A DNA stretch of 64,000 bases from Adineta vaga (taxonomy: Eukaryota; Animalia; Rotifera). Position numbers and translations under genes: made by a program. The notes beneath the pieces are model-generated. The model saw only the letters and a program-made list of their open reading frames with translations, did no database searches and was not told where the DNA came from. Positions 1-64,000 of the stretch are shown one piece after another (the stretch's first letter is position 1; each line of letters opens with the position of its first letter). The stretch is taken from the NCBI GenBank assembly GCA_021613535.1, contig CP075492.1:19282001-19346000 (forward strand), read 5' to 3'.

Positions 1-340
1 ACTTTTTGTCGTTGTAGTCGCAGTTGTCGTTATTGTTGTTGTTGTACTCGTAGTTATTCTTGTTGGTGTTATAAGTATATCTGATTGTTTTTTTGCTACA
101 ATAACCGTTAGAATAACACTTATAACTAAGATTGTTACAGAAATAATTGTAATTAACAAAATCTTTATCAGTTTTCTTCGAACATATTCACATCTACAAA
201 GAAAAAGAAAAGATAAACTAAGAAATTATATCAATTCATACAATATTCTTAAGTGAGAAGTCGATGGTTCTAATGGATTTGATTCATTTGATTGAAACTA
301 AAATGATGAAAAAACACTCAAAGTTAGTTGTTGTCTTCAT
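1..340 (-). CDS. 5' part of a type II membrane protein with a Thr-rich stalk (runs off the window; spliced)
   Basis: Minus-strand exon 1-195 reads CEYVRRKLIKILLITIISVTILVISVILTVIVAKKQSD...TTSTTTTITTTATTTTKS; polypyrimidine-AG acceptor near 196; start codon uncertain. Confidence 0.5.
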
Positions 341-1165
341 GAAAAATTTACTTGAACAACTTGTATTCTATTCATTATAACTAAAACACATTTAGAATAT
401 TTCTAAAAAACAAGTTCTTTTTTTTTCTGCAGGATCCAAAGACATATGTTGATATTAATATGATAACATTTATTGTTGTTCTTTTTTCTATGAAGTATAA
501 TGAAGAAAAAAAAGAACAGATGTTAGTTAGTTTTTTTTTATTGTAAGTGCTCATGGACATGGACATGAAGTAGATAATTGGACAAAGGTCATATTCAGTG
601 ACGAGAAACAATTTAATATCGATCAATCATGAACTATTCATTGGATCCGTATCGACAGTCATCGTCCCAAATCGTTTATTCGTCAAGTTCGATTTTATGT
701 AAACGTATTTGGAGCTGTATGGACCAATGGCAGTGGTACTTTCATAACTCCGTATATCGACAACTATTTATTTTATTTACATAATTATTTTTCATTCATG
801 ATCGTCCAACTTGGACTCATACTAATATGATACACGACTGACTTCTCAATAATCAGTGTAAGGCTAAATTATCTCATGACGGTTGGGATATTAATGACTA
901 GCGATTGTATGTTTTCGAATGTATTTTTATTGATAAAGCATTTTTTTGAACGCTTCTATTTGATCAACCAGATTGTTTTTAGATTTGCACCACAAATTGT
1001 GAACGAGAAATATTATCGATAACAATACAATTGTTGAACAGAATTGCAGCGTATGGCAGACTACATAATATATGAAGTTGACCAAAGATATCTCTCTGTA
1101 TGGTCATGTATTAAAGCTAACCAACTACCATCTTCAAATCGAAATGGAATTTGAAATAACAAAAA

Positions 1166-1247
1166 ATCTAAGGTTGAGAGTGTGGTTGATGTGAGAGTAG
1201 CATATTTACACATTATTCTCACCTACCCACACCCACACCCTCAAGAT
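1166..1247. repeat. GT/CA hairpin element
   Basis: atctaaggttgagagtgtgg...cccacacccacaccctcaagat. Confidence 0.8.
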
Positions 1248-2069
1248 CTCGGCTGCTTTCCATACAAGAAAATCAAACAGCCAAGATTGAGGAATCTTCA
1301 AAAAACGAAGAGAGTCAAATTTGCAAATTGGGTGTTGAATAATTACACCAAAGATGATACAAAAATGTGGCTGTTTTCAGATGAAAAATATTTTGATTTA
1401 GATGGAATATATAACGTTCAGAACGATCGGGTGTGGGCTGTGAGCAGGAAAGAGGCTGATGAGAGAGGTGCTATACATGAAAAAACAAAATTTCCGGTGA
1501 AAGTAACGGTGTGGATGGGTGTGTGTGGAGAAGGACTGACGGTGCCTGTTATTTTTGAAGATGGGACAATGGATGCTCGAAGATACATTGATGAAGTTCT
1601 TCCAATAGCTTTAAAATGTGACAACAAAATATGTTAGGAAACAATTGGACGTATCTGCAAGATGGTGCTAAACCTCACACACATCATCTTAGTCAAGAAT
1701 GGTGTGCTGATCATTTTCCTGCATTTATCTCCAAGGATCATTGGCCTCCTGATTCACCTGATCTATGTCCATTTGATTATAGTTTATGGAATGAATTAGG
1801 TGAAGCTATAAACTGGGAACATGCAACAACAAAGGCAGCGTTAATAGAAGAGATAAAATGTTCTGTCAAAAGAGTTGATAAAAAAAAAGATTTTAAATTC
1901 TGTACTTGATTTTACTGAACGATTACGTTTAATAAAAAAAATGGAGGAAAGTATATTCGTTAAATAAAATATACTATCTTGTGCAGAATTTCAAGCTCCT
2001 ATTCTATCGGGTAATATACGAAAAATATTTAAAATACAGACAGTCTAATTTATTCTGGGACATCGGTTA
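1248..2069 (+). mobile_element. 5'-truncated, frameshifted Tc1/mariner-superfamily DD37D (maT-type) transposon
   Basis: WLFSDEKYF, YLQDGAKPH, WPPDSPDLCPFDYSLW; 37 residues counted between the 2nd and 3rd Asp; frameshifts near 1625 and 1885; possible right TIR near 2040-2069. Confidence 0.9.
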
Positions 2070-3778
2070 AGTCGGAACACATATGAAGAGAAGAAATACC
2101 GTGAGAAATTTTGATTGTATCCTTTTTCTTCATCACTTCGTTTTACTGAGTAACGAAAGAGAAGTTATATAGTATTTTTTTTCTGTAAATAGTATTATGT
2201 AAAAATTCACGATGATAATAAAAACAAATATACTAAAAGAAATGCATAAGTAATATGATAAGATAATATCTTTTCACATGTATTTTCAAATGATAAAGCA
2301 AAAATGAATTTATGTTAATTACTCATAGATTACGTCCATTTGCATAAGGACTTATATATTTAGATTTGATTTTTATACCAAAAATCTTTGGTAATATATA
2401 TGATATTTAAGAACATGGAAAACCACGTATTATTGACGAAAGACTTCTATGAATAACTGAATGATTTTGTCAAAAAAATAGATATGTTTGATGCAATATT
2501 TCTTCTTTGGTTAATTATTTCTGCTTTTTCTTTCTTTTTCTATTACTCTGTTATTACCACGATAAGTTAGAATCGAATGATTACAGTTATTTTACAAATT
2601 ATAACATAAAAAAATAGTGCTATTATTTTTTCTCAACCTCGAAAGAAATTTTGCCTCATATTTTCTTTTGCTTTAAAATATATTCTCTCGACTGTGTAAG
2701 GAGGGTTATCGGACAACAAATAATGTGTATGGAGGTGTGCTTCCGCCGGAGTCAAAGTTTAAAATTGAAAGAAACTTCACGAATAGGTTTCGGAGATCGA
2801 TGAAACTGACCAATCAGGTATAGTGCTACATAATAAAGCTGACAAATTGAATATCTAGGAGGCATGAATCAGCGAATCAGTCATTGATTATCTCAGATGG
2901 TTGTGTTTAGTTGTATGAGTCTACAAATGAGGATCAGTACGAGTGTCCTTCCATAACCTCTAGTAATAAATGAAAGACAGTTTGCAGTTGAAAGCTTTCT
3001 TTATAGATGATTTTGTTGCAGTAGATTAATTGTTAATTTATATTTATACATTTGACACATTATTTCCAGGTAATGATTTAGTATATTGATTATTAATAGA
3101 TAAAAAGATCAGATTTAAGTGGCCTGTAACGACCAAGTAATTAGCCGTTATAAGGTGCAACTTATGTAAAATTCAAGCAATTTTTTTTTCTTTTTTTTTC
3201 GTATGGTTATATTGAAAAAAATTGATTGTTCTCGGTAGTTTAGTGTCTTTGATTTTCATATAGAATGTAAGAGAATTCTCAATTGAGATCGATGTTCTCA
3301 TGACTGATTGATATATCTTTTAGTTCGGAAATATTTATCGTTAATTGTACTTTAATTGGATTTTTTTGAGTTCAGAATTCAAAATTCTTTTTCTTTTATT
3401 CAACAAAGATTCTCTGAAGACGAGATAATTGATTTAATTCAATTTCTTTTCTTTCGAATCACAACTGTCGAATTGAGAAAATGACTTCAAATTTTATTTT
3501 TGATTTTCGAATCGAAGAAAAAGATCATTTTTAATTTCTTTATTTCTTCTTCAAAACAAATTTTCATTTCAAAATCGATTGTTGATTTATTTTATAAGTA
3601 TTCGAAACTTTTTCTCGAAAAATTTATGATTTTACAAATCAATTTACAAATTACCCTCGTTTTTCAATCAAAATTGACTTTTTCATCGCATTTCAACGAT
3701 TTCAATTATTTTTCGTCATTTTCACAGAAAATCCTTTGAATTCCAATCAATGTTTTTCTTTTTCAAAATCTTTCAAAA

Positions 3779-4834
3779 CTAATTCCAGTTCAATTTGACA
3801 CAAATTGCTTTTTTATCAAATCGAACGATTCGATGATTTCCCCGATCTGAAACATAAAGATTTCCTTCTAAATCAAATGATAAACCATGAGGACAATTCA
3901 ATTGATTTGATTTACTTCCTTGACCATTTCCACCAACAACAATCTCACCTTCTTCATCTCCTTCATACCATCGCATTATTCGATGATTTCTACAATCTGC
4001 GACATAGATTTGATTCCATTCATCAACAAACAATCCATAAGGAAGATTCAATTGATTGAGATTGTTTCCTTCACCATTTCCTCCAGCCACAACAATTCCT
4101 TCATGCGCATGTTTTCTCCATTTCATCACACGATTATTCTCATAATCTGAAACATAAAGAGATTGATCTTTATCAACAAAGATGCACAGAGGATAGTTGA
4201 GTTGATTTGGTTGATTTCCTTTTCCATTTCCACCTGCAACTAATATTCCTTCTTTGTTTTCATTAATCTTTTCTAAATTCCATTTTCTCACTTCATTCTT
4301 TTCTTCATCACAAACATAAAGAAATCCATGTTGATCCATTGTTAAACCAGAACAATAAATATTTTGAATGAGAATATGTAGTTTTTGATCTCGTGACCAT
4401 CGCATCACTCGTGTGTTCCCCAAATCAGCAATAATGATTGAATGATTTTGTTGATCAACAATCACATCTGTTGGTCTATTCAATTGATCTATTCTATTTT
4501 CTTGTCCATTTTCACCTGTAATGATTTGTCCTTGTTTTTCATCACATTCCCATTTACCAATACGATGATTGTGATAATCAGCAATGAAAATGGTTTTGTT
4601 TTCATCAACAAAGATTCCTTGAGGACCATTGAGTTGATTTAATTGACTTCCTTTTCCATTTCCTCCCGCAACAATCTTTCCATTTTGTTGAAATGTCGAT
4701 TCTTCATTTAACATCTCATTATGTTCATTGAAATCTGTTTGACAAAATTCTTTTGAACAACCTTGGCATTGAATTATAATTTTTTTGTATTTCAGACATT
4801 TGAAACATTGTTTTGTGTTGTTTACCATGGCCAT
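3779..4834 (-). CDS. NHL-repeat beta-propeller protein with N-terminal B-box-like Zn finger
   Basis: CFKC...CQGCSKEFC...H, then repeated VAGGNGxG..NQLNxP.G.FVD....YV.D..NHRI. Confidence 0.9.
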   Translation of the reverse strand: MAMVNNTKQCFKCLKYKKIIIQCQGCSKEFCQTDFNEHNEMLNEESTFQQNGKIVAGGNGKGSQLNQLNGPQGIFVDENKTIFIADYHNHRIGKWECDEKQGQIITGENGQENRIDQLNRPTDVIVDQQNHSIIIADLGNTRVMRWSRDQKLHILIQNIYCSGLTMDQHGFLYVCDEEKNEVRKWNLEKINENKEGILVAGGNGKGNQPNQLNYPLCIFVDKDQSLYVSDYENNRVMKWRKHAHEGIVVAGGNGEGNNLNQLNLPYGLFVDEWNQIYVADCRNHRIMRWYEGDEEGEIVVGGNGQGSKSNQLNCPHGLSFDLEGNLYVSDRGNHRIVRFDKKAICVKLNWN

Positions 4835-5329
4835 TTGTTTGAATTGAAGTTGATAAAGGAATGAAATGTGTGTTGATGCATTTGTGTATTTAAAAAAAAA
4901 ACATGAGTCAAAATCAACAAAAATATTTCTATGTGGGAAAAATCATTGATTCCAACAGAATTCGTAACATGAAATGAAAAAAATCCAATAGAACGAAAAG
5001 AATTTTTTAATTTTTTGACAAATCAGTAAATGTTTGAAAACATTTGTATTTTTGAACAAACGAATAATTTCGTAAAAATATTGAGTAGATGTCGATAATG
5101 TTTAAATATTTGTCAAAGAGTACTTCGTTGTCGGAAGTGACGACATACGGTACACGAGGCACAATATCGTTGTCTTGTTGATCATTAACACTGAATGTAT
5201 AAAATGAAAAATAGTAAATCGATTACTTTCAATAAGTGCAAAGTTTATGCAGTCTATGTTTTTCAACATAAAGATTATTGAACGATACAGAAAATGTGTC
5301 ACTATGATAGAGTAAACGAATGAATAATA

Positions 5330-6050
5330 TTCTTAAATAACTCTTTGTTATCTGCAAGATATTACTCGATTAAATAATCAGAAAATCAGTTAAGTAAATA
5401 TTTTTTGATAATTATATGACGATGATAGCACACATCTTCTTATATTATATGAGAGAATAGCTGAACATGATTATATATAACTTAATTCTGTAACTAAAAG
5501 TCAAGAACATTTTAAACAAACACTTTGTTTTATTTTAGAATAAAATTCACTTAATGTATCATCTATTGATATGATTCATTTATGTTCAATCTCGAACGAT
5601 ATTATAATTATCGATTCATTAAAATCTCTTTCAATTAAAATTTATATGCTTAATTGTATAAAAGAAGTAAATATGGATGTTTTCATAGTACTTTTATATT
5701 CGACGATTACTCTCAATCACATCAAGTCTTTGTATTAGGAGTATATCCATCTGTTGCATTCATTAATCATTCATGTTCACCAAATATAGATCGTCTTTTC
5801 ATTAAGAATAATAATACTAGATTTCAAATAGGTGATTTAGTTTTTTTTGCAGCATATGGTGTGAAGTAAGATGAATATTTTTTTAATTGTCAATGAATAC
5901 GTTGCATTAATGAAACAAAAGGAGAAGTTGATAAATCTTTTATGAATCTAATAAAAGAACTTAAATGTCCAAAATCAAAATGTCAAGGTTGGTTTATTCT
6001 ATCTTTTAAAAAACATCATATGTGTTGTCAAGCATGTCAAATGTTACGAT
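5330..6050 (+). pseudogene. Degraded SET-domain (SMYD-like) gene fragment
   Basis: GVYPSVAFINHSCSPN motif at about 5740-5785, downstream Cys cluster, stops and frameshifts in the flanks. Confidence 0.6.
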
Positions 6051-6474
6051 AGACAATTCTTTTCTTTGTATCTCTACAATAATACTTTGAACAAGTAATA
6101 AATCTAACGTTTGATTAGAACATCATATTCTCAATAGCGATTATATTCAATAAAATTAAATAAGAATTCACAATCGAAAATGTTATTTAATGATTTATCA
6201 CGTATTTTGAGTAATATTTCATCAAAAGTCAATGCCATTTATAATATATGTATTTCGCTGTTTTGCACTCTTTTCTTTGTTCGTTATAATCTTTAAATTT
6301 GATATTTCAAATCGAATTGATTGATGGGAAAAATTGATAAGCTTCTTTTTCAATTAAACATGTTCTAATATAAAAAGCACAGTAGTTTAAAAAATATTAC
6401 ATTTTATTTTAATCATGAATAATCGTGTTTAAGTTCTATTATTCTCAATCTTCAATATTGTCTCACTGATAATG

Positions 6475-6554
6475 ATCTAGGGGTGAGGGTGTGGATGTGG
6501 GTGTGGGTATGAGTGTGAGAGAAGAGGAGATACCCACACCCACACCCTCAAGAT
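6475..6554. repeat. GT/CA hairpin element
   Basis: atctaggggtgagggtgtggatgtgggtgtgggtat...atacccacacccacaccctcaagat. Confidence 0.9.
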
Positions 6555-7753
6555 GGACGTAAAACTACCTAGTTTTACTGACATGATTAATTGTAGTTAT
6601 AAGATATTTATCGATTAAATCCTATTTATCTTTCTTCTTCTTTCTTGTATACATATCGTTAAAAATCATTCATATTTTACTGAAATAATAACAATATTAA
6701 CAACAAAAACAACAATGACATCAACATTGTAAAATATCGTCACCATTACCAACAAAATCAAGATCAAGATCAATATCAACATAATTAACATTAATAATTT
6801 CAACACCGTTTTTATATTTTATTATATCTGATTTCATTCACATCTATCAGAATTTCTGGAAATAATTTCACTTAACTAAATAAAGAAAATCACGAAGCAA
6901 TTCCTGATGATGTGTTCAGTTGAACACGAAAGCTCGAATAATCTCTTTTATTTCTGTTGAGATAAAACTTTTTCATCATGATCTTTGCAGCAGTCTTATC
7001 TTTATTTTCTAAATCATAATAATTTTTGCCCGAATATGATAATTAAAAAAAGAACATTTCTTTTAAAATCCAGAAGAAGTACCAGAAATGTTTGTAAATT
7101 AATTGATCTATATTTAAATTAGATTTTGTTCATATTTATGTAATTGTAATAGAATCATGTAATCATGATGTTCAATTTATATATTTCTTTTGAATATAAT
7201 AAATACTTAATAAATTAAAATTAGTATTAAATTAAGTGATATTATCCAAGATAAATATAAGTTAGTTTTCACTAAATAATTTCTTAGAAGTGTTTGGGTG
7301 CACATAGTCACTTCCTAAAAGATTTATGGAAAAAAACCTTATTGTGAACTTTTGTTTTTCTTTCTGATCTTATATGTCTTTGTAGACTATCTGAAAAAGA
7401 TGTAATTTGAGGCTTTTTAGAAAAAAAAAGTTTCTTCTTAATTCTTTATTTTATTTTATAGTAAAGGATAAAGCAACGAAAAATCTTTATCTTTATTTTA
7501 TAAAGAATAAAGATAATCTTTATCTTATAAAGTAAAGATAAAGTAACATCCCTAACATCCACCCGCCCACATTCTGGTTTAGATTTTAATCAAACAGTAA
7601 AACATATGGAGTCTTTATGATTAATTTTCATCGATAAATACAAGAATTTCTTGACATTAAAGTGAACTTCTCATTAAATTCTCTTCTATTTCCGTTAACT
7701 AATATAAAATATGTTATTTATTTAATTTGAATTTGAATGAAACAAATAATTTT

Positions 7754-8722
7754 TTATATTGGATTTCTATTGTTTATTGTTGTGTTTGGTCCTACCAGAT
7801 TGAATCGTACGTGTATTCTTTTCATTATAGATTCTCTAATTAGATCAGTAAAATAAAATAATGCAATCATAATTGATAAAATTGCACTATCAAAAAAGAT
7901 AAAAGCAAATCGATGAGCATATTCCATTTCTATATTGAATGCACCCATAAACCAAACTAATATATGAGAGAAACAAATGACAATTAGAATTGTAATTGTT
8001 ATAACTATTCGTCGAATCATTTTCAATTCACGTTGTGTTCGAATTTGATTATTAGAAGTTGTAACATTCTTACCAATGTGTTTTACATGTCTAACTAATC
8101 GAAAATATAAATACATAATTGATAAAACTGGAATGGAAAAGCCAACAATAATTGCATAAGCTACAAAGATAGAAAGTGCAACGGGTAAGTGACAGATTTG
8201 ATCATTAACATCATAAACAATGGCACCAGGATATAAAAATGGAGTAGGAACTAATAAACAAAATATCCAAAATAAACAAATAAGTAGAGTTTGAATACGA
8301 AATGACTGCCAAAACAATCGAGTTGGATACATAGCAAGAATATGTCTATATAGAGCTTCCAAAAAAAATGAATAATTAAAAGCCCAATACGAGCCATACG
8401 TCATATAAGCTCGAAAAACACAAAGTGAATCTTCATATTCAATCTGCTTAAGATCATTTTGAAGTGTAAATAAAACCATACCAAATCTCGCAGACGCACA
8501 AACACATGTCCATATACATGTATTAGCTACAAGCATCATGGGAATTGTATGACATGTTTTATCCAATATGATAACAAATATAAAAAGAATACTAAACATA
8601 ATAGTTGATACAGTGCATAAAATCATACAAACATTAATAAGTATAAACCATGATTGAATAGGTATTATTGTCATGTTATTAAAAAACAAATACGTTTGAT
8701 TAAATTCATCAGTTGAATTCAT
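7754..8722 (-). CDS. Class A (rhodopsin-like) 7TM GPCR
   Basis: Seven hydrophobic segments, TM3 Cys, EALYR at the DRY-like position, RELKMIRRI before TM6. Confidence 0.85.
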   Translation of the reverse strand: MNSTDEFNQTYLFFNNMTIIPIQSWFILINVCMILCTVSTIMFSILFIFVIILDKTCHTIPMMLVANTCIWTCVCASARFGMVLFTLQNDLKQIEYEDSLCVFRAYMTYGSYWAFNYSFFLEALYRHILAMYPTRLFWQSFRIQTLLICLFWIFCLLVPTPFLYPGAIVYDVNDQICHLPVALSIFVAYAIIVGFSIPVLSIMYLYFRLVRHVKHIGKNVTTSNNQIRTQRELKMIRRIVITITILIVICFSHILVWFMGAFNIEMEYAHRFAFIFFDSAILSIMIALFYFTDLIRESIMKRIHVRFNLVGPNTTINNRNPI

Positions 8723-10265
8723 TTATGAAATAAAAGTTAGTAAAATAAAGAAGAATACAGCTTTGAAATCATTATATATGAAGAAAAAAAACATTTTTAA
8801 TGAGCATCTGCTGACTTTTTCTCTTTTTTGTCAAAAACATTTTCTTCCTTTTCATGATGAACACATGTCAAGAAACAAAGAAGAAATATATCTTGAAGTA
8901 GCTGTCAAAATGAGGGATAATGAATTTTTCCTGAATAACTTCAAAAGAAAAACATTTTTTTGGGGTCACCCTACATGCTTTACGTGACTATTTAAATTCT
9001 ATTTCGAGTAACTATACATAAAGAAATCTTTTAGTTATTTATTTCTCCAGTAATAAAATATAGAACCAATAGAGATATAAATGAAAAATACATTTAATTT
9101 CTTTTATATTCACATATACCTTAAGGTTTATTATTTTAAAAAAAAGGATTAAAATGAGATACTCAGAATAGATTTTTTTTTGTTTATTTTAATTCTAGGA
9201 ATGTCATTAAAATTGAAATTACCAGTCGAATCTATTATGAATCGATATGATAATAATTCATCTTTAATGGACATCATTGTTAGTAAACCATATTGATAAA
9301 AAATCTTTCATTATATTATAATGCATATAAAAAGTTATATACGATTATGATTGTTTTATCTTACTGAAACTATCGTTTGCATCAGAAAATAAATTTTATA
9401 AGAATCAAATATTATTTTATTTGCTACCTGGTACAAGATTTTCCTAGAGTATTTTTATATAATCATCTCTACCTACACATCCATTTCATGTTATTCGACA
9501 AATATAACCCTTTGAGTCCCGATGGGATATAAACTTGTTTTTCAAATTGCTTTATAGTGTCGTAGATAGCATACGACGAGTAGTATACAACAGTATGGTT
9601 TGACTGGCATATGAAATATCGAAAAGGAAAAGTTAATAATAGCAGAAATGAACCTTTTAAGAAAGAAAAAAATTTTCCAAGTTTTTTTGCAAACAACTGT
9701 ACGTCGCCGGGACTCAAAGAGTGAAAAACTTTTGAGTTTCTATCCAATATTTCAAATCTTTTCGGAGTCACATTCGATTTTAAAAAAAAAAGTTTTCCTC
9801 AGCGGTAGATCCAGTTTTAGTGGTCCTCACACTATACACCCTTATGTTCACTTTCAACCTCAAATTTGAAATCTTCATCATTGATTATCTTCGATCAAAC
9901 ATTTAATGAAAATAGAATTCGCGAAAAAAAACACAATTTCTATAATGAAGTGTAGATTAGGTTCTCCTAAATACAACTGTTTCTACATATTGGATTCTAA
10001 TGAATTTGAGTAGACAAAAACATTTTAAACTCTTTTCATTCTTTATTTCATAAAAGGGAATAATAATAATATATTTTTTGGGTCAAAACGTAATAATGTT
10101 CCACTTACGAGCAACTTGCTATCTTTATCAGTATTCTTTATTCTCACTTAAAATAGCTAAGTATCATGCAGAAAAGATAAAATAGAATAAAAACAAAAAT
10201 AAAAAATCTTCTAACCATCGTTACAATATATAAATCATTTTATTTCAGAACAAAATTTCATCATA

Positions 10266-12685
10266 ATGCTGATGATTCAGACAACAATCTTCATTGCTAT
10301 TTTAACTCTATTATTTTCAACTACTTGTATGTCTGATCCATGTCGATTTGAATATCCTGGAAAAGGTATACTCGATATAACTACTTTGGGTCGAACAGAT
10401 GGAACAGCTGCATATGCCGATAGAATTCCACCAAGACAACCTGATTATAGTATGTTGATTCTATTTTTTGTTTACATATTTACTAGAGAATGATTTCTGA
10501 TTATAGAATATAGTTATAATCCATGCAAACCATTCTCTAAAGGATTTTATTGTACAAATGTAGCTGTTTGTCAAAGTGAGTATTGAAATAATTGTCATTC
10601 GTTTTTAGTTTTAGTTTTATTTTTATGATATTTATATAGTTTCAACCGATGGAAATTATCAATATGATCTCGGTAATCAAGGAACTGCATTATGGAATCC
10701 AAGTAGTGAGGTGGGTATTGCTGCAACAATTACTTATACACATAATGAGAGGACAGTTTTTGTTAAACTTCAATGTTCAACAACGGGAAAAGAAGAATTT
10801 GAAGTTCTTGGTGAAGATCCAAAGAATTATTATACTTTTCGTTTAACACATAAATGTGCCTGTTGGAATAGTTGTTCAAGTAAGTAAATATTGAAAAATA
10901 TAGTCGTTGGAATTATATTTTTTTTGTATAGGTCCAACTTCAACAACTACAACAACAACAATCGTGCCACCATCAATAAATCCATGCCGATTTAAATATC
11001 CAGGAAAAGGTATCATTGATCTTAGTTTTATTGGTCGAACAGATGAAAAAGCAGCATATTCAGATGAAACGACACGAACAGCATCGGATTTCAGTATAGT
11101 TATTTCGTTTTTTTTATCTTGAATTTTGTTACAGAACAATATGTTTATTGATTATAGAATATAGTTACAATCCATGTAGATCATTTTCTCAAGGAACTGA
11201 TTGTATTGGTGTGTCTGTTTGTCAAAGTTAGTAAATTGATGTTTTGTTTTGTTTATTCATCGTTATGTTTAGTTTCAAAAAATGAAAAACATACGTTTCC
11301 TCTTGGTACACAAGGAAGTGTTTCATGGAATGTAGGATCAGATTTAGATACTATTCCTTCAATTAATTATTCATATAAGAATAAGAAAGTCACTGTATTA
11401 TTGCAATGTTCCATTGAAGGAAATAATGAATTTCAAGCTTTTGGTGAAGATCCAAAAAACAATTACAAATTTCAATTGACACATAAATGTGCTTGTTGGA
11501 ATGGATGTTCAAGTAATGAAATGATAGAGAAATATCATATCATTTCATTTTTTTCTATCATAGGTGAACCTTCAACAACAACAACAGCAACAACAAGTCC
11601 AAGTATAACTACGACTCATAAGTCGGGTAAGTTTTAGAATCAATGAGGATGACAGTGTGGATAGGTTAGTGTAACAATTAATCATCGTCACATCCTTTCT
11701 TTTAGAATGGCATATTACTGGAAAGCTTAATGAGGCACGAACAGATTCTACGTTAACAATGTTGAACAATGGGAAAGTGCTAATTGCAGGTGGTGGCACT
11801 AGTCAATTTCTTCACAGTGCTGAATTGTATGATCCATCCACAGGTAATTGGACAATGACTGGTAAAATGTACGAAGAACGAGCCAGACATACAGCGTCCC
11901 TATTGCATGATGGAAAGGTATTAGTGGCTGGTGGAAACAATTTTAGACGTACTCTTATAGATAGTGCTGAATTATATGATCCATCTACAGGTAATTGGAT
12001 AACGACTGGTACTATGAACATAGCACGATTGTCACACGTTGCAACTGTATTATCAAATGGAAAAGTATTAGTTGAGGGTGGATATGGTCATGATCCTATT
12101 GATACTTTAGATAGTGCTGAATTGTATGATCCATTAACAGGTAGTTGGACACCTACTGGTAGTATGAATAAGGCACGTCTTGGACATACAGCATCCTTAT
12201 TACCTAATGGAAAAGTCTTAGTTGCTGGTGGCAATGAGGGCAAACATGAGGGCCCTCTAAATAGTGCTGAATTGTATGATCCATTAACAGGAAATTGGAC
12301 TTTTACTGGTAGTATGCAAAATGGTCAACAGTATAGCACGGCATCCACATTATTAAATGGAAAAGTGCTAGTTGCAGGATATAATGCTGAAATATATGAT
12401 TTCTCAACAGGAAATTGGTCATCTACTGGTAAAATGAATAGGCCACGAACAGATCATGCGGCATCTGTATTAATAGATGGAAAAGTTTTAATTGAAGGGG
12501 GAATTTGGTATAGTGAGGCTTTGAATAGTGCTGAATTGTATGATCCATCTACAAATACTTGGCAAGATACTATCAGTATGAAGATCGGACGACAGCAACA
12601 TGATGCTTGTACATTAACAGATGGAAGAGTTTTAGTTGTTAGTGGTAGAGAAGGACCAGACTCTGCTGAATTGTTTCTTCCATAG
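10266..12685 (+). CDS. Secreted protein: signal peptide, two MRH-like (mannose-6-phosphate receptor homology) domains, Thr linker, Kelch/galactose-oxidase-type repeats; multi-exon
   Basis: Two copies of CRFxYPGKG..YSYNPC..VCQ..HKCACWNxC split by short introns; phase-1 splice 11626/11706 joins in frame to repeats TGSMxxARxxHTAxLLxNGKVLVAGG..SAELYDP. Confidence 0.8.
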
Positions 12686-12825
12686 ATACTTTAGTTGTTG
12701 TTTCATGTTTGAAAAAGATCTTCTTAATCCTTTGATTCAGTAATCCATTCAGAGCTAATTTTAATAAATAATTGTTGTAATTTATCGAGGGTCAAACTCT
12801 GTTGTTATGATCGTGATCCATTTGC

Positions 12826-12880
12826 ATCTCGGAGGTGTAGGTGTGGGTTAGGCTATACTCTTAACCCACAACCTCAAGAT
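12826..12880. repeat. GT/CA hairpin element
   Basis: atctcggaggtgtaggtgtgggttaggctatactcttaacccacaacctcaagat. Confidence 0.8.
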
Positions 12881-13062
12881 TACTATTACAAACTAGAAAA
12901 TGTTCGTTTAATCATATAAAAAAATTGAGTTTATGTTAAGTTCGATGCATATAGATGTGTTATGACATACTTAAGCCTTTATCATTCAGATAATGGCAAC
13001 AAGGCCATGGAGCACATATATTATGTTGAGCGCTACATTCATAACCACATAATCCACTGAAT

Positions 13063-13121
13063 GGCGGGGTGGGTTGGTGGATAGAGACACTGATTGAACC
13101 CCACCCACATCCACGCCCTTA
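13063..13121. repeat. GT/CA hairpin element (degenerate)
   Basis: ggcggggtgggttggtgg...ccacccacatccacgccctta. Confidence 0.65.
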
Positions 13122-14082
13122 GTAGATCAAATAATTTTTGTTGAACGGTAACATTTAGATGTTTTATTGTTCTTTTATCCTTGTTGACGTAAACGTGCTT
13201 CACATGCGCAACTAGATGGAGCACGCACTTCGCAGAGTCCAGAACATCCTAAACATGCCGGTTTTAAGCCCCATCGAATGCCAGTCCAAATCGGATTTCC
13301 TCAAGTGGAGAAAAACAAAAAAGTGAACATATAGTTTTAATCAGAAAGACTACAAGCTTAGCCAGCTGTCGATGATACAGCCATAAGAACAAAAAATGTT
13401 CCCAAAAGAACAATTGATAAGAGTTTCATAGTATAGAATAATATATACCAATTCATGACTGAATTTTTGTGAAGCATAAGCAGAAAAGTAACTTCCTTTA
13501 TATACTATATGCTATTCAATAGAAATTTGAATATGAAATGAATTGAAATAAAAGCTTTTAAAGCGATGTTAAACGTAAATAATCGTATTAATCACATTCG
13601 ATTATTATAAGAGAGCTGGATGATGGTCTAGATAAACTTCAGGTAACGATGAGTGCGTTAGTTCATACTTTAACCACTGTCCGAAGTTTTTCATGCAAAA
13701 AAGATATTCGAGATTATTGATTTATCATGGATATAACCAAATCATACAGTACAATTGATTCAGAATAACTTGTTGATTATATATTCAAATACTTTATAGT
13801 TTATTGGCACTAAAAAAAACTTGAATGTGTTAAGAATAAATTTAATGCATGTTGCAAAAACTGTTGTTGCCTTCTTCATCTCAAAACTTAGAGCAACATC
13901 ATACTGAGAACTTGAAGTTTTTATGTGTAATAGGACAAATATCAAAGAATTTTTTTATTAAATTTTGAAAGTTGGTTAAGTAGAAGTGACAATATAAACA
14001 TTTTCATTTTTTCAAAGCAACGATACAATACTAGCGCAATTCACTCATATATCGCTACTCACACCTTCAAATTCTAATGTGT

Positions 14083-15066
14083 TTAAGTAGTTGCATCCAT
14101 ATATGTTCGAAGTTGGTTAGTAATCTGTCGTAATCGTTGTTCAAAATAATGATTGAATTTGAATATTTTCTTCAATTCTTCTCTATAGACACTCCCCGAG
14201 AGAATATAAAAAAATGTTGAGAGAACATAAGTACCTTGTTGCCAAACGATAGTAATAGTTCGAATGTTATTAATAAAAGTTGTATTCATTGAAGGTATAA
14301 ATGTTGTCAATATATATGTTACTGCAGCAGGACAGGAAAAGAATACATATGCACTAACTTGAATAATTAACATTCGAGCTAATTGACCTTCTGTTCGACG
14401 ACCACGAAAATTCATTTGATTTGCTGGTACTACACGACCTATATGAACCCGAATGTTATAAATTGTTAATGAACCAAATAAAACCATGATTGTTGGTGCC
14501 AATACATAATGAAGAATAATACGAGTAGATAAATAAACAATAATAAGTGTTGATGAAGATTGTACACATCGATTAGTAGTATAATCCCTATAAAATATAC
14601 TTAAAACTGGACTCAAATAGGCAACAGTAAGAATACTGATGAGAATAATCGATCTTTTTGCTATTCGTATATTACTTAAATTTCGTAAATATACAGATGA
14701 TGAACTAGTAAAAAGTCGATCAAGTGATGCGCAAACTAACATAAGAGCAACAAGTAATGATGATGCATGAATGGAGAACGGTTGAAATATACATCCGAAT
14801 GGTATATTAGACATCGTTATATCAAATCGATAACTAAGAAATAGACTCAGAGGTGACATAATTATATAGATTAATGTAGATATAGCTAAGGCAAAGAAAT
14901 AATGAGAACATGAAGATGATCGAATATTTTGACGAGAAAGAACAGCTATATTGATGATGTTTGCAATCACTGCTGATGTCACTGTAATTGGTAAAATATA
15001 AGAAGAAATCCGTTTAATTTCACTGTTTAAGTTGTATGAAAAAAATGATGCTGCAGTAGTATTCAT
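14083..15066 (-). CDS. Class A 7TM GPCR
   Basis: ANIINIAVL in TM1, CASLDR, EGQLARML, FFYILSGSVYREEL. Confidence 0.9.
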   Translation of the reverse strand: MNTTAASFFSYNLNSEIKRISSYILPITVTSAVIANIINIAVLSRQNIRSSSCSHYFFALAISTLIYIIMSPLSLFLSYRFDITMSNIPFGCIFQPFSIHASSLLVALMLVCASLDRLFTSSSSVYLRNLSNIRIAKRSIILISILTVAYLSPVLSIFYRDYTTNRCVQSSSTLIIVYLSTRIILHYVLAPTIMVLFGSLTIYNIRVHIGRVVPANQMNFRGRRTEGQLARMLIIQVSAYVFFSCPAAVTYILTTFIPSMNTTFINNIRTITIVWQQGTYVLSTFFYILSGSVYREELKKIFKFNHYFEQRLRQITNQLRTYMDATT

Positions 15067-16188
15067 ACTATCTGATGTTGTATAATCTTTAATGGTTCTT
15101 CTATAATATTGTTGAATACGATTGTGTCTGTCACAATGACAATAAAGACTTTATCTGTATTAAACTCTTCCTAGAGTGCGTTTTTCACTTTATTTATATT
15201 CTGCACACTGCTAGTGGCTAAATAAGTATTAAATATGAGAACTAATTCGATAATTCTTTTTTCTATAAGATTATGTTTCTGCGTCATGACACTTTTTTAA
15301 TACAACTATTACTTAAAGATATGGTGCGTAGTATATAACAATATAAGAGATTAATAATAAGAAAGTAGATCTGAATGAAACAAACTGTCACAGTTGATTT
15401 CGTCGTCGCTCGATCAGTCATTACTATTTTATCTTTATATGACAATCTTTGCGTTCGTTAACAAATCTTGAGGTGCATCACAAATACCAAATATAAGTTG
15501 AATGTATTATAGACTTGCATGTACAATGAGACAGAAAAAAGGTTTTCATCAGTTTATAGATGTATGTCAGAGCAAACTTAATAAAAAAAATAAAGAAATT
15601 ATACAGCTAAAGGCATCTTTCTCATGACAGTGCATCCGAAGTTAAAAGATCGAAAGGAGATGACAAAAATATGACGTATTTAAAAAAAGATATTTATTCT
15701 TGTTCGGATTGGAATGACACGATTACGCTGTGTTTTACATGGCATTAATTTTGACTAGATTTCAGGAAACAAATTGAGAAATCGAATCAAGAAACTAGAA
15801 TAAGATGTCTGTATTATGGTACCAAATGTTGGTAAACAGCACGGTGAGGTTGTGGATGAGCTTATACTGTTAATCCTCACTCATGTCGTATATCTACAAC
15901 ATTTCAAATGGTTGTGCACATTCGTTTTCTTTTTGCATATTGCTCTATTTGTCTGTGACACACATTTCTCGTTGTGATAACACTTTGACACATCATGTTC
16001 TGTGAATACTTATTCTTTTCTGATTGACGTATGCACCGGATCAAGCACGACACTTTGACATATATTCCTTTGATAATTATTTAAGTTTCCCTTCTGTTTT
16101 TGATTTAGACGATTATCTCACTGTGTAAGACGTAGAATAAATAAATAAATTCGGAAACTTCAGATTTCATCCGAGAGTTATGTGTATA

Positions 16189-16250
16189 TTGAGGGTAAGG
16201 GTGGATATTCTCAATTCATCTAAACCCATACCCAACATCCACCCACTAAG
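16189..16250. repeat. GT/CA hairpin element (degenerate)
   Basis: ttgagggtaagggtggat...acccatacccaacatccacccac. Confidence 0.6.
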
Positions 16251-16459
16251 TGTGACATAGGAATATTGAACAACAAAAAGTCTTTTATTGAATTAAAACC
16301 AAGATTACAAGCTCCATCTTCTGTCTATCTTTGAGTATGAACAAGTAGTTCCTAAAGGTAATTCATCGATTATTTTGACTTCGATTGACACTCAATACAT
16401 TTCGTCTCCAACAAAAGATCATTTGAATTATTTACTAATTGTGGTAATGATGCATAAAT

Positions 16460-16510
16460 TCAGGGTGTGGATGAAGATACCGCAAGAACCAACCTTATCC
16501 ACATCCTATG
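16460..16510. repeat. GT/CA hairpin element (degenerate)
   Basis: tcagggtgtggatgaag...cttatccacatcctatg. Confidence 0.6.
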
Positions 16511-16685
16511 AGAAAACTTTCCTGTTGTTTGATACTCGTGATATGTTTTTCTTTAATTTATTTGGCAACAAATAATTTAATACAGTACATGACAACATAT
16601 GAATAAAATATTTTGAAATGCTCGAATACATATCGATTTAAATAAAAATCTTTTTTTTTGTCGAATGGTCGTTGTTAGTTTGTTT

Positions 16686-17744
16686 CTATTTCTGTTGTAC
16701 AGAATGAATTTGATTTCTTATTCTTTTACTTTGATCTGTAATAGTTGTCGTAGGAAATCTAATCAGACTCAATTTAGTCAATATGATTTTAAATGCCAAA
16801 CGAAGACAATGTTTCATTTCATTGCGAAATTTGAGATTTGTGAGTACGTAGATATAAAATCCAATGACAGGATTAGTATGATAAAGTAATATGGCTACAA
16901 CCTTAGCACATTGATAGATTATTGTTACTAACAATGAATAACTGTAGTTAACTAGAAATAAACCAACTGTATAGGAAACAGAAGTACCTGCATATGGAAG
17001 TGAAATTAAAGTAGTAATGAGTATTTGAATTAAAATCATTTTAGTCATTTGACGATCATTCGAACGTAAACGTTCATTTCGTACAGTGTTACTATGTGTA
17101 ACAATACGATTGCGAATACCACGAACATTATATACAATTAAGATACCAAAAACACACATAAAGAATATTGGTAAAATACAAGTCACAAGAGGATCAAAGA
17201 TATTAACGAACAAAATGTATTCCATGGAAACTGTCATACAAATAAATTGACTATCGGTCGAGGATGATTCATAGTATACTAACATGTGTATATGACTTAA
17301 AAGAAAAATTGTATAGGTACCCACGATTACTCGTCGTGCTATCGACAAAGAACTTAACTGACGAAGTCGTACACTTCGACAACTTGACAGAAATCGATCG
17401 ATACTGGCAAGAACAGGAAACCATATAATAAGTGAAAAGGGAATATATCGAATAAGAATACTTATTTTACATAAGATATCATTGTTTGCTAATAAATTTG
17501 AATTCCAAACAGCTGAAACATATTCAACCAATGTATTTAAATAAATACTTAAAAGATTATTGATTGAACTGGCTAAAAAGTATGTTGAACATGGATTGAT
17601 ACGTAAATTAGGACGAGTAAAGATAATGATGTTCAGCACATTACCAAATGTTCCAAAGACCATTTGAATCGGTAGAATGATTTTAATTATCCATTCTGTA
17701 GCAGTAATAATACCTATATACGAATCATACATTGAATTCGACAT
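16686..17744 (-). CDS. Class A 7TM GPCR
   Basis: GTFGNVLNIIIF, NPCSTYFL, LASIDRF, FYIYVLTNLKFR. Confidence 0.9.
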   Translation of the reverse strand: MSNSMYDSYIGIITATEWIIKIILPIQMVFGTFGNVLNIIIFTRPNLRINPCSTYFLASSINNLLSIYLNTLVEYVSAVWNSNLLANNDILCKISILIRYIPFSLIIWFPVLASIDRFLSSCRSVRLRQLSSLSIARRVIVGTYTIFLLSHIHMLVYYESSSTDSQFICMTVSMEYILFVNIFDPLVTCILPIFFMCVFGILIVYNVRGIRNRIVTHSNTVRNERLRSNDRQMTKMILIQILITTLISLPYAGTSVSYTVGLFLVNYSYSLLVTIIYQCAKVVAILLYHTNPVIGFYIYVLTNLKFRNEMKHCLRLAFKIILTKLSLIRFPTTTITDQSKRIRNQIHSVQQK

Positions 17745-18678
17745 ATCTGAAAATAATCTCTAGTAGAACTCTAGTTTTTCACCTTCTATATTCTCAAGTA
17801 GATGTGATTTCTATCGTTATAATTATCTAAATATAAACTAAACTCCTCCCTGAATTGAAAGACCATCCCATATCAGGAAACACTCCAATAATATAAGACT
17901 TATCCGTAAATAATAATACAAAATATATATACTAGATGATCCGAAAAAAAGAAACCGATATGTTATTTCTTGATGATTATAAATTATTACACTTTAAGCG
18001 TGCAGTGTAATAAGATGGAACGCTTTAGATAAGATCTTTTTCTATAGAAGTGAAAATTGAATTGTAAGTGACTGAAATCATATAATTCAACAGAGATGTT
18101 TTAGATGAACTTTGTTTTCTAATAATTAAAAGTATGATACTAATAAAAATGACGGATATCCTTTCTCTTCAATTCAATCATAGATGATCTTTTTCCTAAT
18201 CTACTTCCGATTAGCCTTCCTTTGTTGTTATTTTGTTCTGAGATAATTTGAGATATATACAGTTCATCTTATTTGTGATTCATCAACAATAGTTTCAATA
18301 GACATTAAATCGCGTGTGTATGTGTATAATTGTAGAAGGAATATAGCCAAGCAATCAGTCACACCGTATTTTTAAATATTCAAAAGATTTCATCGATTAT
18401 CATTATGAGAAATAGTTTAAATCTTGAAAGATAATCATATCGAATCGAATAGAAAACAAAAACTAATTTTATGAACGAACTATATCATGAATTATCATCT
18501 TTCATAACGAATTAATCATCAAAATTTTGTTAAAGAAATACAGGTCGACAATGTAAATAATGACTATAAGTATAACTTATCTTGACCGATTCTCATCAAG
18601 TTATTGTTCTATTTATTTTAGTCATTTTTGTTTACATAAATGTCAGTCAATATGATATTGCATTGTAAAAAGCAATGT

Positions 18679-18738
18679 ATTTTTGAGGGTGGGTGTGAGT
18701 GTTTTCAAATAAGATATACCCACACCCACACCCAAAAT
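18679..18738. repeat. GT/CA hairpin element
   Basis: atttttgagggtgggtgtgagtg...atacccacacccacacccaaaat. Confidence 0.85.
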
Positions 18739-19125
18739 AAAGAATGAAGAAAAAAACATTTTTTTCTCAAAACCTCAAATTACATCTTTTTCAGATACAG
18801 TGAGGATGTCACTAATGTTAGTAGATGAATCTCACACCTTCACCCTTCAATCGAAGTATAAAGAATGCCAGAGCAGCAATTGAAAACATATGTTATCTTA
18901 GGTAGTGTTTACAGAGGAATTACTGATGATTATCATAAGATAACTAAAATTGTATAAGTTGTTTCTGCTCTATGTAATATGAATTTGAATAAACATCCTA
19001 TTCGTAAATAATCAACATAATACGTCGTTCTTTCTGATTAACCACTTGATAATAAAACTATCTTATACATATATTTCATTTTCTTTCCAATTTCTTAATA
19101 AAGATTATTGTATATTAATGAATAC

Positions 19126-19827
19126 TTAATAAAACTTCGTTTCTTGATTATAATTTATAAATGATTTTATTGTGTCTAAGATGGTTGTCGAAATGACATC
19201 AGATATCGAAATATTAAAGTAATGAAAATACCAATTCTGGTAGCAAAAGTTGCTATTACATAAGCTGGAACCCATTGAGAATAAAAACGAAGGAAGAGTA
19301 AAGAAAGTTTCCAACCCATAAGAATACCAATAAATGTAAATAAAATAGCTTTTGTTTCACCTTTTTTTCCCAATAAATGAACATTGATATGAATGACTAA
19401 AATACCGATTATGAAAAAGATGAAAGTAAAAAATATAATGATTGAAGTATCATTAATTAATTAATTTTAGAATCCATTGTAAAGTATTTTGTAAAAGTCC
19501 AATGAATAAAATAACTGAAATAAAACCTATAGAAATATTTCGAAAACAACGAACAAAGATTAAAAATGTCTCCCGTAAAACATATCCAAAAAGAAAGAGG
19601 AATCCAGTAAGCCAAACAACAACAATAATAAATAAAGCATTGAATGGATTTTTAATAATAAGAGCAAGTAGGGATAATAAACGATAGAAGCAAGATAAAT
19701 TCAAATATTTTATTTTAATTTCTCGTTCTTCTTCCGTTTCAGTGAAAGTATGGAATAATGGAGTTCTTGTATGTTGTAATTGTAAAGGATCAGGTCGAAC
19801 GATATTTTGTTGTGTATTAGTTGTCAT
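19126..19827 (-). pseudogene. Frameshifted multi-pass membrane protein of unknown family
   Basis: Hydrophobic ORF pieces 19453-19827 and 19176-19373 separated by stops. Confidence 0.4.
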
Positions 19828-19831
19828 ACAA

Positions 19832-19894
19832 GTCTTGAGGGTGTGTGTCTTGAAAGAGAAGACACCCACCCCACAGCCACAACACACTCATGAC
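19832..19894. repeat. GT/CA hairpin element
   Basis: gtcttgagggtgtgtgtctt...aagacacccaccccac...cactcatgac. Confidence 0.8.
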
Positions 19895-20242
19895 AATCGA
19901 GTCCTGGGTCACAAATCCTTATAAGACGAAGAAGTGATGTTACATTGGAATGCATCACCGCTTCATCTAGCAGATTCATTCATTAAGTCCTCCCTCAACA
20001 ACTACTTCTTTCAATTAAAAGATAAAAACTGAATTTTCTTCAAAAAAAACAGATTATTAATGTCTATTGAGATTAGTTTTGCCTGGTTCGGTTTTCTTGA
20101 ACCACCTGAGAAAACAACAAGTAGAAAGAATTCATATGTTGTACAAATATTAACGGATAAAACAGCTTCGAAAAGTTTTTATTTTCTGGAAGATTCTGCA
20201 CTTCTGTCAGATTCAGAAAAACGTATAACAAGCACAGACAGG

Positions 20243-21544
20243 CTACAACAATCTGCAGTCTGTCGTGAGTTCGTCAGACATATTAAAAGCAGATCTGTTC
20301 TGGTTTCTTCGATGCATGCGTTCCTCGAGCTGCCGCATTTCTCCAGATCTTGACATGACGTTTGTCATTACTTCTAGAAGATTCGAAAATAAAAGCAATC
20401 CAATATCAAGATCATCTGCTAATTCAGCTTCCGTCTCAGCACGTTCGAAAAAATTCTGTTGACCACCTCTTTCAGCCCGTCTTGTCTCATTTCCAATTTT
20501 TCTCCTAAGATAATTCTGTTCCAACTCTGTATCCCTTTCCCAAGCAGCGAATTCCATTTGCATCCTATCGCGTTCAAGTTTATTCCGTTGTCGCTCCTGT
20601 TTACTTCTTTGTTGTACATCTTCCAATTTTCTCCTAAGGTTCTTCGTCCCAGCCTCTTCCTTTATTTTCAAATCCTGCAAATCATCTTGAATTACGGCGC
20701 ACTCGAGTTCATTACGTTCCCGATCTTTTTTCGCTTTTGCTACAGTGTTCTCTAGCTTAATTTCCATTTGTCGATATTGCCAAACGTTCTTTTCCTTCGA
20801 AGCCTTGTAATCTGCAGCCATGTTTTGAATCTGATTTTGAAAGACTTCTCGGTCTTTCTCAGCCTCCAATCGTTGTTTCTTCAGTAGTTTTCGCATTTCT
20901 TCGAGTTGATCTGACTGCAGAATAATACCTCCCTGTTTCTTTTGCAAGCTTGTGTGATGTTGACTGATCAAAAGAAAGAGTTTAGAACGCGTTTCCGTCT
21001 TTTTCTCCATTTCGTCATCTTGCATGTTATCAACAAAAATAACATCATTCATCCAAATTGATATCGGTTTTAACATGTTAGAAAGCGTTGCAATAAATTG
21101 TCCTTCGTATTCTGATGGTCTTCGTTGTGGTATATTGTTTACAACAAACATGAGAGAGTCTGCCGGAAATTGATAGGCATCGTTGAGAGCTTTGAAGGCG
21201 ATGATATCATCTTGTTGTGCACGTCCACCGACCTGTGCCCACACAAAAATGACTACAGCTACCGGACACTCTTGAAAGGCCTTCATGATTTCTCGTTTGT
21301 TTTGATCAATTTTGGCTTGATTCGCTTCCACTAAACCAGGAATATCGTAAATACGTACATAATTTGATCCGATGAGAATTCGATGATATTCTGTTTGCTT
21401 TGTCACCGCCTGTGGTCGAAAAGCGGCTTCAAATTGATCATGACCAATAAGAAGATTACAAAGATAACTTTTTCCAGCTCCAGCATTGCCGAGAATAATG
21501 ATACCTGGTTCGGAAGTGTTCGTTCCATTGAAGCGTGTAGTCAT
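20243..21544 (-). CDS. AIG1/GIMAP-like P-loop GTPase with C-terminal coiled coil
   Basis: IIILGNAGAGKS (G1), VT (G2), DIPG (G3), charged coiled-coil tail. Confidence 0.85.
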   Translation of the reverse strand: MTTRFNGTNTSEPGIIILGNAGAGKSYLCNLLIGHDQFEAAFRPQAVTKQTEYHRILIGSNYVRIYDIPGLVEANQAKIDQNKREIMKAFQECPVAVVIFVWAQVGGRAQQDDIIAFKALNDAYQFPADSLMFVVNNIPQRRPSEYEGQFIATLSNMLKPISIWMNDVIFVDNMQDDEMEKKTETRSKLFLLISQHHTSLQKKQGGIILQSDQLEEMRKLLKKQRLEAEKDREVFQNQIQNMAADYKASKEKNVWQYRQMEIKLENTVAKAKKDRERNELECAVIQDDLQDLKIKEEAGTKNLRRKLEDVQQRSKQERQRNKLERDRMQMEFAAWERDTELEQNYLRRKIGNETRRAERGGQQNFFERAETEAELADDLDIGLLLFSNLLEVMTNVMSRSGEMRQLEERMHRRNQNRSAFNMSDELTTDCRLL

Positions 21545-21963
21545 TTTATTTCGAAATGAATTTAATCTGAAATTGGAAAAATTGAATTGTGAGGTAGAAA
21601 TAGATTATCTCATTCAATATCACGAAACATGCTCTCGAGACAATTGCACTCGTATAATATTTGCTCGGAAATATGAAATGTCAATCAAATTGATAACCAT
21701 TGTATTCTAATAAGAGATAAGTCAAAAGAATTACTATTTAGTTTAAGTCGCAAAAAGTTGATTAAAAAGCTCAGAATCTACACGCTGTTGTTGTCTGACG
21801 TTTTTCTGTTTTCACTTTTTATTTAATTCATAAAATGTACTCGTAACTTATAAAAAGTCTGTTCCCTATTATCGAAGAGAAAATATCACAGTAGAGTAAG
21901 TGTCGCTGGGGAGGAACTGTCTCGGGAGCATCTTTTATGGATCTCCGCTACTGAAACAAAAAT

Positions 21964-22432
21964 GTTGACGTTTCACAACAGATTGTTTTTCGCTTACTTC
22001 ATTGGAGCAATTGACGAACAGATAGAATACAAATGTTGTTAGTAGTCAGCAACTTATTTGGGCATTATAAAAGCGAAATATGCTGGGTTTTTTCAAAATC
22101 ACCATTCCGACATATTTCACTATATGATAACAATTGAGTCGAATGAAAAAACATCCTATTGACAACGAAAGCTTAATCCATAGATAGAAAAGGAAGAAAT
22201 ACAAAAATACAGAGGTGAAATGTGCGTATTTCATCTAATCAATAGATTGGTTTTTTCCTGTGACTCAATTGTTATCATACAGTGAAATATGTCGGAATGG
22301 TGATTTTGAGAAAAACCCAGCATATTTCGCCTATATAAGGTCCACATAAATTGGCAGCTACTAACATTTGTATTCTATCTGTTCGTCAATTGCTTCAATA
22401 AGGTAAGGAAAAGCAACCTATTGTGAAACGTC
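21964..22432. promoter_or_regulatory. Inverted-repeat arms (21964-22140 and 22262-22432), probably carrying divergent promoters and 5'UTR exons of the GTPase pair
   Basis: The arms are reverse complements; TATA-like ctatataagg near 22330; donor ag/gtaagg near 22402; acceptor ttccaatttcag just upstream of each ATG. Confidence 0.65.
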
Positions 22433-22680
22433 TACACTTCACATTTTACTCTTACAAGATTTGTACTGAAAATTTTTTCTACATACATTCACAACACCTT
22501 CAACAGTTTATGTAAAGCACAATTCATCAATTGCAACTATACGCAAAATAGAGGTACGTGACTTCAATAAGACCGCAATAAAAATGTTATTCTAACATGC
22601 ATCAGTTACCAATGAGATAATCGATTTCTACCTCACAATTCAATTTTTCCAATTTCAGATTAAACTCATTTCACAATAAA

Positions 22681-24179
22681 ATGGCTACACGCTTCAATGG
22701 AACGAACACTTCTGAACCAGGTATCATTATTCTTGGCAATGCTGGAGCTGGAAAAAGTTATCTTTGTAATCTTCTTATTGGTCATGATCAATTTGAAGCC
22801 GCCTTTCGACCACAGGCGGTGACAAAGCAAACAGAATATCATCGAATTCTCATCGGATCAAATTATGTACGTATTTACGATATTCCTGGTTTAGTGGAAG
22901 CGAATCAAGCCAAAATTGATCAGAACAAACGAGAAATCATGAAGGCCTTTCAAGAGAGTGTCCAGTAGCTGTTGTCATTTTTGTGTGGGCACAGGTCGGT
23001 GGACGTGCACAACAAGATGATATCATCGCCTTCAAAGCTCTCAACGATGCCTATCAATTTCCGGCAGATTCTCTCATGTTTGTTGTAAACAATATACCAC
23101 AACGAAGACCATCAGAATACGAAGGACAATTTATTGCAACGCTTTCTAACATGTTAAAACCGATATCAATTTGGATGAATGATGTTATTTTTGTTGATAA
23201 CATGCAAGATGACGAAATGGAGAAAAAAAAGGAAGCGCGTTCAAAGCTTTTCCTTTTGATCGATCGACATCACGCAAGTTTGCAAAAGAAACATGGAGAT
23301 ATTATTCTGCAGTCAGATCAACTCGAAGAAATGCGAAAACTACTGAAGAAACAACGATTGGAGGCTGAGAAAGACCGAGAAGTCTTTCAAAATCAGATTC
23401 AAAACATGGCTGCAGATTACAAGGCTTCGAAGGAAATGGCCCATAAACAGTATCAAGAGATGGAAGTTAAACTCGAAAACGCCAGAGTAGAAGCGGAAAA
23501 GGAACGACACCGTAGCGAACTCGAACGCGCCAACATACAGGCTGAGTTCGAAGCTACTAAAAAACGTGCAAAGTCCGAACACGACGAACTAATGAGAAAA
23601 ATGGAAATCGAAAAACAAAAGGCTGAAGAAGATCGGACATACGATAAAGAAGAGCGCGTCAAGATGCAAGAAAAATTTGAGTCCGCTAAAAAAGAAGCAG
23701 AGGTGCGACATGAAAAACTGATGAGAGACATGGAAAATGAAAAAAGAAGAGCTGAAGAAGAAAGAATGCGGTATGATCAGGATCGTGCTAAGCGGGAAGC
23801 TGAATACACGGCTGCTCTAAAAGCTGCTGACCTTCGACATCAGAATGCTATGAGAGAAATGGAAATTGCGAAACGGAAGGCTGAACAGGAGGAAAAACGT
23901 AGTGAAATAGAACGCTTACGGATGCAAGAAGAAATGGAGACGGCGAGGAAGAATGAAAATCGTCGACATGAGGAAGCTATGAGAGACATGGAAGAGAAGA
24001 AAAGAAAGGATGACGAGAGACATCGCCAGAATGCGCCAAAGACGAAAGGACTTTTTGGTACTGTTTTGGGTACTGCTGTTCATGGTGTCACCGGTGTTGT
24101 CAATACTGCTGCCGATGCTGTTACTGAAACTGCTGATGCTTTGGTCAGTGTTGTTAATCCGTTGAACTGGTTTAAGTGA
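22681..24179 (+). pseudogene. Second AIG1/GIMAP-like GTPase (inverted duplicate) with a 2-bp frameshift near 22955
   Basis: N-terminal half nearly identical to 20243-21544; caagagagtgtcc here versus caagagtgtcc in the paralogue; both sides of the lesion remain open. Confidence 0.8.
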
Positions 24180-25231
24180 CCATTGTCTTTTTTTTCGCTT
24201 TTTAATAATAAAAATAATCGAGAACGAACTCATTCGAACTTACTTTGAAATAAGTTGTCTTGGGTTACAATTTACCTTCTGATTTCTAGGTGACTTTACT
24301 ATTGCGTACGTAGTAGGCATGGCCTCCGATGTGTGGGAGACTGAGAGGAGCCAGCCCCGATAGCATTTGAGGAATAAAAAATCTTTCTGCAGAATTTTTG
24401 CTCCCCACTCACTCGACAAAATAATCGATAACCGTGGTACTAGGAATGCAGTGATGGATCTAGCTATACGGGGAACCGATGATCGCCGATCCCTTGTTAT
24501 TTCGTCGTATTTTCAGTCGTTTATGATCCATTCGTCTCTGATGTATTTGTGTTTACCATCTCGATTCCCTTAATAACAGGCAAAATTGTTGAAGTAATCA
24601 CAAATTTTAGATATAAATATTTTTAAACAAAATTATTAAATTACTAATCTTGATGATAAAATACTTGTTAATTTGAACATTGACATGTGTAAATCCTAGG
24701 TAACTACTAAATATTTTCCATATATCTCTGGCAAATACAAACTAAGAAAGAACATCATCGCTATTCAGCATATATTCAATTATTTAAAACAATTTCATCT
24801 CATAGATTTTTCAAGATTAATGAGTAAAACTCAAAAAGAATTAATACAAATATCTTTAGCTGAAATAAATCATCATTAAAATGATTCATATAAAATGTTG
24901 CAATGAACAACAAGACCATCAACATTATCATAGTGAATCTTTAGAGTCTATGTGTATTATATGCAAGTTTTATAACTGAACAATAAATACTATGTTAAAA
25001 TTACATTTTTTTCATGAATATAGTATTGTATATTGCACTATTTATAGTGTCACAATGGATAAATCAAGTGCTGAAATATGTTGATAAAATTAATGACATA
25101 TTTTGACAATAAAATAATTTAGAAGATAAAGAAAATCCTTACAAAGTTTATGAAGATATTCATTCATTTGATTATTCAGTATTATAATAAGTCATAGGTA
25201 TACTACCAACAACAAATACTACTTGTAAGAC

Positions 25232-25292
25232 TCTTGTGGTGTGAGGATCACGTATAGAAGAATACTCACACTCATACACACCCTCAAGATGG
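25232..25292. repeat. GT/CA hairpin element
   Basis: tcttgtggtgtgagg...aatactcacactcatacacaccctcaagatgg. Confidence 0.8.
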
Positions 25293-25326
25293 AAGTTTTA
25301 ATGCTTTTATCATAAGATAAAAAGTA

Positions 25327-25880
25327 TCATAATTGTAGTTTTTCTATTTCGTCATCTTTTTCATACATTTTAATAGTATTTTCAAAACTTTGATTTGTAT
25401 TCATAACATAACATATAGTCATTGCTTGATTCATATTTTTTTCGAGCCGATGTAATGCATCAGCTTTATCATAAAATAACGTACGATAGTTTGGAGCTAT
25501 TACTGATCCAAATTTAGCAACGTACAACGTGGCTTCATACTTTTCTGCGAAACCCTACATTGAGACACTTGTTTCAAAAAGATAAATTGATTCCGGATAC
25601 TGAACAACTATATCTATAATGCGATAGTATTGCGAAAGATTGTGTAAAGATTGTTTCTACGAACTGCTCCAAAGCGTCACACATAATTCTTGCTGTTTTC
25701 GAACTACGATTGACATGCTCAAGTAATATACTATAATCATACAAATCTGATCCATCCATTGCTGTTGATGCGGATGTTGTTCTCTTTATGGAACTGTAAA
25801 GTTCAAATATTTTATCTCTTATCGACAATGTATATTTGGAGAAAAACTACTTATAATATAATGTTTTGCTTGTAAGTCTT
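25327..25880 (-). pseudogene. Frameshifted internal fragment of an unidentified helical protein
   Basis: Two consecutive protein-like ORF pieces without a proper start, lying between hairpin elements. Confidence 0.35.
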
Positions 25881-25962
25881 CTTCAAATCCACGATCGGCT
25901 AGAGCAACTATATCACATCCACACCCTTCTATACTAGAATAATTAAAATATTTTTGATTTTA

Positions 25963-26920
25963 TTGAATGTTTTCTTGGTAAACTCATCGACATCCTCAAT
26001 ATAAAAATACAAATGTCTGATTTATTTTTCGAAAAAATATTCAATCACAATGGTTAATATTCATAGTGTATATTTTTGAGTATACGAACGAACGTGTTGA
26101 TCGTATTTATTGCGATCATGGAGATAAAGTCGAGCCGCTTCTTTGTTACCGACCATTGACACATTGGTATCAGGTGAAGAAAGAAGCGATTGAATTGATA
26201 AAAAGGTTTTTTCGATCGTATACACTGGAGTCCATCCATCGTAGAGTATATTCAAATAAATTGCTCCATCTTCACGAATATTCGGATGAAAAATTCTTGT
26301 TAAAAATTTTATTTTGGGTGGTTTGAAAGGATACTCAGTGGCAAATTGTACATCGAGCAAATACATACCATTTTCGAAGGGACTATCAACTGGACCACGT
26401 ATGGTTGCTTGATAGTGATCCGGATCGTCAGCATTTATCAGAGTTATAGAAAATTTTGTTGTTTCAGCATTTTTTTCTAACGAAAGGATTTGTTTGTCAA
26501 GCACTTTCTGTCTAGTAGTCATTTTATCTATAGAAGAAAATATAATCGTTAATAATCAAGTCTAATAATTGAACAATGTCACAATAATCTCTTTATATAA
26601 ATTTTTATCATTTCTGCTTTCATAATATCGACTAATATTTGAAAAAAATCAAATTGGAATTTTCTGAATGACGCACTCGTCAAAGCTTCGCAGCTACATT
26701 GCACCATCTACTCACAATATCATTCACCTGTTGAATCGCACATAGCAAAAGTTATATTTACTTAGTAGCGTCCACGTGCATAACGTTCGTTCGTTCGTTC
26801 GTTCTTCCGTTTTTTTTTGTAGTGATGGAGAAATATAACAGAATTATTCTTGTGATTATTTATATCATATAGAAAACTTTTGCCGTTTGAGAAATTCTTT
26901 AGTCTGAACAAAATCTAGAT
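25963..26920. repeat. Copy 1 of a direct duplication of about 0.95 kb (copy 2 at 44709-45651)
   Basis: Continuous high similarity from ttgaatgttttc to aaaatctagat. Confidence 0.95.
26061..26522 (-). CDS. Ubiquitin-conjugating enzyme E2 (UBE2D-like) variant lacking the catalytic Cys
   Basis: GPVDSPFENG, EYPFKPPKIKFLTRIFHPNI, then GAIYLNIL in place of GxICLDIL. Confidence 0.9.
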   Translation of the reverse strand: MTTRQKVLDKQILSLEKNAETTKFSITLINADDPDHYQATIRGPVDSPFENGMYLLDVQFATEYPFKPPKIKFLTRIFHPNIREDGAIYLNILYDGWTPVYTIEKTFLSIQSLLSSPDTNVSMVGNKEAARLYLHDRNKYDQHVRSYTQKYTL

Positions 26921-26921
26921 G

Positions 26922-26984
26922 ATCTTAAGGGTGGGTTTGAGGTATCTTTATTGCTTTTCTACTTCACCCTAACCCTAAAGATGG
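26922..26984. repeat. GT/CA hairpin element
   Basis: atcttaagggtgggtttgagg...cttcaccctaaccctaaagatgg. Confidence 0.8.
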
Positions 26985-27790
26985 ATGTATATTTCGTATA
27001 GAAAGTGTTGATTTACCTCTTGACAATATTTGGTTAATTAACTTAAAACTTAGTAACGAAGTGAAAAAGGAAATCGATGGTCTGATGTCTTATTTTAAAA
27101 GCCATCTGGGTGCACAATCATCTTTAGTTGAACTCGGTTTGCTTCTGTCAAAAGTTGGTGATTATAAACGAGTGACACATTTTTATCATTTATTATTAGT
27201 TGAACTACCTAATACTCGCCGTGACATAGGTGTTGTTTATAATAATCTTGGAGAAATTTGCCGATAACAAGGCAACTTAGATACAGCTATGCAATATTAT
27301 CAAAAAGATTTGATTGAAATGGCAGATACTGTCGGATTCTCTTCAACTTGGTGTGCTATTGTTCAAAGTAATATAGCGTTGACGTATAGTAAATTTCAAA
27401 ATTTTACTCAAGCACTTATTCATTACCGATGTGCATTGTTTCTCGTTGAACGCAAGAAAGATTGTTACTATTGTATGAAAGAATACAAAAAAATGAACTT
27501 CAACTATTACTATGTAATCATCCATCGATAGCCACAACTTGCGTCAGCATCGGATCTTTATACTTTATAATGAGCAATTCTTCCGAACTGAATCTATATT
27601 TTCAAGTTCATTGCCGTCTAACTACATTGAATTAATCAATCTATACATAACTATCGGACACGTATATGAAGCACAAAGACAATCATCCGAGCCTATACAT
27701 TTTTATTTGAAAGCTGAACAATTAATTCAACGCTGGTAGAATACATAAGAATTTAGGTGTTGCTTTTGATTATATGGCAGCGCAATGTTG
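26983..27790 (+). pseudogene. 5'-truncated ART-TPR family pseudogene
   Basis: Begins GCIFRIESV..IWLINLKL (end of the ART domain, compare VFRIEQV in 60207-61973); TPR motifs YNNLGEI with in-frame stops. Confidence 0.75.
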
Positions 27791-28021
27791 TTATTCAAAA
27801 TGTTCCGATGCTGATAGAAACAAATAACTCTCAAGATCTTGAAAATATCGTCGCTTCAATTTCTGAATATAGATTTTTTTTCATTCGTTCATTTATATCC
27901 TCGATAAAATACTAACTTTTCTTCGGTTAATAGAAAAAAATGAAAGAAAACAATAAATATGAATATAATGATATGAAGTTCTTTTATGTTCGCAAAAAAA
28001 TACATAAAAAGTATTTTCGAG

Positions 28022-28089
28022 GATAAGAGCGTGAGGATTTTCTCTTCCTTTTACATCCTCACATACACACACACACACACACCCTCATC
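28022..28089. repeat. GT/CA hairpin element with (CA)n expansion
   Basis: gataagagcgtgaggat...atcctcacatacacacacacacacacaccctcatc. Confidence 0.7.
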
Positions 28090-28379
28090 TAAATAAGTAA
28101 CTTCATTAAGTCGAATAAACAGTACTATGGAAAGTATGTTTTAATCTATATTGTGAAACAGCACATAAATTATCATGTTATTTTTCTCTTGTCACATGGT
28201 GAGTCGCCGACTGCTAGTAAAACATTTTCTTTTTTCATTCCTCCTCGTTGTAATTGAGCAATATATGCTATCTGAATCATCTGAATATAACAAAATGTTT
28301 TCTTTCACTTTTCTTGCATTGACGCAAGTCAAACACTATATAAAGGGACAACGTGTACACACACCACATAAACATCGAT

Positions 28380-30986
28380 ATGCTTCGAATCAAAAATAAC
28401 CTTTCAGCATCTGCCGTTCTCACACAACAACAAGCAAATTATGTGCCTTTGAAACGAGTAATTATTGAATCAAAAATCCGTGCATTTGCTGCTGATGTGA
28501 CCATTACACAAATATTTCACAATGACGAAGCAACACCAATCGAAGCGGTCTACTGTTTTCCAATTGAAGAACAAGCAGCAATCTACACATTTAAAGCTCA
28601 AATTGATGATCGAGAAATTAGTGCTCAATTAAAAGAGAAGAAAGAAGCACAACAAGAATATAACAATGCATTACAAGATGGTCATGGAGCCTATCTATTG
28701 GAACAAGATGAAAAATCTCAAGATAATTTTATCATAAATGTTGGCGCTTTACCACCATCAAATGACTGTACAATTACTATTGGTTATATAACAGAACTGA
28801 ATCTTGTTCAAGGATCAACTATTCGATTTGCTGTACCCACAACAATTGCACCACGTTATAATCCTGACAAAGGCGGACTCGCATCGCCAGCCGGTACTAC
28901 ATCTAAATATGTTCAGTCAAGCCCATATACTATTGATTTTCGTTGTCATATTGAAAAGACAATTGGGTCTCGAACAGAACAAATTACTCGAGTTAGTTCA
29001 TCATCACATCCAATTGAAATCGATCTTGTCCAACAAGATGCTTATATTGTAACATTTACACAACAGAATACTCATTTAGATCGAGATATTCTAATTAATA
29101 TTGAACTTTCTAGTCAACGAAATAGTACTATTATGGCTGTAGAATCTGGTGCAATAATGGCTGCTTTCATTCCAACCGAAGAAGAATGTCACCAAGTATC
29201 AAAAAATGATTTAATGAATGAATTTATTTTTGTCGTCGATTGTAGTGGATCAATGCAGGGCGAAAATAAAATTGGATTGGCTCGACAAGCCATGTTACTC
29301 TTCCTCAAAAGTTTACCTGTTGATTGTCATTTCAATATCATTCGATTTGGTTCTCAATACAAAACTCTATTTAATGAGAAGACGGTAGTTTATAACAAAA
29401 CCAATGCACAAGAAGCCGAACAACTTATCAAACGATTGCAAGCAGATCTTGGTGGAACTGAATTAGTAAGTTTAATCTCTTTAACTGTAGTTTCCTCTTA
29501 TATTTATATTTATGTGTAGTTAGAACCTTTGCGATGGATTGAACAACATCCGCCTAGTCAAGGTTGCGCACGTCAAGTATTTCTTTTAACCGATGGTGAA
29601 ATTTCTAATGTGACAGAAGTACTTGAATTATGTCGTTCAATGGTCACATCAACTCGTATATTTTCATTTGGTCTAGGACAATCACCAAGTCGATCATTAG
29701 TCAAAGGTCTCGCTCGTGCAACCAATGGTCGATTTGTTTTTATTCCACCGAATGCCAGTGTTGATGTATACGTTGGAGAACAATTACAAAAAGCACTTCA
29801 ACCATGTATTACCAATGTTCACATTAAATGGAATCTTGGAGTTTCAGTTCAGAGTGCTCCAACTCACTTACCACCAGTCTATACCAACGATCGTCTGATT
29901 GTTTACGCTCTGGTCGACGACAAAACCATTCCTTTTGATCATAATTCATCTGTCGAATTGCTAACTGAGCCTGATCATCGTTCGTTAGGTGTAGCCAAAG
30001 TTGACCATATACCGGCTATTGGTGAGAACGAAACAATCGCTCGTTTGGCAGCGAAAGCACTCATTCTCGAATTACAACACGCTAAATTACCGTCATCGAA
30101 TACGAAAACATTGGAAATCGGTTCGACACAAATACGACTTCAAGAACCGATGGAAACATCATCGGAAGAGATAACTAAACAACGCATTATTGCAATATCA
30201 TTGAAATATAACATTTTGAGTCCTTATACAGCATTTGTCGGAGTCGAAAAACGAATGAATGCAAGTAATACGAACATGGTTCTTCGTGAAGTGCCCATCC
30301 AAATTTCTGCCGACGATCAGCATCTACAAAGGTCCATACAAGGATATGTGGGAACTGGTCGTGGTCGTGGTGGATTAGGACTTGGTATTGGAGGTGCTTG
30401 CCGACATCGCAAGATTTTGCCTGACACCTATGGTAATCGCAATACTAAATCTTCCAATGTGAAATCATCATCATTCAACGCATCCCAACCAATAATATGT
30501 GATAATTCCGAGTATAAACATAAACTTCGGTCAAGCACTCTTGCTAAGCGAATTTCTCAACCGAAAAGTCTCTGCTTGAATGATGCGGATGATCAGGACA
30601 ATGTCTACTCTGACTCCGTGTCCAAGAAGAAGAGGAAAAGGAAAGAAATGTTTAGCGAAAAAGAAATATGGCCATCAAATGATCAGGATATTGTTCGACT
30701 TTTGATCAACAAACAATTATTTGATGGTCTTTGGAATCTTGATTCAGAAGCTATTAAAAATTTAACTGAAAAAACACTTGCTGAATTTACTTGCGGAGAT
30801 AGTCAAATTGATCAACAGGTTCTCGTCTCGATGATTGTCATTGCTGTGCTTGAAGCTCGCTTTGGAACATTAGCAATGATGTGGCATGGTGTCGTCCAAA
30901 AGGCTCGCAAGCGTCTCATCAATTTACTTAAAAAAGACTCAAAATATCTTGAGCAACTACTTCAAAATATTCGTAAACAAATTTAA
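28380..30986 (+). CDS. VWA5A-like protein (VIT + vWA domains), intron 29466-29519
   Basis: VIT motif PIEAVYCFP, MIDAS DCSGSM, ADLGGTEL, FLLTDGE, FSFGLG; the 54-nt GT-AG intron restores the frame; TATA at 28337. Confidence 0.92.
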
Positions 30987-31249
30987 ATTAAACAGTCTTT
31001 TCAGACATTAAGTTTATCCGAGAATCAATAAGACAGAATAAATGTTTTTGAAACTACAAACCTTTTTTGAGAGATTTCCATTCAAATTAGACGGAAGGTT
31101 ATTCGAAATGAGCTGTTAAGAATAATTCTTTAGCTCATATGAATTGCTAAAAAAAATTGTTAGATTATATTATTTCCTGTATTTGAATCGATGAACATGG
31201 ATTAAAACCCATTTTTCTATGAAAAATCGATCAGAATCAAAATTTTTGT

Positions 31250-32110
31250 CTATATTTAATTAATCGATAAAGAAAACAATCTCTTGTATATACCATCGAA
31301 TAGCTGTTTCAGATGTCCATGAATAAGATTTTAATATATATTTCAATATATTGTTTATATAAAATGAAAGTTTTCATTAATTTCTTTTAAAATAAATAAA
31401 GGATTTAAATTCTGATCCATTTAAAGAAAATCTCTTGATAGATTGAATTCATCTTCAATTGTTTCTTTCAAAGTTTGTTCATCAGTACAATTCTTCTTGT
31501 TTTACTTATATTTTCAATTTCTTTGAAAAATAATTCTGAATGATTATATAATTTATAATCAGTATTTGTTTTACTTTTAAACATATCAATGGTAAGTTGA
31601 GTATCAGGTGATATTGAATTCAATGTTTCTTCATCTAACCATATTAAATTATTATCAATATCATTTGTATTTGTAATGAGATCTTCATTTTCTAGTAGAT
31701 AATATTGTTTTTATCCAAAGAAAGGCAAAAAATAGCAAACGATGCATAAAATATAGAATCTTGAAGATCTTTCTAAAAAGTTATGATTATGTTCACATTT
31801 ATTCATCGCTATTGTTAATAAAACAAACAGTTTGTAAATAACAATGTCTTGTTTTAAATGATTTCGATAGTTCATTTTTTTCCATTTCATTTACAATTAA
31901 TTTTCTATCAGTTATGTTTATCATAATCATAATAGATCAATGAAGATCGAAAATGGAAAATTATCGTTTAACAATTAAGAATGTCTTACTATCAGATCAA
32001 AACAAATTTATATGGAAAATATTTCTTTATAAACAGATTAAAATACACAAACATATTCTTATTAGTCCAATTGTTCTCATTTTGATTTCTTTATCTCGTC
32101 TAATAATACT
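31250..32110. pseudogene. Two heavily degraded fragments: ART-family N-terminus (minus, about 31250-31700) and 7TM C-terminal piece (plus, about 31780-32110)
   Basis: NLIWLDE..DTQLTIDMF on minus; HKHILISPIVLILISLSRLII on plus; many stops. Confidence 0.35.
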
Positions 32111-32242
32111 TAACATTAATATAATAAACAAAAACAAGTATTCTATTTTCAATTAATATGAGCGTTATTTATTATTTTTAAAGAATAAGACATTGTATAT
32201 TCGATTGAATTGGTCTGTAAATCATATATAGATGAGATGAAT

Positions 32243-33097
32243 TTATAAATCTATTAGAGGTGTTAATAACGTTGACGAATCTTGTATAAGATTCAGAAAT
32301 TCCTTGGTTAATTGATTATAAATTGTAATATATTTATTTCTGAAATCTATCCATCTGTGTGATTCCATAGCAAGAAGATCTTCATAGAGATAATTTGCTT
32401 TTGTATAATCTGTCAATTGACCAAAACGTTTAATATCAATACCAAAATAGAGTAGTCGAATTGAATGCCAAATCAATTTTTTAGTTTTATAAAAATGATA
32501 GTTTTGTCGAAGTATGGCATGGTTCCAAATAGGATCGTTGGACATTTGATCAATGTTATTTCGAGTCTCACTATCATTATTTTCAGTTGGAAATAATTTT
32601 TCAGTCATATTTTTACAGGCCATAAATAGATGCGATCGTGAATGATTTAACACTGATTCGTGTAACATATGATCATTAACATGAAATTCATCGGAAAATT
32701 TTCTTTTTTCAATCCATTTGAGATGTTCTGGTAGGAAAATACATTCGATAACAAACATTGTATTTGTTGCTATGAGTTTTTGAAAAGTTTCAATACTGAA
32801 CATCCATATCTGTGCATCACGATCACCCAAATCCAAAAAACGAAATTTATCAAATTCATCAGAAAATAATTTTCGAAAATTTGGACTTAGCCAATTACGT
32901 CGAACTATTCCATTTAGACTCTTCCATTTAAATTTTTCATGTGTATCAAATGTATTTGATTGTAATACCATTATAAGATCATAATCACTTTGTCTTTGTT
33001 CACTTGCTGTACCATACGCATGTGAACCAAATAAATAAAGTGCTTTGACGAATTTTTCATCGATTTTCAATTGTTTAAGTAAACTAGTTTTGTTCAT
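32243..33097 (-). CDS. Pol-beta superfamily nucleotidyltransferase with helical C-terminal domain; intronless
   Basis: LYLFGSHAYGT..SDYDLIMV (GS plus DxD motif); C-terminal KKLIWHSIRLL. Confidence 0.85.
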   Translation of the reverse strand: MNKTSLLKQLKIDEKFVKALYLFGSHAYGTASEQRQSDYDLIMVLQSNTFDTHEKFKWKSLNGIVRRNWLSPNFRKLFSDEFDKFRFLDLGDRDAQIWMFSIETFQKLIATNTMFVIECIFLPEHLKWIEKRKFSDEFHVNDHMLHESVLNHSRSHLFMACKNMTEKLFPTENNDSETRNNIDQMSNDPIWNHAILRQNYHFYKTKKLIWHSIRLLYFGIDIKRFGQLTDYTKANYLYEDLLAMESHRWIDFRNKYITIYNQLTKEFLNLIQDSSTLLTPLIDL

Positions 33098-33327
33098 TAT
33101 TTAATATGTCGCCGGATTGAAGGTGAATATATTAACTGTCGATAATTAATGAATTTGTTTTATAGAAAGACTGCGCTGTGTAACAATCTTTTCGAATATT
33201 TTCACAGACTCACCGTTATATTTGATCTATACAGTAAATAAAGATAAAAACATTTTATGACGTTAAATGAAAACGAATCTACAGAGAGACGATAAATGAC
33301 GAAATTTCTTTTTTCTTTCGTTTAGAA

Positions 33328-33412
33328 TGAGGATGAATATATGGGTTTGGTATGAGTGTAGGTGTGAATGTGAATTTGATAGGAAAACGGCATCTACGCT
33401 CACCTTTAAGAT
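33328..33412. repeat. GT/CA hairpin element (degenerate)
   Basis: tgaggatg..gggtttgg..gagtgtaggtgtg...catctacgctcacctttaagat. Confidence 0.55.
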
Positions 33413-33499
33413 TTTATATTTTCATAAAAAGTAATAAAAATCTTCGATAAATTCAAATTATGATATACGAGTCAAAATGATATTACAAACAAGATTTAT

Positions 33500-33985
33500 G
33501 GTAATGCAAAATACATTTAATAATGGAATAAATCTCGCCACATGAGCAGTTGAATTAGAAATTTGTTTGGAACTTTCATTTCCACATGGTTGAATAGTAT
33601 TCAAAAAACATTGCAGTTTGTTGAACAGGTTGGGTTGCTCCGACAAAATCAATAGTCGTAGGCATATCACGAATACATTTTGAATCGCTCCACTCCACAG
33701 GAAAAACATCAGGAAATATCCATGAACAGATTAAATGAATTGGACAATAGTAACCAGCTAAAGCCATGTATAAAGTTCCATGTCCAGTTATAGTGGAATT
33801 CCGTAAAATATTCGAGTCTTTGCAGTCATCGATGCTAATAGTGAGACTTGATCAAGTATTGTTGTTGGATCCAATTCACCCGAGATCATCAACAGTGGCG
33901 AATATGAAGCGAGCTGATCTCTATATTGATCTATCGGATATTTTGGCCATTGAAAACGTATTGAGATAAGATGTTCGCCGTTACC
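33500..33985 (-). pseudogene. C-terminal fragment of an alpha/beta hydrolase (peptidase S33/TAP-like)
   Basis: Manual translation: WPKYPIDQY..SPLLMISGELDPTT..IPL, frameshift, TGHG..CP..DSKCIRDMPTTIDF (catalytic Asp and His motifs). Confidence 0.65.
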
Positions 33986-34002
33986 ATCTTGAGGGTATGT
34001 GG
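33984..34002. repeat. Single arm of the GT/CA element
   Basis: ccatcttgagggtatgtgg. Confidence 0.7.
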
Positions 34003-34480
34003 TTTTTTCTGGATCAGCTGTTCCAATCTTAATTTATGTAATACTTCAACAAATACTTGTGCTAAAGATGAACATATCTCTGTTCATCATCCTAAATGTA
34101 ATTCATAATCTGCTTGTTATCCAGTATCAATGATTGATTCAAGCATTTGTCCACCGCAGTACAAGCAAGATATATTGGAATATTCCACAAATTAGCATTG
34201 AAATATAGATTTTCTTCGATGGTATCCTTTCGAAAAATAATCTTGTATGAAAAGCGATATTACAAAGAAAAGTATAGAAAAAAGCATATATTTGTTCCTT
34301 TGTTTTCTCGTGATAAATCATACCATTCTACTGAAAATATCAAATATGATTTGTTTTATCTTAGCAAATAGCAATGAATACGAGTATCATCAATATAATT
34401 CCAGCTATAACTGAAATTATAGACACAACTGCAATTACAATCATAACTAGAACTACTGGTGAAACTAGGCATAAGTTGTA

Positions 34481-34521
34481 AATTAAGGGTGTGGGTCGAA
34501 AAATTGACTTACACCCAAATT
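34481..34521. repeat. GT/CA hairpin element (short)
   Basis: aattaagggtgtgggtcgaaaaattgacttacacccaaatt. Confidence 0.7.
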
Positions 34522-34855
34522 CTCGTACTTATTCTGATCGTCGCGGTCATTTTCGCGCAATAGATGAACATGTTGTATACATCGGATTAATCATTCGAAG
34601 AAAGAAAAAAATTCTACAACACTATGCGCATTGTTCTCTTTCCATAGCAGAATAGTTTGATGTGTCTCCATTAAGTGCACATAAGTGACTTCTTCCCACA
34701 GAAAGAAACAGAATAAATCGAGAATGACGTATTTCTTCAACTCATAACGGTTGGAATTTTCCAACCATGAGAAAAAACACAACGTGATAACCATATTTAT
34801 ATAAAGTAATGTTATTCATACTTGCATAATCGGTATAACAACTGACTTGAATATC

Positions 34856-36337
34856 ATGAGTGACAGTTTATCGACAAATCAACTTCGGCTTGAAGTACTT
34901 CCTGATGAACTCTTCTTGGAAATTTTTCAATATGTTGATCCTATCGATCTTTATAATATCAAAGGTCTTAACAAACGGATAGATTCTATTATTAAAGCTG
35001 TGAAAGTGAATATTGTGGTTGAAGAGCAAGAATACTATGACCTTGATTATATATCAAGTTTTGCCCCAACACAAATAATTCGTTTAGAAATGTATAGCTC
35101 TACGCCGTCGCTGAATTTGCATGAAATGACCGAGCTTCGTTCACTGACGCTTAATTGTAATTATCTTTGGCAAGAGCAGTCGGAACAGGTAACTTCTACA
35201 ATATAAAGACATTCACTTTGAAGTTTATGTTTTATATGAATCTATTAAGATAGCCAAGATAGTCAAGATCAGTCTGCCTCGTCTAGAAAGACTCGTCATT
35301 GACAATGTAACGCATGATCTACATGAACCGTTATTCGATGCTATCTTTCAAGGTGAACAGTTTCCATCGCTTACAATTTGTCGTCTCAGTTTGACGCATC
35401 ATTATAATTTGAAGTTCAATAAAAAGCAGTTATCATCAACAAACAATACACTTCATTGTCTTATTATTGACAAATGGAATTATTTCAATCTTGATTTTCT
35501 ATTGCATCAACTACCTCATCTACGTCGATTTGAAACAAATTTTGAAGAATCATGCATTTCCATGATTGACTTGGTGACACCTCATTTAGCGATCAAAAAT
35601 TTACGAGTTACACTTAACGACCCATTATATGACTTTGAAAAACTACTTAAATTGACACCTAATCTTGCTCGATTGCGGGTTCGAGGAAACCTTGGGAGAA
35701 ATTCTGTGCTTAACTATTTTCAAAAAGTTGCCGAATTTCTTCCTACTCTTCTTCCTCTTCTTCAATGTTTCGATTGTGAACTTTACTGCTATCCATTCGA
35801 ATCTCGAGAAAGTGAATCCATTATACGGCAACTTCACACATTTTTCAGGAAAATTCGGTGCCTCTCTGGTCGGGGTCGCAATCAATGCCATACAACTGAT
35901 CTTGAATTATATCCCTTCAACAATAAATATGAAGGTGAGTGTCATTATTATAAGTATTAGCGAGAATCTATGTCTATTGTACAGATAACTTTTCTGGAAA
36001 TCTTTAACTTCTAATTCAGTTAGAGCATGCGGACTGTCGATCTTCTGCGCAAAAATAAGCCGTATCATTTCATACTCTTACATCGCACATACATGTTTAC
36101 AGCAATTTCTTTTCTGCACTTACATGATTGCTTAATTTCATCTATTTAGAATCGTCACCACGTTCTTCTTTTATGCAACCAAGTTCAACGCATTACTACT
36201 ACTCGGATGAATCCGATGATGTCAGATACGATCATGATTATGATGAGGATGATGAGGCATGGGTAAGGAATGAGTATGGAAATGGACCAAATATGTATTG
36301 GGATGCTGAATCAGATGAGTGGTGTCCACTACCATAA
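34856..36337 (+). CDS. F-box protein with LRR-like region and acidic tail; multi-exon
   Basis: LEVLPDELFLEIFQYV F-box; LLKLTPNLARLRV; donors at 35189 and 35935. Confidence 0.8.
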
Positions 36338-36531
36338 CTTAATATATGGATAACATTCAGAGAAAAAGAACAGTTAAATGAATCGTTGTTTCATTGACAA
36401 TCTGATAGATCAGTATACACCAACGCGAATTGCGACAGATAACGGGCGACATGTGCCATTTTGGGTCATTGTTTGTAAAAAGTATCGTCGTTTCAACGTG
36501 TTCGACTAAAAATAAGATAGCAGATACATCG

Positions 36532-36766
36532 CAGAGCTAGGACGAAAGTATTTGTACTTGAAAATTTTGTACTTTCCAAGTAAAAAGTATTTAACTTTTA
36601 CGTTAGAAAATAAACTTTGTACTTGGCTACCGAAGTACAAGTACTTTTCGGAAAGTACAAGTACAATACTTTATACCTAGATATTCGTACTTTTCCAAGT
36701 AAAACACAATTTAATACTTGAAAGTACGAGTATTTAAGTATAAAGTATTGTACTTGTACTTTCCAA
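36532..36766. mobile_element. Truncated MITE-like element rich in AAGTAC/GTACTT
   Basis: Starts cagagctagg; internal inverted repeat 36650-36700 versus 36716-36764. Confidence 0.55.
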
Positions 36767-37154
36767 TAGAGCCCTGCAGGGTACGGTTAACCTGTCCTGT
36801 CCTACCAGGGTAGGACAGGTCAGGGTAAGGTTACGAAAATTTGTACAGGGTAGGTTGCAGGGTATGAATGTCGTAACTTGTCAACCTGGAAAGGATATTG
36901 AATACTGTATGCTGATGACATCTTTGAGAAAATATTAAAAGAATAGATAATAAGTAGTCCATAAATAAGTTCGATTGGTCACAAATATTCAGTCAGAAAT
37001 GAAAACGGTATTATTTATTGGGTGTGGGTGAGGATGTCAGTCTGGATGTGAATAATTAGGCAATACTCACATCCACACCTAGACCCGCACCCACAATCTC
37101 AAAAGGGCAGGGCAGGATAGAGGTTATGAAAATGTTGTACCCTGCAGACCTCTA
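36767..37154. mobile_element. MITE with 18-bp terminal inverted repeats
   Basis: tagagccctgcagggtac ... gtaccctgcagacctcta; subterminal cagggt repeats; no TSD visible. Confidence 0.7.
37018..37102. repeat. GT/CA hairpin element nested in the MITE
   Basis: ttgggtgtgggtgagg..tctggatgtgaata...tactcacatccacacctagacccgcacccac. Confidence 0.8.
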
Positions 37155-37568
37155 ACCACAAGGAAAACAACAATGACAAAAAAACCCTTGAACAAAATGA
37201 AAAACCGATGATTTTATCTATTGTAATGGGCTTCTTTACTCATAAATAAATTAATGACATATAAAAAATACTAGTTTTGTAGAGCAGATTTTGCTCTATC
37301 GATTGGTATAAGATGATAATAGTTTTGGTCAAAATTTTATGATGAAAAAGTCCGCAAACAAATGTACTCAAAAGTTCATGGTTTTTGACATATTGATAAC
37401 AAGGGCTAGAATGTTTCGATTATCAAAGTATTAGAAGACTTTGTTCAAAGGTCATAAAAATTTGGATTTCTAAGTAACTGAGATGTCATAGAACCTCTCT
37501 TAATTGCAATGGACACACTTTCATGATCGATTCATACGAAAAATCGAGATGTAATTTTTATTTCAATG

Positions 37569-38330
37569 TTATTCATTACATATTAATCGTGGTAAAAGTG
37601 ATGGATTAGTTTCAGATTCTAAACATTTAATATATAGATTTAATATGTTGGTTATATTTGAACGAAGATATAATGTTGCTTCTTTTAAAGCTTCGCGTCG
37701 AGCACCTTTTGGTAAAAGTGTGTAGATCGGTTGTAATCGATATGTTATTGCAGTTGGATTACTTTTAATTGTTGGAAGCCAATTATAAGCAGTTAGTGGA
37801 GATATTGAAGGAAAGCCACCAATAATTTTAAAATATGATAACGAATTTTTTTCATATTGTTCGTCAACAGTTTTATGATAAGTTTCAGTTAATTCTTTGG
37901 TTGAATAGAAAAACCAATAACGTTTAGAAATTTCTCGACGAATCCATTTTTCCGTCATTTTTTTAATCAAACATGTTTCAAAATAATCTTCCGCCCATAA
38001 CATTCCTCCTATATCCGCTTGAACAACAACATAAGTACCATATGTATCAAAGAAGATACGAAATTTCTCGAAATTATTTGTATTAAGATCAAATGTTAAA
38101 GGTAAATATTCAATAGCTAAAGTAGCAGTTCGACGAAGTTTTGGTAATGGAAATGTAACTGCAGCTAATGTAAACCAAATAACTTGTTGTTTGGTCCAAG
38201 CCATTTTATATTTATGTTGATAAAATCTTTCATATGTAAATTTCATTTCTTTTTCATCACTCGTTGCTCCAAATCCAAAAAAACCATCAGAATCTTGTTG
38301 ATTAAATACAAATGATTGGTGAAGTACTGA
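37569..38330 (-). pseudogene. MACPF (perforin-like) domain gene, apparently lacking its 5' part
   Basis: FFDTYGTYVVVQADIGG signature, IIGG, WLPTIKSNPTAITYRLQPIYTLL; frame breaks upstream near 38345. Confidence 0.7.
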
Positions 38331-39825
38331 TATTTTCTGATGGTTTTGAATTCATTGTTTTACTAATTGAATAGCCACGTTATGTATGATTTACTAGAAG
38401 CGAAAAAAACACTTTAGACTTAATACTTTTAGTTCGAAAGTTAAAGGTGTTTTATCAAATTTGAAACGTCGAAGAATTTTAGTGAACTATTTTCATCAAT
38501 TTAGTGTATTCTAGTCACACTTCCACTAATAAGAATTAATTGAATGTTGAAAATAAAAGCTGTTAGCGAAATCACTGCAGAATTAAAATGTGAAACACGA
38601 TAGAGCTGCCGATATACTAGAAAAGCGTGTCAAATATATCTGATGATCTTCGACTCTCGTTGATAAGGTTTTTAGGAGAAGAGGGCCGAGAATGAATAAA
38701 TTTATATTGCTATACACTTCAATACACTCTTTTAGGTCGTGTTTCATAAAAGTCAATTCATATTTTTTTGTTCTTACGATTCAACATAAACGTCATTCAA
38801 CCGATTCCGAATGAAAAAGTCGATTAAAATATCTTATACACAAATACTAGAATTTTTTTCAGAACAAAAAAGCACTTAACATTCTTCATTTCGTAGTATC
38901 CTGACTGAATCTATATTACCTATATTCATCTTCCTAACATAGATACACATCCACCAGCTTTATAGTATTGTCAAAAAGAAAAAAACAACAACAGGCTCAC
39001 TCTAATGCAACAAAAGCCGTTTGTATATCAGCAGTATCTACAGATAAATCTACCTTTTTGAAAATAAAAAAAAAACGAAAAAGGAAAGAAAAGAAATGAT
39101 AAGAGACTTGTGTAAACTGCAAGAAACAGGCGTGATATCGAACAGAGGAAAGCTACAAATGAAAGGATCAAATTTACTTCAGTGGCGATTAATTTCTTAT
39201 TTCCAATTTGATCATTGGTAAAACTTCTGTTTCAAAATCGGTCATAATCACTTTAGGATAAAAAAGAAGGTGTGTATGAATTTCCTCACCTGTCCCACTC
39301 ACACTCTTTAAAAAAGATGCAACTTTCCAATTATTTATGACGATATTTCTTGAGAGTGTAGGTGTCTTTACGTCTTCCTTGGGAAGTTATCATCATGGTA
39401 ATGGCACTGCTACTTATAATGAAATATTTTTTTAAAAAAAAGGTGAATGATGTTCTTACAAATCTATCTATTTCATTTTGTCTGTACGTGCAGACTTTGA
39501 CAATCATGAAAATTAAATAAAAACCAGATGTTACAATATTTGATGAAAAAAGGGAATAGTATAAATTAGGCAACATCATTATCATTAGTTTTTGAAAAAT
39601 ATCCAAAAAAAATCAAAGTTTCAATGCTTGCACCGCATTTCGTACCACTACAGCGAAAGTGGTGTGCCATCTAGTTCTTTTCTTCTGTCAATGCTGTTGG
39701 ACAAGAGCATTACGTGAGTACTGCCATAAACTCGCTAGATAATTTCATTTTTGACCATCATTATCAAAATGCTCGACATAAAAATAAGTGACGAAGAACA
39801 AGTTAGATATAGTGAACCAGTATGA

Positions 39826-41290
39826 CTAGGATAAATCGAAAATTTCACCATGTTTAACTACAATAAATGATGACGGATCGAGTTGATTGATTTTAACTGC
39901 TTGAGAAAGTTTCTCAGGTGGTTCCATAAAATATTCATCTGTCAAGGCCCATGTACCCCAATGAATACCAATTGATTTTTTCGATTGCACATCAATATGT
40001 ATTTGAACAGCTTCACTTGGTGACACATGTTGAGCTGCCATCATCCATTGAGGTTCGTAAGCACCAATTGGTATAGCACTTAAATCGAATGGACCATATT
40101 TTTTGCCGATTTCTCGAAAAATGGAAATATTATGAGTATAACCTGTGTCGCCAGCAAAGTAAAATCTGTGTGTAGCATCCGAAATCGCGTAACCACCCCA
40201 CAAAGATTTATTCTGATCGAATGCAGTCCGACGACTCCTAGAATAAACGATCTCTCGTTGCTACGAAAAAAAAAGGAACAATGAATATTATTACCAATGT
40301 TGAGCTGGACAAAAAGCAATGTTCACTCCTTTTTTCTAAAATAAAAATAAAAAATAAATATTTGAAAAACTTTTCCAAATCACTACTCATCTCTTACCGC
40401 AAAATGATACTCTTCCCACCAATCGAGTTCGACAACATTTTGTACATGACTATCGAGAAACCATTGCCGAGTTCCTCGACCACAGAACCAAGTTAGTCGT
40501 TTTCCATAACGTGCATTTAAACTTTTTACACTTGGATAATCGAGATGATCAAAATGATTATGTGAAATAAATATAGCATCGAGATCTTCAGGTAGATCAT
40601 TGGTTGTTAATGCTGGTGGACGGAAACGTTTCGGTCCGATAAATGATGTTATACCGCATCGTTCACTAAAATCATTCAATTTGTTTTCCCAAAAGAACAA
40701 GAGAGAGAAGAAGAAGAAGCATCTACCTGAAAACCGGATCGACGAGAAATCGAAAATTATTCATTTGAACAAAACATGAAGCATGTCCAATCCAGTTAAA
40801 TCGTAGACCGGGTGTTGTTCGATATAGTTCTTCAGGTTTCTCATATCGAATAATAGGTAAAAATTTATCAAGTTCTTCTATAGTCTTTGGCAATCGTGTG
40901 TTCACTTGTGTAGTGAGCTTCCACCACAAAACAGCTCCCAGACTGGGAAATTTGTATTCGGGATTGAATGAATTAACGTAACGACCATTTTCCATTCGAG
41001 ACTTGACGAATTCATCTGAAGACTTATACGTCGTTGAGGGTATTGGTGCTACAAATAAAATCCTAGTGATGCGACGACGTGTAACAGAATTCTTAAATTT
41101 CCTGGCGTCTCTAACTTTTCAGACCTTTAGTTTTACTCAAATACAGCACACAAGTGTTCTGACATAAGGACACTTTTTTCGCCTATGGAATAACATCAAG
41201 TAATCGCATTGACACAATATACTTACGAACAAGAGCAGTCAGAACCATGACAAGTAGAATGACAGCAACGATAGCACCACAACATATAAC
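39826..41290 (-). CDS. NAPEPLD: N-acyl-phosphatidylethanolamine phospholipase D (metallo-beta-lactamase fold); multi-exon, 5' end uncertain
   Basis: WIGHAS, LVDPVFS, ISHNHFDHLD, ELDWWE, QHW, FYFAGDTGY, PIGAYEP, IHWGT across GT-AG spliced exons. Confidence 0.92.
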
Positions 41291-41689
41291 TAGAAAATTT
41301 GTGTAAAATAATATCAGTCAAAAACCCAGTGTAGCTAAATATATGTTTATCTATGACTAAATACTTCTATATATTTTTAATGTTTGTATTCATGTCCAGC
41401 CAGCTATATATCTAGTAATAAGTGTTTACATATCTGTGTCTATATAAAGTCATTGCCTAAATCAGATCGAAAGTGAGGAGCAAATCATTTTTTCTTCCGA
41501 CAAAATGTTAAAGATCATAGGGACATTATTTAATTCTTTTTTTAAACGACGACTTTGAGAGGAGTTTTATGAACTATTTTCAGCCATGAAAAACCAGAGA
41601 TTTCGTGCACTCATTCGATTTCCAACAGTATATATACCAAAAGGTCCACAAACTTTCAAAGAATTAGTTCAATACCTTTTCTTTTCTTA

Positions 41690-41940
41690 TTAGATGATGT
41701 TGTAGTTCGATTGTATCCTAAAGTGAAAAATAAAAGTATAAAAATTGATTTTGTTAAACGTTTCAAGTATTTAGGAGTTGATAGAATAATAAGATCCGAA
41801 TGGAGGATTTATATTCAAAATCTTTTAAAGAAAATAACTATTTCTCTTATTGAACTAAGAAGAAAGTTGTTTTTTTGCTTATGCTCTTCTGTCTGTAATA
41901 TGGTTTTTCATACAGAATTTCAGTAAAAGTTGATCGAACA
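41690..41940 (+). mobile_element. Degenerate non-LTR retrotransposon RT fragment
   Basis: VKRFKYLGV thumb-region motif followed by LRRKLF; no intact ORF. Confidence 0.45.
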
Positions 41941-43035
41941 TATAAACTTAATCTATAGAATGACCATAGATATCCGTAAAAGTAACAAAGTTTTGAAATG
42001 GTTATTTATAAGAGCACCACAATCGAAAATTGATCTTTTAAGTTTTTATATATAAATACCTGATGGAATCAGGTTAATCATTGTAAAGAATCGTATCAAA
42101 TGCAATGAAATTCAATCGATATATTATTGTAAATTTTTGTTCTCTTTCGTATCCTATTTGCAGCTGTTACCATGATCAACTAACCTTTCTTTATCCTCTC
42201 TATTTTCCATTCTATTCTTCTCTACAATATATGATGTCGCTAGTTCACATACACTCGACGATGTAGTCTGTGTTTTTCTCTTTCCCATCATCCTATTATT
42301 AGTATGATTTTGCATTGTTCACCATAGAATATAATGACAATAATAAAAAGATGAGAAAGAAATAGACACAAATAGTATGTTATTGCTATCAATAGAAGTA
42401 CTCTGAAAATGCTTGGAAATATTATGCAGAAACAAAAGAAAAGACTTTATCAATTGCCTTAAAATGCAAAATGAGTTTAGTTCTTATTGAAGATTAAGTT
42501 TGTGTTTCTTTTAGAACGTTAAATGAAGTTGACATTTGTCTTTGCTATGAGAAGAACTTGTGAAAAAAAAATATCTCCTTCTAGTAACTTAATGCTATCG
42601 AGTGCTCGTTTACAGGCGACTTGTTCGACTAAAGGGTAAGATAAATATAACATCCACATCCTCATATATTTGAAATGCTTATTCATCAATTTCTATGAGT
42701 TAGTACTATCTTAATTATCGGACACTAAAATGAAAATATTTATGAACAGAACAGATTAATAATTAATAGGAGTAACGTAAATAGATATCCCTACGATTCT
42801 CTATTAATGATTAAAAGTTTTTTTTTAGTTATGCTTTTACGTTTCTTCTTACGACCCTTCAAATTCCTCTTTGAGCAGAAAAATCATCGAGAGCAAAGAA
42901 AACAAAGCAAAATACAAATAAAATGTTGAAAAAAACCTACAAAAAAAAAAACGTTTATTTCCCAGTTGTATCAAAAGCGCAACATATATAGAGAAGTTTC
43001 ATTTTCTTATTGCACAAAAGAAAAGATTTTCTAAT

Positions 43036-43599
43036 ATGGCTCTTGCACCACACGTTATTGCTTACATAAATAATGCATTTCCAAATGCTGTACCTTTCCT
43101 GGAACAAATCATATCAAAATATACTCATGAATTGGTTTTAGCCAGCGCTGTTGGTCTCACAGTTGTCTGGGAAAGAATATACGATTATTTGTATGAGCAA
43201 GATCCCGAGAGAATTACTATCACATCGGCAAGTGAACCAGTTCCCGCATCAGCATTATCGACGTCTGGTTCACATAATAATATACCTAATGGATATAGTG
43301 ATAATGACAAGAAAGCGCTTGAATGGATTCTAGAAAATGCAACTAAAAATGAACCCAAAGGATCGTTACAACAATATCGCAAAAATGGTACTTATGAAGA
43401 TGCCATGAAAGACTTTGAAAAACTTTCTGGCAACACGGAACATAAGGGAAATAACGTTTGGGTAAAAAACTTACCTAACCGAAAAACTGCAATACTACGC
43501 ATAAACAGTACATATGAAGGAGCAAATGCTACATTGGAAATTCAAAAGCCAAATACGAAAGAAGTTACAATACCAATAATGAAAATTCGGTATTTGTGA
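43036..43599 (+). CDS. Intronless protein with a C-terminal domain resembling bacterial polymorphic-toxin nuclease tips
   Basis: QYRKNGTYEDAMKDFEKL..LPNRKTAILR..S..ATLEIQ..KIRY; ATG start, TATA-like atatata upstream, AATAAA at the stop. Confidence 0.6.
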   Translation: MALAPHVIAYINNAFPNAVPFLEQIISKYTHELVLASAVGLTVVWERIYDYLYEQDPERITITSASEPVPASALSTSGSHNNIPNGYSDNDKKALEWILENATKNEPKGSLQQYRKNGTYEDAMKDFEKLSGNTEHKGNNVWVKNLPNRKTAILRINSTYEGANATLEIQKPNTKEVTIPIMKIRYL

Positions 43600-44589
43600 A
43601 TAAACCTGTTTTAAGATGATTCTGTCATAAAAATATAGACTTGTCAATTCGTCGTCTCTTTTTTTTCATCTATTTCTACATGTTTCATCTTAAATGTGTG
43701 AGATGTGAGTGGTGAAGGAGAGAATATTTAATTACATCCTTCACTATGCTGAAACGCACTTTTTCGACATAGAATTATAATTTTGATTTAAAATAAACTC
43801 AGTTAACTGCGCAGTTTTCTATACATCACAAACTTTCCAATGTTCTGTTTGCGTGGAAGTAAGTTTTCTATTTACAGATACCTTCCTTTTTTTTTGAGTA
43901 AATACTGAAATCAACTTCGTGATTGTACTATCGTATGTAACCAAACGTGACGAAGATCGAAACAAATTATTATTTATATAACAATGATGTCGACTTCTGC
44001 TGTTTCGTCTTGCATTTTCTTGCAGAAGATAACAAATTGGAATATGAAGAACATTGGAATCCAAATTGACCGGATTCCGCTCCTTCCCCCTTGAAAAAAA
44101 TGCGTAGTAGTCTAAATCTACAATAACAACAATGAATAGATTTCTATGAATAACAGCGAAACAATCGATCGAGTTCTTGTCGATTCCGAAATTCCTGGGA
44201 ATCCCGTCTGTATCGAGTGGATCTATTTATTGTAGCAGTGACGAAATTCCGGGAATTGATGGGAACTGATTTCTAGGCCGGAAGTGATTCCGCAATGTTC
44301 AACATCGCGGAATAGGAAGTATTCTCCCTTAGGAAGAAGCAGAACGAGAAAATGTAGATGTAATCTCTCTCTTAAAGAAGAGCAATGATTGTTTTTATTT
44401 TACAAAACAAACAATAAACTTGAATAATAGAAGAATTTTATTAACATTTGTACACGTTTATGTGTATTCTTTGTCTTTACCTTCTCTCCGAGAAAAAACC
44501 ATCCGTACGAGATACATGACTGATGATCGAATATGAACGAGTAAATTCAGATAACATAGCTTATGTCTGGAGATTCAATCAGACTACAA

Positions 44590-44653
44590 TTGAGGGTGAC
44601 GGTGTGGGTGAGATTGTATGGACTGGAGTATCTCTCTTTTATTCACACCCTCA
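44590..44653. repeat. GT/CA hairpin element
   Basis: ttgagggtgacggtgtgggtgag...ttcacaccctca. Confidence 0.8.
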
Positions 44654-44708
44654 GAACATATTGAATGATGACTATCTAATCTATAGATGAAACGTGTCGT
44701 AAGGTGCT

Positions 44709-45651
44709 TTGAATGTTTTCTTGTTAAACTCATCCACATCCTCAATATAAAAATACAAATGTCTGATTTATTTTTCGAAAAGATATTCAATCACAATGGT
44801 TAATATTCACAGTGTATATTTTTGAGTATACAAACGAACGTGTTGATCGTATTTATTGCGATCATGGAGATAAAGTCGAGCCGCTTCTTTGTTACCGACC
44901 ATTGACACATCTGTATCAGGTGACGTAAGAAGTGATTGAATTGATAAAAAGGTTTTTTCGATCGTATACACTGGAGTCCATGCATCGTAGAGTATATTCA
45001 AATAAATTGCTCCATCTTCACGAATATTTGGATGAAAAATTCTTGTTAAAAATTTTATTTTGGGTGGTTTGAAAGGATACTCAGTGGCAAATTGTACATC
45101 GAGGAAATACATACCATCTTCGAAAGGACTATCAATTGGACCACGTATAGATGCTTGATAGTGGTCTGGATCGTCAGCACTTATCAGAGTTATAGAAAAT
45201 TTTGTTGTTTCAGCATTTTTTTCTAAGGAAAGGATTTGCTTGTCAAGCACTTTCTGTCTAAAAACCATTTTATCTATAGAAGAAAATACAATCGTTAATA
45301 ATCAAGCCTAATAATTCAACAACGTCACAATAATCTCTTTATATAAATTTTTATCATTTCTGCTTTCATAATATCGACTATAATATTTAAAAAAATTCAA
45401 ATTGGAATTTTCTACATTACGCACTCGTCAAAGCTTCGCAACTGCATTGCACCATCTATTCACAATATCACTCACCTATTGAATCGCACATAGCAAAAGT
45501 TATATTTACTTAGTAACATCCACGTGCATAACGTTCCTTCGTTTTTTTTGTAATGATGGTGAAATATAACAGAATTATTCTTGCGTTGATTTATATCATA
45601 TAGAAAACTTTTGCCGTTTGAGAAATTCTTTAGTTTGAACAAAATCTAGAT
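44709..45651. repeat. Copy 2 of the direct duplication containing the E2 variant
   Basis: Matches 25963-26920. Confidence 0.95.
44807..45268 (-). CDS. E2 variant, second copy, also Cys>Tyr
   Basis: 153 aa, near-identical to 26061-26522; FHPNIREDGAIYLNIL. Confidence 0.9.
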   Translation of the reverse strand: MVFRQKVLDKQILSLEKNAETTKFSITLISADDPDHYQASIRGPIDSPFEDGMYFLDVQFATEYPFKPPKIKFLTRIFHPNIREDGAIYLNILYDAWTPVYTIEKTFLSIQSLLTSPDTDVSMVGNKEAARLYLHDRNKYDQHVRLYTQKYTL

Positions 45652-45944
45652 CATGATGGCTATTAAACATTACTTAATACTATTTTAATTCAATTGAGAT
45701 AAATTGAAAGACTCATTAAATCAGTAGCACTTCGAATTCAAATAATGTTTAGAGAATTTAGAAATTATCTTCTGTTGAATTTACTTTTTGTGTACTCAAA
45801 AAATGAGTACACTACTAAAATCGGTCAGTATGTCCGTCCGGCCGTTTATTCGATAACTCTCTAAAAATACAAGCAACTGAGCACTAGTTTTTTTGCGCAG
45901 CATTGTCTCATCAATATCTCGGTCGAGAGAAGAAGATGAGAAGG

Positions 45945-46017
45945 ATCGGGGTGTGGGTGTGGGTGTGGGTGTGAGATGTGGATCATGCTATACTCTTAAC
46001 CCACATGCACCCGCGAG
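45945..46017. repeat. GT/CA hairpin element
   Basis: atcggggtgtgggtgtgggtgtgggtgtgag...gctatactcttaacccacatgcacccgcgag. Confidence 0.85.
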
Positions 46018-46363
46018 GTTTCTGAGAAAAAAGTTTTTTCTTCATTCTTTATTTTATAAAATAAAGATAAAATAACGTCCATAATTTCTCATTCAAGGAG
46101 AATAGTTATTGTTTAAGAGATAAGAATTTATCTCACACTGGTAAAATCAATAAAACGTAAAGTTAATCGAAAGACATGTATATAAATATCAACTCTTTCG
46201 ACTCTCTTTTTTTATAATCATTTTAATTCACAAAATCATAAATCAGTTGTTTCCACTTATTTTTGGTACATTTTTCTTTTTATATTCAGAAAGAAGTGAT
46301 GTAACACAATCTCGAATCATTGTAGAAATTTTTTAAATATCTCTTTAGAATCAAATAGTAAAC

Positions 46364-47256
46364 ATGGAACGTACTTTTGAATATTACGAACTCAAGAATT
46401 TTATTATTCATTTTGGAATACTTGCACTCATTCTCATAGTTATAACAATTTTATGCTTTAAATATCAAACAAAATTTTCGCATTTGACGGAACAAATTCT
46501 TAATATGCAGTATAACTTGACCGATGATAAAAAGAATTTCAAATCCATGACTTTTTATGACGACACTTATGAATTGCAGAAAACTAACCGATGTGTTTCA
46601 TTACTACTTCCCGTCTGTTTCATAATTATGATTAGTATGACAATTTCAGCAGCATTGATTACGGTAGTTAATGGTATGTTTTTAATTGTTGTTTATCTTC
46701 CTGCAAATAAAAAATGTCCAAATTATGGAGATATGGATTGTTATTCATTATCGCTCAATCATAGTTACTTTTTTTGTAACTCATCCGATATCACAATTCC
46801 TGAATCGTTTGGTAGAGTCAATTGGTTGAGAACAATTTATCGACTCTTTCAATTCTTGAACATATTGGAATATGTACAGGACTTTTTCAAGCCTTAGTAT
46901 GGATAATCAAGTTATACTTACAAATAACGTATAAGTGTCTTCAAGTCTCTGAGGAACTAACACGCAATTGTTGTGTCTGTTTAAAAGGCGCATTCGCTAC
47001 TTGTCTTCTATTCTTACCAATTCTATCTTTAATAATTCTTACTTCAGTCTTTAGAACTCGTGAAGTTGTTATTACAGGATTGACGATGGCTGTTCTGAGC
47101 TGTGCAGCGGGCATTGCGATTTCAATCGGACTTATGATGATTTTATTGCTTTGCGGTATTGGTATGGGTAATAAAATAAGTAATGCACCAGGATCTTCTA
47201 ATGGTACGACATCTTCAAATTCGAAGCAATTGCCTGTCATTAATAAGACAATTTAA
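46364..47256 (+). pseudogene. Multi-pass membrane protein with Cys-rich loop; frameshift near 46825
   Basis: Two overlapping hydrophobic ORFs (46364-46897, 46822-47256); no obvious intron to reconcile them. Confidence 0.5.
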
Positions 47257-47451
47257 TATCAATTATGAACTTATATCAGTGAAAAGACATGAACAATTTC
47301 AAATTTGATAAATTGATGCAAAATTAATAGCTTTCCTTTAAACTTGCGTTATGTTGTTTAGATGTTTTTCTTTTTCCTTCTAATGAATATCTTTTGTTTG
47401 GTATAAGTATAGAAATGTATGACTTCCCTGAAATTTTTGTTTATTAACATG

Positions 47452-47517
47452 ATTTGAGAGTTTGGCTGTGGGTGTTCAGTCTTCATCCACATTCACACCC
47501 ACACACAGCCTACAGAT
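47452..47517. repeat. GT/CA hairpin element (degenerate)
   Basis: atttgagagtttggctgtgggtgt...acacccacacacagcctacagat. Confidence 0.7.
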
Positions 47518-47691
47518 GCTGCTCATTCTCGATAAAGAATCTCAATGGCATCTGAATCAACCATATATATTAAAGCAATATCACGAATCAAAAGATAAAC
47601 AACAAACATTGTAAATCAGTTTTCACAGTCTCTGAGTAACGTACTTTACTATACACACTTGCTGTGTTTTAAAGCACCTGATGTACGTATG

Positions 47692-48722
47692 TCATCCGAG
47701 AATCATTCGAATCAATAATTTGATTCTTTGGGCGAAGATTGAACGAAAATGTTTACTTGATAATGTGTAAATATAGAATGATTTAGCATAATTAGCGTAG
47801 AAGATAAGATTTATGATTGATTCAACGAGGATGCTCACGTGTTGATCATCATGGAGAGGTGCTGGTTTGAAAGAATAATACACATAAGGAATTAGATATG
47901 TAAAATTTAATGTTGAGGTTACTCCTACTTGAATAAGCATCATCTATAAGTATCGAAATATGACACAGAAAATTACTAAATTAACTACAAAAGAAATCTG
48001 ATTTAGATCGATCGATAACTTACTGCAATCAATTGCCTATCTGTTTTTTGCTTATTGCGTTGACGTTGATTTCCAGTGGCAGCAATCGTTTTTATCTGTC
48101 CCCTTATCAGCTTTTTTGATCGTCTAATATTCAAGAAAGTAAGAGAACCAAACACTAACATCAACAAATGTGGAATCACGCCTAGCCAAGACACCGCAAA
48201 TATACTATCAAATATTTCATAAGCACCAGGCATTTTGCGACATTTTGGTCGTACAACATACCCAACAACAACAGGTGTACATGAAATGATAGCGATGCCA
48301 ATCGCTACTATTGTCGCTCGATACGCCATCTTAATTTGACTAAATGTGCGTAAATGAACATGCATAGACGATGACATATATCGATCGATTGATGATAGTA
48401 GAACCAGGTAAATAGCAATCAAAGGAGTAGCATGAGCAACAAAGGAACGAATTTGACAAAATATCTGATTGGTGTTCCACAAAGTACTGCGAAAAAATTC
48501 GAACGAATATGCGGAAAGGAGTCCAAAAGTGATCGTGATGAACTCGAATAAAGTTGAAATGAGAAGGTAGAAGGCACATGAGTTACTCCTTAGTTGAGGC
48601 GCAGTAAATGTTATGAGATTACAGATGGAACTAATAGTACCGATGACTATGATAATCAAGGAGCCATAGTATCGAATTTCAGAAGTGAGGATTTGAGTGT
48701 GAGACAAAATCGTTGTGTTCAT
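47692..48722 (-). CDS. Class A 7TM GPCR, intron 47944-48023
   Basis: SNSCAFYLL, SSIDRY, DRQLIA/MMLIQV joined in frame, SFYIYTLSSKHFR. Confidence 0.88.
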
Positions 48723-49443
48723 TTTGTTGCGAGTACGGATTCTTTTCAAAAGTTTCTCACAATGACTAATATGACTAAACTGATGCTGTGGCAACGTTGT
48801 CAGATAAGTCTACGGTGATTATATTAATACTTCAATTCTGTATGTGACAGTTTATAGATCAGATTTCTCGCTACTTTCTTTTTCTCATTTGAAAAAATAT
48901 CTATTTGCACGAAGGAAATTATAATATCGTCATGGGTGTCACTAACACTACGTGTTTCTTCTATTAAACACGTTCAAATAGTCAATAAAGCTTCTGATGA
49001 TCATTGTTTTGATTAGTGGAGTGAGTATTAAAGAAGAATTTCGACAATAAAATGTATATTAGTCAAATAAATAATGAAGGAACAGGCATTAACATGGATG
49101 TCAATGATAAACTAATCATTTCGTGCATTTATAATTCATGCAGTCGATTTTTCAGACTATCAATTATTTTTACTTGCTTTTTGGACTGCGCGTGTAATGC
49201 TTCAATAAGAAGATATTTTTACCTTTTTGAACAATTAGAATTAGACGTAATTGTGGGGATTATAAAACGTGTGCAACAGCGACAATATGGGTGTGAGTGT
49301 AAGGTACGCGTATCTTATATTTAATCTCACTGTTTCAGCCATAATCTCGAAAATGAAAAACAAGAAAGCAAAGCATACATTTGTCTAGGTGTGTCTTGTT
49401 CTGATGTACTGTAAAAAAAAGCGCAGAATAAAATACCTTTTAA

Positions 49444-49641
49444 AGGTTTATGGAAGTGCAACGTATAACAAACCCTTTTCTCCCGTTTATGATATTTGCA
49501 TAAACTGTGGAATAAACGCTTTGCAAAAGAAATATGGAAACGTTTATGAAAATCAAAAAACCTTAATAAAGGGTTTATTACAGCGTTTATATTATCATTA
49601 AACCCTTAAAGGGATTGTTATACGTTGCACTTTCAAAAACC
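49444..49641. repeat. MITE-like inverted repeat
   Basis: aggtttatggaagtgcaacgtataacaaacccttt versus aaagggattgttatacgttgcactttcaaaaacc. Confidence 0.6.
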
Positions 49642-50181
49642 CACTAGAACCGTTTATGAATCACAATAGACCATATAGTAAAGTCTGCAAACAATCCGAT
49701 TTGAAGGGTATTTGACGAACATATACCCGATTATTTCGATTAAAAAAAACATTTATGACAGGTTTTATCATTATCATCAACTCCACAAAGGATTGATAAA
49801 ACCGTATATTATCAAGTATATTAACCATAAACATAAGGCATCAGGTAGATGAAATCGTAGAATAATGGGTATATTCAGATGAGAAGTATCTTTGAGGGTA
49901 GATGAATTTTTAGAAGAATGGATAGGTTCTTCCGAATAATACTGTGTCTAGAACTCGAATCAATCGCAGCACGGGACCGACCTCGTATTGTATCAACAAG
50001 GAGGAAAAAATAGTATTATGTGAGGTGCTCAATAAAGATGAGGAACTGTTATAAGACCTAAGAATGCTACTATCAGTGAATGATAAAACGTATTGAATAC
50101 CATGTTGTTTAGGAAGAAGAAATTCACAAAGATCGTGACGATGTATAATGAAAGACGTAGACCTCAATAGGAAAACGAGAT

Positions 50182-50245
50182 CCATCTTGAGGGTGTGGAT
50201 CTTACTGTATCTTCAGTCATACGCTCACCCACACGCTCAAGATGG
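50182..50245. repeat. GT/CA hairpin element (closest to consensus ends)
   Basis: ccatcttgagggtgtgg...ccacacgctcaagatgg, 16 of 17 terminal bases pair. Confidence 0.92.
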
Positions 50246-51361
50246 TATAGCTTTTTGTACACGAAAGGCGATATTTTAAAAATATCTATGTTGTTAAATA
50301 ATATGTCAAAAGAGACGAAATCGGATGCGGTAGAGATCTGAAAGCATGCTGATCATTGTTTTGTACATTCGCATATTCGGTTGGTATTTCTATTTCTATA
50401 AGAAATAAAAAAATTTGTCAATTGTCACAAAAGCTAACAACGGGTGTCAATATGTTTTGTATATCTGTTTACGTAAAACAGAACAAAATGAATAAGTGCC
50501 CATCGATTTAGCCACTGCATACCTTTTCATACTTTCTTTTTAGCGTAATACACAAAGACACATTAGTCTTTCTTTAAGGCTGAAGTCAAAGAGCATAATT
50601 AAAATAACATTTCTATTCAAGATATTTCTATATGCTGATAGCAGTTTAGTCAAGACAAATATGATCAAATGTTGATTTATATCAATCAGTAGGATTTAGT
50701 ATGTACATTAATGCTATTATTCTTGATTGTTGGTTTTAAAATTGACAATGAGGTAAAACAGTATAGATTGAATCAATGAAAAGAAGAATAGTTTCCTGAG
50801 CAAAGAACTGGATTTGTATCGTTTGAATGAATTTCAATGAAATATCAAAGTTAATTTCTTCGTCTAGATCTTGAATGCTCATCAGAAAGCATTTCATTTC
50901 TTCATATACCATTGAAATTATCTTTCAAAATGATTCATAAAAGTAATATATACGAATTGCAAAACAAAAGAAGATAAGTTTCCTTCATTAATGATTATAT
51001 TTTTTTGCCGTTATAATTCTTTTATTCTTTCTTTCTTTTTGCATAAAAACGATACGATATGTGATACAATAAAATAAAAAATAAAATGTAGTTCGATTAC
51101 AAATATTCTATGCAATTTGTCTTCTCCAAAAAAAAAAGATTGCGAGTGGATGATTATAAAATATGAATAATTAGTCAAATTTCACTCGCACAGTGAACAT
51201 ACAACTTGGAAATCTTCAAAGTACATGTACTCATTTATTTGATGTTGGATTTTTCTTTTACCTTTCTTATCGTCAAGTCAGACGAATGACGTGTTGATAC
51301 AACATCACTTAAATAAGTCATCAATAAACACACGCAGTCTTCAGTTTCATTTCTCAACGAA

Positions 51362-51601
51362 ATGCGTGTCTTTGTGAAAAACCTCGACGACAACGTCTGT
51401 ACCATTGAGATCGAACAATCGGACAGTGTGAGAAGTGTTAAGAGAAAGATTGAAGAAAAGACAGGAATATCACCTTGGTTTCAGAAATTAATTCTTCAAG
51501 GTCAGCAACTTGATGAAGATAAACCAGTCAGTGACTATAATATGCAAGAAGGAAGTACAATCATCATCATTCATCGTGGTTCGTTGGAGCGTCCTTCTTA
51601 A
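51362..51601 (+). CDS. Single ubiquitin-like domain protein without C-terminal di-Gly
   Basis: MRVFVKNL..IEIEQSDSV..VKRKIEEKTGI..QKLI..GQQL..SDYN.QEGSTI; ends HRGSLERPS. Confidence 0.85.
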   Translation: MRVFVKNLDDNVCTIEIEQSDSVRSVKRKIEEKTGISPWFQKLILQGQQLDEDKPVSDYNMQEGSTIIIIHRGSLERPS

Positions 51602-51805
51602 TTGACAAAAAACTAAATCAAAAATCATTTTATATGCTTATTTTTTGAAAACTACTATTGTGTATATCCAAAAGTAATATCGGATGTACTTTATTTCCTT
51701 ATTATATGATACAAAATAAATTCCTTTCTTTACAGAATGCTATAGAAAATGAAGCTCTATTTTTCTATACTATTTGATCAATATTGAACTACTATCAAAA
51801 TTTTT

Positions 51806-51884
51806 ATGAGGGTGTGGGTGGGTGTGGGTGAGGGTGGGTGGGTGTTTATCATTAACTCACGCACCCACCCACACCCACCCTCAT
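51806..51884. repeat. GT/CA hairpin element
   Basis: atgagggtgtgggtgggtgtgggtgagggtgggtgggtgt...gcacccacccacacccaccctcat. Confidence 0.92.
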
Positions 51885-53260
51885 CAGAAACAAAAATTTG
51901 TCACATATCAATCTCTTCTTAACAATCAGTTAGTATATTTTGGTGGTAATTATGCTTATGAATACTCATTTATTAAATGGTTGTCCAATTCAATTTCGTA
52001 TCTGCATAGTGGATTCGAAAACTTCAGCAAATGCTACAATGATACTAAGAAATGGACGATAGATAATCATGACGACAATGATGGAAAGTTGTCTCCGACA
52101 CGTATCCAAGACTTCTGGTTTCTTTATAACTTTATTACTATTTCATTTTTTTATACAAATATAAAAATATTGCAAATTCCTTCCTGTTGGTGAGCATAAT
52201 ATTCTTTCATTGTATTTACGATTCATGGGAATTTCTTACAATATTTTCACAGTGATCGGCAAGAGCTAGTTCAACTGATGAATCAGCAATTTGAACCATT
52301 GAACATGCAGTTTGCAAATTTTTGGGCGTCTCATGCTCAGCATCATGCCTGTAATTCTCTATGCTCAAAAGTCTTTGTAACGGATGGCTTTCAGAAACCA
52401 AGTCGTTTCATATGTGGTAATGTCGAAATGACTGTCCACAATGAAGAACTTGGTAAGCAGTAGGAGGTTTCCAATCCTATTCAATTATATACTAACTTTT
52501 TATTAATCAAGGGGTTATTCAAGTTGGATACGGCAATCGCCCTGACTACGGAACAAAACGGAAAAACATGGAAGATTGTGGAGATGAATGTTCGAGCAGT
52601 TCAGTAGAGGGTGAGAGTCATGAGACAGAAATTTCAATATGTAAAACATGCAAGGCAAATCCAGCTGTCCACAAAGTAGAAAAAGAGCTGATAATAAATA
52701 CCGAATGTAATATAAATCGCAATCCACGATTTGTCAATGGAAAAGTCAGATCATACGGTCTTATTTATACAATGTACAACTGTGGAATTGTGGTCGATTG
52801 CTTAGAAATTAATTTATCGGAACAAGTATATATTACCTTGCTCCATTGGATAAACATGTTGAAAAAATTTGAAGATTTAACCAAAATACCATCCGTTTTC
52901 GTGTATGATAATGCTTGTAGAGTTTGGATGGATGTTAAAAATCGTCTTCACCAAACAAAAACAATTGTACCAACTCCAACGGCTCTGTTTCTCGATTCTT
53001 GTGATATGTATATCGATCGTTTACACCAGAGGACACACACTCGATCAATGTGTCGATTAGAGCGAAATATCAACTTACGTTCAGATTTGAAAAACATCCA
53101 CCCAATTATTTGTGAACAAACGAACTCATGGCTGAGACAGTATATAAACATGCTATGTAATTTCTCTAGAGAGCGATCGAAATTTTACTACTTATTTTTA
53201 TTTCATCTTTTGAATTGTAGACGCTGTAGTTTTGATCCGGAAAAAAATCCATTATTTTAA
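51885..53260 (+). mobile_element. 5'-truncated KDZ (Kyakuja-Dileera-Zisupton)-type transposase gene with two introns
   Basis: VFVTDGFQK, FVYDNAC, IDRLHQRTH..C, ICEQTNSWL; introns near 52190-52252 and 52453-52511 keep the frame. Confidence 0.75.
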
Positions 53261-53749
53261 AATAAACTTACGTTCTTGTTTTATCAATATCGACCAGCAT
53301 TTTGATGAGCTCAGCTATGTTGGAGACATGTATTAAATAATTAAAAGGACTAAAGGGACTAAAACGCTTTACATGTCAGATCTAAAGTTACACAAAGATA
53401 AAATTTATTTTTCGTGGACCCCTCATATGAAATAATTAAAGTATAAACTGCCGAATCGTTATGTGCAAAACAATAATAAGCAGACGTAAATATAACATGT
53501 CTCGCCTGAATATGATTTTAATGTTGTTAGGAAAAACTCAGTCTCGTCACAATGAATCATTCTCATCCTAAGATATAAAATGTTCAACGATGAAGAAAAC
53601 ATCCATGGTATTTTTCTAATAATGCTTCGAGCAATTGAAGTTTTATTTTCTCTTTAAAAACTGTATATAGATTAGTTTGCTTCAGACAAGTATATCTCAT
53701 GTCAATTTATTTTTCGTTTGAACCATATCATCACCCTCGGACTTCTGAA

Positions 53750-55000
53750 CTATGTAGCCCATGGCGAATTATGGTCATGAACATGGGTTGTTAATTGATT
53801 CTTCATTAAATCACGAAGATCCTCTTTTGTGACTGGTTTATTCATCACGTTCATAACAGCCATAGCTGTTTGTTTTGAATTAGGATACCGCCTATCATGA
53901 CGTAATCGATAAACGTACCAGTGACTATCTCTGTAATAACATGAAACAATTTTGTTATCATATTTTTGCAAATACGACGAGTAACGCATCGTCGCAAACG
54001 GCCTATCCATACGACTGAGAACGAGATGAACTTTCTTCTCCTGATGTGTACCATTGTCGACAATGTTCAAACGAAAATCGATCGTCTCGTTTTCCTTCCA
54101 CTTCAATACGTCTGGACATTCACCAGTTCTGTACGGCTTTCGTTCTGGTAAAAAAAAGAGTCCTTCAACTTCATGAGGTATGCTTGCACGAAATTCCCGG
54201 CTAAGCAGTTTGTCCATGTCTGGTAAGCGAAAAAACTGTTTGATTCGTATGCGAAACGGCTGCGTTCCCTTTGTAATGGCATTATTGTGTATGTTGACGA
54301 TCGATTCAGAAATGAGCTTCAAACGGTCCTGAAATGGATGAGCGGTCACGTCTGTACCATTATAAATGATGATATCGTTGATAAAAAAGCTAGCCTTGTT
54401 CGAACCATTGATTTTATCACTTACAACTTCACCATCGACTAATGTGTCCTTTAGATGAGTTGTATTGGCCGCATCGTATGGAAATCGAATCTCATCAACG
54501 CTGAATAGATCATTACCTTGGTTGAGCATGTACACTTTATTTTCTTCTTCAATTAACATCATGTACCGTTTACCAACCGGTTTCCAAGTGACCACATAGG
54601 GCAATTGCAAAATGTTGGCATAATTTTCACGATGCATTGGTACAGGCTCAGATCCCGGAAATCGTTGGCAAGACCACAGACATAACTCCCGATATTTTTG
54701 TTGGAGTTTTTCCCGCAATGGTTTGTAACGGACGGGTCTCACCTCAGGCAAGGGAAGAAAAAATTCTGGTGCGGTTGACCGTTGTGGTGCTTTACGAAAT
54801 CGTTTATCTGGTCGGTTAGAAGCATGATGCTGGTAACAACGTTTGTTACCTTCACTTGTGGTAGATCGATCATCCGATTCCACTTGATAGTCACTATTTG
54901 TCGGGTACTGTTGAGGCAATGTTGGCTTCAAAATAGATAAGAAAAAACAAAGATGTATTATTATGAGCTGCCGTTCGGTTAGGCCATAGAGTGATCTCAT
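53750..55000 (-). CDS. mRNA capping guanylyltransferase-like protein (NTase + OB domains), divergent; 5' exon structure uncertain
   Basis: FPGSEPV, YVVTWKPVG (motif I), TLVDGE (III), INDII (IIIa), EGLFF (IV), VLKWK..TIDF (V), RLRHDR..PN (VI). Confidence 0.85.
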   Translation of the reverse strand: MRSLYGLTERQLIIIHLCFFLSILKPTLPQQYPTNSDYQVESDDRSTTSEGNKRCYQHHASNRPDKRFRKAPQRSTAPEFFLPLPEVRPVRYKPLREKLQQKYRELCLWSCQRFPGSEPVPMHRENYANILQLPYVVTWKPVGKRYMMLIEEENKVYMLNQGNDLFSVDEIRFPYDAANTTHLKDTLVDGEVVSDKINGSNKASFFINDIIIYNGTDVTAHPFQDRLKLISESIVNIHNNAITKGTQPFRIRIKQFFRLPDMDKLLSREFRASIPHEVEGLFFLPERKPYRTGECPDVLKWKENETIDFRLNIVDNGTHQEKKVHLVLSRMDRPFATMRYSSYLQKYDNKIVSCYYRDSHWYVYRLRHDRRYPNSKQTAMAVMNVMNKPVTKEDLRDLMKNQLTTHVHDHNSPWAT

Positions 55001-55336
55001 CTGTAGACTTTCCTTTTTCTTTCCACCTCCATCTTTTCTTTACCATCCCTCCATGAGACCATAGTCGTCATTATTCTCACTCACTCTCTCTCTCAGTCAT
55101 TTGCTACAGCTTTCAGCAAATGATAGTTGTCCTTTTAACAATTGTCTTCATTCTCTTTTATTTCCACTTGATAGTGGGACATAAAGTTCTTAAACCATCA
55201 CATATAGAACCGATCGAAGTAATTTAACACTTTCGCAATATGGAATTGATTACGTAGTTCTCTATTCTGCCATCAATTTTCGATGTGTTCTCAAGTCCGT
55301 TGAAGTTCTTTCTGGTAGCTTATTTACGTAAGAAAT

Positions 55337-56341
55337 CTAGAATTCTGTCAATCTACTTACCGAGCCTTGTTCGGATCGATGAGGTTTCATCGCACTACTG
55401 CTGCTACCTTCAACCGATCGCGTACATTTCAGTTTCGTAATCGCACCATCTATAATCGTCAAAAGCTTCAACTCTGTTAAAATTTCGATTTGCTTTTCAG
55501 CCTCTTCGTCTCTCTCGTCTCTGATACGTTCTTCAGTTTGTTGTATTTTTTTCGGTAATTTTTTTACGTCATCAAATTTCAAATTGGCCATTCCATTGAT
55601 CAGCTCTTCTTCGACGTAGGAAAGATTCATCACAATACTGCTCTCTTCAACTGATCGGGTGGATTTCAGTTCCGTAATTGTTTCATCTAAAAGCGTCAAA
55701 CGCTTCAACTCTGTCAAAATCTCCATTTGCTTTTCAGCCTCTTCCGCTCCGTCGTCTCCGATACGTTCTTGAGTTTGTTGTATCTTTTCTGGTAACTTAT
55801 TCGTACCATCGATCAGGAACTTCGTCAATCCATCGTTTAACACCTTTTCGAGTTGATAAAGTTTCTCCACACTAGTACTGTCTTCATCCGCTTGACGACA
55901 TTTCAGTTTCGTAACTGTGCCATCTAAGAGCACTAAAGCTTTTAGCTGTGTCAGCATCTGCATTTCCTCTCTGTTCATTATTCGAGAGTGTTCGATACGT
56001 TCTTGAGTTTGTTGAGTTTTTTCTGATAATTTATCCATGCCATCAACCTTTAACTTTGCCATTTGGGTGACCAACTCCTGTTCAAGTACAGAAATAATAG
56101 ATTTGTCTTGAATTGGCGAGTTGGAAGCGATAGATTTCAGTGTAACATCATCATGAATGGGAAAATCTTGAAGTTCAGACTGTCGAGAATGTACATCTTC
56201 GTCGTCCGTCCTATTAGGTGATTGATCAAATGTTTGTTCTGCTTTATTCCGCATACGATATGCTTCTGCCATGATCTTGCAACCGTATTGATGCAGGAGA
56301 AGTTGAGTATTTTTTGTTTCACAAAGGTCTGAATTATCCAC
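55337..56341 (-). CDS. Helical protein with three tandem 78-79 aa repeats (likely an internal exon)
   Basis: KLxxKxQQTxERI recurs at 234 and 237 nt spacing (55994, 55760, 55523); non-ATG ORF start; donor gtaagt near 55360. Confidence 0.65.
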   Translation of the reverse strand: MDNSDLCETKNTQLLLHQYGCKIMAEAYRMRNKAEQTFDQSPNRTDDEDVHSRQSELQDFPIHDDVTLKSIASNSPIQDKSIISVLEQELVTQMAKLKVDGMDKLSEKTQQTQERIEHSRIMNREEMQMLTQLKALVLLDGTVTKLKCRQADEDSTSVEKLYQLEKVLNDGLTKFLIDGTNKLPEKIQQTQERIGDDGAEEAEKQMEILTELKRLTLLDETITELKSTRSVEESSIVMNLSYVEEELINGMANLKFDDVKKLPKKIQQTEERIRDERDEEAEKQIEILTELKLLTIIDGAITKLKCTRSVEGSSSSAMKPHRSEQGSVSRLTEF

Positions 56342-56641
56342 GTTTCAGGATCGAACACTATAATACAAAATGTAAGTGTAAGTTAGAAGAGTTACTAACG
56401 TGCTTTTTGTTCGATCACTGTTTCATGAAGCATTTTGAAGAAAATGTAACTCGATCTCATTATTGAAACCCCGTACATGTCTCATTCACAGTCAGAGAAA
56501 AAGCTAAAAGGAACGCATAAAAAAGCGTAGAAATTTTATAACAAAAATAAAATTGTAAAAAACGCACATTTTTTACATGCTAACGACGCGTTAACGTCTC
56601 TTATTGCGTTTCTTCGTTGTTGGGATATTCCATGCGCCGTC

Positions 56642-56707
56642 GTGGGTGTGGGTAATACTCTTATTTTCACCCTCAAGATCCATACCCACACCCACACCCT
56701 TAAAATC
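56642..56707. repeat. GT/CA hairpin element with doubled right arm
   Basis: gtgggtgtgggtaatactc..caccctcaagatccatacccacacccacacccttaaaatc. Confidence 0.85.
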
Positions 56708-57010
56708 GAACCGTTGAATTCGATGATTGAAACAATCAGCAATATAAAGATTTCCTTCGAAATCAAATGATAAACCACAAAGAAAAGACAATTGATTCAA
56801 TTCATTTTCTTCACCATTTTCACTTAGAAGAATTTCTCCTTTTCTTTCATATTTGATTTCCATCTTATAATACGATGATTTCCTCAATCAGCAATGAAAA
56901 TATATTTACTTTGATCAATAAATATTCTATAAGGATCAGAGAGTTGATTGAATTTATCTTCTCTTCTATTACCTTCCGCAACAGTTTTTCCTTCTATTGT
57001 TTCCATTTAT
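56703..57010 (-). pseudogene. Degraded NHL-repeat gene fragment
   Basis: GLSFDFEGNLYIADCFNHRIQRFD, similar to the end of 3779-4834; frameshifts upstream. Confidence 0.75.
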
Positions 57011-57696
57011 TGAATTTGATATCTAAACAAAAAAAACGACGCAACATATTAAATTGAATTTTTGTTTGAAATTATCTAACAAACATAAATCTTATTTCGA
57101 TTTTCATTGATTTTCTTTCTACAAACTGAAAATTCTAATCGTATTTTATTTTTCATAAAAATTGTTGATCATAATTATTAAATTTTTTTCGAAACAAATC
57201 AAATTTGATTAATTCAATAAAAGAAAAAGAATAAAACTTACTTGATAATACAAATGAAGCAGAATTCGATGTTGAAATTGTTAATTTATCGAGTACAAGT
57301 AATGAATTCGTTAAAGGAGAGACAAATATTTCATACGGTGCTTCTGTTGTTCTCTTAAATAAATGATAAATAAATCTTTAGTCACTTTTCATTTATTAAT
57401 AATTTAAAAATAAGTTCGAGGAAGAAGAAGAATTTGATTTTCATTTTGAAAATATGAATAAGAACGAATTGATTTTCTATTTAAACATTCAATATTAAAT
57501 ATTTGTTCGATCATCATTAGTTCGAATAAATCTTTCCATAACATTCATTTTATCAGTATATGAACTTAATTTCCCACGAAAAATAATCATCATTTAAATT
57601 TCCATGAATATTACCTATGTGAGTTTAAAAAAAAGAAAAGATGAAATTAAAATTTCAATAAAGATATCTTTTCTTTTTTTTAGAAAATTATTAATC

Positions 57697-58732
57697 TCAT
57701 TTAGAGTTCATAAATAAGAAATGAGAAGTGTTATTTTTTTTTTGACATAAAGATTTGTTACATGATGAACGAAAAGAATGACATATATCTGTTGTAGTAT
57801 TTTCTTTTGGTGGTAACATAAAAGTTGGATGAAGACCAAGAATAATATGCCAAAGAAATTCTAAACTTCCACCAAACCATTTTTTTCCTAATTTACCAGG
57901 TATTTCTTGATCTAATGGTGATGTACAATATGGTTGAAGACTTGCATTATAAATTGATGACCATTGTTCATATGTATAATGTAAAATACGTTCTTTTCGT
58001 ACATAAAATTGTGCACAACATCTTGTTGAAATAAGACTTTGTTCTTTTGGTTGAATATTATATGGATTTAATTGAGAATCACCATCATAACCAAATAAAC
58101 TTAAGATATATTTTGCACAATTATACATTAATGTATTATTATTAATTGGATCACGAACTTCCGATAACCATATATGATCTTGAACCCAAAAAGAATTAAT
58201 ACTTGTATAAAAAACATCATCACGAATACATTGTGCTACTTCAATTGGAGCATATGAATGTTTAAATGGATTTGCATGAATAAATAACATTTTATCAGGT
58301 AAATCATGATAAAAATCATAAATAAATTTTAAATAAACACCTGCTTCTTCATGAACATTTTTACAATATGACCAATTATATGGTGAATTGGAATTGGGAT
58401 CCAATCGTTGATATAAATAAATATCATATGATCTATTTCGATTATTAGGAATGAAATCAAGTCCATAACGTAACCAGAGTGGCCATTGTGTAGAATTAAA
58501 CCAATCAATTTCTTTATATATGGCTGGAATAATTACAAGACGATCTTTTTTCCATCGACTTATTTTTTCATTTGAATTTGTAATTAATGAAATTCTTTGT
58601 GATTTATAAAGATTTAATATAAATAATATTCCAATAAAATTTAAAAATAAAGAAATATTTCTAAAAACATTCAATTGATTGATACTATTTTTTAATCTTG
58701 ATTTTGAGAAAAACTTACTTAATTCGATTCAT
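57697..58732 (-). CDS. DUF3431-like type II membrane protein
   Basis: HEEAGVYLKFIYDFYHDLP..FIHA, CCAQFYV..ERI, LEFLWHIILG; the listed ORF starts at TTG, and an ATG at 58732 joins in frame via a very short GT-AG intron (uncertain). Confidence 0.75.
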
Positions 58733-59564
58733 TCAAATAGAAACTCAATTAAATGGGGATTTTTCTTTCCAAAAAGAAATGCAAAATTCCATTTAAACTT
58801 TCTCTTTTAAAATATGTATTATTGAATGAAAAGAAAAAACTGTAAAACATTATTTTTCTTTCTCATTCTGTCTTTTTAATGTCAACTTCATAGTCTAGAA
58901 CATTCGATTCCATTTGTAATGAAAATTAAAGTGAATTTTGTAAGGATGAGTTGATCAGCGAGAAGACGTCATATGTCTATGTCAAATGAAAGCTATTATC
59001 ATCCAACTAGCAAGCTTAAAATATTAGTTGTTCATGGCATCTCTAGAGGGAGATATTCGATTTATACAGTACTCAAAATTTATGTATAAAATTTTTCCCT
59101 TTTCAGAAAGAAAGGGTTATAGGCTCTTAAAATCGTTAAAGTTTGTTTGTCTAATCCAATCAGATTGCAGCATTTCATAAATCGATGAAAACTTAACAAT
59201 GGTCATCAGAAAATAAATCACCTAAAGGTTTTTAAGGTCGAGAATTACGAATCCGATACTAGGGCAGCATTTTCAAATATAGATTGTAACGACGAAAAAG
59301 AGCAGATAGATGGTGTATCACATCAATCTACCAGAGAAACATTTTTATATAATGTACTAACGTAGAATGAGATTTGTCAAGTAATCTTTGTCTTTCATCT
59401 CATCCTAATTTGTTCGTAATAGAAGATATCGATGATCATGTCATATGAATTTATTTTTCAAAAAAAAACTAAGGTTAAAAAAATTGCTTGCGGGAGTATT
59501 TAACGAATGAATAATGAAAAGAATATGAATTAGAACAAACAAAAAAAAAGATGCTGAAAACTGT

Positions 59565-59872
59565 TTAGTTGATAAATAGTTTGATGATTATCAATCCAAC
59601 CAAGAAAGAAACGAATGTCAAATTGATGGTAGCAGTAGCTCTAATCGATGTGGTGGGTTTAGGTTCATTTCGTATAGCAACTTCGCTACATTCAGAAGAT
59701 GTTACATTATTAAGTTGAATCGTACGACTATCTTGACTAAGTGTAATATCAATTGAATCTCCCAAAAATAATAGTATGCTACTGAAATCACTAGGAATAG
59801 GAATAGTTTCATTGAGCAAAAATGTTGTACCAGGACATGTAAATTGACTTTGAACATGCAATGTATTCGTAT
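59565..59872 (-). pseudogene. Isolated C-terminal exon of a probably GPI/TM-anchored protein
   Basis: Two Cys, S/T-rich linker and hydrophobic C-terminus; the frame begins at a hairpin element. Confidence 0.4.
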
Positions 59873-59912
59873 TTAGGGTGTGCGTGTACTATCTTATCCC
59901 ACACCCACCCAC
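59871..59912. repeat. GT/CA hairpin element (short)
   Basis: atttagggtgtgcgtgtactatcttatcccacacccacccac. Confidence 0.7.
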
Positions 59913-60206
59913 TGTATTTGCAACTGATGTAAATCACACTTTCTTAGGACATACTATGGCATCATTTTCGATCAATATTAACTCGGGTGTAGAATGCCTA
60001 AAATAAGATTCGATAGAATTAGATGATAGACTGTCGTGATTACTTCTGAGCACATCTAACAGAATTTAGTCGAATGTCGTGAAAACCAATGCGTCATTTT
60101 TACGATGAAGAATGATTTGTATGGTATCTTTTGTTGATTGACAACCAAGTATTTTTTTGGCTATAAAAATGAGCAAATATTACTCATCATAGAAGAGAAC
60201 AAATAA

Positions 60207-61973
60207 ATGATTCTTTTACAAATAAAAGAAAATTTTTTATCGAATACATATCATTCAAAGAATTGCTCCATAATGTTGAGTTGCTTTTTCTCTATTTTCG
60301 TATTCTTCCTCGCTATTACCGATACTTTGACAAAATGCGACTCAAACCAATGCTCTCAAGAGATGGATGTCACGTCAATCAGAGTTCTTTCCACAATCAC
60401 TAGTATTGATGGTATACAAACTGGTGATTATTCATTTATTTATGCTCAATTACTCAAAGAACTATTGCTTAGAATGGAATTTGATCAACAAAATTCTAAG
60501 AACGAATTCATTAATTTTTTCAAGGAAACAACTGAACTCAACCAAAACAATGATATGGTCGAGCTTGATAAATTTGGTCGGGAGTATGATAAACATTCAA
60601 TTATCTGGTGGTACACGCGTCCTGGTTTCATTCATCATACAATTAATGAGGCTCTACGCATTCAGGATGTTCTTAATTTATTACGTATGGGATTTCTAAT
60701 ACAGAAACTTCATCGACAATTGGAACATATTAGTCGTAATAGTGATGAAGTAACGAGTACATTAACTGTCTATCTTGGCCAAGGTTTGACTTATGTTGAT
60801 TACGGTAATTTGAAGAAAACTGCAAATAATGAATATTTATCATTTAATACATTCATTTCGGTGAACACAAATTATGAACAAGCTGTCAAGAATGCTCGTC
60901 AAGCGCTCCGCGATGGATTTGAAACAGCTGTACTATTTTCTATCATAGTTGAATCATCAACCAGTATTTCAGTCCCATTCGCTTGTATTGATGATCTTAG
61001 TTACTTTGATAACTCAGAAGACGAATACATATTTTCCATAAATACTGTATTCCGGATCGAACAGGTAGAGGCGTTGAAAGGTAAGAATAGTATTTTACAC
61101 GTGAAATTACGTCCAATTAGTATTCGTGATAAGCATTTACGACAAATTATGCAAGCAACACGAAAAAATATTGAAGGATCGACGTTAATGTTTGAAATGG
61201 CGAAATTGATAATGCTCATGGAACAATATTCCACAGCTGAAATCCTCTACAATCGTCTACTCAATGAAACATTACAAACTGATATTGAAAATATAGAGCT
61301 TATTTATCATCAGCTAGCTACGATTCGAGAGAAGAAGAACGATACTGTCGGAGCAATTGATTTGTACGAGCGTACATTAGAGATTGCTAAAAGTCATCGT
61401 CAAATGAATGATTCAATATTTCAACTTATTTTATTGAAAATTGCAGGTCTTCTACAAGCTCAAAAGAAATTCGACGCTGCTATGGAAAGGTTCCAAGAGG
61501 CATTGCGTCTAGAGCTGCAAACAACTGCGCCTAACTATCGACAACGATCAAAAATATATAATGATATAGGAGTCTTATTAAATGAGCAGAAGAGATACGA
61601 TGAATCTCTAGGGTATCAAGAAAAGTCACTTGCCATCGATCGTGAATATACACCAAATGATCATATGAATCTTGCAATTACTTATTATAACATGGCGTCT
61701 AGTTATAAAAATATGAAAAACTATGAAATGGCACTCGCTTATTATCAAGAGGCGATTATTCATTTTCAACAAACAAAACCAATGCCAATAACCAACATAT
61801 TGAACAACCATTTGTTCATCGCACATATATTGAAGGAACTCGATCGTTCAGACGAAGCTGTTCAACATGCGAAAACAGCCGCCAAATTGCTACGACAAAC
61901 CATGTCGGATACTGATCCAAATGATCAAGTTTTTATAGATCGGCTAGAGCAAATGATTGATTCAGTCGAATAA
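60207..61973 (+). CDS. ADP-ribosyltransferase-like domain plus TPR repeats, predicted signal peptide (likely start 60273)
   Basis: IIWWYTR..F..INEALR, TVYLGQG, SFNTFISV, SEDEYIFS..VFRI, TPRs such as LAITYYNMASSY. Confidence 0.88.
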   Translation: MILLQIKENFLSNTYHSKNCSIMLSCFFSIFVFFLAITDTLTKCDSNQCSQEMDVTSIRVLSTITSIDGIQTGDYSFIYAQLLKELLLRMEFDQQNSKNEFINFFKETTELNQNNDMVELDKFGREYDKHSIIWWYTRPGFIHHTINEALRIQDVLNLLRMGFLIQKLHRQLEHISRNSDEVTSTLTVYLGQGLTYVDYGNLKKTANNEYLSFNTFISVNTNYEQAVKNARQALRDGFETAVLFSIIVESSTSISVPFACIDDLSYFDNSEDEYIFSINTVFRIEQVEALKGKNSILHVKLRPISIRDKHLRQIMQATRKNIEGSTLMFEMAKLIMLMEQYSTAEILYNRLLNETLQTDIENIELIYHQLATIREKKNDTVGAIDLYERTLEIAKSHRQMNDSIFQLILLKIAGLLQAQKKFDAAMERFQEALRLELQTTAPNYRQRSKIYNDIGVLLNEQKRYDESLGYQEKSLAIDREYTPNDHMNLAITYYNMASSYKNMKNYEMALAYYQEAIIHFQQTKPMPITNILNNHLFIAHILKELDRSDEAVQHAKTAAKLLRQTMSDTDPNDQVFIDRLEQMIDSVE

Positions 61974-62342
61974 AGTCAAGGGGTTTTTTCTCTTATCTAT
62001 TCAGGATATAAGTGAAGCTTGTACGCACGCCTTACTCACTCACACCCTTCATCCTTTTATTTTTCTCTATGATTTTCAACTAGTCCTAACACAAATATAT
62101 CCTTATTTATTATCTTCGCAACAAATAATTTAGGTATTTATTGGAGTGGTGTCACATATCCCGCAGATTGGGGATGGCGGGAGATGCCTGTGGATACCCT
62201 GAAAGAGTCCCTACCTAATATTATTTCGAATTTCTTACTCATTTTTGGAGTCTGTGGATAGCGGCATATGCATATCCCTAGGGAGATGACTCATATCCCG
62301 CATCTCCATCTCCCGTCTCTAAGAAGAGGGTCAGAGATGATA

Positions 62343-62483
62343 GGCGGGTATGAGTGAAAGTGGGTGGGTGAGAATGTCAATGTGTGTGCGGGTGCGGATG
62401 CGGGTGTGGGTGTGGGTAAGGATAACGATGTGGGTGGTTCTAAGATGCATGTAATACTCCCACCCACACCCACACCTTAATAT
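62343..62483. repeat. Long asymmetric GT/CA element
   Basis: About 95 bp of degenerate GGGTGT repeats followed by aatactcccacccacacccacaccttaatat. Confidence 0.8.
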
Positions 62484-62681
62484 AACGAATGCAATAGTTG
62501 AAAGCTGCATTGTTGGATAAATATGCATGTTATATGTCGAAATGACTCTTTCGAAAGGAAAAAACCGAGCGGAGAGGATGATAAAAAAACCCAAATAAAG
62601 CCGACTATGTGTTAGTCATACAGTGAAGAGAGCCGGGCGGCACAACGAAAATATATTCTTGCACGTTCTCCTCTTCTAAGG

Positions 62682-62743
62682 TTTTGGGGTGTGAGTGTAA
62701 TAGATTGAAAAGAAACTTTAACCCATATCCCCACCCTCAATAT
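62682..62743. repeat. GT/CA hairpin element
   Basis: ttttggggtgtgagtg...acccatatccccaccctcaatat. Confidence 0.7.
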
Positions 62744-63649
62744 TCAATAGCTTAGCTTTTATTATCAATTCGATTTCCATTTCAAATTAAAAAAATTATA
62801 ACCGAAAAAGAGTTTTTATTGGTGCATATATCATTGTAATGCTGTCTGCCATTCTTAATTCTCGCTTAGTATTACCATGAATGAATGTTGTTGGGTGATG
62901 CAACTTTGTGTTCTACTAGTCCGACATATCAATACTTTTATTCTATTGTAAAGTTTCTTCATATTAATTTGTGTAATATTTCTCAATTATTTTTCTAAAG
63001 ATGTGGCCAATTTTACTAATGATTTTTCAGATAATTTTGCCAATAATACTTCTTCTCGCATTTAGTATAAACATATTTATTGAACTTTTTCATCAACAAT
63101 AACAAAAATTAGAATTCAAACAAGACCCACACCACAACAATTATTTCAAATCAATAATTTTGCTATTTTAGTTGTTTCAATCAATTATATATTAAGTTTA
63201 ATACAAAAAAGATTCGTTTTTTTAGAAAACATTCTTATATTGTTTTAGGCTTCTTTTTATATTCATTGTTTAACAATTCGATTATTTCATCAAAACTTTT
63301 TCAATGTAATGAACATCCTTCGAAATCATTGTGTAGCTGTTGCCATATACAATTCACAGGCACTGAATCAACTCAAAAATCAACTATTTCGTTTACGTGA
63401 AATTTAAAAAAAATTGAATTTTTGTAATAGTCTGAATGCTAATTCAATAAATTTCTTTCTCACTTAACGATCATTCGCGTCGTTCCATAAAAGTAATTTC
63501 AATTGAGTATGTTTTCATTAAATTTTCATAATCCGATACTTCCATGTTTTTCTTACTTGATCCCATATCTTCACTCTCGGAAAACAATTCAACAAGTTTT
63601 TCTTCTACTAGGAAAAACAAAAGCTTCATGTGAACGATCATATTATTAA

Positions 63650-64000
63650 TCAGTCGAAGTCAATAAACACCCCTATATGTTTAGGTAATATAGCCAGTCC
63701 CATTGAATGTCCACCAGTATTGATTTGCGAACCACCATCACGAAATGTGACATATTGCATCAATCGAGCAGCAATGACTTTCAATTCGAATCGAGCAAGA
63801 TCTTGTCCAACACATTGACGATGACCACCACCGAATGGAATGAATGCATAAGGATGATAATTTTTATCTTCAGTGAGAAATCTTTCAGGATAAAAAATTT
63901 CTGGATCAATCGACCAATATCGAGAATCATGTGCAAGATTATAAAATGGAATCATCACCGAATCACCTTTGAACAATTGAGTATTCGTTGCAGGTAATCG
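63650..64000 (-). CDS. Cytochrome P450, C-terminal part (runs off the window)
   Basis: FYPERF and heme-binding FIPFGGGHRQCVG. Confidence 0.93.
   Translation of the reverse strand, partial: RLPATNTQLFKGDSVMIPFYNLAHDSRYWSIDPEIFYPERFLTEDKNYHPYAFIPFGGGHRQCVGQDLARFELKVIAARLMQYVTFRDGGSQINTGGHSMGLAILPKHIGVFIDFD

Follow-up and report, generated by a model that had tools for sequence, protein, structure and literature searches.

How does DNA come to be joined where the genes of a subtelomere break off? In a 64,000-nucleotide stretch of Adineta vaga chromosome 3, ~1 Mb from the chromosome end (G000:C3:19282001-19346000; hereafter the window), a preliminary description made from the letters alone had placed short hairpins at six gene truncations, and had proposed that they mark rearrangement junctions and that the region is a patchwork joined at them. 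We compared the window with its inverted paralogue P (C3:19.98-20.06 Mb; 60 kb, in blocks 93-99% identical) and with twelve donor loci, so that the sequence tests rest on ~310 kb, and genome-wide counts cover 100.8 Mb in six contigs. Contigs specific to the window and to P each reach ~55-65% of the depth found over the stretch they share, which suggests that each version is single-copy; P may be an unpurged second allele in the assembly, or both copies may be hemizygous, and the comparison stands in either case. The direction of change is certain only for genes having intact relatives.

Short telomeric tracts at internal sites

The telomere repeat of A. vaga is TGTGGG (PMC7943196, PMC8494291), and short telomeric stretches are already known from bdelloid subtelomeres (PMC2861651). 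The hairpins are short head-to-head tracts of this repeat at internal sites, with a median length of 54 nt, each made of a G-arm (TGAGGG, then mostly TGTGGG), a spacer and a reverse-complement C-arm. By weight matrix the window contains 53 arms (1175..62739), against ~3 by chance, at a density of ~1 per 1.2 kb; about two thirds are paired head-to-head and about one third are solo, with anything from 1 to six or more repeats per arm. It is the telomeric arm rather than the hairpin that forms the relevant unit; the preliminary description had not recognised the arms as telomere repeats. A reversed-sequence control was unusable for single arms because the repeat, reversed, reads as itself.

Paired arms follow one order almost without exception, G-then-C in 65 pairs against 2 C-then-G in the 310 kb, and in 66 against 1 genome-wide. 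The first repeat is distinct as well: runs of five TGTGGG in the genome are preceded by TGAGGG 12 times and by three non-G bases never. Outside the arms lies a variable-length match to CCATCT, of at least 4 bases in 20 of 61 unselected arms (control word, 0), and the 18-mer formed by CCATCT, TGAGGG and TGTGGG has 111 genomic copies, on both strands and mostly <3.5 Mb from chromosome ends; exact copies outside the subtelomeres lie at C1:9065601, C4:9674845, C5:9282545, C5:11754559 and C3:13455078. The same arm structure occurs in three contigs of one metagenome sample, unrelated to the ~310 kb analysed. The spacers (10-40 nt) are purine-rich and strand-asymmetric, and identical ones occur with unrelated flanks on different chromosomes. 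An Rfam search of the elements gave nothing at the gathering score, weak miRNA-type hairpin matches only, and the viral contigs searched had no match to them.

The features compared are as follows, in window coordinates; a strand is given where the feature has one.
1175..1247: head-to-head tract; the C-arm edge (1243) and a following AGAT adjoin a DD37D (maT) transposase, of which the 3' part is present; P has the same left flank, spacer and arm, but the right flank is swapped
1242..2069, plus strand: maT transposase, 5'-truncated, with its 3' inverted repeat; frameshift near 1630; D-D spacing of 37 counted in translation
6478..6556: hairpin with full AGATGG end; ~55-58 nt of P absent at the C-arm edge; donor supplies CCAT
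16190..16249: hairpin; ~95 nt deletion relative to C3:18.38 Mb, ending at the G-arm edge
16460..16510: degenerate hairpin; homology to P begins at its C-arm edge (16507)
18684..18736: hairpin; P has the spacer but not the TGAGGG start; a loss of 26 nt at the left and a swapped flank at the right
19836..19887: hairpin; right-flank homology to C3:4.15 Mb starts inside the C-arm
25912..25929, minus strand: solo C-arm linking two unrelated segments
26926..26984: hairpin; left donor (copy ending 45654) gives CAT; right edge adjoins an ART-TPR family gene that is truncated; the spacer recurs on C1 between unrelated flanks
33984..33996, plus strand: one-repeat solo G-arm; on one side the cut S33 gene (minus strand), on the other an unrelated fragment from 33996; donor gives CCA
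37017..37101: hairpin; spacer and right flank common to C5:0.638 Mb, left flank not
47455..47513: hairpin; ~260 nt of P missing on its left; on its right ~130 nt of the window have no counterpart in P
50182..50245: the most complete of the hairpins; both arms carry the whole CCATCT extension; fold z -5.9
51807..51885: hairpin adjoining 5'-truncated KDZ/CxC5 coding sequence
56641..56702: hairpin with nested second start; homology of the left flank to C3:17.297 Mb stops at 56639; right flank formed by an NHL gene's end
59873..59913: hairpin cutting an anchored-protein exon (minus strand)

Several other structures were noted in the region. P 8665-8832 is a fold-back palindrome, of which the window (1085) retains one arm. 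A divergent pair of coiled-coil GTPase genes (20243-24179; AIG1/GIMAP-like by motif) sits in a large imperfect palindrome whose centre, near 22200, has no telomeric arm. At 36650-37175, adjoining the 37017 hairpin, lie a 44 nt inverted repeat and a piece of a repeated element, and at 45785-45949 a 165 nt repeat with >20 copies at ~80% identity ends at the 45946 G-arm. An mRNA capping enzyme (Pfam PF01331, PF03919) is encoded at 53750-55000, in a segment whose other copy lies at C3:17.30 Mb; this segment adjoins a gene with 237 nt repeats (55337-56341) and is possibly element- or virus-derived.

The junctions

Compared with P, donors, genomic relatives and homologues, the joins at all six sites are real, and each lies at a tract's outer edge. 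At the maT site the hairpin and left flank are common to P up to 1247, beyond which the window has the 3' part of the DD37D transposase. (Where the window has this 3' part, P 13073-13345, C3 near 20046800, has the 5' end of a maT-family transposase, cut without an arm.) At the ART-TPR site, with this piece alone as query, homology with ~95 genomic relatives sets in at residue 3 (nt 26983), within frames that mostly span 300-1300 aa, against 108 aa in the window; one relative (L028 near 5160, C5:1.818 Mb) also loses homology right after a TGAGGG. Homologues of the KDZ/CxC5 sequence that carry the CxC5 domain align to the arm edge and run on N-terminally, and the donor of the anchored-protein exon runs on through 59875, where the window switches (59875/6). 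Pfam named neither the exon piece nor four of the junction fragments, and their identities rest on paralogues and homologues.

Two sites modify the earlier picture of hairpins at gene truncations. The join at 56703 takes from the NHL gene only a tail that follows the last repeat and is not conserved; the large loss, which is N-terminal, lies at the gene's other side (~57020), where no arm was found. The S33 site (33984) is a lone arm that has no partner and does not fold (z 0.37). The S33 gene is intact in P, which fixes the direction of the cut; the window copy is cut between 33986 and 33987, ending after CCA, and is followed by TCT, one TGAGGG and an unrelated fragment, and the missing part of the gene is nowhere in the window. 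This join and the next 3.3 kb are without differences in contigs of three studies (2013, 2015, 2021), a support that is word-level rather than long-read, with 30 nt left of the join, one short of the bridging threshold; beside the contig with the join, a second contig continues as in P. A spliced contig covers 34688-36534, its source being a probable RNA run, and no RNA contig was found for the cut S33 piece.

These contigs from three studies speak against an assembly chimera. Such chimeras, or sister-chromatid telomere fusions (breakage-fusion-bridge), are an extremely improbable source of the joins: head-to-head order is the signature of fusion ITS and the chromosome arm containing the window carries inverted duplications, but no hairpin has palindromic flanks.

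Breaks at arm edges

Ends of alignments within the ~310 kb were tested against random placement by counting those within 6 nt of an arm's outer edge. The enrichment is strong. At identities of at least 88%, 8 of 38 alignment ends lie at arm edges where 0.61 are expected (p<1e-4), and at 70% identity 18 of 176 where 3.6 are expected; by eye, ~3 further recent breaks lie at degenerate arms missed by the matrix, giving ~11 of 38. Between about a fifth and a quarter of recent breaks thus lie at arms, and most breaks lie elsewhere. That the elements mark rearrangement junctions holds, whereas a patchwork joined at the hairpins overstates the case.

The elements are also not simple insertions, as had been argued: no empty site was found among the hairpins with homologous flanks, a small sample, and the nearest approach to one is a deletion of 16-260 nt ending at an arm. 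At L002 1334-1554, a ~160 nt tandem duplication that includes a hairpin ends at the hairpin edge.

A MITE- or HUH-type DNA transposon, non-autonomous and with ends that provoke neighbouring deletions as well as one-ended transposition, would account for inverted arms, dispersed copies and spacer families on several chromosomes. Against it, the ends are not fixed, neither target duplication nor empty site was found, many arms are solo, and the interior is not homogeneous, with 42 spacer families among 58 elements. We regard this reading as largely refuted and give it very little probability.

Template register and proposed telomere seeding

What happens at an arm edge is clearest at the three full-extension joins with a close donor, where the switch falls inside CCATCT: the host supplies CCAT (6550), CCA (33990) or CAT (26926), and the remainder is new. 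At other joins the register of the switch varies from -1 to +8, for an overall range of -4 to +8. Over all 25 donor cases the in-register match is 2.44 against 2.00 by chance (p 0.046), a weak excess, so that the priming step rests mainly on the three clean cases. The microhomology suspected earlier is shown only where donors exist, as 3-4 in-register bases; the in-frame reading of terminal bases, offered in its support, proves little.

Two further observations concern arms already in place. Start bases missing from P's arm are present in the window at 6550 and 18684, next to an unchanged spacer, which suggests that a new tail annealed into an old arm. At 1175, 18684, 37017 and 16190 one flank is swapped, and these swaps, together with identical spacers between unrelated flanks, fit repeated swapping.

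A switch inside CCATCT is what a 3' end priming on an RNA template would give, a mode of priming established for telomerase. From the arm-edge joins, the new template-like bases, the repeat order and the one-sided swaps, all directly seen, we infer an RNA template, an enzyme, an annealing step and an origin for the spacers, and consider it probable that the arms are scars left where telomeres were seeded de novo and then served to rejoin DNA. Broken ends would be acted on by a reverse transcriptase that adds repeats from a single fixed RNA template; it would be telomerase if the animal has one. The predicted template RNA, 5' to 3', is ACCCACACCCUCAAGAUGG. It would pair with 1-5 bases of the broken 3' end, after which the remainder of CCATCT and TGAGGG would be copied once and TGTGGG added a few times; TGAGGG first and TGTGGG after would fit an alignment region that is copied in the first round and not again. 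Host bases in register are also known from vertebrate ITS (PMC7215372). The tail may then anneal into an existing arm nearby, giving a local deletion, or into one elsewhere, giving a flank swap; joined to any weakly matching end it would leave a solo arm, and fused with a second seeded end a hairpin, our simplest guess for the head-to-head pairs. Repeated swaps would bring old spacers to new flanks.

We count it against this proposal that seeding alone leaves the spacer origin and the head-to-head excess unexplained and that most breakpoints have no arm. Two other origins were tried and rejected: spacers are not copied from their own flanks in excess (16.6 vs 15.9), and symmetry of the arms, as from fold-back synthesis of one on the other, is not in excess (p 0.57).

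A passive history, in which old, fragile hairpins break and rejoin by microhomology or template switching and CCATCT is inherited with no new synthesis, would account for the stable folds, for several deletions that stop at an arm lying 16-260 nt off in the same molecule, and for indel events, which number 13 per kb in arms and 2 outside. On this account edges should erode, yet full ends stand where the paralogous arm has none (6550, 18684); the S33 site has a perfect start but no hairpin, and the TGAGGG-first order is left unexplained. We hold this account to be quite unlikely.

Telomerase or Athena reverse transcriptase

The enzyme behind the seeding proposed here is less clear. Bdelloid TERT sequences were reportedly described in 2007, which we do not count as evidence, and no rotifer telomerase RNA was found in the literature searched. 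One survey did not find TERT in A. vaga (PMC5405514), a point in favour of the Athena/terminon reverse transcriptase, which could make arms from its own RNA tail; the spacer would then be the linker between hammerhead and tail, and the hairpins aborted attachments joined to a second end. Terminon RNAs end in a hammerhead followed by ACACCC/TCACCC (PMC6431247), and five genomic arms have an upstream hammerhead core, of which two clear and two probable hammerheads by eye end in the same CCCTCAAG; short, strand-asymmetric spacers that fall into families agree with such an origin too. The shared CCCTCAAG is ambiguous, because the same picture would result if a terminon had attached to a tail made by the host. 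One and the same arm terminates three hammerhead-linker types that are unrelated to each other, as expected on attaching to a shared host-made tail, and one end common to unrelated linkers favours a common host template. Comparison of three terminon linkers with the spacers gave no match above the shuffled background, no hammerhead lies 5' of any C-arm in the 310 kb, and repeat numbers up to six or more fit repeat addition. We think an Athena origin unlikely. It implies terminon transcripts that carry CUCAAGAUGG, rather than ending at ACACCC without CUCAAGAUGG. With ~19 nt of template RNA predicted, the dispute over how bdelloid telomeres are made can be put to a direct test.

Implications

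Joins seeded by telomeric repeats would explain part of the patchwork of this region and offer a sequence-level mechanism for bdelloid subtelomere mosaics, rich in broken genes and foreign DNA. More tentatively, seeding and annealing may together be a routine form of end-joining in bdelloid subtelomeres that makes any two ends compatible, even foreign ones, and drives gene shuffling and capture, possibly through a domesticated Athena reverse transcriptase in a TERT-less animal. The link to desiccation raised in the preliminary description is plausible in view of the neotelomeres found at deletion breakpoints in A. vaga lines (PMC13564844), and the arms provide a countable marker after desiccation or irradiation.

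Comparison with known systems

No description of this joint structure was found in the literature surveyed; it may have been described before in the 2007 or 2017 Arkhipova papers. The neotelomeres of A. vaga are likewise telomeric repeats added at internal breaks, in the same species, but are described as transient end caps rather than fragment joints, with no template signature reported in the portion of that account available (PMC13564844). With the bdelloid Athena/terminon retroelements (PMC6431247, PMC8557442) the arms share the telomeric motif, the subtelomeric site and the CCCTCAAG end beside hammerheads, whereas the hairpins are without RT, pLTR or hammerhead and the terminon caps described are head-to-tail. 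Fusion ITS, relics of telomere-telomere fusion, have the same G-strand then C-strand order, but not the 1-6 repeats per arm, the non-telomeric spacer or the many copies per chromosome arm seen here.

Vertebrate short ITS and TERC-ITS type C (PMC7215372, PMC8537989) are likewise short telomeric tracts at break sites, with flanking deletions and host bases in register (1-6 there; here in 3 of 3 full-extension joins with close donors, and weakly over 25), and in the Xenopus-type TERC-ITS, as in the arrangement predicted here, head-to-head repeats come after the sequence lying directly 3' of the template (PMC8537989). In vertebrates such tracts are rare (142 ITS in horse; 3 of 41 TERC-ITS head-to-head), and their orthologous sites are empty, whereas here there is ~1 arm per 1.2 kb, mostly head-to-head, with no empty site found in a small sample; unlike vertebrate ITS, the arms also join unrelated segments, are reused, which spreads their spacers, and have a distinct first repeat. 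Because the empty-site feature fails and density, head-to-head excess and reuse differ, we do not file the arms as members of the short ITS/TERC-ITS group. By analogy, the closest known mode is the insertion of short ITS by telomerase, nearest to the Xenopus-type TERC-ITS (PMC8537989).
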